Assembly (NCBI GenBank): GCA_001724265.1
Contig: MEDY01000202.1
Location: forward strand, 1 to 53,761
Origin: Rhizaria sp. SCN 62-66
Taxonomy: Eukaryota
Reading direction: 5' to 3'
DNA: 53,761 nt
In this document: one piece after another, positions 1-53,761 of the stretch
Numbering within the stretch: the stretch's first letter is position 1
Layout: every line of letters begins with the position of its first letter
The notes under the pieces: generated by a model
Seen by the model: only the letters and a program-made list of their open reading frames with translations
The model's database searches: none
Told to the model about the DNA's origin: nothing
Made by a program: the position numbers and the translations under genes

Positions 1-973
1 CGTCGTCGATGACGCGGCGTGCGCGACGGGCCTTCTCCGCGTCGGCCTTGACCTTAGCTTTGGCCCTGGCAAACATGTCGTCGTCGTCGTCCTCGCTGTC
101 ACTGTCGCTGTCAACGACGCCCATTGCAGCGCGGCTGTCGATGCGTTTGTTGACGCGCTTGCTGTCCTCCCTGTCGCCGCCCTTCTTCGCACTGGAGCCG
201 CTGGCGTTGCCGTTGTCCTCGGCGTCAAGCTCGCCGGTGCCCTGGAGGAAGATCTCCATGTCGGCCGCGTCGAGCCGCGTGACGAGGAAGCCCGTCTCGT
301 TGTCTACGGCCATGCGCGCCGCGGCCGCGGCCTCGGCCTCGGTGTCGCCGGCGGCCGCGGCCAGGATCGACGAGCGTTTCGAGTAGCTCCAGTCCGTCTC
401 CTCGGTCTCCGTTGTGGCCGTGCCGGCGGCGCCTTTCTTGGGCTTAGCGTACGCGGCCAGTGACCGGTTGTCCACCCGCGCGGCGGCGATATCCGGCGAG
501 GCCAGCAGCTGCTTCAGCACGTCGGGGTCCAGCGCCTCGACGTAGTAGCGCCGGTTCTTCAGCACGAGCTTCACCTTGCCGCAGCGCTCCGTGTAGCGCG
601 TAATAAAGCGCACAACCTAAGGGTCGACATCGGTTTTGGAAAGCTTGCGCAGGCCCTGGAGGATGTCCTCGGTGTCGAGCCCCAGCGAGGCGGCGGCATA
701 GAGCGAGTACTGCGTGATGACGTACTCGTGCACGTACTGCGGCCGCGTCACAGGGTCAGAGATCGCGATCATAAAGTCGCACGCCTGCTTGTACACCGGC
801 GACCATGACTCGAGGAACACGTGCCGGTTGGGACATACCCAGAGCGGGCGCCGCTCGTGGCTCGGGCGTAGCGGGAGACGGCCGAAGTTGGACTTGAACA
901 GCGCGTCCATCGCGGCCGTGCGCGCCGCGGCGTCTGTCACCACCGCGGAAGGGTCAAGCGCGTCTTCGGACAT
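1..973 (-). CDS. ERCC3: TFIIH helicase XPB (ERCC3/RAD25/SSL2), N-terminal part; runs off the window start; in-frame TAG at 617-619
   Basis: ATG at 973. Translation ...[107 protein letters not shown] matches the XPB N-terminal domain on both sides of the TAG. The frame stays open to position 1. Confidence 0.95.
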
Positions 974-1881
974 AGCGAGAGAGCGGACAGAAGACCGCGT
1001 GCGCGAGGCGAGGTTTGGCTGTGAGCTTGTGTGTGAATAAAAGTAAAAGTTGTGTGGTTGGAGTGTGGTCGAATGCTGGCGGAGTTTTGGTCTACAAAGA
1101 AAGAAAATACAGAAATTACTCGAAGACAAGGCAGTATATGATATCAGAGTACGTTTTAATGGTGACACAATGTATTACAGCGTTATTGTGGCATATTGTC
1201 ACGAGTTATGAACTACATTGGATAAGGTCGTGCTTGTGGTGTCCAGAGACCGAAGATGAGGCTTTGAAATTGAGCCACGCTCACAGCAAAGATATGCTTT
1301 CCAAGAATCGTTAAAACAAGATATAAAAGAAAAGTACAATTGATTTCAGGATCTTTGCGTGAAAGCCTAAACTAACTGATCACAATCACGCGGTGCAGCT
1401 TTGGGTTCTCTTGTTTTCTGGATCGGCATAGTCACGCAAGATGTACGTTTGTGGTGGCTGGTATTTTCCCCCCACTAAACAAGTTTGATCTTGACGTGAA
1501 TGAGGTCAACGCTAAGGTTGTTCAAATATGTAATATAATCGCAGTACTTATATATTTTATCACACATATTACTCTGATTACATTACTTGTATTACTGTCC
1601 ATATAGCAGTCATAGATGATTGCTGGATCAACGGTAGCCGTTGCGGCATTTCAACGTTAACATGCCATTGCGGTACAAGTACATATCGAATAACTCAATT
1701 TCTATTATAACTCTTTGTAAAAAGCAGTACATGTGAGGCCAACTTAATGGAGAGCGTCCAGGCACAGCTCTTCTGGCCACATGTGGTCCAGTCGATTGGT
1801 CCGTATAGTCGGACCCTTTCTTCAATCTGTACACACAGTGTACAGAGTGTGACTGTTGCTGTCGCAACATCATCATCTGCT

Positions 1882-3877
1882 TCAATAGTTGTTGAGCTTG
1901 GTGACGATGGCAACTTTGACGGTCTCGTCAAGCGCGGCCATGCAGGCCAGCCCCAGCTTGTCCGGGTGCCAGTCGAGCGACACGATGGGCTGCTCGGCCA
2001 GCTTCTTGCTGTTGAGCAGCTCCACGGATCCCGCCACGCCCTTCTCCACGCCCTTCTCGTCTGTGGCGAGGCGCAACAAAGAGCGCGGTGCAGTGGGGGC
2101 AGATGAAGTGAACAGGTAAACAGGTGAATGAGTAGGTGAGCACAGTTCAGGTGAGGTGATATGTAAAGCAAAACAATAGTTAGGTCGTCGACGAGCACTC
2201 GCAGAGTAACAAGAATTTCAGTCGCACTGCACATGTTGTCCGCATAAGACCGGAAAGTACGATATCAGCGCGCTAGGATGATGATTACAAATATCAATTC
2301 AATGTGAAGTTGCTAATACAGCAGTGATGTTTATCTCGCTTCAGCGTACCTTTGCGCGAGCGCTGCTTAGGGTACTTGTACTTATAGACGTTGACGGTGC
2401 CGTTGCCGCCCGTGGTGGCAAACAGGTCGCGGTTCTGCGGCAGGTGGCGGCCCAGCCACACGGTCGAGTTGTGCGCCTTCTCGCTCAGGTGCGCGTAGCC
2501 CTCCTCGGGGTGCCGCGTGCGCATGTCGTACACGCGAAAGCGGTTCTCAAGCGTCGCGATCACCTGCAGTCGCGGAATAGCAAAAAAAAGAGAGGCACAC
2601 GTGTAGACAAAAAACAAGATGAGATTTGTTGATGACGCTGGTGTCAGATGTTAAGAGACATGTCAACGTTTGAGCAACATTTGAGGGTGTTCAGATTGTT
2701 AACAAACGACGTCATGTGTGATCCAGTGAAAGCAAGTGTGCGTAAGAGTAACAACAGAGTGTTCTGAGCGACGTACGAGTTTGTTGGCCTCGATGTCCTT
2801 GCGGTCGAACTCGAGCCCCGCGACGCCGTTGCTGACGTTAGTCTGCCATACCAGCGCGTTCATGCGCAGGTCCAGTAGCTTCACGTCACCGTTGTCGTAG
2901 CCCGCCGCCACCATGCTGCGCAGACACGAAGGATACAAGGAAATAGCAAATGAAGCGAGATTGATTGTTGAGAGTGAGTTTAAAAGTAACGTGATGACAA
3001 CGATTACGAACACATCGAAATGACTTAAAAAAAAGAGTGCTACATTCTTTTGGTGAACAGAATAAATCGATGCATATAAACGCGAAATATCATGGCGTAT
3101 AACGGTGAGTTGTTTTATGTTTGAGCCACGTACCGCTCCGACTCGTTGAAGCTGTTGCCGAAGGCCACGGCCCAGCAGTCGCGCGCGGCCTGGCCCGGGG
3201 CCGGCTCGAGCGAGGCCACCGACTCCTGCTGCCGCGGATCCCACACGCGCACCGTGCCGTCCTCGGAGCCCGTCACAAGCTCGGGCGCACCGTAGCCAAC
3301 GCCCAGCCCGCCCACGCCGTCGATGCAGTTGACGCGCTTGGCGTGCGCCGCGGCGACGTCGTAGACGGGCTTGGCCGTGTCGGCTAGGTCGAAGATGCGC
3401 AGCCCGCCGTCGAAGCCGCCCGTGGCGAGCTGCCGCGACTCGAACGACGACGCGCCGAAGGTGCCGCACTTAAAGCCGTGATCGTGCAGCGTCTCCGAGA
3501 CAAGCTCCAGGTCCGTGCGGCCCAGCTCGTAGATGCGCAACACGCCCTGGATGAGGGCAGTGGCAGAAAAACATCCAAGTGATAGAAGTAACACAAGGAC
3601 AAGAGTTTGAAGCAAATAGTGTTAGTGGATTGGCGCATACTCGGAATATAATATATTAAACATCGTTTGTGAAACTATATTATGATGAAAACTTCACTGA
3701 TGACAATGTAGTGCGTGTGCTTGCGAAAATATGCACGTGTGAGCGTACCTGGCCTCGCGAGTTGACACCAAGAACAGTGAAGCGTGCAGAGCATGGAATC
3801 CAGCGCGTCTCAAAAGGCGTGAATCCGACAGACTTGCTCACGTGCTCAATAATCTGAGGCGCGTCTTTGGCGTCCAT
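1882..3877 (-). CDS. WDR92: WD repeat protein 92 (DNAAF10), dynein axonemal assembly factor; 5 exons
   Basis: Exons 3877-3749, 3546-3134, 2915-2777, 2563-2350 and 2060-1882 join in frame via GTACGY..AG introns. Motifs: [109 protein letters not shown]. Ends TGA. Confidence 0.95.
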
Positions 3878-4403
3878 ATGGGTGACTAGAGTGGTGCGGC
3901 GGCGTGACGAAGCAAGACATCGCGAAGGACAAAAACGGCAGGAGCGATGAGTGGTTGAGAAAAGACACCTTTAAGGGCTCAACAGTAATTTGGAAAAGTA
4001 TAATTTAAGGAACTATAACTAAACCGTCGTGAAAATAGAATATCAAACCCTCATTCTTATCACACGTCATCATGACAGAAATATCGCATGTCGAATGTTG
4101 TGCGAAAACGGCCATCAGTTCAAACTCGACCCAGACCGACCGAGCGCGTTTGTGGCTCAGGTCAACCACCGCGGTGAAGAAGAAACTGCCGAATCTTCAG
4201 CAGTGCAGGAGGCCTACTTAAGTCCGGTGGTTGTTTGTGCTGCGTTAATGTGGTAATATTCACCATTTATAATTTCATTTTTCTTTTTAAAATCCCAGGA
4301 AACTTCTAAACCCCCCCCGCTAGGTCGTTCGCAAAGACTCGCTGTTCCACAGTTGCAGCACTTTACTCCTCCTCCTTCCTCGTTCCCGTCCCTGCGCCTC
4401 CCG

Positions 4404-5432
4404 ATGTCACACGCGGCCGGCCCCGACACCGAGGTGGAGTTCCGTCTCAAAAACATTCAGACTTGGGACTACCAGAAGTCTGAGTTCCGCATCGGCAGCG
4501 TCCACGGCCGCGTCGATTACGAGCAGAAAGAGGTTCGTCCATCTCCTTTGCATCCCCGCTTCACTTGCTTGTCCACACATTGATCTTACCCATTGCTCAC
4601 ATAACCTTGCGATATCTAAATGTTCTACCTTTTATCTCGTGCAACCCATAGCGCGCGTTCCACCCGAGCGACGTCCCGCCCGCCGCGCGCGCGGCGAAAG
4701 AGGCCGTCCGCAAGCGCGCCCTCGACTCGGCGTTGCACGCATCCGCGCCCGAGTGGCGCGCCGAGACCAAGGCCGGGCTCTCAGTCGGCTTCCGCGCCGG
4801 CGCACCCTGGGAGACGCCCGAGCAGACGGCGCTGCACCGCGCGGCGGCCGCGCGCGACGCCGCGGGCCGCGTGGCGGACCGCGAGGCCGCCGCCGCGGCC
4901 GCTGCCGCGGCCGCGCGCGCCACGCAAGCCCACGCGCGCGCTGTCCGCGCCACGGACACGCAGGGCGCGTCGCTGCGCCCCGCCGCGCAGCAGCGCGTGC
5001 TGGCGGACCCCGCGCAGCGCGCCGCCGTCGCCGCGGCCGCGCGCGGGGCCCGCAGCAGCGACTGGAACGGCAGCACGACAGTCGACCGGCGCGTGACGGC
5101 GCTGCAGAACGTGTTCCTGACCGAGGGCCCCGCCGCCGCGGCCGCGACCACCACGCAGGCGCGCCTCGATGCCGCACCCGCCGCCGCGGCTGCCGCGCGC
5201 ACGCAGGGCCACGCGTTCCTGGGCCCCTCGGCGCCGCGCGGCGTGCTTGACGGGACGCTCAACCCGCTGCCCTTCGTGCGCCCGCCGGTCAGTGGGCTCT
5301 GCGCCACTGCCGCCGCGATGCCCGGCGCGGGGGGCGTCGCGGCTGACGCGGGCGAGTTTGCGGCGGGCTCGACGCTGTCGCTGGTGGCGCGGCAGACGCT
5401 CGTGCTGGAGCAGCAGCGCGAGCAGCGCCGCG

Positions 5433-5464
<32 letters not shown>

Positions 5465-6568
5465 GCGGAGAAGTTCGCCCGGGCGGCCGCGGCGGACCCG
5501 CGCGCGTTGCTGCCGCGGCCCTACGGCGGGCGCAGCCGCGAGGAGGAGGCCGCGCGCAGGCAGGAGGGCGCGCGCGCGCTGTCCGAGACGTACACTCGCG
5601 AGGCCGCCGAGGCCGCGGTCCGCCGCCAGTTCGGGGACAGTTACCCCGAGACGACTGACGGCGGCGATCGCGCGAGCGCGGGTGCGAGCGTTGGCGGCGA
5701 CGGGGGCAACTGGTTCAAGCTGACGCTGCGCAGCCCGCAGCCCGCGCCGCGCGTGGCTTCCTCGTCCACCGCCGTGGCGCTCTCGCCCAGCGGCAGCGGC
5801 AACGCCCACAGCAACGGCGCTAGCAGCGGCAGCGGCGGTGCGGCCCCGTGGGGCGGCGCGCGCGGCTTCAACGCGGCCTCTGCGTCGACGCTGGGCTCCT
5901 CGGCCTTCGTCCCCACGACGGCCGACCGTTCCCCGCGCATCGCCCCCACAGTTCTGCCCGCCGCCTCGACCGCCTCCACTGCGGCCCAGGGCGGCGCGGC
6001 CGGTGCGGAGTCGGCGCTGGCGGCATACCTGGCCCCGCAGCTGGCTCCCGCGCGGCTGCACGCGCTGGGCGTGCCGCTGGGCCATACGGCAGCCGCCGCG
6101 GCCGCCGCGGACACCGCCGCCGCGCCCCTTGCGGCCCCCGGCCACCCCGCTGCCCACGGCCACGACCACGGCCACGGCGTAGTGGGGTTGTCGCGTGGCG
6201 CGCAGGAGCAGGTGCAGCGGCGACTGGTGCGGGGGCTGGACCAGGCCCTCCGCTCCGATGAGGCCGAGGGCCGCCGCGGCGGGCGCAGGGCCATCGAGCG
6301 CGCGCGCGCACAGGGCTTTGACACCGCGGCGAACGGCGGGCACGGGCGGCGCGGCCGGCGCGGCGGGCAGCGGCCGATGCAGCAGGGACAGGAGCCGCTG
6401 TACTGGCAGCTGGACACGCGCACGGTGGACGCGTTCCACGGCGACCGCGACGGCGACAGCGACGACGACGACGGATACGAGGGCGACGGCGGCGCGGGGC
6501 TGAGCGCGAACAGGCGGAGAGTGACGCAGGAGCAGGAGCAGGAGCAGGGACAGGACGGTTCTTAGTGA
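4404..6568 (+). CDS. Hypothetical Ala/Gly-rich protein; 2 exons; ends TAG-TGA
   Basis: Exon 1 4404-4532 (MSHAAGPDTEVEFRLKNIQTWDYQKSEF...), GTTCGT..TAG intron 4533-4651, exon 2 4652-6568 in frame with the 610-aa ORF. GC-rich codon usage. No family recognised. Confidence 0.75.
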
Positions 6569-7026
6569 GCTGTGACAAGCGAGCTGATCTGCGAGCTGAG
6601 ACAGTGCAGCGAGAGGTCAGTTTGTCGTGCGCTCGCTCTGAGTGACTGTGCTAACGTGCGCTTCGTGAGCACTGAGAGTGTCGCGAGGCATGTTTGGTGG
6701 AATTGCTTGCGTGGAAAGCCATGATAAATAGTAGTCGTTATGTGTGCGGGGCCCTACATTTGTTCATATTTGCAGACATTACTTAATACACAGGCTGCAA
6801 TTGGATCCAGCTTGACTCACAGCTAAGCAAGAAACAAATATGATGTTTATTTGTTTGCTTTAAGAGTGATTTTCAAAAGATAAAAAAATAAGAGTACACA
6901 AAACGAAATGAAATATGATATGCTAGTTTACTGGAAGAAAGACGTGTTGTAAAGATATTAGCGCTAGATCAAGAGCACAACTCAATTTGAAACTTCAGTC
7001 GTTGCGCCAATTGCTTGTTCTTGCAC

Positions 7027-8168
7027 TTAGTTGCTGCTGTTCGCAGCTGACTCCGTCTCCGCGGCAAACTGGTGCTTGCGGCCGCTAACACTGACCGCGT
7101 CGGCGGCGTCGGCGTCCCAGTACTGCTTGGGCGAGACGAAGGGCGCGAAAGCGAAGGTGACGCCGTGCTCGTAGCAGGGCCCGCGCGCGAGGACGCCGTT
7201 GGTGATGAGCCCCATCATGCCCTGCGTCGAGCGCACGTCGGCAATGCCCGCCAGGTCGTCCATCACCTCGCAGAGCTCGTCACCCGCGTGCAAGCGCGCC
7301 ATCACGTGCTGCGAACGAAGGAGAGAGAGAGAGAGAGCGAACGAGTGAGCAATTAAAGCAGTGCATCGGTGAGGTGAAGTTTTCGCATATTACACAAAGA
7401 CAAGCTCAGAATTTCCGATAAAAGATAAAACAAGCAAGTTCATGGCTAAAAACATGGTTGCGCTTCTATATTCATGCAGTATTCGTGTGCGGCAACGTAC
7501 CGGAGCCATCTCGAAGCGCGCCGAGGTGCCGACTGAGTCCTTGCCGTCAGAGGCGCGCACGACGTAGATGTAACCGGACTCGAAGTAGCGCTTCTGCGCC
7601 GGGTCCGCCGGGTTAACCAGCGTCTCAATGCCGCCCTCGATGCCGATGTGGAAGTCGCAGTCGGGCAGCGCGGCCGCCACGTTGCGCGCACGGTTCTGCG
7701 CGCCAGTCAACGTCTGCGAAAAGAACAAGGAAACGAAGGATAGCGCAACAAAAAACGTGTTATTAAAGATACAACTCATTTTAATTTAACAAATAACTGA
7801 AATCTATACGGTTATACAATTATATCACAATTATATTCGTTTTGCACGTGTACAGAGCTGTTGCAGCGAAGGGCGCGAATGAATGGGAGAGCGCGCGAAT
7901 GACGTACCTCCCAGGCCGAGAGCGGCTGGGCGTTGACCTCGCTGGCCACCTCAACGCCGATAATCTCGTGAACAGGTTCCACGCCCTCGGCGGGTTCGTG
8001 GATCACCTTGGTGACCGCGGCGGCGTCGCCCGAGGCCGGCACGAGCACGGTCACGCGGCACGAAGCCAGCGCGCCGGGCGCGGCGCCTGCGGCCGGGAAG
8101 AGCTTCTCCACAGCGCCGCGCACGGAAAAAAGCTTTGACGGGTTCTTGGTACCAACAGCAAAGCGCAT
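7027..8168 (-). CDS. Non-canonical purine NTP phosphatase (inosine/xanthosine triphosphatase, YjjX/NTPase_I-T family); 3 exons
   Basis: Exons 8168-7908, 7713-7501 and 7308-7027. Motifs: MRFAVGTKNPSK, GVEVASEVNAQPLSAWETLTGAQNRA, DFHIGIEGG, GDELCEVMD, QGMMGLITNGVLAR. Ends TAA. Confidence 0.88.
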
Positions 8169-8589
8169 GTTGCGGTGTTTTCTTCTGACGAGCTGCGTCG
8201 CTGTCGTATATCACTTTACTCAAAGTACGCTACCTCTTGTCTGACACCCTTCCTCGAACGCCGGAGGCGACGTCGCACGTCGATTACTTCGATTACGTTC
8301 GTGTCTTAAACGTCAAGTTGTATTTTTATTGGCCTCTAAGTTTTTATTTAAAATAATATATATAACCCCTTAATTATATCTCTACGCTGTCTAGTTGTAA
8401 CTCATAACACATGTTTTCCTTTCAACCTCTTCATTTGCTTGCTGATCTCTAACGAACTTCACTTTTGCCGCAGTTCAGAGTCGCAGCTAGAGGTTTTTTC
8501 CACTCCACTTCAGTGCGCGCTTTTCCGTCCCCGCCCTTCTTACAGCAGTAGTTGCCGCGCGTCCCATACCCGCCGCCCCTGAGTGCGCG

Positions 8590-10058
8590 ATGCTGTCGTT
8601 CCAGGAGGACGGCACGCTGTCGTGCTTCGAGCGCTGCGCCTACAACTCGCGCGTGGGCCGCCTCTACCTGCTGCTGGCCACGCTCGAGTGCGCCGCGCTT
8701 ATGGCCGTCGCCGTGCTGGGGCTCGTCAACCTCGCCAACGAGCCCGACGTCATGCTCTACACCTGCATCCTCTGCTTGTACATCTCGCTGCTGTTCGTGT
8801 ACTTTTCCTGGGACGCGATCCTGCGCGAGAACCTCTTCCAGTTCTGGTCTTCGTTCGTCATCCACCTCTTCATCCTCTTCTTCATCGTCTGGCACTACTT
8901 CTCGCAGACGCTCGGCCCGACCTTCGACCGCTGGTCCTACTACCTCATCGGGCTCGCGTCGGCCTGCCAGGTCCTCTACCTCGTGCTGCTCCCCTTTGTG
9001 GCCAACTCCTTCGGCTGGCGCGCGTACAAGCGCGTGGGCGCTAACATCCCGCTGCAGCGCCTGTACCGCACCGCGCACGTCTTCTTCTCTACGCTTAAGC
9101 TGGACCTGGCCGTCATGGGCCTGCTTGTGCTGCTGGCCTCCTTCTTCCTCTTCTCCTCGCTGCTGGAGCTCGAGTCCGTGCTTAACGCCACGGCGTTGCT
9201 GCTGGGGCTGGTCTGGGCTCGCGTCGGCACGCTCGCCGTGCGCCGCGAACAGCCGCGCCTCTTCAAGGCCTGGTTCGCCTGCGCCGTGCTCGCACCGGGC
9301 TACATCGTCTACAAGTTCGTCTGCCTCAACACGTCCGCCTACTACACCGAGTACCCGCGCACCACGTACCTCCAGTTCTACATCGTCGGCGGTATCGCCA
9401 TCGCGCTGCGCGCGCTCACCATGTTCTTCGCCTACCGCGCCTACGGCAACTTCCACCTGGGGCTGGCCGGCGTCTTCGCCGAGGCCCGCGGCGGCATCCG
9501 TGGGGACGGCATGCCCGTCGCGCACCGGCGCAACTCCGCCACGACCAACAGCGACGCGCTGGCGTCGGGCTCCCGCGGCGCGCGCGCGCGCTCCAGCCCC
9601 GGCTCCGGCGGCGGCGCCCTGAGCGGGCCCCTGCTGGCCGGCGGCGACGACAGCGGCGCCGTCACCGCCACCGGCCCCGCCACTGCCGCCGGCAACAGTG
9701 CCGCCGCGAGCAGCACCCTGGCGGCGCGCTGGGCGGCGGCGGGGCTGCCCGCCAAGGGCCACCCCGCGGCCGGCACGACCGCCGCTGCGAGCGCCGCCGC
9801 TAACATGCGTGCTCATTCGAGCTCGAGCGCGTCACTGGCGGCCACGGGCGGCGGTTTCAGCAGCCTCCAGGGCGGCTACGGCAGCGTCCAGGGCGGCGGG
9901 CCCGGCGGCGCCGTGGTTATCGCGCGCACGCCCTCGGCGGGGCAGCACGGGCCCTTCGCTTTCGGGCGCGCGCGCGGCGCCAGCGGCGGCGGCGACGGCG
10001 GCGGCGTCGGCAGCGGCGGCGCCGTGGGCGTGGACATCGACGAGCTCATCAGCGAGTA

Positions 10059-10094
<36 letters not shown>

Positions 10095-10379
10095 CGCGGC
10101 GGGGGCCGGGCCCGGCGCCGGCGCCGGCCACGGCTATCAGAGGCTGTCTGACTACAACAGCCAGAGCGCGCAGACCGCGCGCGGCCGGGGCCAGAGGCGC
10201 ACCTCGAGCCCGGGCCCCGCGCCGCTCAGTGGCAGCGCAGGCGCCGACGCCAGTGCCAGTGCCAGCGCGAGCGCGAGCGCGAGTGCTGATGGGAAGGTGC
10301 TCTCCCAGTCGAAGTCCCGCTCGCGCTCGCGCTCGCACATGCGCGCCGTCTCGGTCTCCGTGCCCGCGCAGAGCCATAG

Positions 10380-10434
<55 letters not shown>

Positions 10435-10671
10435 CAGAACCAGATCCAGAACCAAAGCGCGCACGCGGTCGCGGTCGGAGCGCACCGCCGGCGCAGCAGC
10501 ACCGGCAGCGCACACGGCGACTCAGCCACTGCCACTGCCGCTGCCGCTGCGGCTGCTGCTGCTGCTGCGGCTGCTGCGAGTGCGAGCGCGAGCGCTGCGG
10601 GCAAGAAGGGGAAGAAGAAGGGCGGAGTCAAGCGCGGCGGCGGCGATCTCGCCTCGGCCTCGGCCTCGGAT

Positions 10672-10703
<32 letters not shown>

Positions 10704-11265
10704 CCGGCAGAGCGTGCAGCTGGGGCTGGACGCGCGCGGCAACGCGGTTGCGATCCCGCTGGCGCCCACGCGGTTTTACACCGACAACCCGATGGTGACG
10801 GTGCCGACTGACGCGCAGGGCAACCCTGTGGGGCTGTCGCCGCCGCTGGCCGTCCTCGCTGGCGGGCCGGGCGCGGGCCCCGGGGCCGGCGCCCTGGGCC
10901 CGGGGGTCGCCGTCACCGTGACCGGCGCCGGCGCCGGCGGAGACCGTGACCGGGCGCGGGCACGGTCCCGAGGCCGCGGGAACAGCCTGGACGCCCACGA
11001 CTCCGGCCTTGGCGACGGCCTCGGCGTAGGCGAGGCACTGGGCGCGAGCGCGCGCATGCGGTCGCGCTCGGGGCAGCGCCTGCAGGTGGACGCGCAACAT
11101 GCACAGTCATACGCCGGCTTCAGCGCTGGCAGCGGCCGCGTCGGGCTCTTGGACCTGCCCGCGGCCGCCAACGGTAACGGCTCAGGGCTGCCCGAGACCC
11201 CCAGCCCGGCGGCGATGCGCGCGCGCTCGCGGTCGCGCAACCGGCCCGCGGACGACAACGTTTGA
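8590..11265 (+). CDS. Multi-pass membrane protein, UPF0658-like N-terminal domain plus ~590-aa low-complexity tail
   Basis: Intronless 891-aa ORF with ~8 hydrophobic segments in the first ~290 aa. WDAILRENLFQ and FGWRAYKRVGAN..LQRLY..FFSTLKLD resemble fungal UPF0658 Golgi membrane proteins (from memory). Ends TGA. Confidence 0.8.
10369..10452 (+). repeat. (CAGAGC)n hexamer microsatellite encoding (SQ)n
   Basis: Directly visible tandem CAGAGC units inside the 8590-11265 CDS. Confidence 0.9.
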
Positions 11266-12176
11266 GCGCCGCTCGCTCGCGCGCAAGGGAAGTCGGGGAC
11301 GCTGGCGACTGCAAGCAGCGGTGGATAGCGGCTGTTTAAGTGACTTGCTGAGGGCCGCTAGACGTGCATTTCATCATCATATGGACGTGGCAGAGAGATG
11401 TCGCACGCAGTTTGATCTATTTTTAAGTGGTCTATTAAGTAATACAAAAATGCCTATTTTTTCCCGATTGCTTAAGACCATCAAGCCAGCGCTTCCAATA
11501 TGAAATTTCGGGACAGTCGACACTTTTTCGGTCCTACTTCTGGGCGTGCATTGTCGCAGCACGTTGCAGGCTGGCTGGGGACAAAAGTTGGAAGCTTTTG
11601 CTGGGCGTCTTTGACGTGAGTTTTTCTCAGTTTGGTAGGATACGAGTAAATATAGACGCCAGAACATGGGTAGTATTTGATTGCACAAACACCTTCACGC
11701 TCTGTTGCGGGGAAACAGCTTCTGCTTCAACACCACCACGAACCCCGTTTTGCTGCTGGGAGTCCCCAAAGTTTCAGAAAAATTCCCCCGTTTTCTCAGC
11801 CACGCGCCCATCTATTCTTGTTTGTTATGCAATGTGCAGGTGTTGTGCACACTCTGATTCCTTAGGTTATCTTCTTTCTGCTTAGCACACTGTTCCAACT
11901 CAATGCAAAGGACCGTTTCTCGGCTGTAGCTTGACGACTCTTCGCCTCACAGCTCCCACTGTGCAGGTTTCCTGCAGGATAGCCGCGGACTTTTCTCACA
12001 CATTTCTTGCATTTTCCTCTCATTTGGTTCCATTGTAGCCCCCCACCCCCTCCCGCTTCCCGCTTTTCGCCCCGCGTTCAGCCGCAGAGAAGCCTTTCCT
12101 CCGTAGCCCTTAGCTCCGGTCACCGTTTTTTTCCCCACCCCTTTTCTCTCACCCCACACCCACAACACATCACACC

Positions 12177-13310
12177 ATGGGCGGTTGCGAGTCGTGTGCG
12201 ACGGCGCACGATGCCGAGATGCGTTCCAACTACGCCGAGCAGCTCGACATGCAGATCGAGCGCGAGCGCGAGGAGGAGAAAAACCATTACAAGATTCTCC
12301 TGCTCGGTGCCGGTGAGAGCGGTAAGTCGACCATCATCAAGCAGCTCTCGCTGCTCTACCGCAAAGGCGGCATCATGGAGGACCGGCGACAGTTTATCCG
12401 CGTGCTGCAGAATAACACGATTGTGTCGATGCAGGCGCTGCTGCGCGCGGGCGAGAGCATGGGCATGCTCAAGCCCTCGGACGACGGCACCAGCTACGAG
12501 GCTGACATCGCGCTAATCAACAACGCAGAAGGCAACGACGCGATGACCGAGGCCATGGTGGCCGCCATCGAGCGCCTGTGGGAGTCAGCCATGATCCAGG
12601 AGGTGTACATGAACCGCTCGCAGTTCTGGATCCTGGAAACGGCCGACTACTACTTCAAGAACTGCGCCCGGTTTATCGAGCACAACTTCCTGCCTGACGA
12701 CGTTGACGTGATCATGGCCCGTAAGCGCACCACGGGCGTAATCGTGACCGAGTTTCCCACCGAGGACGGACTCAAGTTCTCCGTCGTCGACGTCGGTGGG
12801 CAGCGCTCGGAGCGCCGCAAGTGGATCAACTGCTTTGACGGCGTCAAAGCCATCTTCTGGGTGTCGAACCTCTCCGGCTACGACAAGGTGCTGTTCGAAG
12901 ACAAGAGCATCAACCGCATGCAGGAAGACCTGGACCTGTTCAAGGAGACGCTCAAGGCTGCCGCGTTCCGCGACACGCCCATCTTCCTGTTTTTCAACAA
13001 GCAGGACCTCTTCTTTGACGCGCTTAAGTACTCGACCATCGACACATGTTTCCCCGCCTATAAGGGCTCCTCGGACCCCACCGAGTGCCAGGAGTTCATC
13101 GCGCAACAGTTCAAGGAGGCGCTCCCGCCTTCGAAGACGATCGAGAAAATCCTCTACCTCTCGGCCAAGGACAAGAACAACGTTAAGGCCGCCTTTGAGG
13201 CCGTCAAGGACCACTTGCTGGCCGCCGAGAAGGCCAAGCCTGCCGCGCCCGCCGCCGCCGCGGGCGGGGCCGGCGGCGCCGACCGCCCTGCCGCGCGCGG
13301 CAAGAAGTAA
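12177..13310 (+). CDS. Heterotrimeric G-protein alpha subunit
   Basis: Intronless 377 aa. MGGC N-terminus (myristoylation/palmitoylation), KILLLGAGESGKSTIIKQ, RKRTTG, DVGGQRSERRKW, FFNKQD. Ends TAA. Confidence 0.97.
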   Translation: MGGCESCATAHDAEMRSNYAEQLDMQIEREREEEKNHYKILLLGAGESGKSTIIKQLSLLYRKGGIMEDRRQFIRVLQNNTIVSMQALLRAGESMGMLKPSDDGTSYEADIALINNAEGNDAMTEAMVAAIERLWESAMIQEVYMNRSQFWILETADYYFKNCARFIEHNFLPDDVDVIMARKRTTGVIVTEFPTEDGLKFSVVDVGGQRSERRKWINCFDGVKAIFWVSNLSGYDKVLFEDKSINRMQEDLDLFKETLKAAAFRDTPIFLFFNKQDLFFDALKYSTIDTCFPAYKGSSDPTECQEFIAQQFKEALPPSKTIEKILYLSAKDKNNVKAAFEAVKDHLLAAEKAKPAAPAAAAGGAGGADRPAARGKK

Positions 13311-14881
13311 GCGCGCAGCAGCCGGCACAGCAGCCGAACCGCGCTGCCACAGCAGTCACGTGTTGCACAGTCTTCGTGCCGCAGTCGCTCTGCACAGGGC
13401 GATGTGAGTGTTGTGCGGCTCGCGACATGTAGTCGTGGCAGTGGCAGTCGCCGTTACAGCTGTATTTGTAATTGTAATCGTAAACGTGTTGTGGAACTGA
13501 TAGTGATCTCGTTGTCTCATTTTGTCTCTGTTGAGGTTTCTTAAGCTTCATCAAAACATCGTATCACCGAAATGTTTCAGGAAGCTGGAGCCTCTCGTTT
13601 TTGTTGTTTTTTATTCGTTCCGTGTTTGTTTTTATTAAACTTGCGCTTGCGTCTTGTTTGCATCCCCATTCTTCTCTTCTCTCTGCTGCGTTTCTTATCT
13701 TTGGACTGTCAACTAACTGATACGTTGCAACGTTGGTGCCAAACGACTTGACTGACTGATTGACTGACTCACGCTTCGTACTGTTGTTTTGTCTTTAAGA
13801 AAGTCCTTGTTTCATTTTTATTTTTTCATTCTTTTTGGGCTTCGTCTTCTTCAATAATATTTTTAGAGTCCTATCTATTCTGTAGTAGTATTTTTTTGTT
13901 CTTTTACCCTTGCTTTGCGTTTAAGCGAACATCACTCTCTCACATGCTTTGTCATTGCCTCTGTCTGTACCCGCTGTTGTGGAGCTCACAGCATCATCAC
14001 TGCTTGTGACAACTGTCCGTGTCTGGGACGAGGAGGATCATGAGTCGGCAACTCGTCCATACATCTGTCGCAGCTATATGTTTTGTACAGTAAGTTCTCT
14101 GATAGCTCTGGTGCAACGGTGCAATCCATCTTAGCACTCTCGTGTCTCGGTTGCACTCGTACCAGCATCAGCGACAACGAGTACAGTGTAACTAGAGCCT
14201 GGCAACGATCCAACAATTTCGTTTGCGCGTCGAAAATACAAATCAAAAGGATTAATCGAATGTTACTTCAAAACAACAATTAAATATCGATAAGTTGTTT
14301 TTTATTAATATGTGACGAACCATTGTCGCTCTATGACGTTGTAGATGATAACATACCAACAACAAACACTCGGCTACCATTATGGGTTTTGGCCGCATGC
14401 TTGCGGTGCCAGCTACACCCGCATTAGACACGGTCGCGACCCCACACCGGTGGACGTGTTCTTGCTCGCACGCTGCGGATGCCTGAGCTCGCGGCTGCGC
14501 GGTTGCTCCTGCGTCAGCCTCAGCCTCCGCCGCGGCGCAAGCGCTGACAGCGTCCCGCTCTTGCTTCCGACGGGCAAGAGCTTGGACATGTGCTTGCTGC
14601 CGTCATTCACTATTCACGGGACTGTCAGCAGCTTCATCAGCAGCACCATTTGCAGCTTTGTAAAAAAAATGACACTGTGAAAAGAGCACCGACAAATATC
14701 ACGCAGCGACAAACAAAAGTAGACAAACAGGCACAGCGATACTGGACAGACACAGACATACAAACATCACCAATGTTATGATCACACGAAATGACGCACA
14801 TCACATAACACCACACAAAAAGTTAAGTTACAACGGGTTGTCAACTTCCGTGCTCACAAGCCCACCAACTCGCCGGCTCGC

Positions 14882-17800
14882 TTAACTGAGCAGCTGCATC
14901 GGCGTGACGGTGTGGTCGTCGGCCGCAAGCGAGGCCGCGAAGAAGCCCTGCGCGGCCGAGTTCTGGCCGCGGTACGCCTCCTCCTCGGCGGCGACGCGCA
15001 TGCGCAGCCGCAGCGGGCGCGCCGACGGGAAGTCCGGCCCCATGAAGCAGATGTCGCACGAGGGGCAGCAGCGGCGGGGACACATAGCGTAGTTGCCCAG
15101 CGCGATGGGCCCGACGATGAGGAGCGAGAGCATAGCCATGAAGAGCGGGATCACGGCGACGACGAGCGAGGGCGCCCACAGCGTCGTGTCGGGGTGCAGC
15201 GCCTTGTTAGTCCACAGCGCAAGGAAGATGATCTGGTACGGAATCAGCAGCATGGTGAAGCACGCGAGCGTGGAGGAGCCGCAGTCATCAGAGCACTTGC
15301 AGCAGGCGACGCAGTAGCCGATGACGACGACGAGCGCGGTGAGGAAGAAGGGCGCGAAGAGGCCCATGGTGGGGATGTCGAATCCGCTGAGCTGGAGGTG
15401 CAGCAGGATGCAGAAGAGGTAGACCTGGATCATGAAGAACATCGATCCACCCGCGGGGCCGCGCATCGGCTCCTCTGCGCGCGGCGCGTCGTAGTCGGTC
15501 ACGGTGTGCAGCCGGTGCTCCAGGTTCGCGTTGTCCTCGTAGATGGCGTAGGTGCACATGGCGAACACGTGCAGCAGCGCGATTACGTAGATGGGGATGA
15601 AGAACCACCACAGACTGAGGCCGACGCCACAGGACTTGATGAAGATGAACGTCGCGAGGAAAATGAGGCTGAGCGGGATGCCGACGAGCACCACGCGCGA
15701 CTGAGACGGCTGGCGCGCGATGAGGTTCCACGTGCGGTCGAAGAGCGTGTCGCCGTCGATGGAACACAGGCGAGACGGGTCGCGGAACGGCGCCAGCGAC
15801 GGGTCTCGCGCCTGCGCGCCAGGCTCGGACGGGCACCAGCTTCGCCGCATGCACGACGCGACGAAGGAGATCACCACCCAGAGCACGATGACGGCAAGCG
15901 GGAAGGTAAAGGCGGGCGTCACGCGGAGCCCCTCGTGGCCGGCGATGATGATAAGCACGAGGAACGTGAGAACCATGAAGACGATCGACACGAGCGCGCC
16001 GAACGACACGCAGCACACGTACCACACGTTGGCCGTCGTGCTCTTGGCGTCGAAGCGCTCGACCCACGCCGCGCCCGTGGCCTGCGCGAGGGCGAGCCCG
16101 CCCGCGCGGGCCGTGCGCGCGGCCTCGAAGTGCTTGTGCAGCGTCATAACAGACTCGCCCGCCACCCAGCGCTCGAAGTCGTCCGCCACCACCGTGCTCG
16201 TCGCAGTGGCCGCGATGGCGGGCGCGGGAGCATGCGCAGAGGCCGTCGCAACTGCCGCGGTGTCGCCGGCGTTGGCGGCGCCGGCATTGGTGGCGCAGAG
16301 GTCGCTGGCGGGGCGCGTCTGGCGGCCCAGGAAGCGGTGGTAGCCGCTCAGCGCGTCGCGCGAGAACCGCGCATAGGCCTCCTCAGCGATGCTCGTCTCC
16401 ATCGCCGGCTCGGCGACGGTCGACGGCATGTACTGCGGGCGCAAGAACGCGCGGTTGGCCGTGCTGTTGGGCGCCAGCGTGGCGTCCGGGTCGGCGACCT
16501 CCTCGGCGGGGTCGAACAGATGCACCTGGCGCACCGCGGTGCTGCTGCTGCCGCCGTCCTCGTCCTCACCGGCGCCCTCGCCGGCGCCAAACGCGAGCGC
16601 GGGGGCGCCGGGGACGGGAGGTCCGCCGGGCGGCGGCGGAATGCTCGACGTGTGGATGCCCGACGTGGGCGGCCCGCCGGGCGGCGGGGGAATGCTCGAG
16701 GTCGGGCGGTGCGCCTCGGGGCCGTTGCCCAGCACGTGCCCGTGGCCGAGGCCGCTGGGTGCGCCGGGCGGGGGCGGGATGGAGCTGGTGGGCAGACTGC
16801 CGCCGCCGCCGGGGTTGCTGTGCGCGAGCAGCCGCGGCACCTCGGTGCTGTGCAGCACGATCTCCGGCAGCACGTCGTCCACCTCAAAGTCGCCGCACGC
16901 GCCCGCACCGGCGCTCGCGCTCGCGTTCGCGGGGGCGCCGGTGCCGCTGACGCTCACGGTGACGCTGCTGACGCTGTTGCCGTAGATGCCGCTGGAGCTG
17001 CCGTCCTCAGCGTCGGCGTCCTCGCTGATCACGTTCAGCTTGAACCCACTGCTGTTCACCACCGTCTTGCTCCTGTGCGCAGCGCCGACACTGACGGCGG
17101 CACTGGCACTGGCACCAGCACTGGCGCCGACACCGGTCTCGGAGCGGAGCGAGACTGCGGCGACAACGCCGCGCACGGGGTAGTCGGCTCCGGGCACAGG
17201 CACCGCCGCGGCGGGTAGCTTGCGCAGCTCGGCGAGCGTCGCCGCGCCCATCTTGCCGCTGCCACCCGCGGCGTGCACGGCGGCGCTGTAGGCCGCGGCG
17301 GCCGCGGAGAGGCGCTCCTGCGCCTCGCGCTCGTTGGCGTCGAGCCGCGGCCGCGCGCTGTCGCCGCCCAGCAGCGCTACCACGGCGGGTACCGACACGC
17401 CCAGGCCGCCCGGCGTGCTCTCGTCGCCGTCGCCGCCCAGACGGTGGCCCTTGCCACTATTACTGCCGGCGCCGGTGACGGCAATGCTGGGGCTGATGAG
17501 CGAGAGCGGTGTGGCCATGGCGCGCGTCACGCTGGGTCCTACGAAGAGCTCGAGCCGGCGCGCGCCCACCGTCGCCGCGCCCGCGCCCGCGGCGCCCGCG
17601 CCGAGCCCGGAGGCCGCGTGGGGCGGGGCGAGCGCGGTGGTGTCGGTCGTCAGGGCGATTTCGTCGAAGCGGCCCAGAGAGGGCCTGGTATGGAAAGGCA
17701 AAAAAATATCAAATCGAAGTGATGCGAATTAGCAAAAAATACAATACGCAATTGATGAATTACAGACGAACTCGATGAAAAAAGTATTAGCATTGACATT

Positions 17801-20689
17801 TGAGAGCAGATTCCGGTTAAAATAAGTATCCATTCGCCGCACGTACCAGTTCTGGTAGCGCTGCGCCGCGCCGAGCGGGTCCTCCGGGGGCAACGTGGCG
17901 TAGAGCGGCGGCGCGTCAAGCACGCCGTTGCCGCGCGCGGTCCACGTCGAGTTGGCGAACGGCGTCTCGCCTCCGAGCGGCGAGCTCGCCGGCAGCGGGC
18001 CGCGGCGGAAGGACTGCGCGGCGTTGACGCTGTGACCGACGCGGTCGCTCGCGGTTGCCTCGTACTGCAGCTGCCACAGCGCCGTGCGCACCGACTGGGC
18101 GAGCGCCGCCGTGGTGCTCTCGTTTTCGGCCTCGCTGCTCTCGCCGTCATCGCCGTCGCTTCCGGCGCCATTGCTGTTTCCCGCGGAGTTGTCGCGGTTG
18201 CGGGCGGCAATGATGCGGGACATGTCAATGCCCAAGCGCGCGCCCGCGGTGATCAGACGCTGGTCGCGCTCGCGCCGAGCCTGCTCGGCAGCGCTGTTGC
18301 CGTTGATGTTGCTGTTGTTATTGTTGCGCCGATTGAGGCTGCGGCCACGGCGACTCCGGCTGCGGTTGCTGCTGCTGCCGTTGTTGCCGCTGTTGCTCCT
18401 CGCGGCGTTGGCCTCGCCGCTGTCGACGAGCGTGCTCGCCACGGGGGGCTCCGGCGCGGGTCGTGTGGGAACGGCGCGCACGGCCGCGTGAAGCTCCACT
18501 GTCGCCGCCACCACCGGGTCCGACCCGTTGACGATCACGGCACCAGAGCCCGCGCCGCCGCCGCCGCCGGCACCCGCGCCCGCCCTCGCGCCCGCGGTGG
18601 CGCCGTCAGGTACGGCGACCTTGATGAGCTTCTTCTTGAGCCCCGCGGCGGGGCTGCCGCCGGAGACCGTGGCCGCGGTCGCAGCGGCCTCGGCCTTGAC
18701 GCGCTAATCTCTCGCGTCGAGCGCGGCGTTGCGCACCTGGACCTGCTCCACCAGCGCCGTGAGCTCGCGCTCGCGCGCGGGCCCGCGGCGCTGGTTCTGG
18801 AACGCCACCATGCCCTCCTCGACCGTGAGGCCGTAGCAGTAGCCCACGGGCGGATGGACGGCTTCGCGGCGCGCGCGCTCAGCGGGGGAGATAACGCCGT
18901 CCAGCTCGGGCAGCGGGTCCGGCCCCGAAAGCAGCGAGTAGCGGTCCGTGTGGCGGCGCAGGTCGCTGCGCAGGTCGCGCGAGTAGGGCCCGCCAGGCGT
19001 CACGCGAGTCCACAGCCACACCAGCTCATCCGCCGTGAACAGCGACGTCGGCACTGCGGGCGCCTGCGGCCGCACATCGCCCGCGCTGCTAGCGCTCGTG
19101 CTGCTGTTGTTGTTGGGATCGTAGAAGTCGACGGGGCCGGCCGCGGTCAGAATGGCGATCTCCTGCTCAGTCATGCGCGCGAAGCGGACGAGCGATAGCA
19201 GCGGGCCCAGCTCGAGCCGCACGAGGCGCGGGTCCTGGTCGTCGAGCCCGTGCGCGCGCAGGCGAAAGCGCGCCCAGCGCACGAGACTCTGCAGCAGCTC
19301 GAACTCGTCGCAGCGGAGCCGGTCCGAGGCAACGAGCGCCTGCAGCGCGCGCGCGGGCAGCGCGAGGAACAGCGGCGAGCGCACGGCCTCGGGGAACACG
19401 GCGGCGGCGTACGCGAAGTCGCCGGACTCGGGGTCGTAGGCAAGCGTGCTGTCCTCCTCGAAGTAGCGCGCGGTGCCGCGCTCGCCGATCGCGGAGTCTG
19501 TGTCGTACAACGACAGGAACTCGGGCTCCTGGTTCGCGCCCGCGGCGTTGTTGCTGTTGCGCACGGCCCCGGCGCCACCGCCCTTGCCCTGCAGCCGCGC
19601 GCGCTCGTCCAGGTGGCCCAGCACGAAGGGCAGGAAGGCCGTGTCGGGGTGCCGCGCTGTGGCGGCGAGACTGTCGCCGATGCCGAAGGTCTCGTAGCAC
19701 TCGGGTGCGTTGCGCGAGACGCCCAGCGCGTGGAACACCGTCTGCACCACCGACGCGACGGGGCGCTCGCTGCGGCGCGCCAGGGTCAGCGCCGTGTGGT
19801 TGCCCGCGCCGCAGCCGCACGTGTGGCGGCACGACAGCATCCAGGCGGAGCAGCCGGCGCCGCGCGTGCGCGGGCCGTGCAGGTCGCTGCGGTAGCGCTC
19901 CACGGCCGCCGCGGACGGGAATGCCGGCGGCGCGCGCGGAGACAGAGACGGGGACACGGTCGCCGCGGTGGGCGCGCGCGGCGCCGGGGCGAGCTCGACG
20001 AGCAGCGCGGAGGGCGCCGGCACTGTGGGCAGCGGACGACCCGCGGCGTCGGTGAGCTTCTTGTAGCTCGACACGGTGGGCGCGGACGCGGGGGCCGGCG
20101 CGTGGCGCGGCGGCGCGCGGCCCGTCGCAGCGTGGTAGCGGCGCGCGACGGTGGAGTAGACGGGGAAACCGGTGCCGGGCGCGAGCCCGGAGCTGGCGCT
20201 GGTGCAGGAGCTGCCTGGTCGCGTGAGGCAGTTGTCGTAGAGGAAGTGGAGGAACGCGTTGTCCTCTTCGTCATGCAGCAGCTGGACAACGCCCGCGGCG
20301 GGGGCGGAGGCTGAGGCCGCGGAGTGCGCGGGCAGGTACGTCTCGGTGCCGGGGACGGATGGCCCGAAGGCCATTGCGAGCGAGAAGGGCGCGAGGTTGG
20401 TCGGCCAGTCGCGGGCAATCAGCGTGGGGTCGTCGCGGTTCAGCGGGAACGGCGCGGCCGAAGCGCCACCGGGCGGAGACTTCGGCGAGGACAAAGACGC
20501 AACGTACTTGTATGCCGAGGACGATGCGTCATGACTGGAGGCGCTGGGAAGGCTCGAGGAGGCGTGGCCGGCAGCGGAACTGTCTCCTGGGGCCAAGGGG
20601 GCGAGATGCGACTCATTGATCTCGGGGGCGACGTCACCTGACTCGGCCAGGCGGAGGTAGTCTGCCCAATCAGAGATATACTCCTCCAT
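14882..20689 (-). CDS. ~1881-aa protein with a BACK-like domain and a C-terminal multi-TM region (TMEM185/Fragile-X-F-like); 2 exons; in-frame TAG at 18704-18706
   Basis: Exon 1 20689-17847 reads through TAG (DARD*RVKAE). GTACGT..CAG intron 17846-17685. Exon 2 17684-14882. BACK-like segment SPLFLALPARALQALVASDRLRCDEFELLQSLVRWA..LLSLVRFARM. TM segments include SLWWFFIPIYVI and LFAPFFLT. Ends TAA. Confidence 0.75.
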
Positions 20690-21266
20690 GTGCTCGGGCG
20701 CGCAGTGGCGGCGGACGGAGGAGCGCGGGAGGCTGAAAAAAACCGTGAAAAAGAAGGCGTGCGACAGCGCGTGAGGGGGTTCGAATCTTGTTGCGAAGAG
20801 AGAGCAATATTCACCCTAAAGATCAGACTGTGACAAAATACAGCAATTAAAAAGCAATAAAACAGACAACATAATTAGCTGTTCAATGCGCTGTTGTGAG
20901 AACTAATGACGGTGCGAGGCTCTGCACTGATTCCTATTCCGCTCCTAGTTCCGGCTCGGACACGCCCGCCAGTCTGGAGCTGGACAAATTTACTTTCTGT
21001 GGCCGCGACCACAACTGGGTTTGCGCGGACTATTTTTAGGCACCATCAAGTCATATGTGCACCATTGCAGAATTTGCGGCTTCTATAAGATATAAAAAGC
21101 TCCTATGTATCTATTTGACGTGACAGTGCGTCTTGAGGCCCTTACTATAGCGTCTATAACTCAATCAATTCTTCCTCAATACTGTCAAGTAAGCAAGCTC
21201 GCACGTATTTCGCCCACAGTCGTCCTCCTGCGTCCCCACGAGCTCAACTCACAGCCGCCGTCGCGC

Positions 21267-22632
21267 TCACCCGTCGCGCTCCTCGTCCCATTCGCCCCGC
21301 AGCGGCGCCACCGGCTCTGGCCACCGTCCGTTGGCGGCGGCCTCGAGCAGCGCCACCACCTCTGTGTGTCCGCGCTCAGTCGCCACCGACACCATGCTCC
21401 GCCGCGGCCGCCGCGGCTTAGCTCCTGCATCACCCTCACCCTCACCGCCGCCGTCGCCGTCGCCACCGTCGTCGGCGCTGTCGTCGTCGGGCATAGTGAA
21501 GGTGACGTCGGCCCTGGCGCCGAGCAGCATAGCCGCGATGGCGTCGTTGCCGTCGCACACGGCCTCCCACAGGGGCGTCGGCGTCAGCGCCGCACAGTCC
21601 CCGTGGCACTCGCCGCACGCACTCTCGTTCTGCTGCCCACGGTCGCTGTCGCCATGGATGTCACTGGCGCTGCTGAGCGGCGAGGCCCCCGGCGCGGCGG
21701 GCGCGAGCACCAACCCGGTCCCCGCCGCGGCGGCAGCACGCTTCGCGGAGACCGCGGCCGCCACGGCCTGTGCCTTGCCGGGCCCCGCGGCGGCGGCGGC
21801 GGCGGCGGCCAGCGCGGCGGCCGCGGTGGTCTGGATGTTGCGCGCGAGACGCATGTCGGCGGCGCGGACGCCAGTGCGGTTGCGGCAGCGGCAGCCGTGG
21901 AGGTCCACGTCGAGCCCCGCAAGGGCCCGAGCGTGTTGCGATGTGCCATCACCACTGCTGCTGCTAGACGATTCAGGATCCGTGTTGGAGCTACCTGCGG
22001 CGGGTTTGCTGACGGCGGCACCGCCAGCGCAGGCCCGCAGCAGGGCGCGCACGGTGGACTCGAAGCCCATGGTGGCGGCGACAAAGAGCGGAGAGTAGCC
22101 CTGCATGTCCTCGCTACATTGTCACAAACGCAAGTCAAGTCACGGAAAGTGATACAAGACAGGATCAAATGAGTGGGTGATTATCATAATAAATTCATCA
22201 ATGTAGGATAAAATGAACAAAAACAACAAAACTAAGACTACTGTAATGAAAGTACGTACATTGACTGCGGCAGCGCGCCCCTGGCCATGAGCACGTCCGC
22301 GCGCGCGCCGGCCCGGACGAGCGCGGCCACGACTGCGGGCGCGGCGGCAATCGCGGCCGCGTGCAGCGGCGTGCGCAGGTCGCCCGGGTCGCGCGCGTCG
22401 GGGTCCGCGCGCGCGGCGAGCAGCGCGGCGACGGTGGGCAGCCGTCCGTTGGCCGCGGCGAGCACGAGCGGCGGGATGCCGGCCGTGCGGCGCGCGGTGT
22501 GGGGCAGCGCGTGCGGCGCGGAGGGCAACGCGCGCGCGGAGAGCAGCAGCAGCGCAGAGGCGTCGTCGTCGGCCAGAAGCGCAGCGCCCAGGGCAGTGCG
22601 CTCGGCGGTAGCAACAGCCACAGCAGCAGCAT

Positions 22633-22696
<64 letters not shown>

Positions 22697-23260
22697 GTTA
22701 GCGACTGAGTTCGCGTCCGCTGCAGGAGTTGCCGTGCTTGCAGTCGGGGCGTCGGTACCGGCCTTGCCTGCGCTATCCCAGCCCGCGTAGGAGTCAGGCA
22801 CCGCGGCGTTGGGGTCCGCGCGCGCGGCGAGCAGCAGCGGCACCGCCTGCGCGCCGTTGCCGCGCTCGATGCACTCGGCCAGCGCGGTGGTCTGCGCCTT
22901 GGCGCTCGCGTTGCCTGAGTCGGGGTGCGCGCCCGCCGCGAGCAGCAGAGACAGCAGCGCGGGGACAAGCGGGGTGCGCGAGGCGGCGTGCCACAGCGGC
23001 GTGGAGCCGTCATCGTTGACCGAGGCGGGCAGCGCGACGTCCGCTTTGGCGCTCAAGAGGGCGGAGACGGTGCTATCGTCAGCGACGCGCACGGCCGTCG
23101 ATAGCAACCACTCACCGGAGAGCTTCGCGTTGGGGGACGCTCCAGACGTAAGGAGAGAAGAGACAGTAGCGGAATTGTTGGCCTCAATCGCAGCAAGGAG
23201 CTCGCGGGCGCTGGAGAGTGCGGCATCGGCGTCGGGAGACACGGAGGCGGAGGCCGACAT
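21267..23260 (-). CDS. Ankyrin-repeat protein; 2 exons
   Basis: Exons 23260-22260 and 22113-21267 (GTACGT..TAG intron). Ankyrin motifs: GSTPLWHAA, PPLVLAAANGRLPTVAALLAARADPD, RTPLHAAA, GYSPLFVAA, TPLWEAV. Ends TGA. Confidence 0.88.
22611..22694 (-). repeat. (GCT)n trinucleotide run encoding poly-Ala
   Basis: Long, nearly pure (GCA)n on the + strand within the ankyrin gene. Confidence 0.9.
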
Positions 23261-23819
23261 CTAGCAACACGGTGTCACTTGGTTCTTAAGATTGTCAACG
23301 ACAGACGCAGCTCTAAGAGTTTTAATTGTGGGAAAGTGGTGAAAAGCAAGTATTGTTATATGAGGTAAAACCATGTGTCTATTGACGAAATTTACAATGA
23401 AATGTTGTGTGATTTCTTAGCTTGCTCAACCAACCACCAATCATTAACAGAATACAGCAGCAAACGGCTACAAAAACAATAAACGAGGTGGTTTGCAAGG
23501 ATATCGGAATATGCCTCATTGAAGCATTGATGTGGCAAATTATTTGCGCCGGTATTTAAGACATGCATGCTATTTTTGATTCGAGTGAAAAGGTAGTGAG
23601 TGTATTGTCTCAACTTTTAGCAGCACAACATCTCACATGACAGCAGTATCTCTGCTCTTTGGCACGGTGCTATAAATTGATTCGATTATCTGTGTAACAA
23701 GAACGGAGAGGAAGCATGACAAGCAACCTCTGACCCCAAAGAGACTCATAGTCGTAACGACAATGCGATCAGCTCTCAGCCGAGCACGCAAGCGCAACGC
23801 GCACTAGGTTTGAACTCTC

Positions 23820-25880
23820 TCAGCCCCGCAGGTTGTTTGTGTTGCCGAACAGCGGCCTGCCCGCGCCCTGCGCGTTGCCCGCCGCGTTCCCGGTCCGCGC
23901 CTTGGCCCCGCGCACCGACGGCGGCACCGCGCCGCCGCCGCCCGCGCCCGCCGCAGCTGGGGCCGCGACCGGCGCCGCGGGGCCCTTGTAGAAGCCCGAC
24001 TGGCCGGGCGCGTGGGCGGCGTTGTGCGTGCCGCCGCCGCCCAGCATCGCCGAGCTGCTGCTGTTGGCGCTGCCGCCGTGGCTCCCGCTGCCGCCGCCGC
24101 CGCCGTAGCGCGCATAGCCGCCGCTGCCGCTGCCGCCGTACAGCTTGCTGCCGCCGCCGGCACCGCCGCCGCCGTAGCCGGCGTTCACGCCACCCCCCGC
24201 GCCGCCGCTGCCGTTGCCGCCAGTGTACGCGCCGCCGCTGCCGCCGCCGCTGGCCGCCGCGCCGCCCGCGCCGCCGCCCTGTGGCCCGGCGGCGGACCCG
24301 CCCGAGTGTAGCGCCTGCAGGATGATCGCGAAGTCCTCAATGTAGGCCGTCACGACGTCAAGCTGCGCAAGCATGCGGAGCTCCAGCTGCGCCATCGACT
24401 CGGGCGCCGCCGCATAGGCTGTCGAGCCGCCTGTGGCGCCCGCACCAGGCCCCACCGCGGTGCCCGCAGCCAGAGCCACGGCGGCGGCGGCGGCCTCGGG
24501 GCTGTCTAGGCTGTGGCCGCCGCCGCCGCCGCCGCCGCCGAATGCGGTCAAATCGGCCACTGTGGTAGCCGTGGCCGCCGCAGACGCGGTGCTGCCGTAG
24601 CCGCCGCCGTTGCTGCTGCTGCTGCCGCTGCTGCTGCGGCGGTGGTGTCCCTGCTGCGCCTGCGCCTGCGCCTGCGCCTGCGCCTGCGCGTCGGCCTGCG
24701 CCTGCGCAAGCTGGCCCGCAGGCGTGTCCTTGGCCATGTGCTGCAGCGCGGAGCGCTGGTCGCCGGGCACAAGCACGGCCTGCGTGCAGCGCTGGTGCAG
24801 GTAGTCCGTGGCCATGATGATCTGGGCCAGTCTGCGCGTGTACGCCAGCCCCTGGCCCTCCTTGGCGCGCAGGTTGACCGCGGCCTGCGAGGAACCCGAC
24901 ACGGCGGCCTCCAGCGCGGCCGAGCAGCGCGCGAGCGTGTTGTTGAGCCCCAGCGAGTCGTGGTAGTCGGAGGTGCGCGCCAGTGACAGCTCGGCACGGG
25001 CCTGCTCGGCGTCGCGCGTCGCAGTCTCCAGTTGCCCGCGCAGGTCGTCGTAGATGTGCTCCAGCGACCGAAAGCGCCGCAGCAGGGGCTCCACCGTGTC
25101 CTCGGCGGAGCCCGCCGAGGCGGCGCCGGTGGCCGAGGACGCGTCGGACAGGTTTTGCACGAAACGCAGATACGGCTGGTCTGTGAGGGTGCGAACGAAG
25201 AGAATAGAAGGAAAAAAAGAAGAAAAGAAGACACCATTTACAATATTTAACAAAATAAGAGTTGAAAGACACAAACACAATTGCGTAATCACGCTTAACA
25301 TTACAACGCTTGATACAAACAGAGACAGTTGTTTTGGTGTTTGCGCAAGACGTACACTTGGCGTAGAGGTCGCGCTTCTCCTCAAGCTTGCGCTGGAGCT
25401 CGGCGAGCTGCGTGGTGCGGCCCTTGAGCTCGGCCTCGTGGTGCTGGCGGCCGCGGATCTCCTCGGCGGCTTTCTGCTCTGCGCGCTGGCGCTTGTGTTC
25501 ATTTTCCTTCAGGAACTTGTTGAAAAGCACAAGCGCTTCCTGCAGCTCGAGATCCTTCTTGCGGAGGCTTTCTTCACGGCGCTTAAAGACCTCTTCCTTG
25601 CGGACGTACTCGCTCTTCTGTGCGTCGAGCGCGGCCTGGACGTTGAGCATCTCCTTGCGCTTCGCCAGCAGGCGCGTGACCGGTGAGGCCTGGTCCAGGT
25701 TCAGCGTCGCAGGCAGGCCCTTCATGGCCGCGCCCATGCTACGAGAAGAGTAAGACGGCATAAAAAAAAACAAAGATCAGGATGTAAGCATACTGATACC
25801 GCGCGGTTGGTCGTAAAAGAGTCGATCTTTGTATAATTGCAAAGGGTAGGAGGGGAAACGTACCTGATGTCCTGTTGCAT
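23820..25880 (-). CDS. Coiled-coil cilia/flagella protein of the CCDC42/CFAP73 (DUF4200) family; 3 exons; Gly-rich tail
   Basis: Exons 25880-25864 (17 nt), 25738-25356 and 25180-23820. SPVTRLLAKRKEMLNVQAALDAQKSEY..REESLRKKDLELQEALVLFNKFLKENEHKRQRA is a typical DUF4200 segment. Ends TGA. Confidence 0.88.
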
Positions 25881-26413
25881 CGTGTGGGGTGTGTTAGAGG
25901 TGCGCTGGACACACTCAGTTCTAGGTTCTAACTGAAGTTATAAAGTGACTTAAATAAACCCTGTGAGTTTACTCCACTGTTTGATCGACAGATGTATTGA
26001 CGGAACTTTCAAGCCAAATGACCCACTCAAAGTTCCCCCCACACTCCCCCCACCGAAACGGTTCTGTTGCTCACAGTCTTGGCTGGCTGGACCGTGGGCC
26101 CAGTCTCGCGGCTTGACTTCCCTCAACGGGACTGCCTAATTGGCCTTCTCGAGCCCATCTTCAGTGGGCTGAGGAGGAAACAATAGGTCGTGGTTAAATT
26201 TATGGACACACATTATGGATAGCAGATGCGCTGTTGTATGACATATTTTTTGTTTGGTGTCACTGCCGTCGTTCTTTGCCTTCAAAGCCCCCATCTCGTG
26301 GAGGCTCCTGACAATGAGTTTACTTGTGGTGGCCCGACTTGCTCTTTGCTCATCATGTGCCTTGATTATGTGCTATTTGTTTCTGTTTGTGTCATTTTTA
26401 GCGAGTTCACACA

Positions 26414-27061
26414 ATGGCCTCGTGGCTTAAGTGGTCCCGGAGCATCAAGTCGCTCATCTTCCACCTCCCGATCGTCTCCATTTCGACCGCGTTCGGCGCT
26501 GTGGGCCTGGGCTGCGCCGCCGCCGCCCTCGTGTCCGGCGACATCGGCATCGAGCGCAACATCGACAAGAAGGACAACATGGACTACTACAAGGATATGT
26601 CCCGCGAGCTTACCTACGAGTTCAACCGCCTCCTGGACGCGGACCCTGCGAAGCTGATGCCCGAGTACCAGCGCGTCTACTCGCGCCTGGGCGCTGTCAA
26701 GCAGTACCGCACCGAGCTGGACGCCATGCCGCTCGACAGCCCCGCGCTGGCGGCCACGCGCAAGAAGTACATCGACTCGGCCTTCGAGGTCTACTACGCC
26801 ACGGCCATCGACGCGAACCCGCGCACCGCGGAGCAGATCGCCGCCGGCCGCAAGCGCCTCATCGACCGCGGCTTCATGACCCCCATGCCCGTCGTCGCGT
26901 TGCCTGTGCCCGAGCTCTACCCCGCGCCCAAGGCCATCAACGGCGCCACTGCGACTAAGGACGAGGCGACCACCTACCTGGCGCAGAAGTGGCTCCACCG
27001 CGAGAACAACTGGACCGGCAAGGAGCAGTGGGTCAAGGACACCGAGACCAAGCTCGCCTAA
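26414..27061 (+). CDS. Hypothetical 215-aa protein with one N-terminal hydrophobic segment; strongly codon-biased
   Basis: Intronless ORF with almost exclusively C/G third positions. Hydrophobic segment HLPIVSISTAFGAVGLGCAAAALV. Ends TAA. Confidence 0.85.
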   Translation: MASWLKWSRSIKSLIFHLPIVSISTAFGAVGLGCAAAALVSGDIGIERNIDKKDNMDYYKDMSRELTYEFNRLLDADPAKLMPEYQRVYSRLGAVKQYRTELDAMPLDSPALAATRKKYIDSAFEVYYATAIDANPRTAEQIAAGRKRLIDRGFMTPMPVVALPVPELYPAPKAINGATATKDEATTYLAQKWLHRENNWTGKEQWVKDTETKLA

Positions 27062-27992
27062 TTCCGCAAACATCCACAAGCAAGCAAAGCTTATGCTCAC
27101 AAGGAAGCATGGCTGGCGACGGGAGCGGCATCAACCACCACCTAAGAGTGAGGTGTTGACGTCCCGCTCGTTGCCCCACAACTGCCCGGAGCTGCAACAG
27201 CTGCAATGCTTGCTTTCTCAACACCACCACAAAGTATCACATCCACTGTGTTGAGGTCCCGCGGGGCGTGCGCGTCTGTGCGCGTGCGCCTGCACTGCGA
27301 GCTCAGTCGGCCGGCTGACAAGCACACGACTGAGACGACAGATGTCATGATATTATAGATGTTGTTTATGGCGCAGCCGTGCGCCTGTGTATGTGTGCCA
27401 TTTCGTTCCGGTGGACGCCCGTTTGGCGCTGCCGTTGCTGTGCACGGAAACACATGGCACACAATGTAGTCTTGCTTCACTCTATTGTATTTTTTGTCGT
27501 TTTGTTCTCACACGAACGAACTCTCGCGGCAGCAACGCACGCACGCCTCCGCTCTGCCCCCGATGCCTCACGCAGCCGTTATCTAATCAACATCACAGAC
27601 GCTCTTGCCTTCGCTTCAGTCTCAGTCGAGAGAGCACCGCTGTGCTGTTTGCGCTGCGTATCAACCCCAGCTTTTTCGTTTCTATATTATTTGGGACTTT
27701 ATGCAGTCGCGAACGGCAACAACTAGTGTCTTTATTAAGGCAAATGCGCATTATTTTTTGTTTTTCAATCTCTTTTTCGTATGTTACAGTTCAAAATTCG
27801 GTTTGAGTTTTGACTTGTATTCTCTATTTTTATTTTTCGTTTTCATATTTCTATTCAATACACCATCGAAACAAGTTATCACGGTTCTGTATTATCTATT
27901 TTCAATTCTACTTGTTGTGGCCACAATCCGACTTGCGTTTGCCGGAGTGTTGGATATATGCGCGTTATACAGCTGAATCCCATGTAGTTATT

Positions 27993-30492
27993 TCAACCAG
28001 TGTTGTTCCGGCTGTTGCGGCCCTGACCCTGACCCTGACCTTTCTGTCCCTGTCCCTGACCCTTTTGTCCCTGTCCCTGTCCCTGCTGCTGCTGCTGCTT
28101 CGGCTCCTGCTGCTGCTTCGGCTGCTGCTTCGGCTGCGCCTGTGCCGGAGCCTCCAACTCGGCCTGCTGCTGCTGCTGCTGGCCCTTACCCTTACCCTTG
28201 CCCTGACCCTGACTCTGGTTCTGGCCCTGGCCCTGGCTCTGCCCCTTCCCCTGGCCCTGACTGTGACCCTGATCCTGGCCGTGGCCGTAGCCCTGGCCCT
28301 TAGACTGGTTCTGGTTCTGGTTCTGCTGCCCCTTGCCTGGGCCTTCAGGCTTGATCTCCGTCGCAGTAGCTGTCACCGCAGCAGCAGCAGCAGCGGCAGC
28401 AGCGGGCTGACTCTGGTTTTGACTCTGGTTTTGACCCTGGCCCTTGCCCTTGCCGCGGCCCTGTCCCTGTCCCTGACCATGAGGCTTGTCCTGAGACTGA
28501 GACTGCGCCTGCGCCTGCTGCTGCTGCTGCTTCTGGCCCTGGCCCTGCTGCTGCTGCTGCTGCTTGGGGCCCTTGTTGTTGTTGCCACCCTTGCCCTCGT
28601 TTCCCCTAGCACCAACATTCGCAGCAGAAGCGTCTGCCTTAGCATCAGCCTTGGCAGCAAAAGCAGCCGTAGCCGCAGTGTCAGCCTTGGCAGCAACAGC
28701 AGCAGCCGCCGGGGCTGCACCATCGCCGCCGCTGCGGCCGCCAGCGCCGCCGCCACGGCCAGCGCCGCCGCCGCCGCGACCGCCGCCGAACCCACCGCGG
28801 CCGCCACGACCGGCGCCACTTGAGCTGCCAGCGGCGCGCGCCTGCAGCCTGTGAGAGGAAGCAAAACAATACAAATCACGACCAAAACACAAGAGACAGG
28901 TGAATGATACGTAGAGTATGAAATTAAAAGTGAGTGCATCACGATAAAATTAAAAGTGAATGCATCACGATGAAATTAAAAGTGAGTGCATCACGCAATG
29001 AAACGTACCGAGGCATCTCGAGTGCCATCTGGAAGGCCTTGGTGCGGCCACCACGGTCGGGCATGTCGCCCATGACGACTGAGCGCACGCGCGCTTTCGA
29101 CAGCAGCGCGTGGGCGGGCGCGCTGGAGTCGGTGACGCGCCGCACGGCCACCACCTGCGGCCCCACCAGCGCGAGGTCGGCGGCGGTAAGCGCGACCTTG
29201 GTCTGCACGGCGGCCAGACGGTCCGCGTACACGGCCGCGATCTGCGCGCGCTTGGCGGCGTCGCGGACGCCCCAGAGCATGCCCTGCGCGGAGAGCTTGA
29301 GCCGCTGCAACATCACCGCGCGGCGCAGCGAGTAGTCGTCGTTCAGCGCGGCGGCAGCCAGGTCCACCACCTCGCGCTGCAGAGGGGTCAGCTCGGCTAG
29401 AGACAGCGCGGGAGCCGGCCACAGCGCCTCAGCGGTGCTCGCTGCGCCCTTGATGCTGGCGGAGTTGCTGCTGTTGTTGAGCGCGGTCTCGAGCGCGGAG
29501 GCGGCCTGGCGGAGGTGCGCAAGCGTGGCGGCGTGCGGGCGCGGCGCGGGCAGCCCCGTGGCGGCGGCGTAGAGCCCGGCGACGTGGGCCGCGACGAGCA
29601 CGGGCGCGGGGCGAGTCGCGGGCACGTCGGGCAGCGTGCTCGCGGCCGCCGCGAAGGCCGTGGCGTCGGCGGCAACGGCGGCTGCGGTCTCTGCAGAGAC
29701 CTTAGTGGTGTGCGAGTCGATGGTCTGCTGCGAGGACGCCAGCAGCGACGCGCCCAGGGTGCGGGCGAGCGCGCCCGTCAACACTGCAGTATCAGCAGCA
29801 GTACCAGCGGTGTCAGCAGATGAAGCGGAGGCGTCAATGTAGTTGCCAGTGCTGGCGCTGGGGGCGGCGGCCTGGAGGCGGGCGCCGGCCATGCGCGCCG
29901 TCTGCAGCTCCGTGAGCACGAAGTCGACGCACGCGGCCACGAGGTTCGGGTTGCGGAACGCAGAGAGGGGCACCGTGGAGTCGTTATTGTTGACGTCAGA
30001 GCGAGGGGGCAGAGACGGGAACTCAAGAGTCTCCAGCGCCGAGTAGAGCGCAGCAAGAAACGCTGTGGCGTCGCGTTTGGCGTCCTTGCCGGTGGCTGCG
30101 CCGTGAGTGTTAGCGGTGGCGGCGGAGGCGGCGGCGGAGAGCGCGGAGGGAACGGGGATGCGGTAGGCGTTGAAGATCTCCACGACGGCCTGGGAGATAA
30201 CCTTGCGAGCCACGGGGGAGCTATCAACAAATCCACCCGATAGAGAGGCCTGAAGCTCGTTCGCCATCTGGTTGGAGAGGCTGAGAGTAGTGTGCGCAGA
30301 GAGGTAGAGATGGAGGAGCAAGAATGTGGTGTGGTCATGATGAGGGGGATGAGATTAGGACTAAGATATTTGATGATAGACAGGATCCAGAACACTTTTA
30401 CGCAACAGTTATACACGGTAATGTAGATTTAAATATGATGCGTACCCAATGCTTTCGATACGCTCGATGAGGTAGTCGGGAAGCGCCTCCAT
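27993..30492 (-). CDS. FAM98: FAM98 family protein (tRNA-ligase complex component) with RGG and Gln/Gly-rich C-terminus; 3 exons
   Basis: Exons 30492-30446, 30280-29009 and 28848-27993. Motifs: VDFVLTELQTARM, LNDDYSLRRAVMLQRL..QGMLWG, VRSVVMGDMPDRGGR, followed by RGGRGG repeats. Ends TGA. Confidence 0.85.
28918..28995. repeat. 3 x 26-bp tandem repeat in FAM98 intron 2
   Basis: ATGAAATTAAAAGTGAGTGCATCACG at 28918 and 28970, with a 2-mismatch copy at 28944. Confidence 0.95.
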
Positions 30493-31637
30493 TGACAACC
30501 TGGTGGCAAGGGGAGGATGTGATGAGTGCGAGACAAAAGTGAGCAATTATGGGAGTAAAACTGAATGTTCAGAAGTGTCGTTTTACCGCCAAAGCTAATT
30601 CAACACAAATAGTAGATTGAACCCAAAAGCAGGCAATTAAACGATGAGGATGACTCCATTCAAGCAGTTGGGATATCGGGATCTGAGTCGTGGTGGAGCC
30701 TCCACCACAAAGCGTTTTTGGATCTTTGGCAATGCGCAACATTCTCACCACAAATGATTGTCAAAGCTATATATCCTCGAAACTGAAGATAGTCACATTT
30801 ATAACCATGCCAACCCGTATGAAGGCTTTTAAAAATGATATTTTGCAGGATATTGTAGTCGACGCATATGGCACGAACTATGCTAGCCGAACGCGAATTG
30901 TGACGATCACATCCGCGAGTACGTCTGCTCCTGCCCAGCCCACTGACTGGTCTGAACAGAGGAGTGTTCAACAAGCACGAACGATCACTTCGCGTCGACA
31001 TGTTATCATACAATACAAGTATGAGTTAGACCACTTCCTTCTTGTATAGCGCTGCTACCTGACCCTGCTGTCAAGAGCAACGTTATGTCACGCGAGCACT
31101 ATCTGTGATGCCCACATTCGTATGAGGTTAGATGAAGTTTTGCCGCGAAATAGAAGAAGATAATACAAGATACGTATATTGTGTTCTTTTGCATGACAGT
31201 ACAATGAATCAGAAATGGAGTTCATCACTGTGCTACTGACATCGCAGTGACTGTGGTAACTTCGAGTGCCCGCCATCATCACGAGAGCAATCGCAAGGAT
31301 ATATCATCCGATCAGATGTTTTCACAGACACTGCGTTGAGATTATATAGAAAACGCAGCCTCAACCAACTCTTCAAGTTGTTTGCTCATATGGTAAATAT
31401 AATGCGCATCAAATCTCTCATTAACTGCGATCTCGTCATTGACCACATGCCACTTTTGAGTCTTCGAGCGGTTGTGGAAAGCAAGAGCTTGCCTTGACTT
31501 TGAAGAGGTGTGATTCTCTGCAGTTGAATTGTATAGAATATGGCATTCAAATATGTATTACTCGATGCAATTTTCTAAAACGCCCCTTAATTATATTCGT
31601 TCAAATCATGTTTAACCTTCATAGTCGAGCGTTCCAG

Positions 31638-34600
31638 ATGTCGCAGCCCCGCCAGCAACCTGGCGGGGGGCCCGGCGCTCCTTCAACCTCCTAGCGCCCT
31701 TCAATTTACCGACGTCACAATGCGACAGGTGTTTCCCAATTAGGCACGAACACAACGCCTCCACCAGCCACCCAGGGCTTGTCTTCACTTCCGGCTTCTG
31801 CGTCGCTGCCCGTCAATAGCTTCACGCAGTCGGCCACACTGCCAACAACAAGCCTCTCGCAGCGCGCCAACTCGTGTTCTCCACCACCGTGGCCCGGCAG
31901 CGCCACCGGCGCTCCAGCGTCATCGCAAAATCCCCGCGTACCTGGCGGATTGCCGTCCGCGCCTGGATCCGGCGGTCTCGGCATGTACACGCAGCGGCAA
32001 GCGCCGGCGTACTCGTTCGTTCAGGCGACATCATCGTCCTCCTCGGCTACTCCCGCCACAGGTTCCACCGTCCCTGCCGGGTCTATCGCGCAGCCGCGGC
32101 CTATGACGAGCCTTTACGCCCGCTCTGGCGCCCGCACGGTGTTTGCAGCTGGCCCTACGACCACTTCTGGTGGCGCAACCAGCGCGAACTCTCGCTCCAA
32201 CAACTCAACTCCTGCAAACACAGCAAGCTCTAGTCAGCATCCCCAACCACCGCCGCAACCACCGCAACAGCAGCCGCAACACCACGTGCAGTTCTTGGGC
32301 GTGGCCCCGACGCAGCACGCCGCGGCCTCACAGCACACGCAGCACACCGTGTTCGCGACCCAGTTCGGCGGCAGCATCGGCCCCGCCAGCGAGCTCAGCC
32401 TCAGCCACAGCCTCAGCCACGGCCTCAGCCACGGCGGCGGCAGCCGCAGCGGCGGGGGCGACGGCCCCGGCTCGGGCCGCAACCGCGATAGCCTGAGTCC
32501 CACGCAGCACACGGGCGCGGGCGGGGGAGACCCGGGGACGCAGTACTCCGGCACTGCGGATAGTCGTATCAACACCAGCAACAGCAACAACGACAGCAAC
32601 AACAACAGCAATGGCAACAGTAATTCCAGCAATGCGATGCCGACCCCGCTGTCGCGCGCGCAGTCGCAGTGGCAGCCGCACCTGCACCCGCTCTCGCACT
32701 CACACGAGCAGTCGCAGTCGCTTTCCCTGCCGCAGCCCTACACGCAGTACCAGCAGCCGCAGCACCACGACTCGCAATCGCAGGCGCCGTCATAGACGCA
32801 GGCACAGGCGCAGCAGCAGCAGACGCATTTGACGGACAATGCAGCACCAGCGACCACGACTCCGGTTTTGACTGATGGTGCTCCAGCTGCTGTTGGCGCT
32901 GCTTCTGGCCCCCATGCCACCCCAACAGGCACCACGAGCACGTCAGCACACTCTGCTGCGGTTCCTGTCGCTTCTGCTGCTGCGTCCGCTGCTACTGTTG
33001 CCGATGTGAATGCCCGCGCAGCAAGTGCTCCGGCTGCTGCGTCTGGCGGCGGCGCGCGCGGAATGCTGCTGCCGGTGCCTCCGTCCGCGCTCGACCTCGG
33101 CATCGACAGTCGCGGCGGCGCGTACGGCAACTCTAACACCGGCAACACTGCTGCGCAGCCATTTGGCGCACAAGGGTATAGGCCACAGAATACATTGACT
33201 GCAGGCTCAGCAGCAACAGGACGCCCCGTGGCCAGCGCCAGCGCCGGCGCCGGCGCTGGCGCTAGCGCTGGTGCTGCATCCGTGTACAGGGGCGGCGCCA
33301 GTGTGTACGCACGCGGGGGTGGCAACTTCCACAACCCTGTGTCAGCGAAGCCAAACGCCATCAACGCCACTGCGTACAACAGCAATGGTTACAATGCGAT
33401 TCGCCCAAACAACGGTTCATACAACAACCTCAGCGCACAGAGGCTCAACAATAACACGCAACAGCAGCAACAGCAGCGCCCGGCGCTACAAGCGCCCGCG
33501 CCGACTGCCTCTGCAGCAGTAGTCTCAGGAGCCACAACGTCCGCAGGCGCAGCCAAAAACCCTTCTCTTCTATCAGCATCGCCGTCGTCAGTGGAGGCCC
33601 TCAAGGCCGCTCACGCCGCCGAGCTGGCCGCAGCGGCCGAGAAGCTGGCCAAGCAGAGCGCGCGCCAGCTCGAGGTCTCCCGCGCGTCGGCGAAGCTGCG
33701 GCAGGAAATCACCGCGATGCGCAACGCCGCCGCGGCCGCCGCGGGCCGCGAGAGCCAGCTCCAGCTCGACCTGGCGGACCGCGCGAGCGTGGCCGCGGCG
33801 GCGCGGCGTGAGGCCGAGGCCGCGCGCGAGGCGCAGCGCAGCGCCGCGGCTGCGGCTGCGGCTGCGCAGGCGGCGGCCGAGGCGGCCGTACGCGAGCGCG
33901 AGGGGGCGGCGGCCGCGGCACGCGCTGTGCTGGCACGCGTGGGGCGGTGGCAGGCGGCCGAGGTGGCGCTGGCGGGGTTCACCAGCGCGGTGCGCGAAAT
34001 GATGGTGGGCGTCGAAACACTGGGAAGTCTGTCCACGACCGCGAGTGCGAATCTGGCGACCGCCACAGAGGGGGCGGCTCCGCGGGCACGAGCTCGGTCA
34101 CGGGCCCGCTCCCGGTCGCAGTCGCCGTTACCGTCAGTGTCACGGTCGGGACTGCGCTCACGATCACGGACTGAAAACGGTACTGGTGACAAGGATGATG
34201 ACGATGAAGATGCAATCACGCAGATGGTCACTGGTAACGATGAGCATGATTGCGTCAACGATGTCGAAGACGACAAAGTGGATGGCGACGACGCTGGCAG
34301 CGCTGACGCGGAGCCCGACGCGGATGCCGTGACAGCGGAAGCTGAGGCTGAGGCTGATGCGGTTGCAGGCGCGCGCGAACAGTGGATCGGCTTTATTTCA
34401 GATTTTTCAGTAAGGCTACAGTTGGACATTGGCGCAAAACCGAAACTGGGCGGCGAGAGTAGCGACCAAAGCAGTGGCCGTGCAGTTGACGACGCGGAGG
34501 CCGGCAGCAACGACTATAGACACAGCGGCGACAACGACACTTCTGTTCACGATGCTGAGCTTGCCGCTGCAATTACAAAGCTTAGCGCATTTGCCACTAA

Positions 34601-37600
34601 ATGCACCTCCGCTGCAGCAGCTGTATCGGCGCGAGGTAGTGTCATTGACGGTAACGCCGTTAGCCACGCTGCTCACGACGATGACCAGGGCGTTAATGCT
34701 GATGCATTAATTAATGCCCGCAACCAAATGGTTGTATATCTAAGCGGACATTTCATGACGACTATTGGTGCTGTGGCGGCAGCGCTTCAAGTTCCATGCG
34801 CCCAAGCGAGCGCTGCCACAGAGGCTGACGCTGATGCTAGCGACGATGGCGATCACGGTAATGCAAGCGCAAGTGCAAGTGTGAGTGCTGATATCGGTAA
34901 TTATCAAGAAAACAGTTTTGACACAGAGTCGAAGCAACATTCAGATGCGACTGCTGCCTCTCCTGCTGTTGACAGCAGCAACTCCAGCGCAGCGTGCCCC
35001 GGCATAGCCCCGGACAACGTCGCCGTAAACGCCTTGAGCAACAGCCTGAGCAGCGACGACTCCGACATGCGTCTGGCGTCGAACCAGTCGACGCTGGTGG
35101 CGCCGCCGACGCCGGGGCCCGCCGCGGGGACGCGCGCCCACCGCGCCGCGCCGCTGACGTCACAACCGCAGGTGCATTCGAGCACGCTGTCGCAGCAGTC
35201 GCAGTCAAATTCATTGTCGCAGCTGCAGGGCAAGTCTGGCCTCGGCCACGGCCACGGCCAGGCACACACGCGGCCGCCGTCGACGCCCGCCACGCGACTG
35301 CCGCGCGGCGCGGGGGCGCGGGCGGCTGGCGGCTCGCCCCTGCAGGGGCTTGGCTTCGGCAGCCTCGGTCTCGGTCTCGGGCTCGGCTCCGGAATGCAGC
35401 ACTCTGCGCACAGTCACCTGCTCGGGCCGGGGTCCGCGTCCGCTGCGGCAGCGACAACGAAGGCAGCGGTCTTGACTGTGCGCGTGATGCTCCGGGCCGT
35501 GGTGCGCAACAGGGCGACGGAGATCCAACACCAGCACCAACAACAGAAGCAACAACAACGTGTGTCTGGACCCAGCGACAGCGCCAGGGCAGACTCACCG
35601 TCTCAATCTCAATCTTCCGAAGTCGACGCACTGTCGGAGCCGCAGCCGCAGTGGTTGCCACCATTGCTGGAGCCGCCCTCAGAGCAGTCGCCCTTGAAGT
35701 CGCCGCAGGAACTATAGCCCCATCTGCAGCAGTCGTCCTCATCGTCATCCTCAGCTTCTGTGTTCCAGTCGCCCCTGCCGCCTCCGCCGCGCTCGCACTT
35801 GCGCTCGCACGCACAGTCGCGGACCGCATCGCAGTCGGCGCACCTACACCCGCAGTCGCGCTCAAAGCCACACTCACCACAGTCGCAACCTCCGTCGGAG
35901 GCGACTGAGACGCTGCAGGCATTGTGCACGTTCCTCGACAGCCTGTTGCCGCCCGCTGCACACGGTCACTTGCACGGGCTCTCTGCAGGCTCGTTGCTGG
36001 CGTCGCCCCGCGCCAGTGTCCGCGGGTACACTCACACCAGCCTTCACGGCCATAATCACAGTCAGCAGTCGCAGAGTAACTCACAGCTCCTCTCCGGCAC
36101 TGCCAAGAAAGACACACCCGCACTCGTTTCGATGACTCCCCCCACTGGCGAAGAGGCCGCAGGAGCGCCAGAGACAGCGGCGGTGGCCGACTTGGCGGCC
36201 GCTGCGGGTGAGGCTTTCGCCGCCTCGCTCGCCCGCGCGCGCACTGTGCTGCTCGCCGTGGCGCGCGCCGCGCGGCTGCCGCAGGAGGAGCTCGCCGCGA
36301 TGGAGAGCGAGAGCAAGAGCCAGGACGCGACTCTCGTCGCTGCCGCTGCTGCCGCTGCCGCAGCTGCTGCCACAACGGAGGCGCTGAGAGACGGTGAGGC
36401 CGGTTTGGCGCACGTGAAGCAGCTGCGGATGGACGACTGTTCCGACTCAGACAATTTCGAAGACAATAGCAATGCCAAGCGCAAGACTTTGCAGACAAGA
36501 AGCACCAATGGCAACGATGGTGACGACAATGACGATGCCAGCGATGGTGAGACCTTTGCCCTGGACGACCGCGGCTTCTACAAACTTAAACGTGCACGCA
36601 CACGCCTTTCAATATCCACTGCATCGTCGACAGCCTTCGTGTTGGCTTCCCCCGGTGCCACCGCACTGCAACAGAACATATTGCAACCGCTGCGGCGACG
36701 TCCGGCGTCGCTGCGTGCGTCGTTCGCTGCACTCGCTGACCCGTCCTTACTCTGCACCGCAACTTCACAGACACAGTGGCCTTGGCAGTCACAGTCGGCT
36801 CTCTGGTTGCCGTCGCCTCTACGCTCTGTTTCGGCGGTTTCCACCGCGTTCGGCGCTTTTCACAGCACGCCCGCGAGCGACTCGAACGTCGCCTTTAGCT
36901 CTGCTGGTGGCGTCTTTCCTTCTGCGATGTGGGCGTCGGTGCCCCCCGCGGCCGCTTTATGCGCGTTCCTAGCTTTCACCGCGCCGTCCAGCTACGCACC
37001 GCTTGCGCACACGCTGCGCGTCGTCGCCGCCACAGCCGCCGCCGCTGTTGCGACATCTATTTCGGCCGCGGGCACCAATGCGGGTGCTGCAGCGGTGGCG
37101 GCTGCGGCGGCCACCGAGGCAGGTTTCCTCGAGCTATCGATCGACAGTAATCACAACTTGAGCCACAACAGCAATTCCAACAACGGACCAGGGCCCAGCA
37201 ACAATGCTTCGTCGACGGTAATGACGCAGGCGCGGGCGCTGGCGCGCGAGCCTATGGCCGTGTGCAGTCTGGCTCGGGCTGCTGCTGATGCGGGACTCGC
37301 CGCCGCGTTGCCTGCGTCGCTACACACCCACGTGGCGAAGCTTCTGTGGGGCGGTAACTTTAACAATGGCAGTCACAGTAGAGAATGCGGGTTTGACTGT
37401 GGCGGCGCCAGCGTTGGTGCTATTTTATGCCAGCTATACGCCCTTGCAAACCTTGGTGTCGATGGTGACAACACCAATATCTCACCCGCGAGCACACTGT
37501 CTACTGATCGTGCCGTTGCCTTTCTCTCCCGCGGACTTGCGCCTCATTCACCAGCAACCACTCGCACTCACAGCAAGCGGCAGCAGCGGCTGCAGCAAGA

Positions 37601-40600
37601 ACGCGATGCCGTTGCGGCCGCACTCACTGCCGCATCCGCGCCGACCGCAGCGGGCGCGCGCGCGCTGGCTGCCCTTGTTGAGGCTTCGCTCGCGGCTGCT
37701 CTTGCTCCCGCTGCTGCTGCAATTGTACCTGCGGCAACTAGTACAACTTATAGCGCAAGCTCAAACAACTCTGGTGCGCCGCGGTGTGACGCTGCGTGCA
37801 TTGCGTGCAATGCGGAGTACATTCCGTCTCCAGTCTCAGCATTGGCGCAGGTTCTGGCTCTAGCGTTAGTTCGCGTGGCTGCGCTAGGATGCCAATTTTC
37901 ATCCTCCGGTGCGATTGCAGCTGCTGCAGCGGTTGATACGCAGCCCAATTCCTCCGGTGCGAGCGCGAACGGTCAGAGCCCCCGCAATGATGCGGGTGGG
38001 AATGCACTTGAGGCTATCGCACGCGCGCGCGCTCTCGCGCTCTCTACACTGCGGCTGCTGCTGCTGTTGCTGTCGGTTGACCCCGCGCTCCGAGCCGGGC
38101 TGCGCGCCCAGGCGACGGCACACGAAGCCCGACGAGAGCTGAGCAACAACACCGATTGCAGCAGAGACACGACTGCGGATGCTGATGGTGGTCCTGCAAC
38201 TCTCAACGGTGAGCGCATGTCTAGCGCTAGCCCTGATGTCCGTGCTGACTTTGTTGCCCCAACTCTCGTCAGCGCAGTTCTGTCTCTGTGGCAGGCCGCG
38301 GCAGACGACTACCCCGTTGCGGCGTTGTGCGCTGCTGTGCTTACTGTTGCTCTCCACTGGCAGTGCGCTCCGGCCTCGGTCACAGCGGCCACTGCAGCCG
38401 CCTTCACCGACATCAGCGGCAGCAGTGGTAGCAACGGTAACGACGGGGCTGTGATGTCATTGTCGCAGGACGAGCGATATATCGTCAACTGTGCTCTAAC
38501 GCGCTCACGCACACTGCCGACCCTGCAGGCGCAATCTCAACACGCACAGCTTGCTATTGTTGCCAGTGAAGTTGTTGCTGCAGATGAGACCGCGGCCGCG
38601 TGTGCGCGTGCAGTGGTTGGCTGCACCCGCGCTCTGCACCCACTGCTTGTCACGACAACGCCATCCGACACGGGATACATCACCGGTGATGTTTGCGGCG
38701 CAACAGAGCAATATTCTCAGTCATGGTCGTTACTCAGCGAACTTGCCAGCGGAACAAATGCGTTCTCACCACCTCACAGCAAGGAGCACCACAGTAATTC
38801 TTCTAATCGTGGGAGTTCAGGTGTTAACTGTCCCCTGCTGCTGTCATCACCCGTCGGTCTGCCCGCGCCTCCGCTGCTGTTGCGCCACGGCGTCCTGCAC
38901 AGCACATACCACCCGGAGGCCCTGCTCGCGGTCACTGCGCTTGCATCGGCTCTCACGCTCACTCCGCCCGCGCCTCAACTCGCGGTCACGGCGACAACTC
39001 AGAGAGGAGTTTCTGCAGGTACTTTGCATGCACTGGCTGTTTCTGGAGCAAATGTCCACACTCCTTCGATCAAGGCCGCCGCCGCAGACTCTGCGATCGC
39101 AGCTGCCACCGAGTCTCCAGCCGCGCGGTACTTGTTCTCGCTGCTGCGCCCGCTGCCGCTGCCGGCGCTGGCCCCGCTGCTGCCGCTGGCGCCGGTCACA
39201 ACTGCTGCCGTGCCCGGCGCCGTGTCTGCCGTGCCCGCGCAGACATCGGCCGGGCTCTCGGTGCTGCCGCTGCCGGCGCAGGCGCACACGCTGCCGCTGT
39301 GGGCACTACCGCGGTTGCGCGCGCTCCTGAGGCTTATCCCATCCCTGCTTACCGCCGCGCGCACTTCAGGCGCGCGCACAAATCCTAACGCGGATGATAT
39401 CACCGTGTCGGCGGACGCCGAAGCTGGGTTGATTGCTCTCGCCCGTCTGTGTCAGTTGCTGCTGCGGGAGCTGCGCGCCCTCGCCCCCGCGCCTGCGCCT
39501 ACTGCCCTCGCGGTTGGTTTGCTCACCGGCGTGTTCGACTGCCCGTCGCAGTCCCAGTCGCAGCCGCTTGCCACCGAACCCGCTGCTGCTAACGCTGCTG
39601 CCGAGGTTGCCATCTCCGCCGCTCTCTCTACCGCTGGCGCCACGCCTGCTGCTCCAGCTCATGTCGCGCTCGCGGCCGCCTTTACAGTCGCAGCCCGCGC
39701 TGGAGCCAACGCGCGCCGACTTGCCGCTGTCTTGGGCTCTGCGCGCGCTGCTCTGGCCCTTGCCGCTGCGCCCGCGCTCACAGTCGCCGCACAGGCTGCC
39801 GCGCACGCCGGGACGCGGTTTGCCGCAGGGATTGCGCACGGGCTGCTGGCGCTGAAGGCGGCTGCGTTTGCGCTGCCTGCTGCGGCGGCGCGAGCTCACG
39901 AGGCGCGGGTTGAGGCTGAGGCCACAGGGGCGCCGTGTGACCGTGCTGAAAACGAGCCCGATAGCGAGAGCGAGAGCGGCAACTCAAAAAATGACAACAA
40001 CAGCGGTGACGAAGTTGGTGACCAGCGCGGTCGTAGTCGCAGTCGGGGCGATAATACGCGTAGCCACCGCGACCGCGCCATCGTGTACGACTTTGACGAT
40101 GACGGCGGCAGCAGCTCAACAAACACAAGCCGCTGGCGCTCGCTGCCGGACCGGTCTGCACACTTGTACTCTGCACAACTGCAGCTTGCCGCGGCGTCGT
40201 CTGCCTCGGCGGCAGCGCTTACACGGCAGCATCAGGCTGCTGCGGCCGCCGCATCTGCCGCGGGCGCGCCGCCGCCGCCGCGACCTGTGTTTTCGCTTGA
40301 TGTGCTGCTGCGGCCAACACAGCAACATGCTCTTGGCGCGGCCAACACGACCGCTGGCGCGGATCGCAATAGCGATGGGAGTCGTCTCGCCAGCGAGACC
40401 GGTGGCGCGATGAGCAACCGGCCGGCGCGAGGGAACGGCCCTCGTTATCTCAGCACATGCGTTTTTGACTCTGTACTCGCACTGGCGAAGGCCCCAGGAC
40501 CTGACGCGGCAGTGCTTGTTGCTGTAGTCTCAGCGCTGAGGCTTGCTGCGACACTCGCGCCCATGCGGACTGCGCGGTCGCTCTCGCAATTGCAACCGGT

Positions 40601-41840
40601 GAGTGCGACTAATGCGGGTCTTGGTGGCGCCGGGGCAGGTTTTGTGTGGCGGTCCGCTCTGGTCACACCGGACACTGTTGCTTCTGCCGCCACCGCAGTC
40701 GCTGGTGCAGGTTCTGCAAACTCACTCACATCAGTACTCTCGGTGCCAATGAGCGCGTTTCCGAGTGATACAGCTGCCGCGGTAGCTGTGGCGACTACAT
40801 TGCCTTTAGACCCACCTCAGCCAGCTCCCCTATCGCAGCAGCAGCAGCAGCAGAAACAACAATATTCGCGTTCTCGCAGCAGCGGCCCGTCATCCGCTTC
40901 TCGACCCCAATCAGCTCCGTTGTACTGGCCCTGCGCGCTCCCGCGGCGCTCCGCCGCAGTTGCCGCCGCTGCGGCGTAGCTGGTCATGGGTGCGCTCGAG
41001 CGGTTTGGCGCCGCCGCAGCGCTGATGTTTGCGTTTCCGTCGCCGCCGCTGGGGCCGCACGCACAATGCGTCTTTGCGACCGGCGCCACGGCGGAGGCAA
41101 ACACCTCGCCGAACATTGTTGGCGGAGACGACACCGCAGTTGCTGAACGAACGTCGACACGGACAGCAGCTGATGCGAACGCGTGTCGCACCCCCATTGC
41201 TGTTGTCTCAACTGGCGCGATCTCGCTCTTCCCGCATCTGTGGCTCCCCCCGCTGTCGCTGCTCCGGCCCCGCGGCGCGCCCCCCGTTGCCCGAGACCTG
41301 TAGCCGCGGCTGCGGGTGCGCAACCTGCCTGCTGAGCTCAGGAAGCTCGCCACGGCGGCGGCGCGCACGAAGGCTAAGACTGCCACAGCGTCAAAAACGA
41401 CGGGCAATGTGACATCCACTGCGTCTGGTTCTAACACGACAGCAGCAGTTGTTTTGGTTTATGCTGACGGTTCCATTCACGATGCGAGCTGTGGAGGCGT
41501 TCACAACACCATCGAGCCAGATTCTGAGTCTGAAACGGTGGCAGTGGCTTTAGGGACTGTCGCAGCAGTCTACGGGCGCCTGACAGCGCTGGCAGTAACT
41601 TCGAAGGTTCAAGTTGCGCAGGCGTGCCAGCTAGCATCGAATCATTGCAATACTGCGCATATACAACCATTTGAGTCCCTTTCTGCAGTTGAACTTGAGG
41701 GCGCAGTTGCTGTTGCAGCGCGCGCGTCGCCGCTGTACTGGGCAGCGCTTGGTGACTCTGGGGCTACAGCAATCTCAAGAGCCGAGGCAGCGCGTGCAGC
41801 CAAGGCAATTCAAACTCTTATTGAACTGCCATCTCTTTGA
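31638..41840 (+). CDS. ~3400-aa hypothetical protein (disordered N-terminus, coiled coil, Ala/Leu-rich helical C-terminal half) with five in-frame TAG codons
   Basis: ORF-track pieces ending at 31694, 32795, 35717, 40979, 41303 and 41840 are all in one frame. The first five end in TAG, the gaps between them contain no other stop, and the last ends in TGA. No AT-rich intron-like interruption is visible. Confidence 0.8.
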
Positions 41841-42685
41841 TTTCATTGGAGTCGTTCGAAATATCTCGGTTTATGTTGTTGCTTTCACGAAACATATCCA
41901 CAGCACTGCTATTACGTTATCTTCTTCACCGTGTTTGTTAATTTGTACTCACTTCTGACATCACGGCAATATACATAGTTTCATTTTATTCTCTTCACGT
42001 CCAGGACTGTGCTACGTGAGGTGAGAACACAGATAACCAGACAGTTTCAGTGACCGCAGCCGTAAAGCGTGATCCGACAATTTCCGTCGCTCACACTGCA
42101 AATTTGACCCCAGTGAGTCTAACACAACTGCTTGTACCGGAGTCGCTGACACTGAACGAGTACCAAAACTGGAGTCTATCCCTACAACTGTGAATTCTGA
42201 TGCTCGGCAGCAACAATCAATGCCAAACGGTTACAGCATCAGCATCGTTCCCAGCACAGCAAGTCAACAGCAAGATCGCGTGGACGGTCGCCCTCTTAAG
42301 TCAAGCCCCAAGAGGAAGCAAACTGCTCCCTCTGATGCACGTAGCATTGGTTGGGCACGTTCAGCGCCTGTCATCAATTGCGACTGCAACACAACATGCT
42401 TTGAGACCGCGGACTGCGGTGCGGTACACATACGACGACTCCTCAGACACAGACACTTTGACTGACAATTTTTGTGAGGATGATGGTTCTTACATCGCAA
42501 GTTGTCACCAGATCATGATCGCGTAAACGAATTAAATTCTGGTGAAAAATACTTTTGTATGACCGCCAACAAAAAAATTGGCTCCGATTTTTATGAAATA
42601 AATTGTCGAAATAACGGCCTGGCCTATTACAGTACCAAACGAGACTCACACACTCACGGGGAATCAGGGGGAATCAGTACCGCAC

Positions 42686-45600
42686 TCAGAAGGTGATGTC
42701 ATCGTCGAGGTCGTCCTCCTCGAAGCCGTCCTCATCGTCCTCGCCTTCCTCGTCCTCGTTCTCCTGGTCCGCGGCCTCCAGTTCGGCCTTGACCTCGCCG
42801 GCCCTCTTGTTGGCGTAGTTGAGCAGGGGCGCGACCGCGCCGTCGGCCGCGGTGATGTTGTGCGCGATGTCGGGGAACGCGGCGCCGTCGCGCTGCACCC
42901 AGAGCTGGATCGCGTTGAGGTAGCGCTCGAAGACGTTCTCCTTGTCCATGTCCGTCTTGAACGGGATCTCCTCAGCGCGGAAGTTGGCGCCGCCGCCGCC
43001 GACTACACTGCGGGCCGCAGCGGCGTCGTTGGCGAGCGCGGTGAGCTTGGCCTCCATCGACTTGGCGATGTTCTCGACCGTCTCCTCGGTCTCAGCGCCG
43101 TGCTCCGCGCCGTCCTCGCCGTTGCCGTCGTCGTCATCGTCGTCGTCGGCGTCCTTGTCAGAGTCGATGTCGTTGAACAGCTCGTCGCCGCGGTTGTCAT
43201 CGTCGTCGTTGTCCTCGTCTTCGTTCTCGAGCTCCGCCTTGTAGATCTGAAACAGCATCTCGACCATCTTGCCCACCAGCACGTGCGCGTGCGGCTGCAG
43301 CTCGGCCGGCAGCGCCGTCGTGGGCACGGCCGTGACGAGCGCGGACATGGCGAGCATGGGGTACTCAAGCACCTGCGCCGCCGTGAGGTGCTCGATGAGC
43401 GAGAACCAGGCGTTGAAGCAGCGCGCGAGCAGCCCCGTGGCCTGGAGCTGCGTGAGGAACAGCACAGGGTCGTGGAAGCACAGCGCGGCGACGCAGTCGA
43501 GCACGAGCATGCAGAAGTAGACGTTGCCGCTCTCGGTCTTCTCCATCGCCGGCACGCACATGGCGAGGATGCGCGGGTAGAAGGCTGCGATCTGGCCCTT
43601 ACCGCAGTTGCCCAGCAGCGTGCGCAGCAGGATCGCCGACCGCTGCGCGGAGGCCTCGTCCTCGGGAGACATGAAGAACTTCTCCGGCACAGACAGGATG
43701 CCCTCGACGCGCTCGGCGACCTGGAAGAGCTCGACACCGTCGTTGGCTGTGGCGTAGTTGACCAGCGGGGGCACGACGTCCTCGACGTAGTGACAGCCCC
43801 AGTCAGAGTGCACGGACTGCACAATCGTGGGGAAGATGCTCCACATCGTCTCGCTGATGCATGAGCCTGAGTAGGTCACCGCCTGCGGTGTGTTCAAAGC
43901 AACACAAAAAAATAACAAACAAGCAATGCGTTAGAAAATTGAACATATACAACATATAACAGAAATCCATATCATTACACAATAGAATTTAAACATATCA
44001 TGTTGCTTTGAATTGAATCTGTACCTGGATGAGGCGGAGCGCCTCGGCGAGGAGCTCGGTGTTCTCGGTCTTGAAGATATGGTTGAGCAGGGGCAGCACC
44101 ATCACCTCGACCTGCGCGAGCACGTTGTCGTGCCCGTCCAGCGCCTCGACGATGGTCGCCAGCGACTCGATGTACTGGCCCGCCGCGCGCAGCGCCTCGG
44201 TGGCGGCGCTGTCGTCGTCGTCGAAGAAGTCGTCGTCGTCGCCGCCGCCGGCGAGCGCGCCGGTGCCGTCCTCCTGCTGCTCGCGGAAGCGCTGCTCGCT
44301 GCTGGCGACGACGCCCATCGCGTTCTCGGTCAGCACGACGAGCTGCTGCACGATGGCGAGCGCGTGCGGCACCAGCTCGGCCGAGAAGCGCTCCAGGAGG
44401 CGGCGCATGACGATGCCGAGCGTCTCGCTCACGGTCGTTGCCATGAGCTCGAGCACCGTCTTGAGCAGCGTCGCCACGTCCGGCTTCAGCGCCTTGAGCA
44501 CAGCGCGCACGCGCGTGAGCTTCGACAGCGCGTTGGCGCCCTCGAGCTGCAGCGAGCGGTCGCCCGAGCGCAGCGAAGAGATGGTGAACTGGACCACGGG
44601 GTACAGGAACTCCTTGCTAAAGGGCAGCGTGACGTAGCTCGCGATGACGTTGAGCCCGCGCACGGCCAGCACAGGCGGCGTCGCGGGCTCGGTGAGCTCC
44701 ATACCCACGTGCTCCTCAATCAACCGCGCGGTGGGCTCGGCGTACTCCTTGCTCGAGAGGTACTTGTGCAGCGCAGACACCGCGCTGAGCGCGCCGTCCT
44801 TGACCTGCAGCATCGCGGCGCGCCCGGCCGCGTCGGAGGCCGCGTACTGCGCCAAGATCGTCTGAATCAGGGCCATGATGGGCGCGAGGGCCGAGCGCGT
44901 GCGCGTGGACACGAGCGTGCTCAGCAGACGGCGCGCCGCGTCGCGGTGCGTCGAACGGAAGATGACCGCAGTCGAAATCTAAGCAAAGAGTTAGAAACGC
45001 AATGTAATTGTGAGATTATGAAACTAAAACTGCATAACAACCTACATTCACCGCAATTAATTTAAAAGTATGTGGAATAATCGTTGGGCCATGTGCGTAC
45101 CTGGACGACAAAGCCGCTGGGGTCGCGGTGCCACTCTTCGAGGTCGTTGCGCGAGATGGCGAGGGCGCGCATAACGCCGTCGAGCACGATCGCCTCCAGG
45201 TTGGGCTTGATGACGTTCTTGTACAGAACGGCGTTGTCGACGCTGACATCGATGATCTGCAGCGTGTAGTACCAGCACCGGTCCGACATGGGCACGACGC
45301 CGGTCTTGTGCTGCTGGATCACCGTGTGCGCGACCGTGGCGGCTGCGGAGCCGTAGCGCGCGAGCCACGACTTGGCCCATGCGCTGTAGCCCTTGTGCAG
45401 GTTCTTCGGCAGCGTCTTGGGCACCTTGGCGTGCATCAGCGCGTGCAGAATGCGCATGGCCCACTTGCGCGTCTTGAGCTCATAGTGGTCACCTTCGCTG
45501 TTCTCGGCCGAGTCCGCCACCTCTTCGCGGTCCTCCTCCGGCACGGGCTGCGTGACGAAGCCGCAGAGTAGCGCCACAAGCGTGTCCTGCACCGACTCGG

Positions 45601-46294
45601 CGCGCATGAAGGTCGGCGTGTACATCTGGAGCGACTTGTACACGGCCTTGAGCGCGGCCTCGGCGACGCGTCCGCTCTGCTCCGTCAGCGGCGCCTGCAG
45701 CAGCGACGAAAGCATCGGCAGCAGCACCTCATACGCCGCGTTGCAGATGGCGTTGTAGCGCGGGTACGTAACGCGGCCGATGACGTACACGGTCACCTTG
45801 AAGAGCGTGACGTAGCACTTGACCGCGTTGAGCACAGTGTCCTGGGCCGCGCCCTGCACGGCGGCAAGGCACTGGGCCGCGAAGTGGTCGGCGTGCGTGT
45901 CCAGGTCGCAGCGCACGATCACAAACAGCGCGTCCAGCAGCATGTTAATGATGGGCTTGAAGCGCTCGGGCATGAGCGCGTGCGGAATGAGGTTTTGGCG
46001 CACGACCTCGCGGTCCTCTGCGCCGATGTTGACGAAGCGGCGGCCGAGCATCGCGCCGTCCTCGACCGTGTAGCCCCAGTTGTCGCTCACGATGCGCTTC
46101 ACGCGCATTGACGCGGCAAGCCGGAGACGCGCTTCGACGCCGTCAACGTTGGTAACAATGCCCAGGAAGGTGTTAAGCACGCCGGGAGTCTGCTCCAGCT
46201 CGTAGAGGCGCTGCTGCGCGGCCAGCACGACCTCGGTGTTGGGGATCAGTGTGCCCGCCAGGCACTCCAGGATGGCGCTCGTGAGGTCAGCCAT
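42686..46294 (-). CDS. Importin-7/8-like karyopherin beta (Nmd5/Sxm1 family), ~1114 aa; 3 exons
   Basis: Exons 46294-45101, 44978-44025 and 43882-42686. IBN_N-like N-terminus (RLAASMRVKRIVSDNW), KTRKWAMRILHAL, DLEEWHRDP, KDGALSAV, acidic C-terminal tracts. Ends TGA. Confidence 0.85.
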
Positions 46295-47316
46295 GGGAGC
46301 TGGGTAAGGAACGCGGAAAGGTAAACGTGACACGGGTAGAGTCACGACGAAAAAGAACGAGTGGACGGGTACAAAGTCGAGGAGAGGGTGAGTTACTGTG
46401 CGTGTGGAAGTGGAGGGTAAGAGCGGTGCGGCAGAGTGGGCGCCGCGAGCGGGGATCGGCGATATATCGAATACAATTTAAAAACATCATATTCCAGGGG
46501 ATGTGCTTATTCAAACAGATGCTAAATAGTCATATGGTCGATCACACATAGACATATTGACATCGGCGTTCGGCGGCACAATTCGCGCCGCCGCACCGCG
46601 CTGCGCTGTTTACTGTGGTTCGTAAAAAAACACGATTTCGAATCGAGACGGGTCGCTCACGGTCCCCCAGACCAACGTACGTCCACCTCCCTTGGGATTG
46701 CCACAGCGACATCATCGGTGGCCTGCGATGTATTTTATAGGTTTATAAGCATTGGCGGAGTTTGCTCCTATGCATGGGTGATATTTATTTCTTTCCCACT
46801 TTCGACGTTTCTCACCAACTGGATGGTCCCAGCCTCTCACGACGGCAGCAGGCGCTCTCCATCTCAGCGCTCTCTCGAGCGGTCTGTGCGCTGGGCACCT
46901 TCGTCAGCATGCTGTACTGTTCGACTCTACGACACACCATGCCAAGATATATGTGTTATTTAACTTGTGTTGCTGCCCGACCCCGCTGCAGAGCGATATC
47001 GTCCCAGTCGCGAGGGTCGTCGCTCTCGTGCAGCCCTATCTATCTGTCCCCTCCACGTTCTCGACGCTCCCGTCATCTATAATAATCATTATTCCTTTTC
47101 ATATGACTCACACCTCTCTTCTCATTCCATATGTTCTTTCTAATTTTCCTTGTACGCTTCATCATAACAACACAACAGCCTCCAACCCCCACCCCACCAG
47201 AGCAACAGTCCGTTTGCTGTTGTACTTCCTTCTTTGTCACAGACAAGTAGGTCCACCTCTTTCTCAACACACACGAGTCAGACACTCAGAGGCTCTCTCC
47301 TCGTCGTCTTCCCTCC

Positions 47317-49427
47317 ATGCTCATGGAGCCGTCCCCTTCCTCCGCAGCCCCCTCGGGCGGCGCTGCCGCGTCCTCGTCCTCAGTGTCGTCTTCGAGCAAC
47401 ATCGTGCCGGCCTCGTCTCCGCTGGCCAACGATCCCGCCGCGATCGCCACGCTGCTCGACGACCTGCGCAACGGCGACGTGTCCGTCCGCATTAACAGTT
47501 TCCGCCACCTGCCCGTGATCGCGCGCGCGCTGGGGCCCGAGCGCACCCGCGAGGAGCTCGTGCCGTACCTCAACGAGTTCGTCGACGACGACGATGACAT
47601 CCTCGTCGTGCTCGCAGAGGCGCTCGTGCTCTTCCCACCCTTCCTCGGCGGCGATGCCTACCTGCCCGTGCTGCTGGAGCCACTCGAGACGCTGGCCTCT
47701 GTCGAGGAGGTGGCCGTCCGCGACAAGGCCGTCGCCGGCTTGTCGACAGTGATCGGGCTGCTGTCGGACACGCAGGCCGTGCGCTCGGGGCTGCCCGTGT
47801 TCCGCCACCTCGTCTCCTCCGAGTGGTTTACCTCGCGCGTCTCGGCCTGCCACGTCTTCCTCCCGCTCTACCAGCGCCTGCCCGACGCGCTGCGCAAGGA
47901 GATGCGCGCCGCCTTCGCTCAGCTGTGCGTCGACGAGTCGCCCATCGTGCGCCGCGCGGCGTGCACGCGCCTCGTCCCCGTGCTCGCCGTCGTCACCCCG
48001 CAGCAGGCGCTCGCGGACTTCACCGGCGCCTTCGTCCGCCTCACCAAGGACGAACAGGACTCGGTCCGCCTGCTCTCCGTCTCGGTCTGCGTCGCCATGG
48101 CCAACGTGTGCCGGCCTCTCAGCCAGGTGCAGCGCGTGCTGCCCACGGTCTTCGCACTGTGCACGGACCGCTCCTGGCGCGTGCGTTTCATGGCGGCCGA
48201 TAAGTTCCCCGACCTGGCCACGTCGGTCGGCGCCAGCGACATCAAGGGCGACGACCTGGCCGAGTGCTTTGTGCGTCTGCTGGGCGACTCGGAGCCCGAG
48301 GTGCGTACCGCAGCGGCCGGCCGCGTCGCCGCCACGGCGCAGCACTTCGGGCCCCAGCGCACGCACCGGTCGATGCTGGCCGCCGTGCGCGGGCTCGTGC
48401 AGGACGCCAGCCACCACACGCGCGCCTCGCTCGCCAAGAACATCGTCGGGCTCACCTCGGTGCTCACCCGCAATCAGGTACGTGGCAGATAGATATCGAG
48501 AGTGTACTGAACTATTATGACACAATTTTCATTTAGTTACACTGTACATGTGCTTATTGATTGTTGCATTTGTTTTTTCTTTAAACGGGTCAACTTCGGC
48601 TCATATATCAACATTTCTATGTTTCTGACGCTTCTCTCTAGGTGTTCGAGGACCTGCTGCCGCTGATCCTGCAGCTGCTGCGTGACCCCCTCGCGGACGT
48701 GCGCATCAACCTCATCTCACAGCTTGAGGCTATGAACGACGTCGTCGGCCTGGACGTGCTGGCGCAGGCGTTGTTGCCTGCGGTGTGTCAGCTCGCGCTC
48801 GATAAGGAGTGGCGCGTCCGCCACTCGATCATCGAGCTGCTGCCCTCACTGGCCAAGCTGCTGGGCCCGCAGTTCTTTGAGGCGCGGCTCGCCGAACTCA
48901 CGATGTCGTGGCTGGGCGACCGCGTGGCGAGCGTGCGCGCGGCCGCCACGGGCAATCTCTCGCGCATCGCGGCGGCCTTCGGGCCCGAGTGGGCGCTGGC
49001 CAACATCATCCCCAAGGTGAACCACCTGGCCACGCGTCGCGGGCACATCTATCGTCTTACCGCGCTGTCGGCCGCACGCGACCTGCTGCACGTGCTGGGC
49101 CCCGAGAAGACGGCCGCGGCGCTGCTGCCCGTGGTGAAGCAGCTCGCCGAGGACCGCGTCGCCAACGTGCGCCTCGTCGCCGCCATCGTGCTGGGCGAGA
49201 TCGGCATCGCGCTGCAGCAGCACGTCAAGGCGGCGCCGGCCGACAGCGCGCTGGTGCGCGACATTGTGCACGGGCAGATCACGCCGCTGCTCGAGGTGAT
49301 GGCACGCGACGCCGACTCGGAGGCGCGCCACCGCGCCGAGACGGCGCTAGTCGAGGTCGCCACGGGCATCAAGACCAGCGGGGCCACCGAGATCGAGCTC
49401 GGCATTGGCGGAGAAAGCAAGCTCTAA
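47317..49427 (+). CDS. PPP2R1A: Protein phosphatase 2A scaffold (A/PR65) subunit; 2 exons
   Basis: Exons 47317-48477 and 48642-49427 (GTACGT..TAG intron). Motifs: IATLLDDLRNGDVSVRINS, ALGPERTREELVPYL, LETLASVEEVAVRDKAV, WFTSRVSAC, DEQDSVRLL, DRSWRVR, DKEWRVR. Ends TAA. The start could be 47323. Confidence 0.96.
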
Positions 49428-50098
49428 ACACGTTAAGTGATAATCAATTGTCATCTGACTGATCGATATGGTTTTGTTCTGTGTTGCTTTAGTTTTGCCT
49501 ATGTTTTGCCGTGTTTGTGTCTAAGAAATCTTTAGTGTCACATTATTGTACATTATTTTATTTGTTAGGTATCCGTATATGAGTTCGTGTTACTATTAGG
49601 AGTTATTATATGACGTAATAATATATGTGTGTATATTTTATTTGTGACATGTCAAAGCAGATAAAGCCAGACTTAGTGTGTTTGTATCACACCAAAGTTC
49701 ATGACGACTCTTGAGGTTAGATGCGTTGTTGTGTAGAACAATAACGTTTGCTGTCTGTGAAGATATGTGGATCACAGGTGTGATGATAATAAGAATAAAA
49801 CTCCAGTATTATTGAGTCATCGATTGTTATTGAGATGTCCATCCTTCGATTACACCGCCTTGGCCACAACCTTTCACCCACGTGTAATTTGTGGTCACTA
49901 CCTTCCCTTGCGGTGTCAGAGATTTTCCAAACCTACGAGTCGCAACGATTCCATCGTCTAAGCAAATTTAACAAACGTGAATAGATTTACAGCGCGAAAG
50001 TTTAATAATTTCACATTATAATTTTTATCACACATGCTTATTAGAGTACACATCACAAAGACACAAAACAGGCTTAGCAAGGAAGATACGTCGTCCCG

Positions 50099-53000
50099 AT
50101 GTCCTTCTCATTATCCCATGCTATGGACGAGATTATCGCTGGTCCGTTACGCGCACCCGTTGCAGACGTATATACCGAGCCGGATCACACGGTGATTGAC
50201 TCGTCATCGTTTGCATCCTCATCTGTGGCGCTCCCAGTTCCCCCGCGCGCACCACTCCCAGGCGAGACTGGTTGTTGGCCCTCGGACCTCGCCCACTCCA
50301 CGCCCCTGCTCTTCACGACTGCGGCCCCAGCGCAGCCCGCTACTCTGTACAGCATTCCGGGCCTTGCGCCATCATCGGAGAACGAGGTTGACGCGAACAG
50401 ACGTACCGATGCGGCCGAGGTGTGCATGCGCCTGGCGTTCCCCAGCGCGGCCACTCACCCAAGGCTCAACGCAGTCCGCGTCCTCTCGCCGCCCGACGCC
50501 GACGACGCCGGCGCTGACGGTGACTGCGGTCGCGCCCGTGCACGCGCGACGGTGACGCCCGCAGTGGGGCTAGAGCTATTAGAAAACCCGGCGTACGTCA
50601 GAAGCTATGCTTACGAGACGTTGTACCGGTGGACGGAGCAGGCCGCGGCTGCTGCGAGTGCTATCAGCGTCAACAACAACAACACCGCGAACACTGACCG
50701 CTTGGGTGCTGCAGCTGGCAGTGACTTGTCAAGCACCATTGGCACTCGTGCTTGCATTGAGACTCTTAGCGACGGCGCGCTTGCAGGCATCTTCATCAGT
50801 AGCATCAGTTACACCCTGAGCACTGCTTGCAAGAGCTCCGAGACCGTCGTGCTGCCCTCGTTCGAGTCGATCTCCGTGCCAGTGCCGAGTCGCCTGGCGC
50901 CGGTGCCGTTTTGCGCCGCCCGGTTGCCCGCGGAGGGGGTCGCTCTCTCGCTCTTCCTGCGCTCTCTGCAAAGCAACAGCAACAACAACAGCAACAGTGA
51001 TGTTACCAGTAGCAACGAAAGCGCTGATTCTGACACCGGCTCTCTTGCAAAGCGGGTCTTGGCGCGCGTTTTGCCAAGCTCTCTATACAGTTTATTTGCG
51101 AAGAATATTGCGCTGCAGTCACTGCATCCCGACACAGTGCTCTTGGACTACATATCCCCTTCCCGCCAACTTGCTAAGGCTTCTAAATTGAGTTCGAGGA
51201 CTAATGATGGGCCTGTCATCTCGTCTACGACTGAGCTTGATGCGCCTCAGTGCTACCCGCCTGACGCACTTACAACCCCTGTGGTTGCATTTGCTCAAGG
51301 GCCTTCGCAAATGCATGAACTGCAGCAGGTGGGCTGCAGTCCAGCTAGCACGGGGCCTGTCTTCATGCCGCTGCCGCCGCCGCCGCCGCTGGCACCTGCC
51401 GACTCCAGTGTTGGCACGGACTCTAGTTCTGGCTCTGGCTTTGTTGCGTTCCTGCTCTCGCCTTTCCGCTTCTTCCGCTCGCGGCCCGGCCCAGCGCCGG
51501 AAGTTGGGTCGCCTCTTCCCACTGCCAACGCGCCTCACAGTTTCGCGACAGTCAAGCTCTCGGAACACAACGTGGTCCATCACGCCGCGGTGGCCGCCGC
51601 CGCGGGCGCGCCGCTGCCGCTGTCGGTACGCGCAGTGCGCGAGATGGGGCGCATCGGGCGGCGCCAAGCGGCCCGCCGCAGCTACAACAACAACCGCGCG
51701 CAGGTGGGGGTCTACATTCAGCGCCCCGACCTGAAGCTTGACTGCAATGGCGTGGAGCTGCACAGCGACAACGCGTGCGACAAGTACGACGACTATCTGT
51801 ACCACCCGCAGCAAAGAACATCCAAAGGGACTGCTTTCTTTGTGGATGAGTCTAACCCTTTAAGGAATTCGGGGTTATTGTGTCTAAAGCCAACGTCTGT
51901 AGAGTCTTGCGCGAAGGGAGACGTTGTACTTTCTGCTTTGGTGGCCTCTCTTGGCCCAGAATTTGCGACGTTGGCGGCCACCGGCACTACTTTAGCTGAT
52001 GTTCGAGCAGCTGGTGCCGCCTGTCACCATGATTTTAATGCTAAAGCAGCGACTGCGCATGTGACTGCTCCGGTTTCTGCTGATGTTGCGCCTGTCAAAG
52101 GCAGTCCGGCGAACGCCGTGTTGAGCCCGCATCCATCCGCGCTCGTCTTTGCCGCCGACGCGGCGCGGGCCGTGCTGGCGTGTCTGCGCGCGCCGCGCCC
52201 GTTCCCCGTCCTCGTTCCCACCGCCCAGCGGCTTGACCCCGCGGTGCAACGCGAGGCGGTGCCCTGGCACGGGTACGACCACGACACGCCGTCGCTTTTG
52301 GCCAGCAGCAACGCCGGCGCAGGCAACACGGGCGCGAACGCCGCCACAGTCGCCGCAACCGCTTCCACCAACGGGCACCACAACGGCACCGCGACGCAGC
52401 AGCTGCTGTCGCGGTTCAACGCTGTGCACAACAACAACGTGAACTTTGCCGACGCCGCCGCGGCCGACGGCAACGGCGCGAGCTACAGCTACACGGAGAC
52501 CTACTGCAATGCCGTTCAGGGCGAGGTAGAGGACAGCGACGCCCTTACAGCGGCGCTGCAGAACAGCCACTCGTTCGCGCTCGCGTGCTTCGGGACCTCG
52601 ATGGCACAGCCGCTGTTCCTGGCGCTGCCGCGCGCCGCGCTGAAGCGCTTCCTGCGCTCCAGCGAGCTCAACTGCGGGAGCGAGTTCGCCCTGTTCCAGG
52701 CCGTGGTGCGCTGGGGCCGCTTCCGCCTGCGCGCGTACGGTCTCGACGACACGGACCCCGCGCTGGTGCGGCTGGAGCTGCACGACCTGCTGCCGTTGAT
52801 CCGGTTCAGCGTGCTCACGGTCACCGAGATGGCCACGGTCACGCGCGGCGCGCCGCTGGACGAGGACTTCGAGCGGACGCTGCTGTACAAGTGCGCACGG
52901 GAAGCTAAACCATGCGAGGAGGAAAATGACTCACTCTCTGCAGCAGAATTGTATCTGCCCGCATTTGCTTGTAGCAAAAACGTCGGCGCCTCTGCGAGCT

Positions 53001-53683
53001 GTCGGGCAGCGCAAGAGCACGAGCGAGAGCAAAAACAAGGACATGAGAAGGATCAAGACCTGTCCCACTGCCTGTTCACACAGAGCGAGATCGACTCGCT
53101 GCGCAAGCTGGTTGGCGCGAGCAGCACCGCCGGCGCCGCAGGCGGCGACTGGAGCGGCGAGCTGAGCCGGGAGACGGCGTTTGCGGCGCTGATGGCGGCG
53201 CAGGAACCCGTGTTGCGCAGCCGCAAGGCGCCGAAGCGCAAGATGGTGCGCACAGGCAACGGCCGCCGCCGCAGCCGCCGCAGCCGCACCGGGAACAACA
53301 ATGGGAACGGTCACGGCGACAATAACAACGGAAACGACGACAGCGATGATAATAATAATGGCGATGACGGCGATGCGATGATCGACCGTGGTCCGCACAT
53401 TGAGGGCGACACGGCGAGCCCATTTGTGCCTGATTACTCGCGGGACCTCAACCCCAACCCCGACGACGACTTGGAGCGGCGGTATCATGCGCCAGTGTTT
53501 GGCCTCGATGACGCAACTCAGGGACAGGGACGCAATCGCAACCGGAACAATGACGTCCGTAACCGTATGCGCAACGCAGACAATCTCAACCGCAACAACA
53601 TTAATAACAACAACAATAACAACAATGCCCGCAATCGTCTTTTGAATCGGAGCAACCGCAATGTCAACCGCAATGTCAACCGT

Positions 53684-53760
<77 letters not shown>

Positions 53761-53761
53761 C
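50099..53761 (+). CDS. Large BACK-like domain protein, paralog of 14882-20689; runs off the window end
   Basis: The frame from ATG 50099 (or 50123) appears open to the window end, which would explain its absence from the ORF track. It contains QPLFLALPRAALKRFLRSSELNCGSEFALFQAVVRWGRFRLRAYGLDDTDPALVRLELHDLLPLIRFSVL and an Asn/Arg-rich tail. Confidence 0.82.
53684..53761 (+). repeat. (AAC)26+ microsatellite, in-frame poly-Asn
   Basis: Pure AAC repeat reaching the window end, in the frame of the 50099 CDS. Confidence 0.95.

Follow-up and report, generated by a model that had tools for sequence, protein, structure and literature searches.

UAG as a probable rare sense codon, with UAA and UGA as stops, in nuclear DNA of an uncultured eukaryote from wastewater

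UAG appears to be a very rare sense codon in the organism whose DNA is analyzed here, accounting for 8 of 12,289 codons (0.065%) in 18 hand-built coding segments of 14 genes, in which neither TAA nor TGA occurs in frame. The window (53,761 nucleotides, the whole stretch under study) comes from the nucleus of an uncultured eukaryote that occurs in wastewater and bioreactor communities and whose genes are GC-rich and contain introns. We consider it probable that UAG is read as sense in the cytoplasmic translation of this organism, with UAA and UGA as terminators, and this reading is supported by its agreement with everything that is testable in the window. An initial annotation of the same DNA had proposed that UAG alone was reassigned, and to Gln; the part on UAG as sense beside UAA and UGA stops is supported, and the assignment to Gln is not, as described below.

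In-frame TAG codons and the genes containing them

All eight TAG triplets listed by the initial annotation are present, on both strands and in four distinct genes (Table 1); those at 617 and 18704 read CTA on the plus strand and belong to minus-strand genes. The accompanying claim that no in-frame TAA or TGA interrupts a gene was also reproduced with our own gene models, even though no stop triplet is as frequent in the window as TGA (1,361 versus 554 TAG triplets in six frames). The in-frame UGA that marks codes in which all three stop codons are sense (Blastocrithidia, Condylostoma, and Amoebophrya type) is therefore not observed here.

Table 1. Coordinates of TAG sites, TAA terminators, and gene models in the window
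Feature	Position	Strand	Remarks
XPB gene, N-terminal part, cut by window start	2..976	-	Pfam and homologue alignment
In-frame TAG	617..619	-	Inside XPB/ERCC3 N-terminal domain (Helicase_C_3)
TAG followed by TGA	6563..6568	+	End of Ala-rich gene, last exon 4652-6568
TAA terminator, G-alpha gene (12150-13310)	13308..13310	+	GC3 0.93 before, 0.62 after; next TGA 147 codons on
BACK-domain/transmembrane gene (one gene, initially annotated as two)	14882..20692	-	BACK-domain exon (to 17847), probable intron 17685-17846, transmembrane exon (17684-14885)
TAA terminator, BACK/transmembrane gene	14882-14884	-	Gene 14882..20692
In-frame TAG	18704..18706	-	BACK-domain/transmembrane gene; frame open for 703 and 324 codons on the two sides of the TAG
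AT-rich intron, ankyrin gene	22113..22258	-	GTACGT donor, GC 0.34; ankyrin repeat resumes after it
TAA terminator, 215-codon gene (26414-27061)	27059..27061	+	GC3 0.95 before, 0.47 after
Giant low-complexity gene	31638..41840	+	3,465-codon frame from 31443; first ATG 31638; TGA end at 41838
In-frame TAGs	31692, 32793, 35715, 40977, 41301	+	Giant low-complexity gene
TAA terminator, PP2A scaffold (A subunit) gene (47320-48489 and 48642-49427)	49425..49427	+	GC3 0.90 before, 0.28 after

Six of these TAGs (617, 18704, 32793, 35715, 40977, and 41301) are clearly internal, in exonic DNA of high GC content. For the TAG at 6563, two roles are conceivable, that of a final sense codon and that of a terminator with TGA as a backup stop, and the one at 31692, only 18 codons past the first candidate ATG, could belong to a 5' leader. 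Beyond most TAGs the frame stays open for 205 to 1,753 codons (108 codons past 40977), which is strong evidence for a sense reading. The sequence within 60 nt of the individual TAGs has a GC content of 0.59-0.78, compared with 0.34-0.36 in two recognized introns, and none of the eight sites lies in intron-like DNA. No stop codon in any of the six frames other than the TAGs at 617 and 18704 has both flanks above 0.5 in codon-usage score (0.85 upstream and 0.96 downstream of 617; 0.63 and 0.52 around 18704, where GC3 is 0.95 and 0.92, local GC is 0.76, and intron signals are absent). An earlier codon-usage scan with a loose threshold did not distinguish sense frames from their mirror frames at this high GC content, and gene models were used instead; the comparison of ORF lengths under TGA-sense or TAA-sense codes was likewise confounded by mirror frames.

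The TAG at 617 interrupts a conserved gene at a place that cannot be removed as an intron. The Pfam match of its product to PF13625 (E 9.5e-30) runs without a break over residues 111-235 with the TAG inside the domain, the alignment with human XPB is ungapped (E 1e-44, the TAG facing Gly), and similarity is complete on both sides of the codon. In the giant gene, the 3,465-codon frame contains five TAG, no TAA, and no TGA, while the other two plus-strand frames of the same ORF contain 12/7/33 and 24/26/72 TAG/TAA/TGA triplets (52 and 122 stops). Its protein matches no Pfam family and has no relatives among 1.84 billion representatives (three matches, two of which are its own fragments); one database fragment stops exactly before the TAG at 40977. 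A tRNA-Arg(GCG) predicted by ARAGORN at 35063-35161 was rejected: its position falls within the giant ORF, and Rfam gives no support for it.

The region 17685-17846 (162 nt) is a probable intron joining the two initial gene models into the BACK-domain/transmembrane gene: it has a GTACGT donor, a pyrimidine tract with a CAG acceptor, and a GC content of 0.36, and the flanking exons join in frame. The only RNA contig over this region (17684-18033) is unspliced. The intron of the ankyrin gene holds two TAGs, which would seem to be in frame if the intron were not recognized.

Sequence context of the TAG codons

The base after a sense TAG is C in five of seven cases (background 0.26, P = 0.016), and the preceding codon ends in A or T in five of eight (background 0.19, P = 0.008). 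After the 12 real terminators, the next base is G in eight, T in three, A in one, and C in none. The TAG at 6563, the sole one without a following sense codon, directly precedes a TGA, its next base being T; in the initial description it is the only TAG near a gene end. C after a stop codon is generally the leakiest context in eukaryotes. The excess of C after sense TAGs therefore points to weak termination contexts, and some stop function of UAG may persist.

These patterns could also be explained by a UAG of dual meaning, which eRF1 still recognizes, which a suppressor or near-cognate tRNA reads through efficiently in weak contexts, and which may still stop translation in strong ones, with no clean reassignment. 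The bias in flanking bases, the arrangement at 6563, and the low UAG usage all agree with this explanation, but the context samples are tiny, none of the 12 complete genes clearly ends in TAG, and the decoding of UAG must be efficient since XPB, an essential and single-copy gene, has a TAG early in its coding region. On balance we regard such a dual meaning as unlikely, and a sense UAG remains the preferred reading.

TAA and TGA as terminators

Twelve genes are complete in the window, eight ending in TGA, four in TAA, and none in TAG, a small sample in which the TAG at 6563 could still be a terminator. The initial count of 13 complete genes was right about the eight TGA ends and the lack of TAG ends; its fifth TAA (17729-17731) lies in the probable intron of the BACK-domain/transmembrane gene. 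GC3 shows a clear collapse at nine of the 12 gene ends. At the four TAA ends it drops from 0.90-0.95 to 0.28-0.62, and the next in-frame TGA lies 27, 30, 62, and 147 codons on; in the PP2A-A gene, a second TAA follows after three codons and the next TGA after 62. As the coding signal collapses at all four of them, TAA is a real stop, and these four gene ends are the real evidence for it. The absence of in-frame TAA, on which the initial annotation had also relied, is true but carries little weight because A-ending codons are rare (69 CAA versus 384 CAG; 58 GAA versus 442 GAG): from these counts, about 1.4 TAA codons are estimated to occur beside eight TAG codons even if TAA were sense.

The same rarity lends some room to a code in which UAA and UAG are both reassigned to Gln and TGA is the sole stop, with TAA too infrequent to appear in frame, and this is the commonest variant according to the relevant sections of PMC5304391 and PMC11687900. 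However, the G-alpha, BACK/transmembrane, 215-codon, and PP2A-A genes lose their coding signal exactly at TAA, the distance to the next TGA is spanned by AT-richer sequence, and no sense UAA, as in NCBI table 6, was observed, so that we consider this code very improbable.

Support from other assemblies and RNA

DNA contigs of three studies carry the TAGs at three sites identically, and the matching assemblies come from studies dated 2015 to 2025. At 6563, contigs of runs X1 (5534-9972), X3 (6509-8357), and X4 (6335-7115) show 0 differences from the window; at 18704, contigs of X1 (10711-19361) and X3 (16905-18858) are identical to it; and at 617, a contig of X4 (563-1285) has 38 differences, none of the 35 listed falling at the TAG. 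RNA contigs from a polyA metatranscriptome indicate that genes of the window are transcribed (eight matches listed, 0 differences), and none of these eight listed matches bridges a TAG. A gap between RNA pieces of run X5 at 18695-18843 was considered as an intron and rejected, since its GC content is high, GT/AG ends are missing, and removal of this length would shift the frame. The missing RNA cover there is no evidence either way.

With the codon usage of the window, 65% of random one-step nonsense changes would yield TAG, giving P = 0.03 for eight of eight sites and P = 0.07 for six of six, so that the exclusivity of TAG is by itself only modestly significant. A standard code, in which the TAGs represent nonsense changes in decaying genes, strain polymorphism, assembly or base-call errors, or unrecognized splicing or editing, could draw on this mutational preference, on the unbridged RNA matches among those listed, and on the giant gene without homologues, but it hardly accounts for up to 1,753 open codons past a TAG without frameshift, TGA, or TAA, for the same TAGs in assemblies produced over a decade, for sites in GC-rich, exon-like DNA lacking splice signals, for full XPB domain similarity on both sides of a TAG, or for four separate affected genes, and we give it almost no credence.

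Decoding of UAG and the amino acid inserted

The TAG at 617 is the sole one of the eight in a conserved, alignable column. In 12 homologues this column reads E,E,E,K,Q,D,G,G,R,N,E,R, that is, a single variable column with Glu in the three nearest homologues, Gln in one of 12, and Leu in none. The one-site likelihoods are 0.73 for Glu, 0.05 for Gln, and 0.003 for Leu. Gln is favored at another TAG, which lies within an S/T/A-Gln dipeptide repeat. We rate Glu and Gln about equal as the residue inserted at UAG and Leu as unlikely; the Gln originally proposed is not established. At 18704, comparison of the paralogues BACK1 and BACK2 aligned only the BACK domain and not the TAG region, and a search of the C-terminus of the giant protein (two TAGs) against the 1.84 billion representatives returned its own fragments and one low-complexity match, with no readable column.

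The decoding of UAG would require a CUA anticodon, presumably on a descendant of a Glu or Gln tRNA, and eRF1 would recognize this codon poorly; the excess of C right after sense TAGs suggests that the release factor may still compete there. ARAGORN found no tRNA-CUA in the window, nor in the related loci L001-L003, and Rfam gave 0 hits. The genes of the window do not include eRF1.

Lineage and metagenomic relatives

Judged by its PP2A-A and XPB proteins, the organism falls with Rhizaria, and the genes of the window group with chlorarachniophytes and not with alveolates, so the organism is probably a rhizarian. PP2A-A gave no lineage signal in the ESM Atlas. The earlier suggestion of an independent case in a flagellate consequently needs qualifying, since the group indicated by the two proteins already contains exLh, a known UAG-only case. 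An aphelid affinity was also considered, on the idea that UAG = Gln in Amoeboaphelidium, and was dropped: the papers give UAR = Gln for it, and the genes of the window do not group with fungi or aphelids.

Three loci of metagenomic relatives (L001-L003) were found via G-alpha. Neither L001 (86% identity) nor L002 (67%) offers an alignable TAG column. In L002, the nearest relative with long DNA, all nine open reading frames end in TAA, and none has an internal TAG after the first Met, except for one TAG three codons before the TAA of G-alpha. This pattern is compatible both with the same code and with a different one in L002.

Comparison with known codes

A single UAG-only case is reported for Rhizaria in the sections of PMC5304391 on this group, namely exLh (Sainouroidea), in which UAG encodes Leu and UAA and UGA are stops. 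The window shares with exLh a UAG that alone is sense beside terminating UAA and UGA, and probably the supergroup. They differ in that UAG is abundant in exLh (384 in 71 genes) and falls at conserved Leu columns, as stated in the same source, whereas the window has eight, whose only informative column disfavors Leu relative to Glu; moreover, exLh lives in an insect, whereas the organism of the window is found in wastewater and bioreactor metagenomes. The fornicate Iotanema spirale, as described in part of PMC5304391, is likewise UAG-only, with UAG = Gln and UAA as the main stop, and its UAG is also minor (about 8% of Gln codons), but it belongs to an unrelated lineage (Metamonada), and its Gln assignment comes from many conserved columns rather than one. 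In phyllopharyngean ciliates, independent UAG-only changes to Leu or Gln with UAA not reassigned are described in the corresponding part of PMC11687900; these are ciliates, whereas the genes of the window go with chlorarachniophytes.

The UAR = Gln codes of ciliates, hexamitins, ulvophytes, and Amoeboaphelidium protococcarum share the change of UAG to sense, according to sections of PMC5304391 and PMC11687900, but differ in that TAA terminates four genes in the window. In Blastocrithidia nonstop, for which PMC12153298 gives UAR = Glu and UGA = Trp in the part concerned, UAG would have the same meaning if UAG is Glu in the window, and a ciliate in which the amino acid specified by UAA differs from that specified by UAG is described in PMC10553269 (relevant part). 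In both organisms UAA is sense too, whereas UAA and UGA look like plain stops in the window. UAG in that ciliate reportedly means Glu.

Implications

Only tentatively, and as something possible rather than probable, we suggest that the window represents a second, independent UAG-only change in Rhizaria with an undescribed code (UAG = Glu, UAA and UGA as stops) at an early or incomplete stage, in which UAG would be rare and would persist chiefly ahead of a C, where termination is weaker, and would perhaps still end translation where the context is strong, as in the TAG-TGA pair at 6563. Nuclear codes that split UAG from UAA are rare, the cases described in the relevant sections of PMC5304391 and PMC11687900 being a single rhizarian, a single fornicate, and a few ciliates of the phyllopharyngean group, and our literature searches returned no report of a UAG-only code in another rhizarian, a stramenopile, or a wastewater protist. 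The low UAG usage together with the context bias makes this organism a possible natural intermediate, a stage debated by the codon-capture and ambiguous-intermediate models. Gene callers that apply the standard code cut the proteins of this organism at TAG, and eukaryotic bins from wastewater are thus mis-annotated, as seen for the giant protein, whose database entries are fragments that stop at the TAG.

Gene content and occurrence

Gene models combining Pfam matches with open frames and signs of introns gave 18 coding segments and 14 genes of typical eukaryotic nuclear content on both strands of the window. GC content per 2-kb bin is 50-73% across the 53.8 kb, GC3 of the coding DNA is approximately 0.87, and the introns are short and AT-rich, with GTACGT as their first bases. 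All or part of the window is present in seven of nine listed public runs (five studies), which are metagenomes of bioreactors, wastewater, activated sludge and microbial fuel cells from 2015 to 2025. Two public DNA runs (X3 and X4) have contigs with a variant form of the 5' part of XPB and the sequence upstream of it, differing by about 35 substitutions and some small indels, which points to a second strain or haplotype among other samples.

Genes and other features of the window
Feature	Position (strand)	Remark
XPB/ERCC3		truncated by window start
WD40 protein		
Ala-rich protein		
DUF7789 membrane protein		
G-protein alpha subunit (G-alpha)		TAA end; next in-frame TGA 147 codons on
BACK-domain/transmembrane protein	14882-20692 (-)	probably one gene; TAA end; next in-frame TGA 27 codons on
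Ankyrin protein		
DUF4200 protein		cilium-type coiled-coil
215-codon protein		TAA end; next in-frame TGA 30 codons on
DUF2465 protein		
Low-complexity (giant) protein	31443-41840 (+)	3,400 codons
Importin-beta-like protein		
PP2A scaffold subunit (PP2A-A)		TAA end; next in-frame TGA 62 codons on
Second BACK-domain protein		
Predicted intron	17685-17846 (-)	AT-rich, 162 nt; GTACGT at start, pyrimidine-CAG at end; phase kept
Variant in X3 and X4	806-1176	
Acceptor-like stretch	4600-4652 (+)	TAG at 4649
tRNA-Arg(GCG) call	35063-35161 (-)	99 nt; probably false
Poly-Asn tract	53600-53761 (+)	

In-frame TAG codons

Within the limits of one contig, the reading proposed in the initial annotation is well supported: UAG is probably a sense codon here, with UAA and UGA as stops. 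The eight TAGs it listed (617, 6563, 18704, 31692, 32793, 35715, 40977 and 41301) are all present, and the 12,289 codons in the coding frames of the 14 genes contain these eight TAGs and no TAA or TGA; in all six frames, TGA is the commonest stop triplet (1,361), followed by TAA (623) and TAG (554). The giant frame (3,465 codons) holds five TAGs and no other stop, its sister frames having 52 and 122 stops. GC content within 60 nt of the TAG sites is 0.59-0.78, and in the two recognised introns it is 0.36 and 0.34; the TAG at 18704 has neither a donor nor an acceptor signal beside it. The status of two TAGs is ambiguous, since the one at 6563 is directly followed by TGA and that at 31692 lies 18 codons past the first candidate ATG.

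The restriction to TAG is weaker than it looks, because 65% of random one-step nonsense changes, given the codon usage of the window, yield TAG (P = 0.03 for eight of eight, P = 0.07 for six of six), and the absence of in-frame TAA carries no information, A-ending codons being rare. What supports UAG as a sense codon is that the frames stay open beyond the TAGs (for hundreds to 1,753 codons), that a conserved domain runs on across one TAG, that only TGA and TAA serve at gene ends, and that the TAGs recur from assembly to assembly.

The best single site is the TAG at 617-619 (minus strand) in the N-terminal domain of XPB, where the Pfam PF13625 match is unbroken over residues 111-235 (E 9.5e-30) and the human XPB alignment is ungapped across the TAG (E 1e-44). 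Codon-usage scores are 0.85 upstream and 0.96 downstream of this site, and 0.63 and 0.52 on the flanks of the TAG at 18704; among all stop codons in six frames, only these two have both flanks above 0.5.

The TAG at 6563 recurs without differences in DNA contigs of X1 (5534-9972), X3 (6509-8357) and X4 (6335-7115), and that at 18704 in contigs of X1 (10711-19361) and X3 (16905-18858); X1 may be the sample from which the window itself came. Over 563-1285, another X4 contig shows 38 differences from the window, and none of the 35 that are listed falls at 617-619. Contigs from a polyA metatranscriptome (X5) matched eight listed stretches of genes without differences, with no depth in two intergenic bins, and no listed piece spans a TAG.

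Gene ends and TAG context

The 12 complete genes end in TGA (eight) or TAA (four) and never in TAG, with a sharp fall of GC3 at the stop in nine. The TGA ends of the WD40, DUF2465 and giant genes are less clear, and a further exon might be hidden behind them. TAA is a working stop, because GC3 drops from 0.90-0.95 to 0.28-0.62 at all four TAA ends and the next in-frame TGA lies 27-147 codons on. A fifth TAA end in the initial annotation (17729-17731) probably does not hold, as it lies inside an intron-like stretch (GC 0.36). Without this stretch, the BACK-domain frame and a 948-codon transmembrane frame join in phase, so that, if it is read as an intron, the two are probably one gene. The sole RNA contig there (17684-18033) is unspliced, and its end coincides with the base at which the downstream exon is predicted to start.

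The next base after a sense TAG is C in five of seven cases (background 0.26, P = 0.016), compared with none of the 12 real terminators (G 8, T 3, A 1), and the codon before TAG ends in A or T in five of eight (background 0.19, P = 0.008). In eukaryotes, termination is weakest when C follows the stop. The bias fits a release factor still competing at UAG and keeps alive the alternative that UAG has a context-dependent dual meaning. The common UAR code is ruled out by TAA acting as a stop at four gene ends. Under the favoured reading of UAG as a sense codon, a tRNA with a CUA anticodon would read it and eRF1 would be altered.

Other features of the gene models

The first Met of the Ala-rich frame lies about 290 codons downstream, and a 5' exon is therefore probably absent from this model; a TAG after a pyrimidine-rich stretch just 5' of the exon resembles an intron acceptor. 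The giant protein (Ala/Ser/Gln-rich) matched no Pfam family, and a search of 1.84 billion representative proteins turned up no relatives; it is present in the database solely as fragments cut at TAGs. ARAGORN called a tRNA inside its ORF; an Rfam search of the whole window returned zero tRNAs. The long poly-Asn tract lies at the 3' reach of the second BACK-domain gene and may be the reason the contig stops there.

Lineage

Single-gene comparisons indicate that the organism is a member of SAR, probably of Rhizaria. The best four named PP2A-A matches are the chlorarachniophytes Partenskyella, Norrisiella, Bigelowiella and Lotharella, and in a 39-row tree these, the window and 10 environmental sequences form one group (SH-aLRT 100), outside of which are fungi, oomycetes, plants and amoebozoans; chlorarachniophytes are the only rhizarians among the named rows. 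The best named match of XPB is the chlorarachniophyte Amorphochlora, and those of G-alpha are stramenopiles (about 42% identity). Relatives occur in other metagenomes (G-alpha 86% and 67% identity, XPB 74%). The locus with the 67% G-alpha (L002, 1-21065, 21 kb, GC 0.5) is not syntenic with the window; TAA closes all nine of its long open reading frames, and the one TAG past a first Met sits three codons 5' of the TAA of its G-alpha, a pattern compatible with either code.

Amino acid assignment and known codes

The assignment of UAG to Gln in the initial annotation was not established. The sole alignable TAG column, in XPB, is variable (E, E, E, K, Q, D, G, G, R, N, E and R in twelve homologues), and neither a paralogue comparison nor the attempt to find homologues of the giant protein yielded another readable one. 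E is the residue in the nearest XPB homologue (P0127, 74% identity across the aligned part), and on a fixed tree with each residue tried, this one variable column gave likelihood shares of 0.73 for E, 0.08 for D, 0.05 for Q, 0.04 for K and 0.003 for L. At 32793, in contrast, the context SQ-SQ-AP-S[TAG]-TQ-AQ-AQ-QQ favours Gln, which would complete the repeat and lies a single transition away (CAG to TAG). Judged from these sequences, Glu and Gln are about equally probable, and Leu is unlikely.

The first UAG-only codes described were those of the sainouroid rhizarian exLh, where UAG encodes Leu and occurs 384 times in 71 genes that stop at UAA (56) or UGA (15), and Iotanema, where UAG encodes Gln and makes up about 8% of the Gln codons (PMC5304391); phyllopharyngean ciliates use UAG for Leu or Gln (PMC11687900). 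Our literature search found no other rhizarian, stramenopile or wastewater case. Unlike exLh, the organism of the window probably does not read UAG as Leu; its UAG usage is far lower and its habitat differs. The window thus fits a type of change already known, in an apparently new lineage. Were UAG to encode Glu while UAA and UGA still terminate, this would be a new code table.

Follow-up and report, generated by a model that had tools for sequence, protein, structure and literature searches.

Results

Gene content of the window

The stretch of DNA analysed here, hereafter called the window, is 53,761 nucleotides long and is eukaryotic. Its coding regions are GC-rich, with a GC3 of about 0.8-0.9, and the genes recognised by Pfam encode a WD40 protein, a G-alpha subunit, an importin, the PP2A A subunit, a FAM98/DUF2465 protein, ankyrin proteins and two BACK-domain proteins. 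Two introns of the WD40 gene, judged by eye, are about 210-290 nt long, have a GC content of 0.43-0.47 and contain TAA or TGA in every frame. The best named matches of the G-alpha subunit are about 40% identical and are spread across stramenopiles, Cercozoa and dictyostelids; closer relatives are 86% and 69% identical.

A TAG codon lies within the N-terminal domain of XPB

The left end of the window is occupied by a gene for XPB, the ERCC3/Ssl2-type helicase subunit of TFIIH (2..973, minus strand), recognised from its translation, its Pfam and PDB matches and its relative P0002. The open reading frame (ORF) starts with the ATG at 973-971 and runs to base 2, giving 324 visible codons, and the rest of the gene lies beyond the window edge at base 1. 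The translation of these 324 codons contains a single stop, a TAG at codon 119 (617..619, minus strand), and the two codons directly 3' of it are GTT GTG.

This TAG falls inside PF13625, the N-terminal domain common to XPB proteins. The domain matches XPB residues 44-168 (470..844, minus strand) in a single unbroken alignment across the TAG, covering profile positions 1-122 of 125 with an E-value of 9.5e-30. In a search of the PDB, the best matches of the translation were chains of human XPB, and yeast Ssl2/Rad25 was also found; residues 31-171 align with residues 63-203 of the human protein over 141 residues without a gap (E 7e-45), with a Gly of human XPB opposite the TAG. The domain match and the collinearity with solved XPB structures place the gene in the XPB/ERCC3/Ssl2 family. 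An earlier note on this DNA had placed the TAG within a gap-free conserved block of XPB, quoting the human sequence, and had calculated that termination there would leave 118 amino acids. Both statements are borne out by the TAG at 619-617, which is codon 119 counted from the ATG at 973-971, and by the 141-residue alignment, and the human sequence returned by the PDB search is the one that the note had quoted.

An AlphaFold model of XPB residues 1-175, computed from a 40-sequence alignment with the TAG entered as Gln, has a mean pLDDT of 87.8. The TAG codon corresponds to the second residue of a modelled helix (118-129) in a block with a pLDDT of 98, and two strands of the same domain (134-139 and 142-147) come after it. 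When the model was compared with the PDB by Foldseek, the best 19 matches were all XPB/Ssl2 chains of TFIIH, with query-normalised TM-scores of 0.46-0.64. Taken together, the model and the domain layout imply that a product stopping at residue 118 would amount to half a domain, without the helicase; the SF2 helicase core itself was read from P0002 only, as the window's XPB leaves the window after codon 324.

We aligned the translation with 158 homologues, drawn from overlapping sets of 12 and 150 sequences. Every one of the 158 has a residue at the TAG column and none has a gap there, and an insertion within two positions of the column occurs in only one of the 159 alignment rows. Codon skipping or a frameshift at the TAG was rejected, since the frame is unchanged past this codon and no homologue lacks the column. 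We also rejected a split gene with re-initiation of translation, for which the next in-frame Met is residue 220, past the conserved block at residues 120-171.

Conservation on either side of the TAG codon

The closest full-length relative of the window's XPB, P0002, is a protein of 1021 amino acids that is 83% identical over the N-terminal region and that carries the helicase features PF04851, PF16203 and PF00271, with the motifs LPCGAGKT and LDEVH visible in the alignment. Its identity to the window's XPB is the same before the TAG (81/97, residues 22-118) as after it (43/52, residues 120-171). The same picture emerges from the columns in which 157 homologues are at least 90% conserved: the window's XPB retains 21 of 23 on the N-terminal side of the TAG and 8 of 9 on the C-terminal side, and in the three that it has lost the residue is conservatively replaced (D>S, L>M and S>A). 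The 205 codons past the TAG are free of stops, an outcome with a P of about 0.011 in non-coding sequence of equal composition. The earlier note had named further decay of this copy, together with another intact XPB, as something that would speak against recoding. There are no frameshifts and no other stops in these 205 codons and, with conservation equal on both sides, the sequence gives no sign of decay.

The P0002 prediction also contains an insertion of about 34 residues (MGTLHTAHSCLLFPP..., alignment columns ~1115-1150) that is found in no other homologue and that looks like an in-frame intron left unspliced by a prokaryote-style gene call.

A search among short proteins brought up a second relative, P0280, a protein of 118 amino acids with jgi and ena sources on three contigs. 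It matches the window's XPB at 115 of 118 positions, begins with the same start Met and has precisely residue 118 as its last. At the other three positions the changes (E>D, A>T and D>E) are all conservative, and they make it a distinct sequence. P0280 is known as a protein only, and short database proteins may be clipped at contig ends; the simplest explanation for its end at residue 118 would nevertheless be that a close relative carries this in-frame stop too. A shared stop of this kind argues against both a sequencing error and a recent null allele. When genome contigs were scanned with the XPB fragment, 64 pattern matches were obtained and none was confirmed.

These comparisons bear on the possibility that the TAG marks a nonsense allele or a decaying XPB pseudogene, with a further gene copy in the same genome providing the function. 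The TAG would indeed cut the protein at 118 amino acids, a change from GAG to TAG takes one substitution, TAG is, among the stops, the one most easily reached from these codons, and the intact, 83% identical XPB in the database, P0002, could in principle be a paralogue. Since the window's G-alpha gene has a relative at a similar level of identity (86%), we interpret P0002 as the orthologue in a related organism. The equal conservation before and after the TAG, the 205 downstream codons without a frameshift or another stop and the same ORF end in P0280, which differs by three conservative replacements in 118 residues, are all difficult to reconcile with a decaying gene. Two other genes of the window behave alike, one of them an ORF of 3,381 codons with four TAGs and no TAA, TGA or frameshift (see below). 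We therefore consider loss of function at this locus very improbable.

Marginally less probable still is that the TAG is altered in the RNA, by U-to-C editing to CAG or by splicing, or that it reflects a sequencing or assembly error. A GT...AG pair does bracket the XPB TAG (GTCGACCCTTAG), and it is the only such pair. It spans 12 nt, however, so that its removal would delete four residues where all 158 homologues are without a gap at the TAG column, whereas the examined introns of the WD40 gene are some 210-290 nt long, AT-rich and filled with stops; the XPB TAG lies in DNA with a GC content of 0.57-0.68, compared with 0.43-0.47 in those introns. An intron across the TAG was rejected on these grounds. 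An error is opposed by the independent and non-identical P0280, which ends at the same position. To our knowledge, nuclear U-to-C editing at six sites, the number of in-frame TAGs counted in the window, has no precedent.

Further in-frame TAG codons and the absence of TAA and TGA

A second gene with an in-frame TAG (18704..18706, minus strand) is one of the two BACK-domain genes, whose ORF extends from an ATG at about 20689 down to 17732. Its frame has neither TAA nor TGA in 990 codons, and the TAG lies within a run of high coding potential (18563-18868). The remaining four TAGs (32793-32795, 35715-35717, 40977-40979 and 41301-41303, plus strand) were counted in the frame of a giant low-complexity ORF of 3,381 codons that ends with a TGA (31695..41840, plus strand). 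Between 31695 and 41837, this frame contains four TAGs and no TAA or TGA, compared with 7-26 TAA, 6-31 TAG and 33-72 TGA in the five alternative frames of this stretch.

The giant ORF has no match to a Pfam family. It is rich in Ala, Ser and Gln, and its GC content is nearly flat across the three codon positions (0.67/0.61/0.65), in contrast to the GC3 of 0.8-0.9 elsewhere, and yet it is free of TAA and TGA. A further TAG near its 5' end (31692..31694, plus strand), where the local GC content of 0.53 is below that of the counted sites, was left out of all counts. Counted from a possible ATG at 31638 it is codon 19, which could make it a seventh in-frame TAG; alternatively, its AG may belong to an intron acceptor (CCTCCTAG).

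Over nine coding stretches with a total of 8,878 codons, there are six in-frame TAGs and not a single TAA or TGA. In a scan of the window for coding potential, which gave 32 runs, the only stops well inside a run were the TAGs at 617 and 18704; one further stop, the apparent terminator TGA of the importin gene, is two codons from the end of its run. That all six stops are TAG is weak evidence alone, because 61% of the single-base routes from the codons of these genes to a stop lead to TAG, giving a P of about 0.05 for six of six under random nonsense mutation. The stronger argument is that the ORFs remain open, and appear conserved, past their TAGs.

The usage of TAG is 0.68 per 1000 codons, corresponding to 6/331 of TAG+CAG+CAA and 6/364 of TAG+GAG+GAA, which is low for a long-established sense codon. 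The base that follows the in-frame TAGs is a C at four of the six sites, compared with a background of 0.259 at first codon positions (P = 0.04); the base at the XPB site is a G. By comparison, a C follows none of 11 listed gene-end stops.

We also considered, and set aside, programmed stop read-through in an organism with the standard code. Programmed read-through typically acts at a stop close to where a functional ORF ends, depends on a specific downstream context and yields a C-terminal extension. The XPB TAG lies mid-domain at codon 119, and the six sites, distributed over three genes, differ in their contexts. As for non-canonical amino acids, we know of no eukaryotic pyrrolysine system, and selenocysteine uses UGA.

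Gene ends and tRNA genes

Ten apparent gene terminators, called without C-terminal homology, consist of six TGA and four TAA. The sole candidate for a TAG terminator in the window is a TAG-TGA tandem (6563..6568, plus strand) at the end of the ORF 4484-6565, and it is ambiguous. The DNA past the tandem turns AT-rich and intergenic, and TAG is so rare in coding sequence that chance alone would rarely place it as the final sense codon of a gene. TAG may thus still be able to terminate translation, with the TGA acting as a back-up stop. By our own estimate, which assumes a 25% share for TAG under the standard code, finding at most one TAG among 11 gene ends has a P of about 0.2.

The main rival to a clean reassignment, and the most interesting possibility, is that UAG is ambiguous or leaky, i.e. 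that it serves as a stop in some contexts, such as gene ends, and is efficiently read through internally. The reader could be a suppressor or near-cognate tRNA that competes with a weakened eRF1, which would make this an intermediate or context-dependent code. The rarity of TAG, the C that follows four of the six in-frame TAGs and none of the 11 gene-end stops, and the TAG-TGA tandem, which would make sense were a leaky TAG at a gene end to require a second stop, all point in this direction. On the other hand, only six sites and a single tandem are involved, the XPB TAG is followed by a G and not a C, and an essential single-domain protein would require a high level of read-through at this site. 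CARYYA and CUAG are known read-through contexts, and neither occurs at any of the six sites. On balance, we regard a leaky UAG as rather improbable, although it is better placed than loss of XPB function or an altered transcript.

Neither ARAGORN nor Rfam detected a tRNA with a CUA anticodon in the 53.8-kb window. ARAGORN proposed a single doubtful tRNA-Arg(GCG) of 99 nt (35063-35161, minus strand), on the strand opposite the giant ORF and inside it, and Rfam found no tRNA in the window either at the gathering threshold or at E-values up to 1. The ARAGORN prediction is probably a false positive.

Candidate residues for UAG

At the column of the XPB alignment that faces the TAG, Glu is the most frequent residue among the 158 homologues (49), followed by Gly (23), Ser (22), Asp (13), Ala (9), Arg (8), Lys (8), Gln (7), Thr (5), Asn (5), Val (4), Pro (3), Cys (1) and Tyr (1); Leu does not occur. 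P0002 has a Glu at this position. The column is polar or small, as the earlier note had given it (G/S/E), and argues against Leu. The same note had favoured Gln over Leu. The part of this statement that concerns Leu holds, with seven Gln and no Leu among the 158 homologues, but the column fails to single out Gln, the modal residue being Glu. At the XPB column alone, Glu would fit better than Gln.

A hint at Gln is given only by the TAG at 32793. Its context (TCG CAA TCG CAG GCG CCG TCA TAG ACG CAG GCA CAG GCG CAG) puts it in the CAG phase of an (NCN-CAG) repeat, from which it could have arisen by a C>T change. The evidence from conserved columns comes from one site, that in XPB, with the other five TAGs lying in ORFs without usable homologues. 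The alignment of the two BACK-domain paralogues covers 97 residues, away from the TAG at 18704, and gave no residue there. Windows of 81 residues around all six TAGs, compared by BLAST with the six-frame translation of the window, matched only themselves. Overall, the residue encoded by UAG is most likely Glu or Gln, with Leu disfavoured.

Discussion

Our analysis suggests, with a probability of roughly 0.7, that UAG is translated in this organism while UAA and UGA remain stops, i.e. that its nuclear code has undergone a UAG-only change from stop to sense. This is the recoding, as opposed to a true truncation, that the earlier note had proposed, and four observations lead us to it: the XPB TAG lies inside a folded, conserved domain; the constraint is equal on both sides of it; P0280 ends at the same residue; and TAG, at XPB and at five further sites, is the only stop that occurs in the coding frames of the window, with no TAA or TGA. 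In-frame UAGs opposite sense codons, together with UAA and UGA that are never in frame, are what a UAG-only code would be expected to leave in a genome. In such a code, the ribosome would pass codon 119 to produce full-length XPB. A dedicated tRNA, its anticodon being CUA, would decode the UAG, and the recognition of UAG by eRF1 would be weakened; the window contains the gene for neither the tRNA nor eRF1.

UAG-only reassignment is an already known type of code variant, to which the window would add a case. One of the closest parallels in the nuclear code is the fornicate Iotanema spirale, in which UAG encodes Gln and UAA and UGA are stops (PMC5304391). As in Iotanema, UAG alone would be reassigned here with UAA and UGA kept as terminators, and Gln stands beside Glu as a leading candidate for the residue. 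The differences lie in the GC-rich genome with introns of 200-300 nt and in the great rarity of UAG (0.68 per 1000 codons). In the rhizarian exLh (Sainouroidea), UAG encodes Leu and the only terminators are UAA (56) and UGA (15); UAG occurs in frame 384 times across 71 genes, mainly where Leu is conserved (PMC5304391). The organism studied here would share with exLh the reassignment of UAG only. It differs from exLh in that UAG is rare and that none of the 158 homologues has a Leu at the XPB column.

Precedents for UAG as a Glu codon are provided by the oligohymenophorean ciliate PL0344, in which UAG encodes Glu and UAA encodes Lys, and by Blastocrithidia, in which UAR encodes Glu and UAA is also a stop, as summarised in the relevant parts of PMC11687900, PMC10553269 and PMC12153298. 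Glu is the commonest residue among the homologues at the XPB column and also the one in P0002, and Blastocrithidia offers in addition a precedent for a single codon that is both sense and stop. Both organisms reassign UAA as well, whereas TAA is found here only as an apparent terminator (four genes) and never in frame. Further independent UAG-only cases are the green alga Scotinosphaera (UAG = Ser) and, among ciliates, Protocruzia and the phyllopharyngeans (UAG = Gln or Leu), as given in the portion of PMC11687900 that lists them. Ser ranks third in frequency at the XPB column (22/158). Nothing ties the window to green algae or ciliates, the best named matches of its G-alpha subunit being drawn from several supergroups at about 40% identity. 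The literature searches listed no account of UAG-only recoding in a protist that is GC-rich, bears introns and is not a ciliate, which is not proof that such a case is unpublished.

A more tentative extension, which we think possible but a good deal less likely than the reassignment itself, is that the change is early or incomplete and that the window comes from an undescribed lineage of GC-rich, intron-bearing protists. UAG would then be avoided in coding sequence, be tolerated mainly before a C, where termination is weak, and still end at least one gene, backed by a TGA. If this were true, the organism would be a living, ambiguous intermediate of codon capture outside the ciliates and trypanosomatids.

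UAG-only nuclear codes that keep UAA as a stop are known from few lineages in the accounts that PMC5304391 and PMC11687900 devote to them. Each new case of translated UAG can inform us on how changes in release factor and tRNA separate UAG from UAA, and the very low usage of UAG could make this lineage a useful subject for work on how a reassignment begins. There is also a practical consequence. Gene calling with the standard code would reduce XPB to a stub of 118 amino acids and break the ORF of 3,381 codons into five pieces, and annotation of the lineage would therefore need a changed translation table.

One TAA of the window deserves mention in this context. The TAA at 17729-17731 (minus strand) parts two long ORFs of the same frame, 17732-20989 and 14885-17728. 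The roughly 110 nt in which it sits (~17680-17790, minus strand) are AT-rich and end in TTTCCATACCAG. This stretch looks like an intron that would join both ORFs into one gene of about 2,000 codons, and the TAA is not evidence for TAA being read as sense.

The BACK-domain gene that adjoins this TAA (17732-20689, minus strand) has a paralogue at 50099-53761 (plus strand). The two share a BACK-like segment in which 51 of 97 residues are identical (E 1e-25), and the remainder of each is unrelated and of low complexity. The second gene has no in-frame TAG in 1,221 codons. It contains a long poly-Asn run (~53600-53761, plus strand), which is unusual for the GC-rich coding background of the window.
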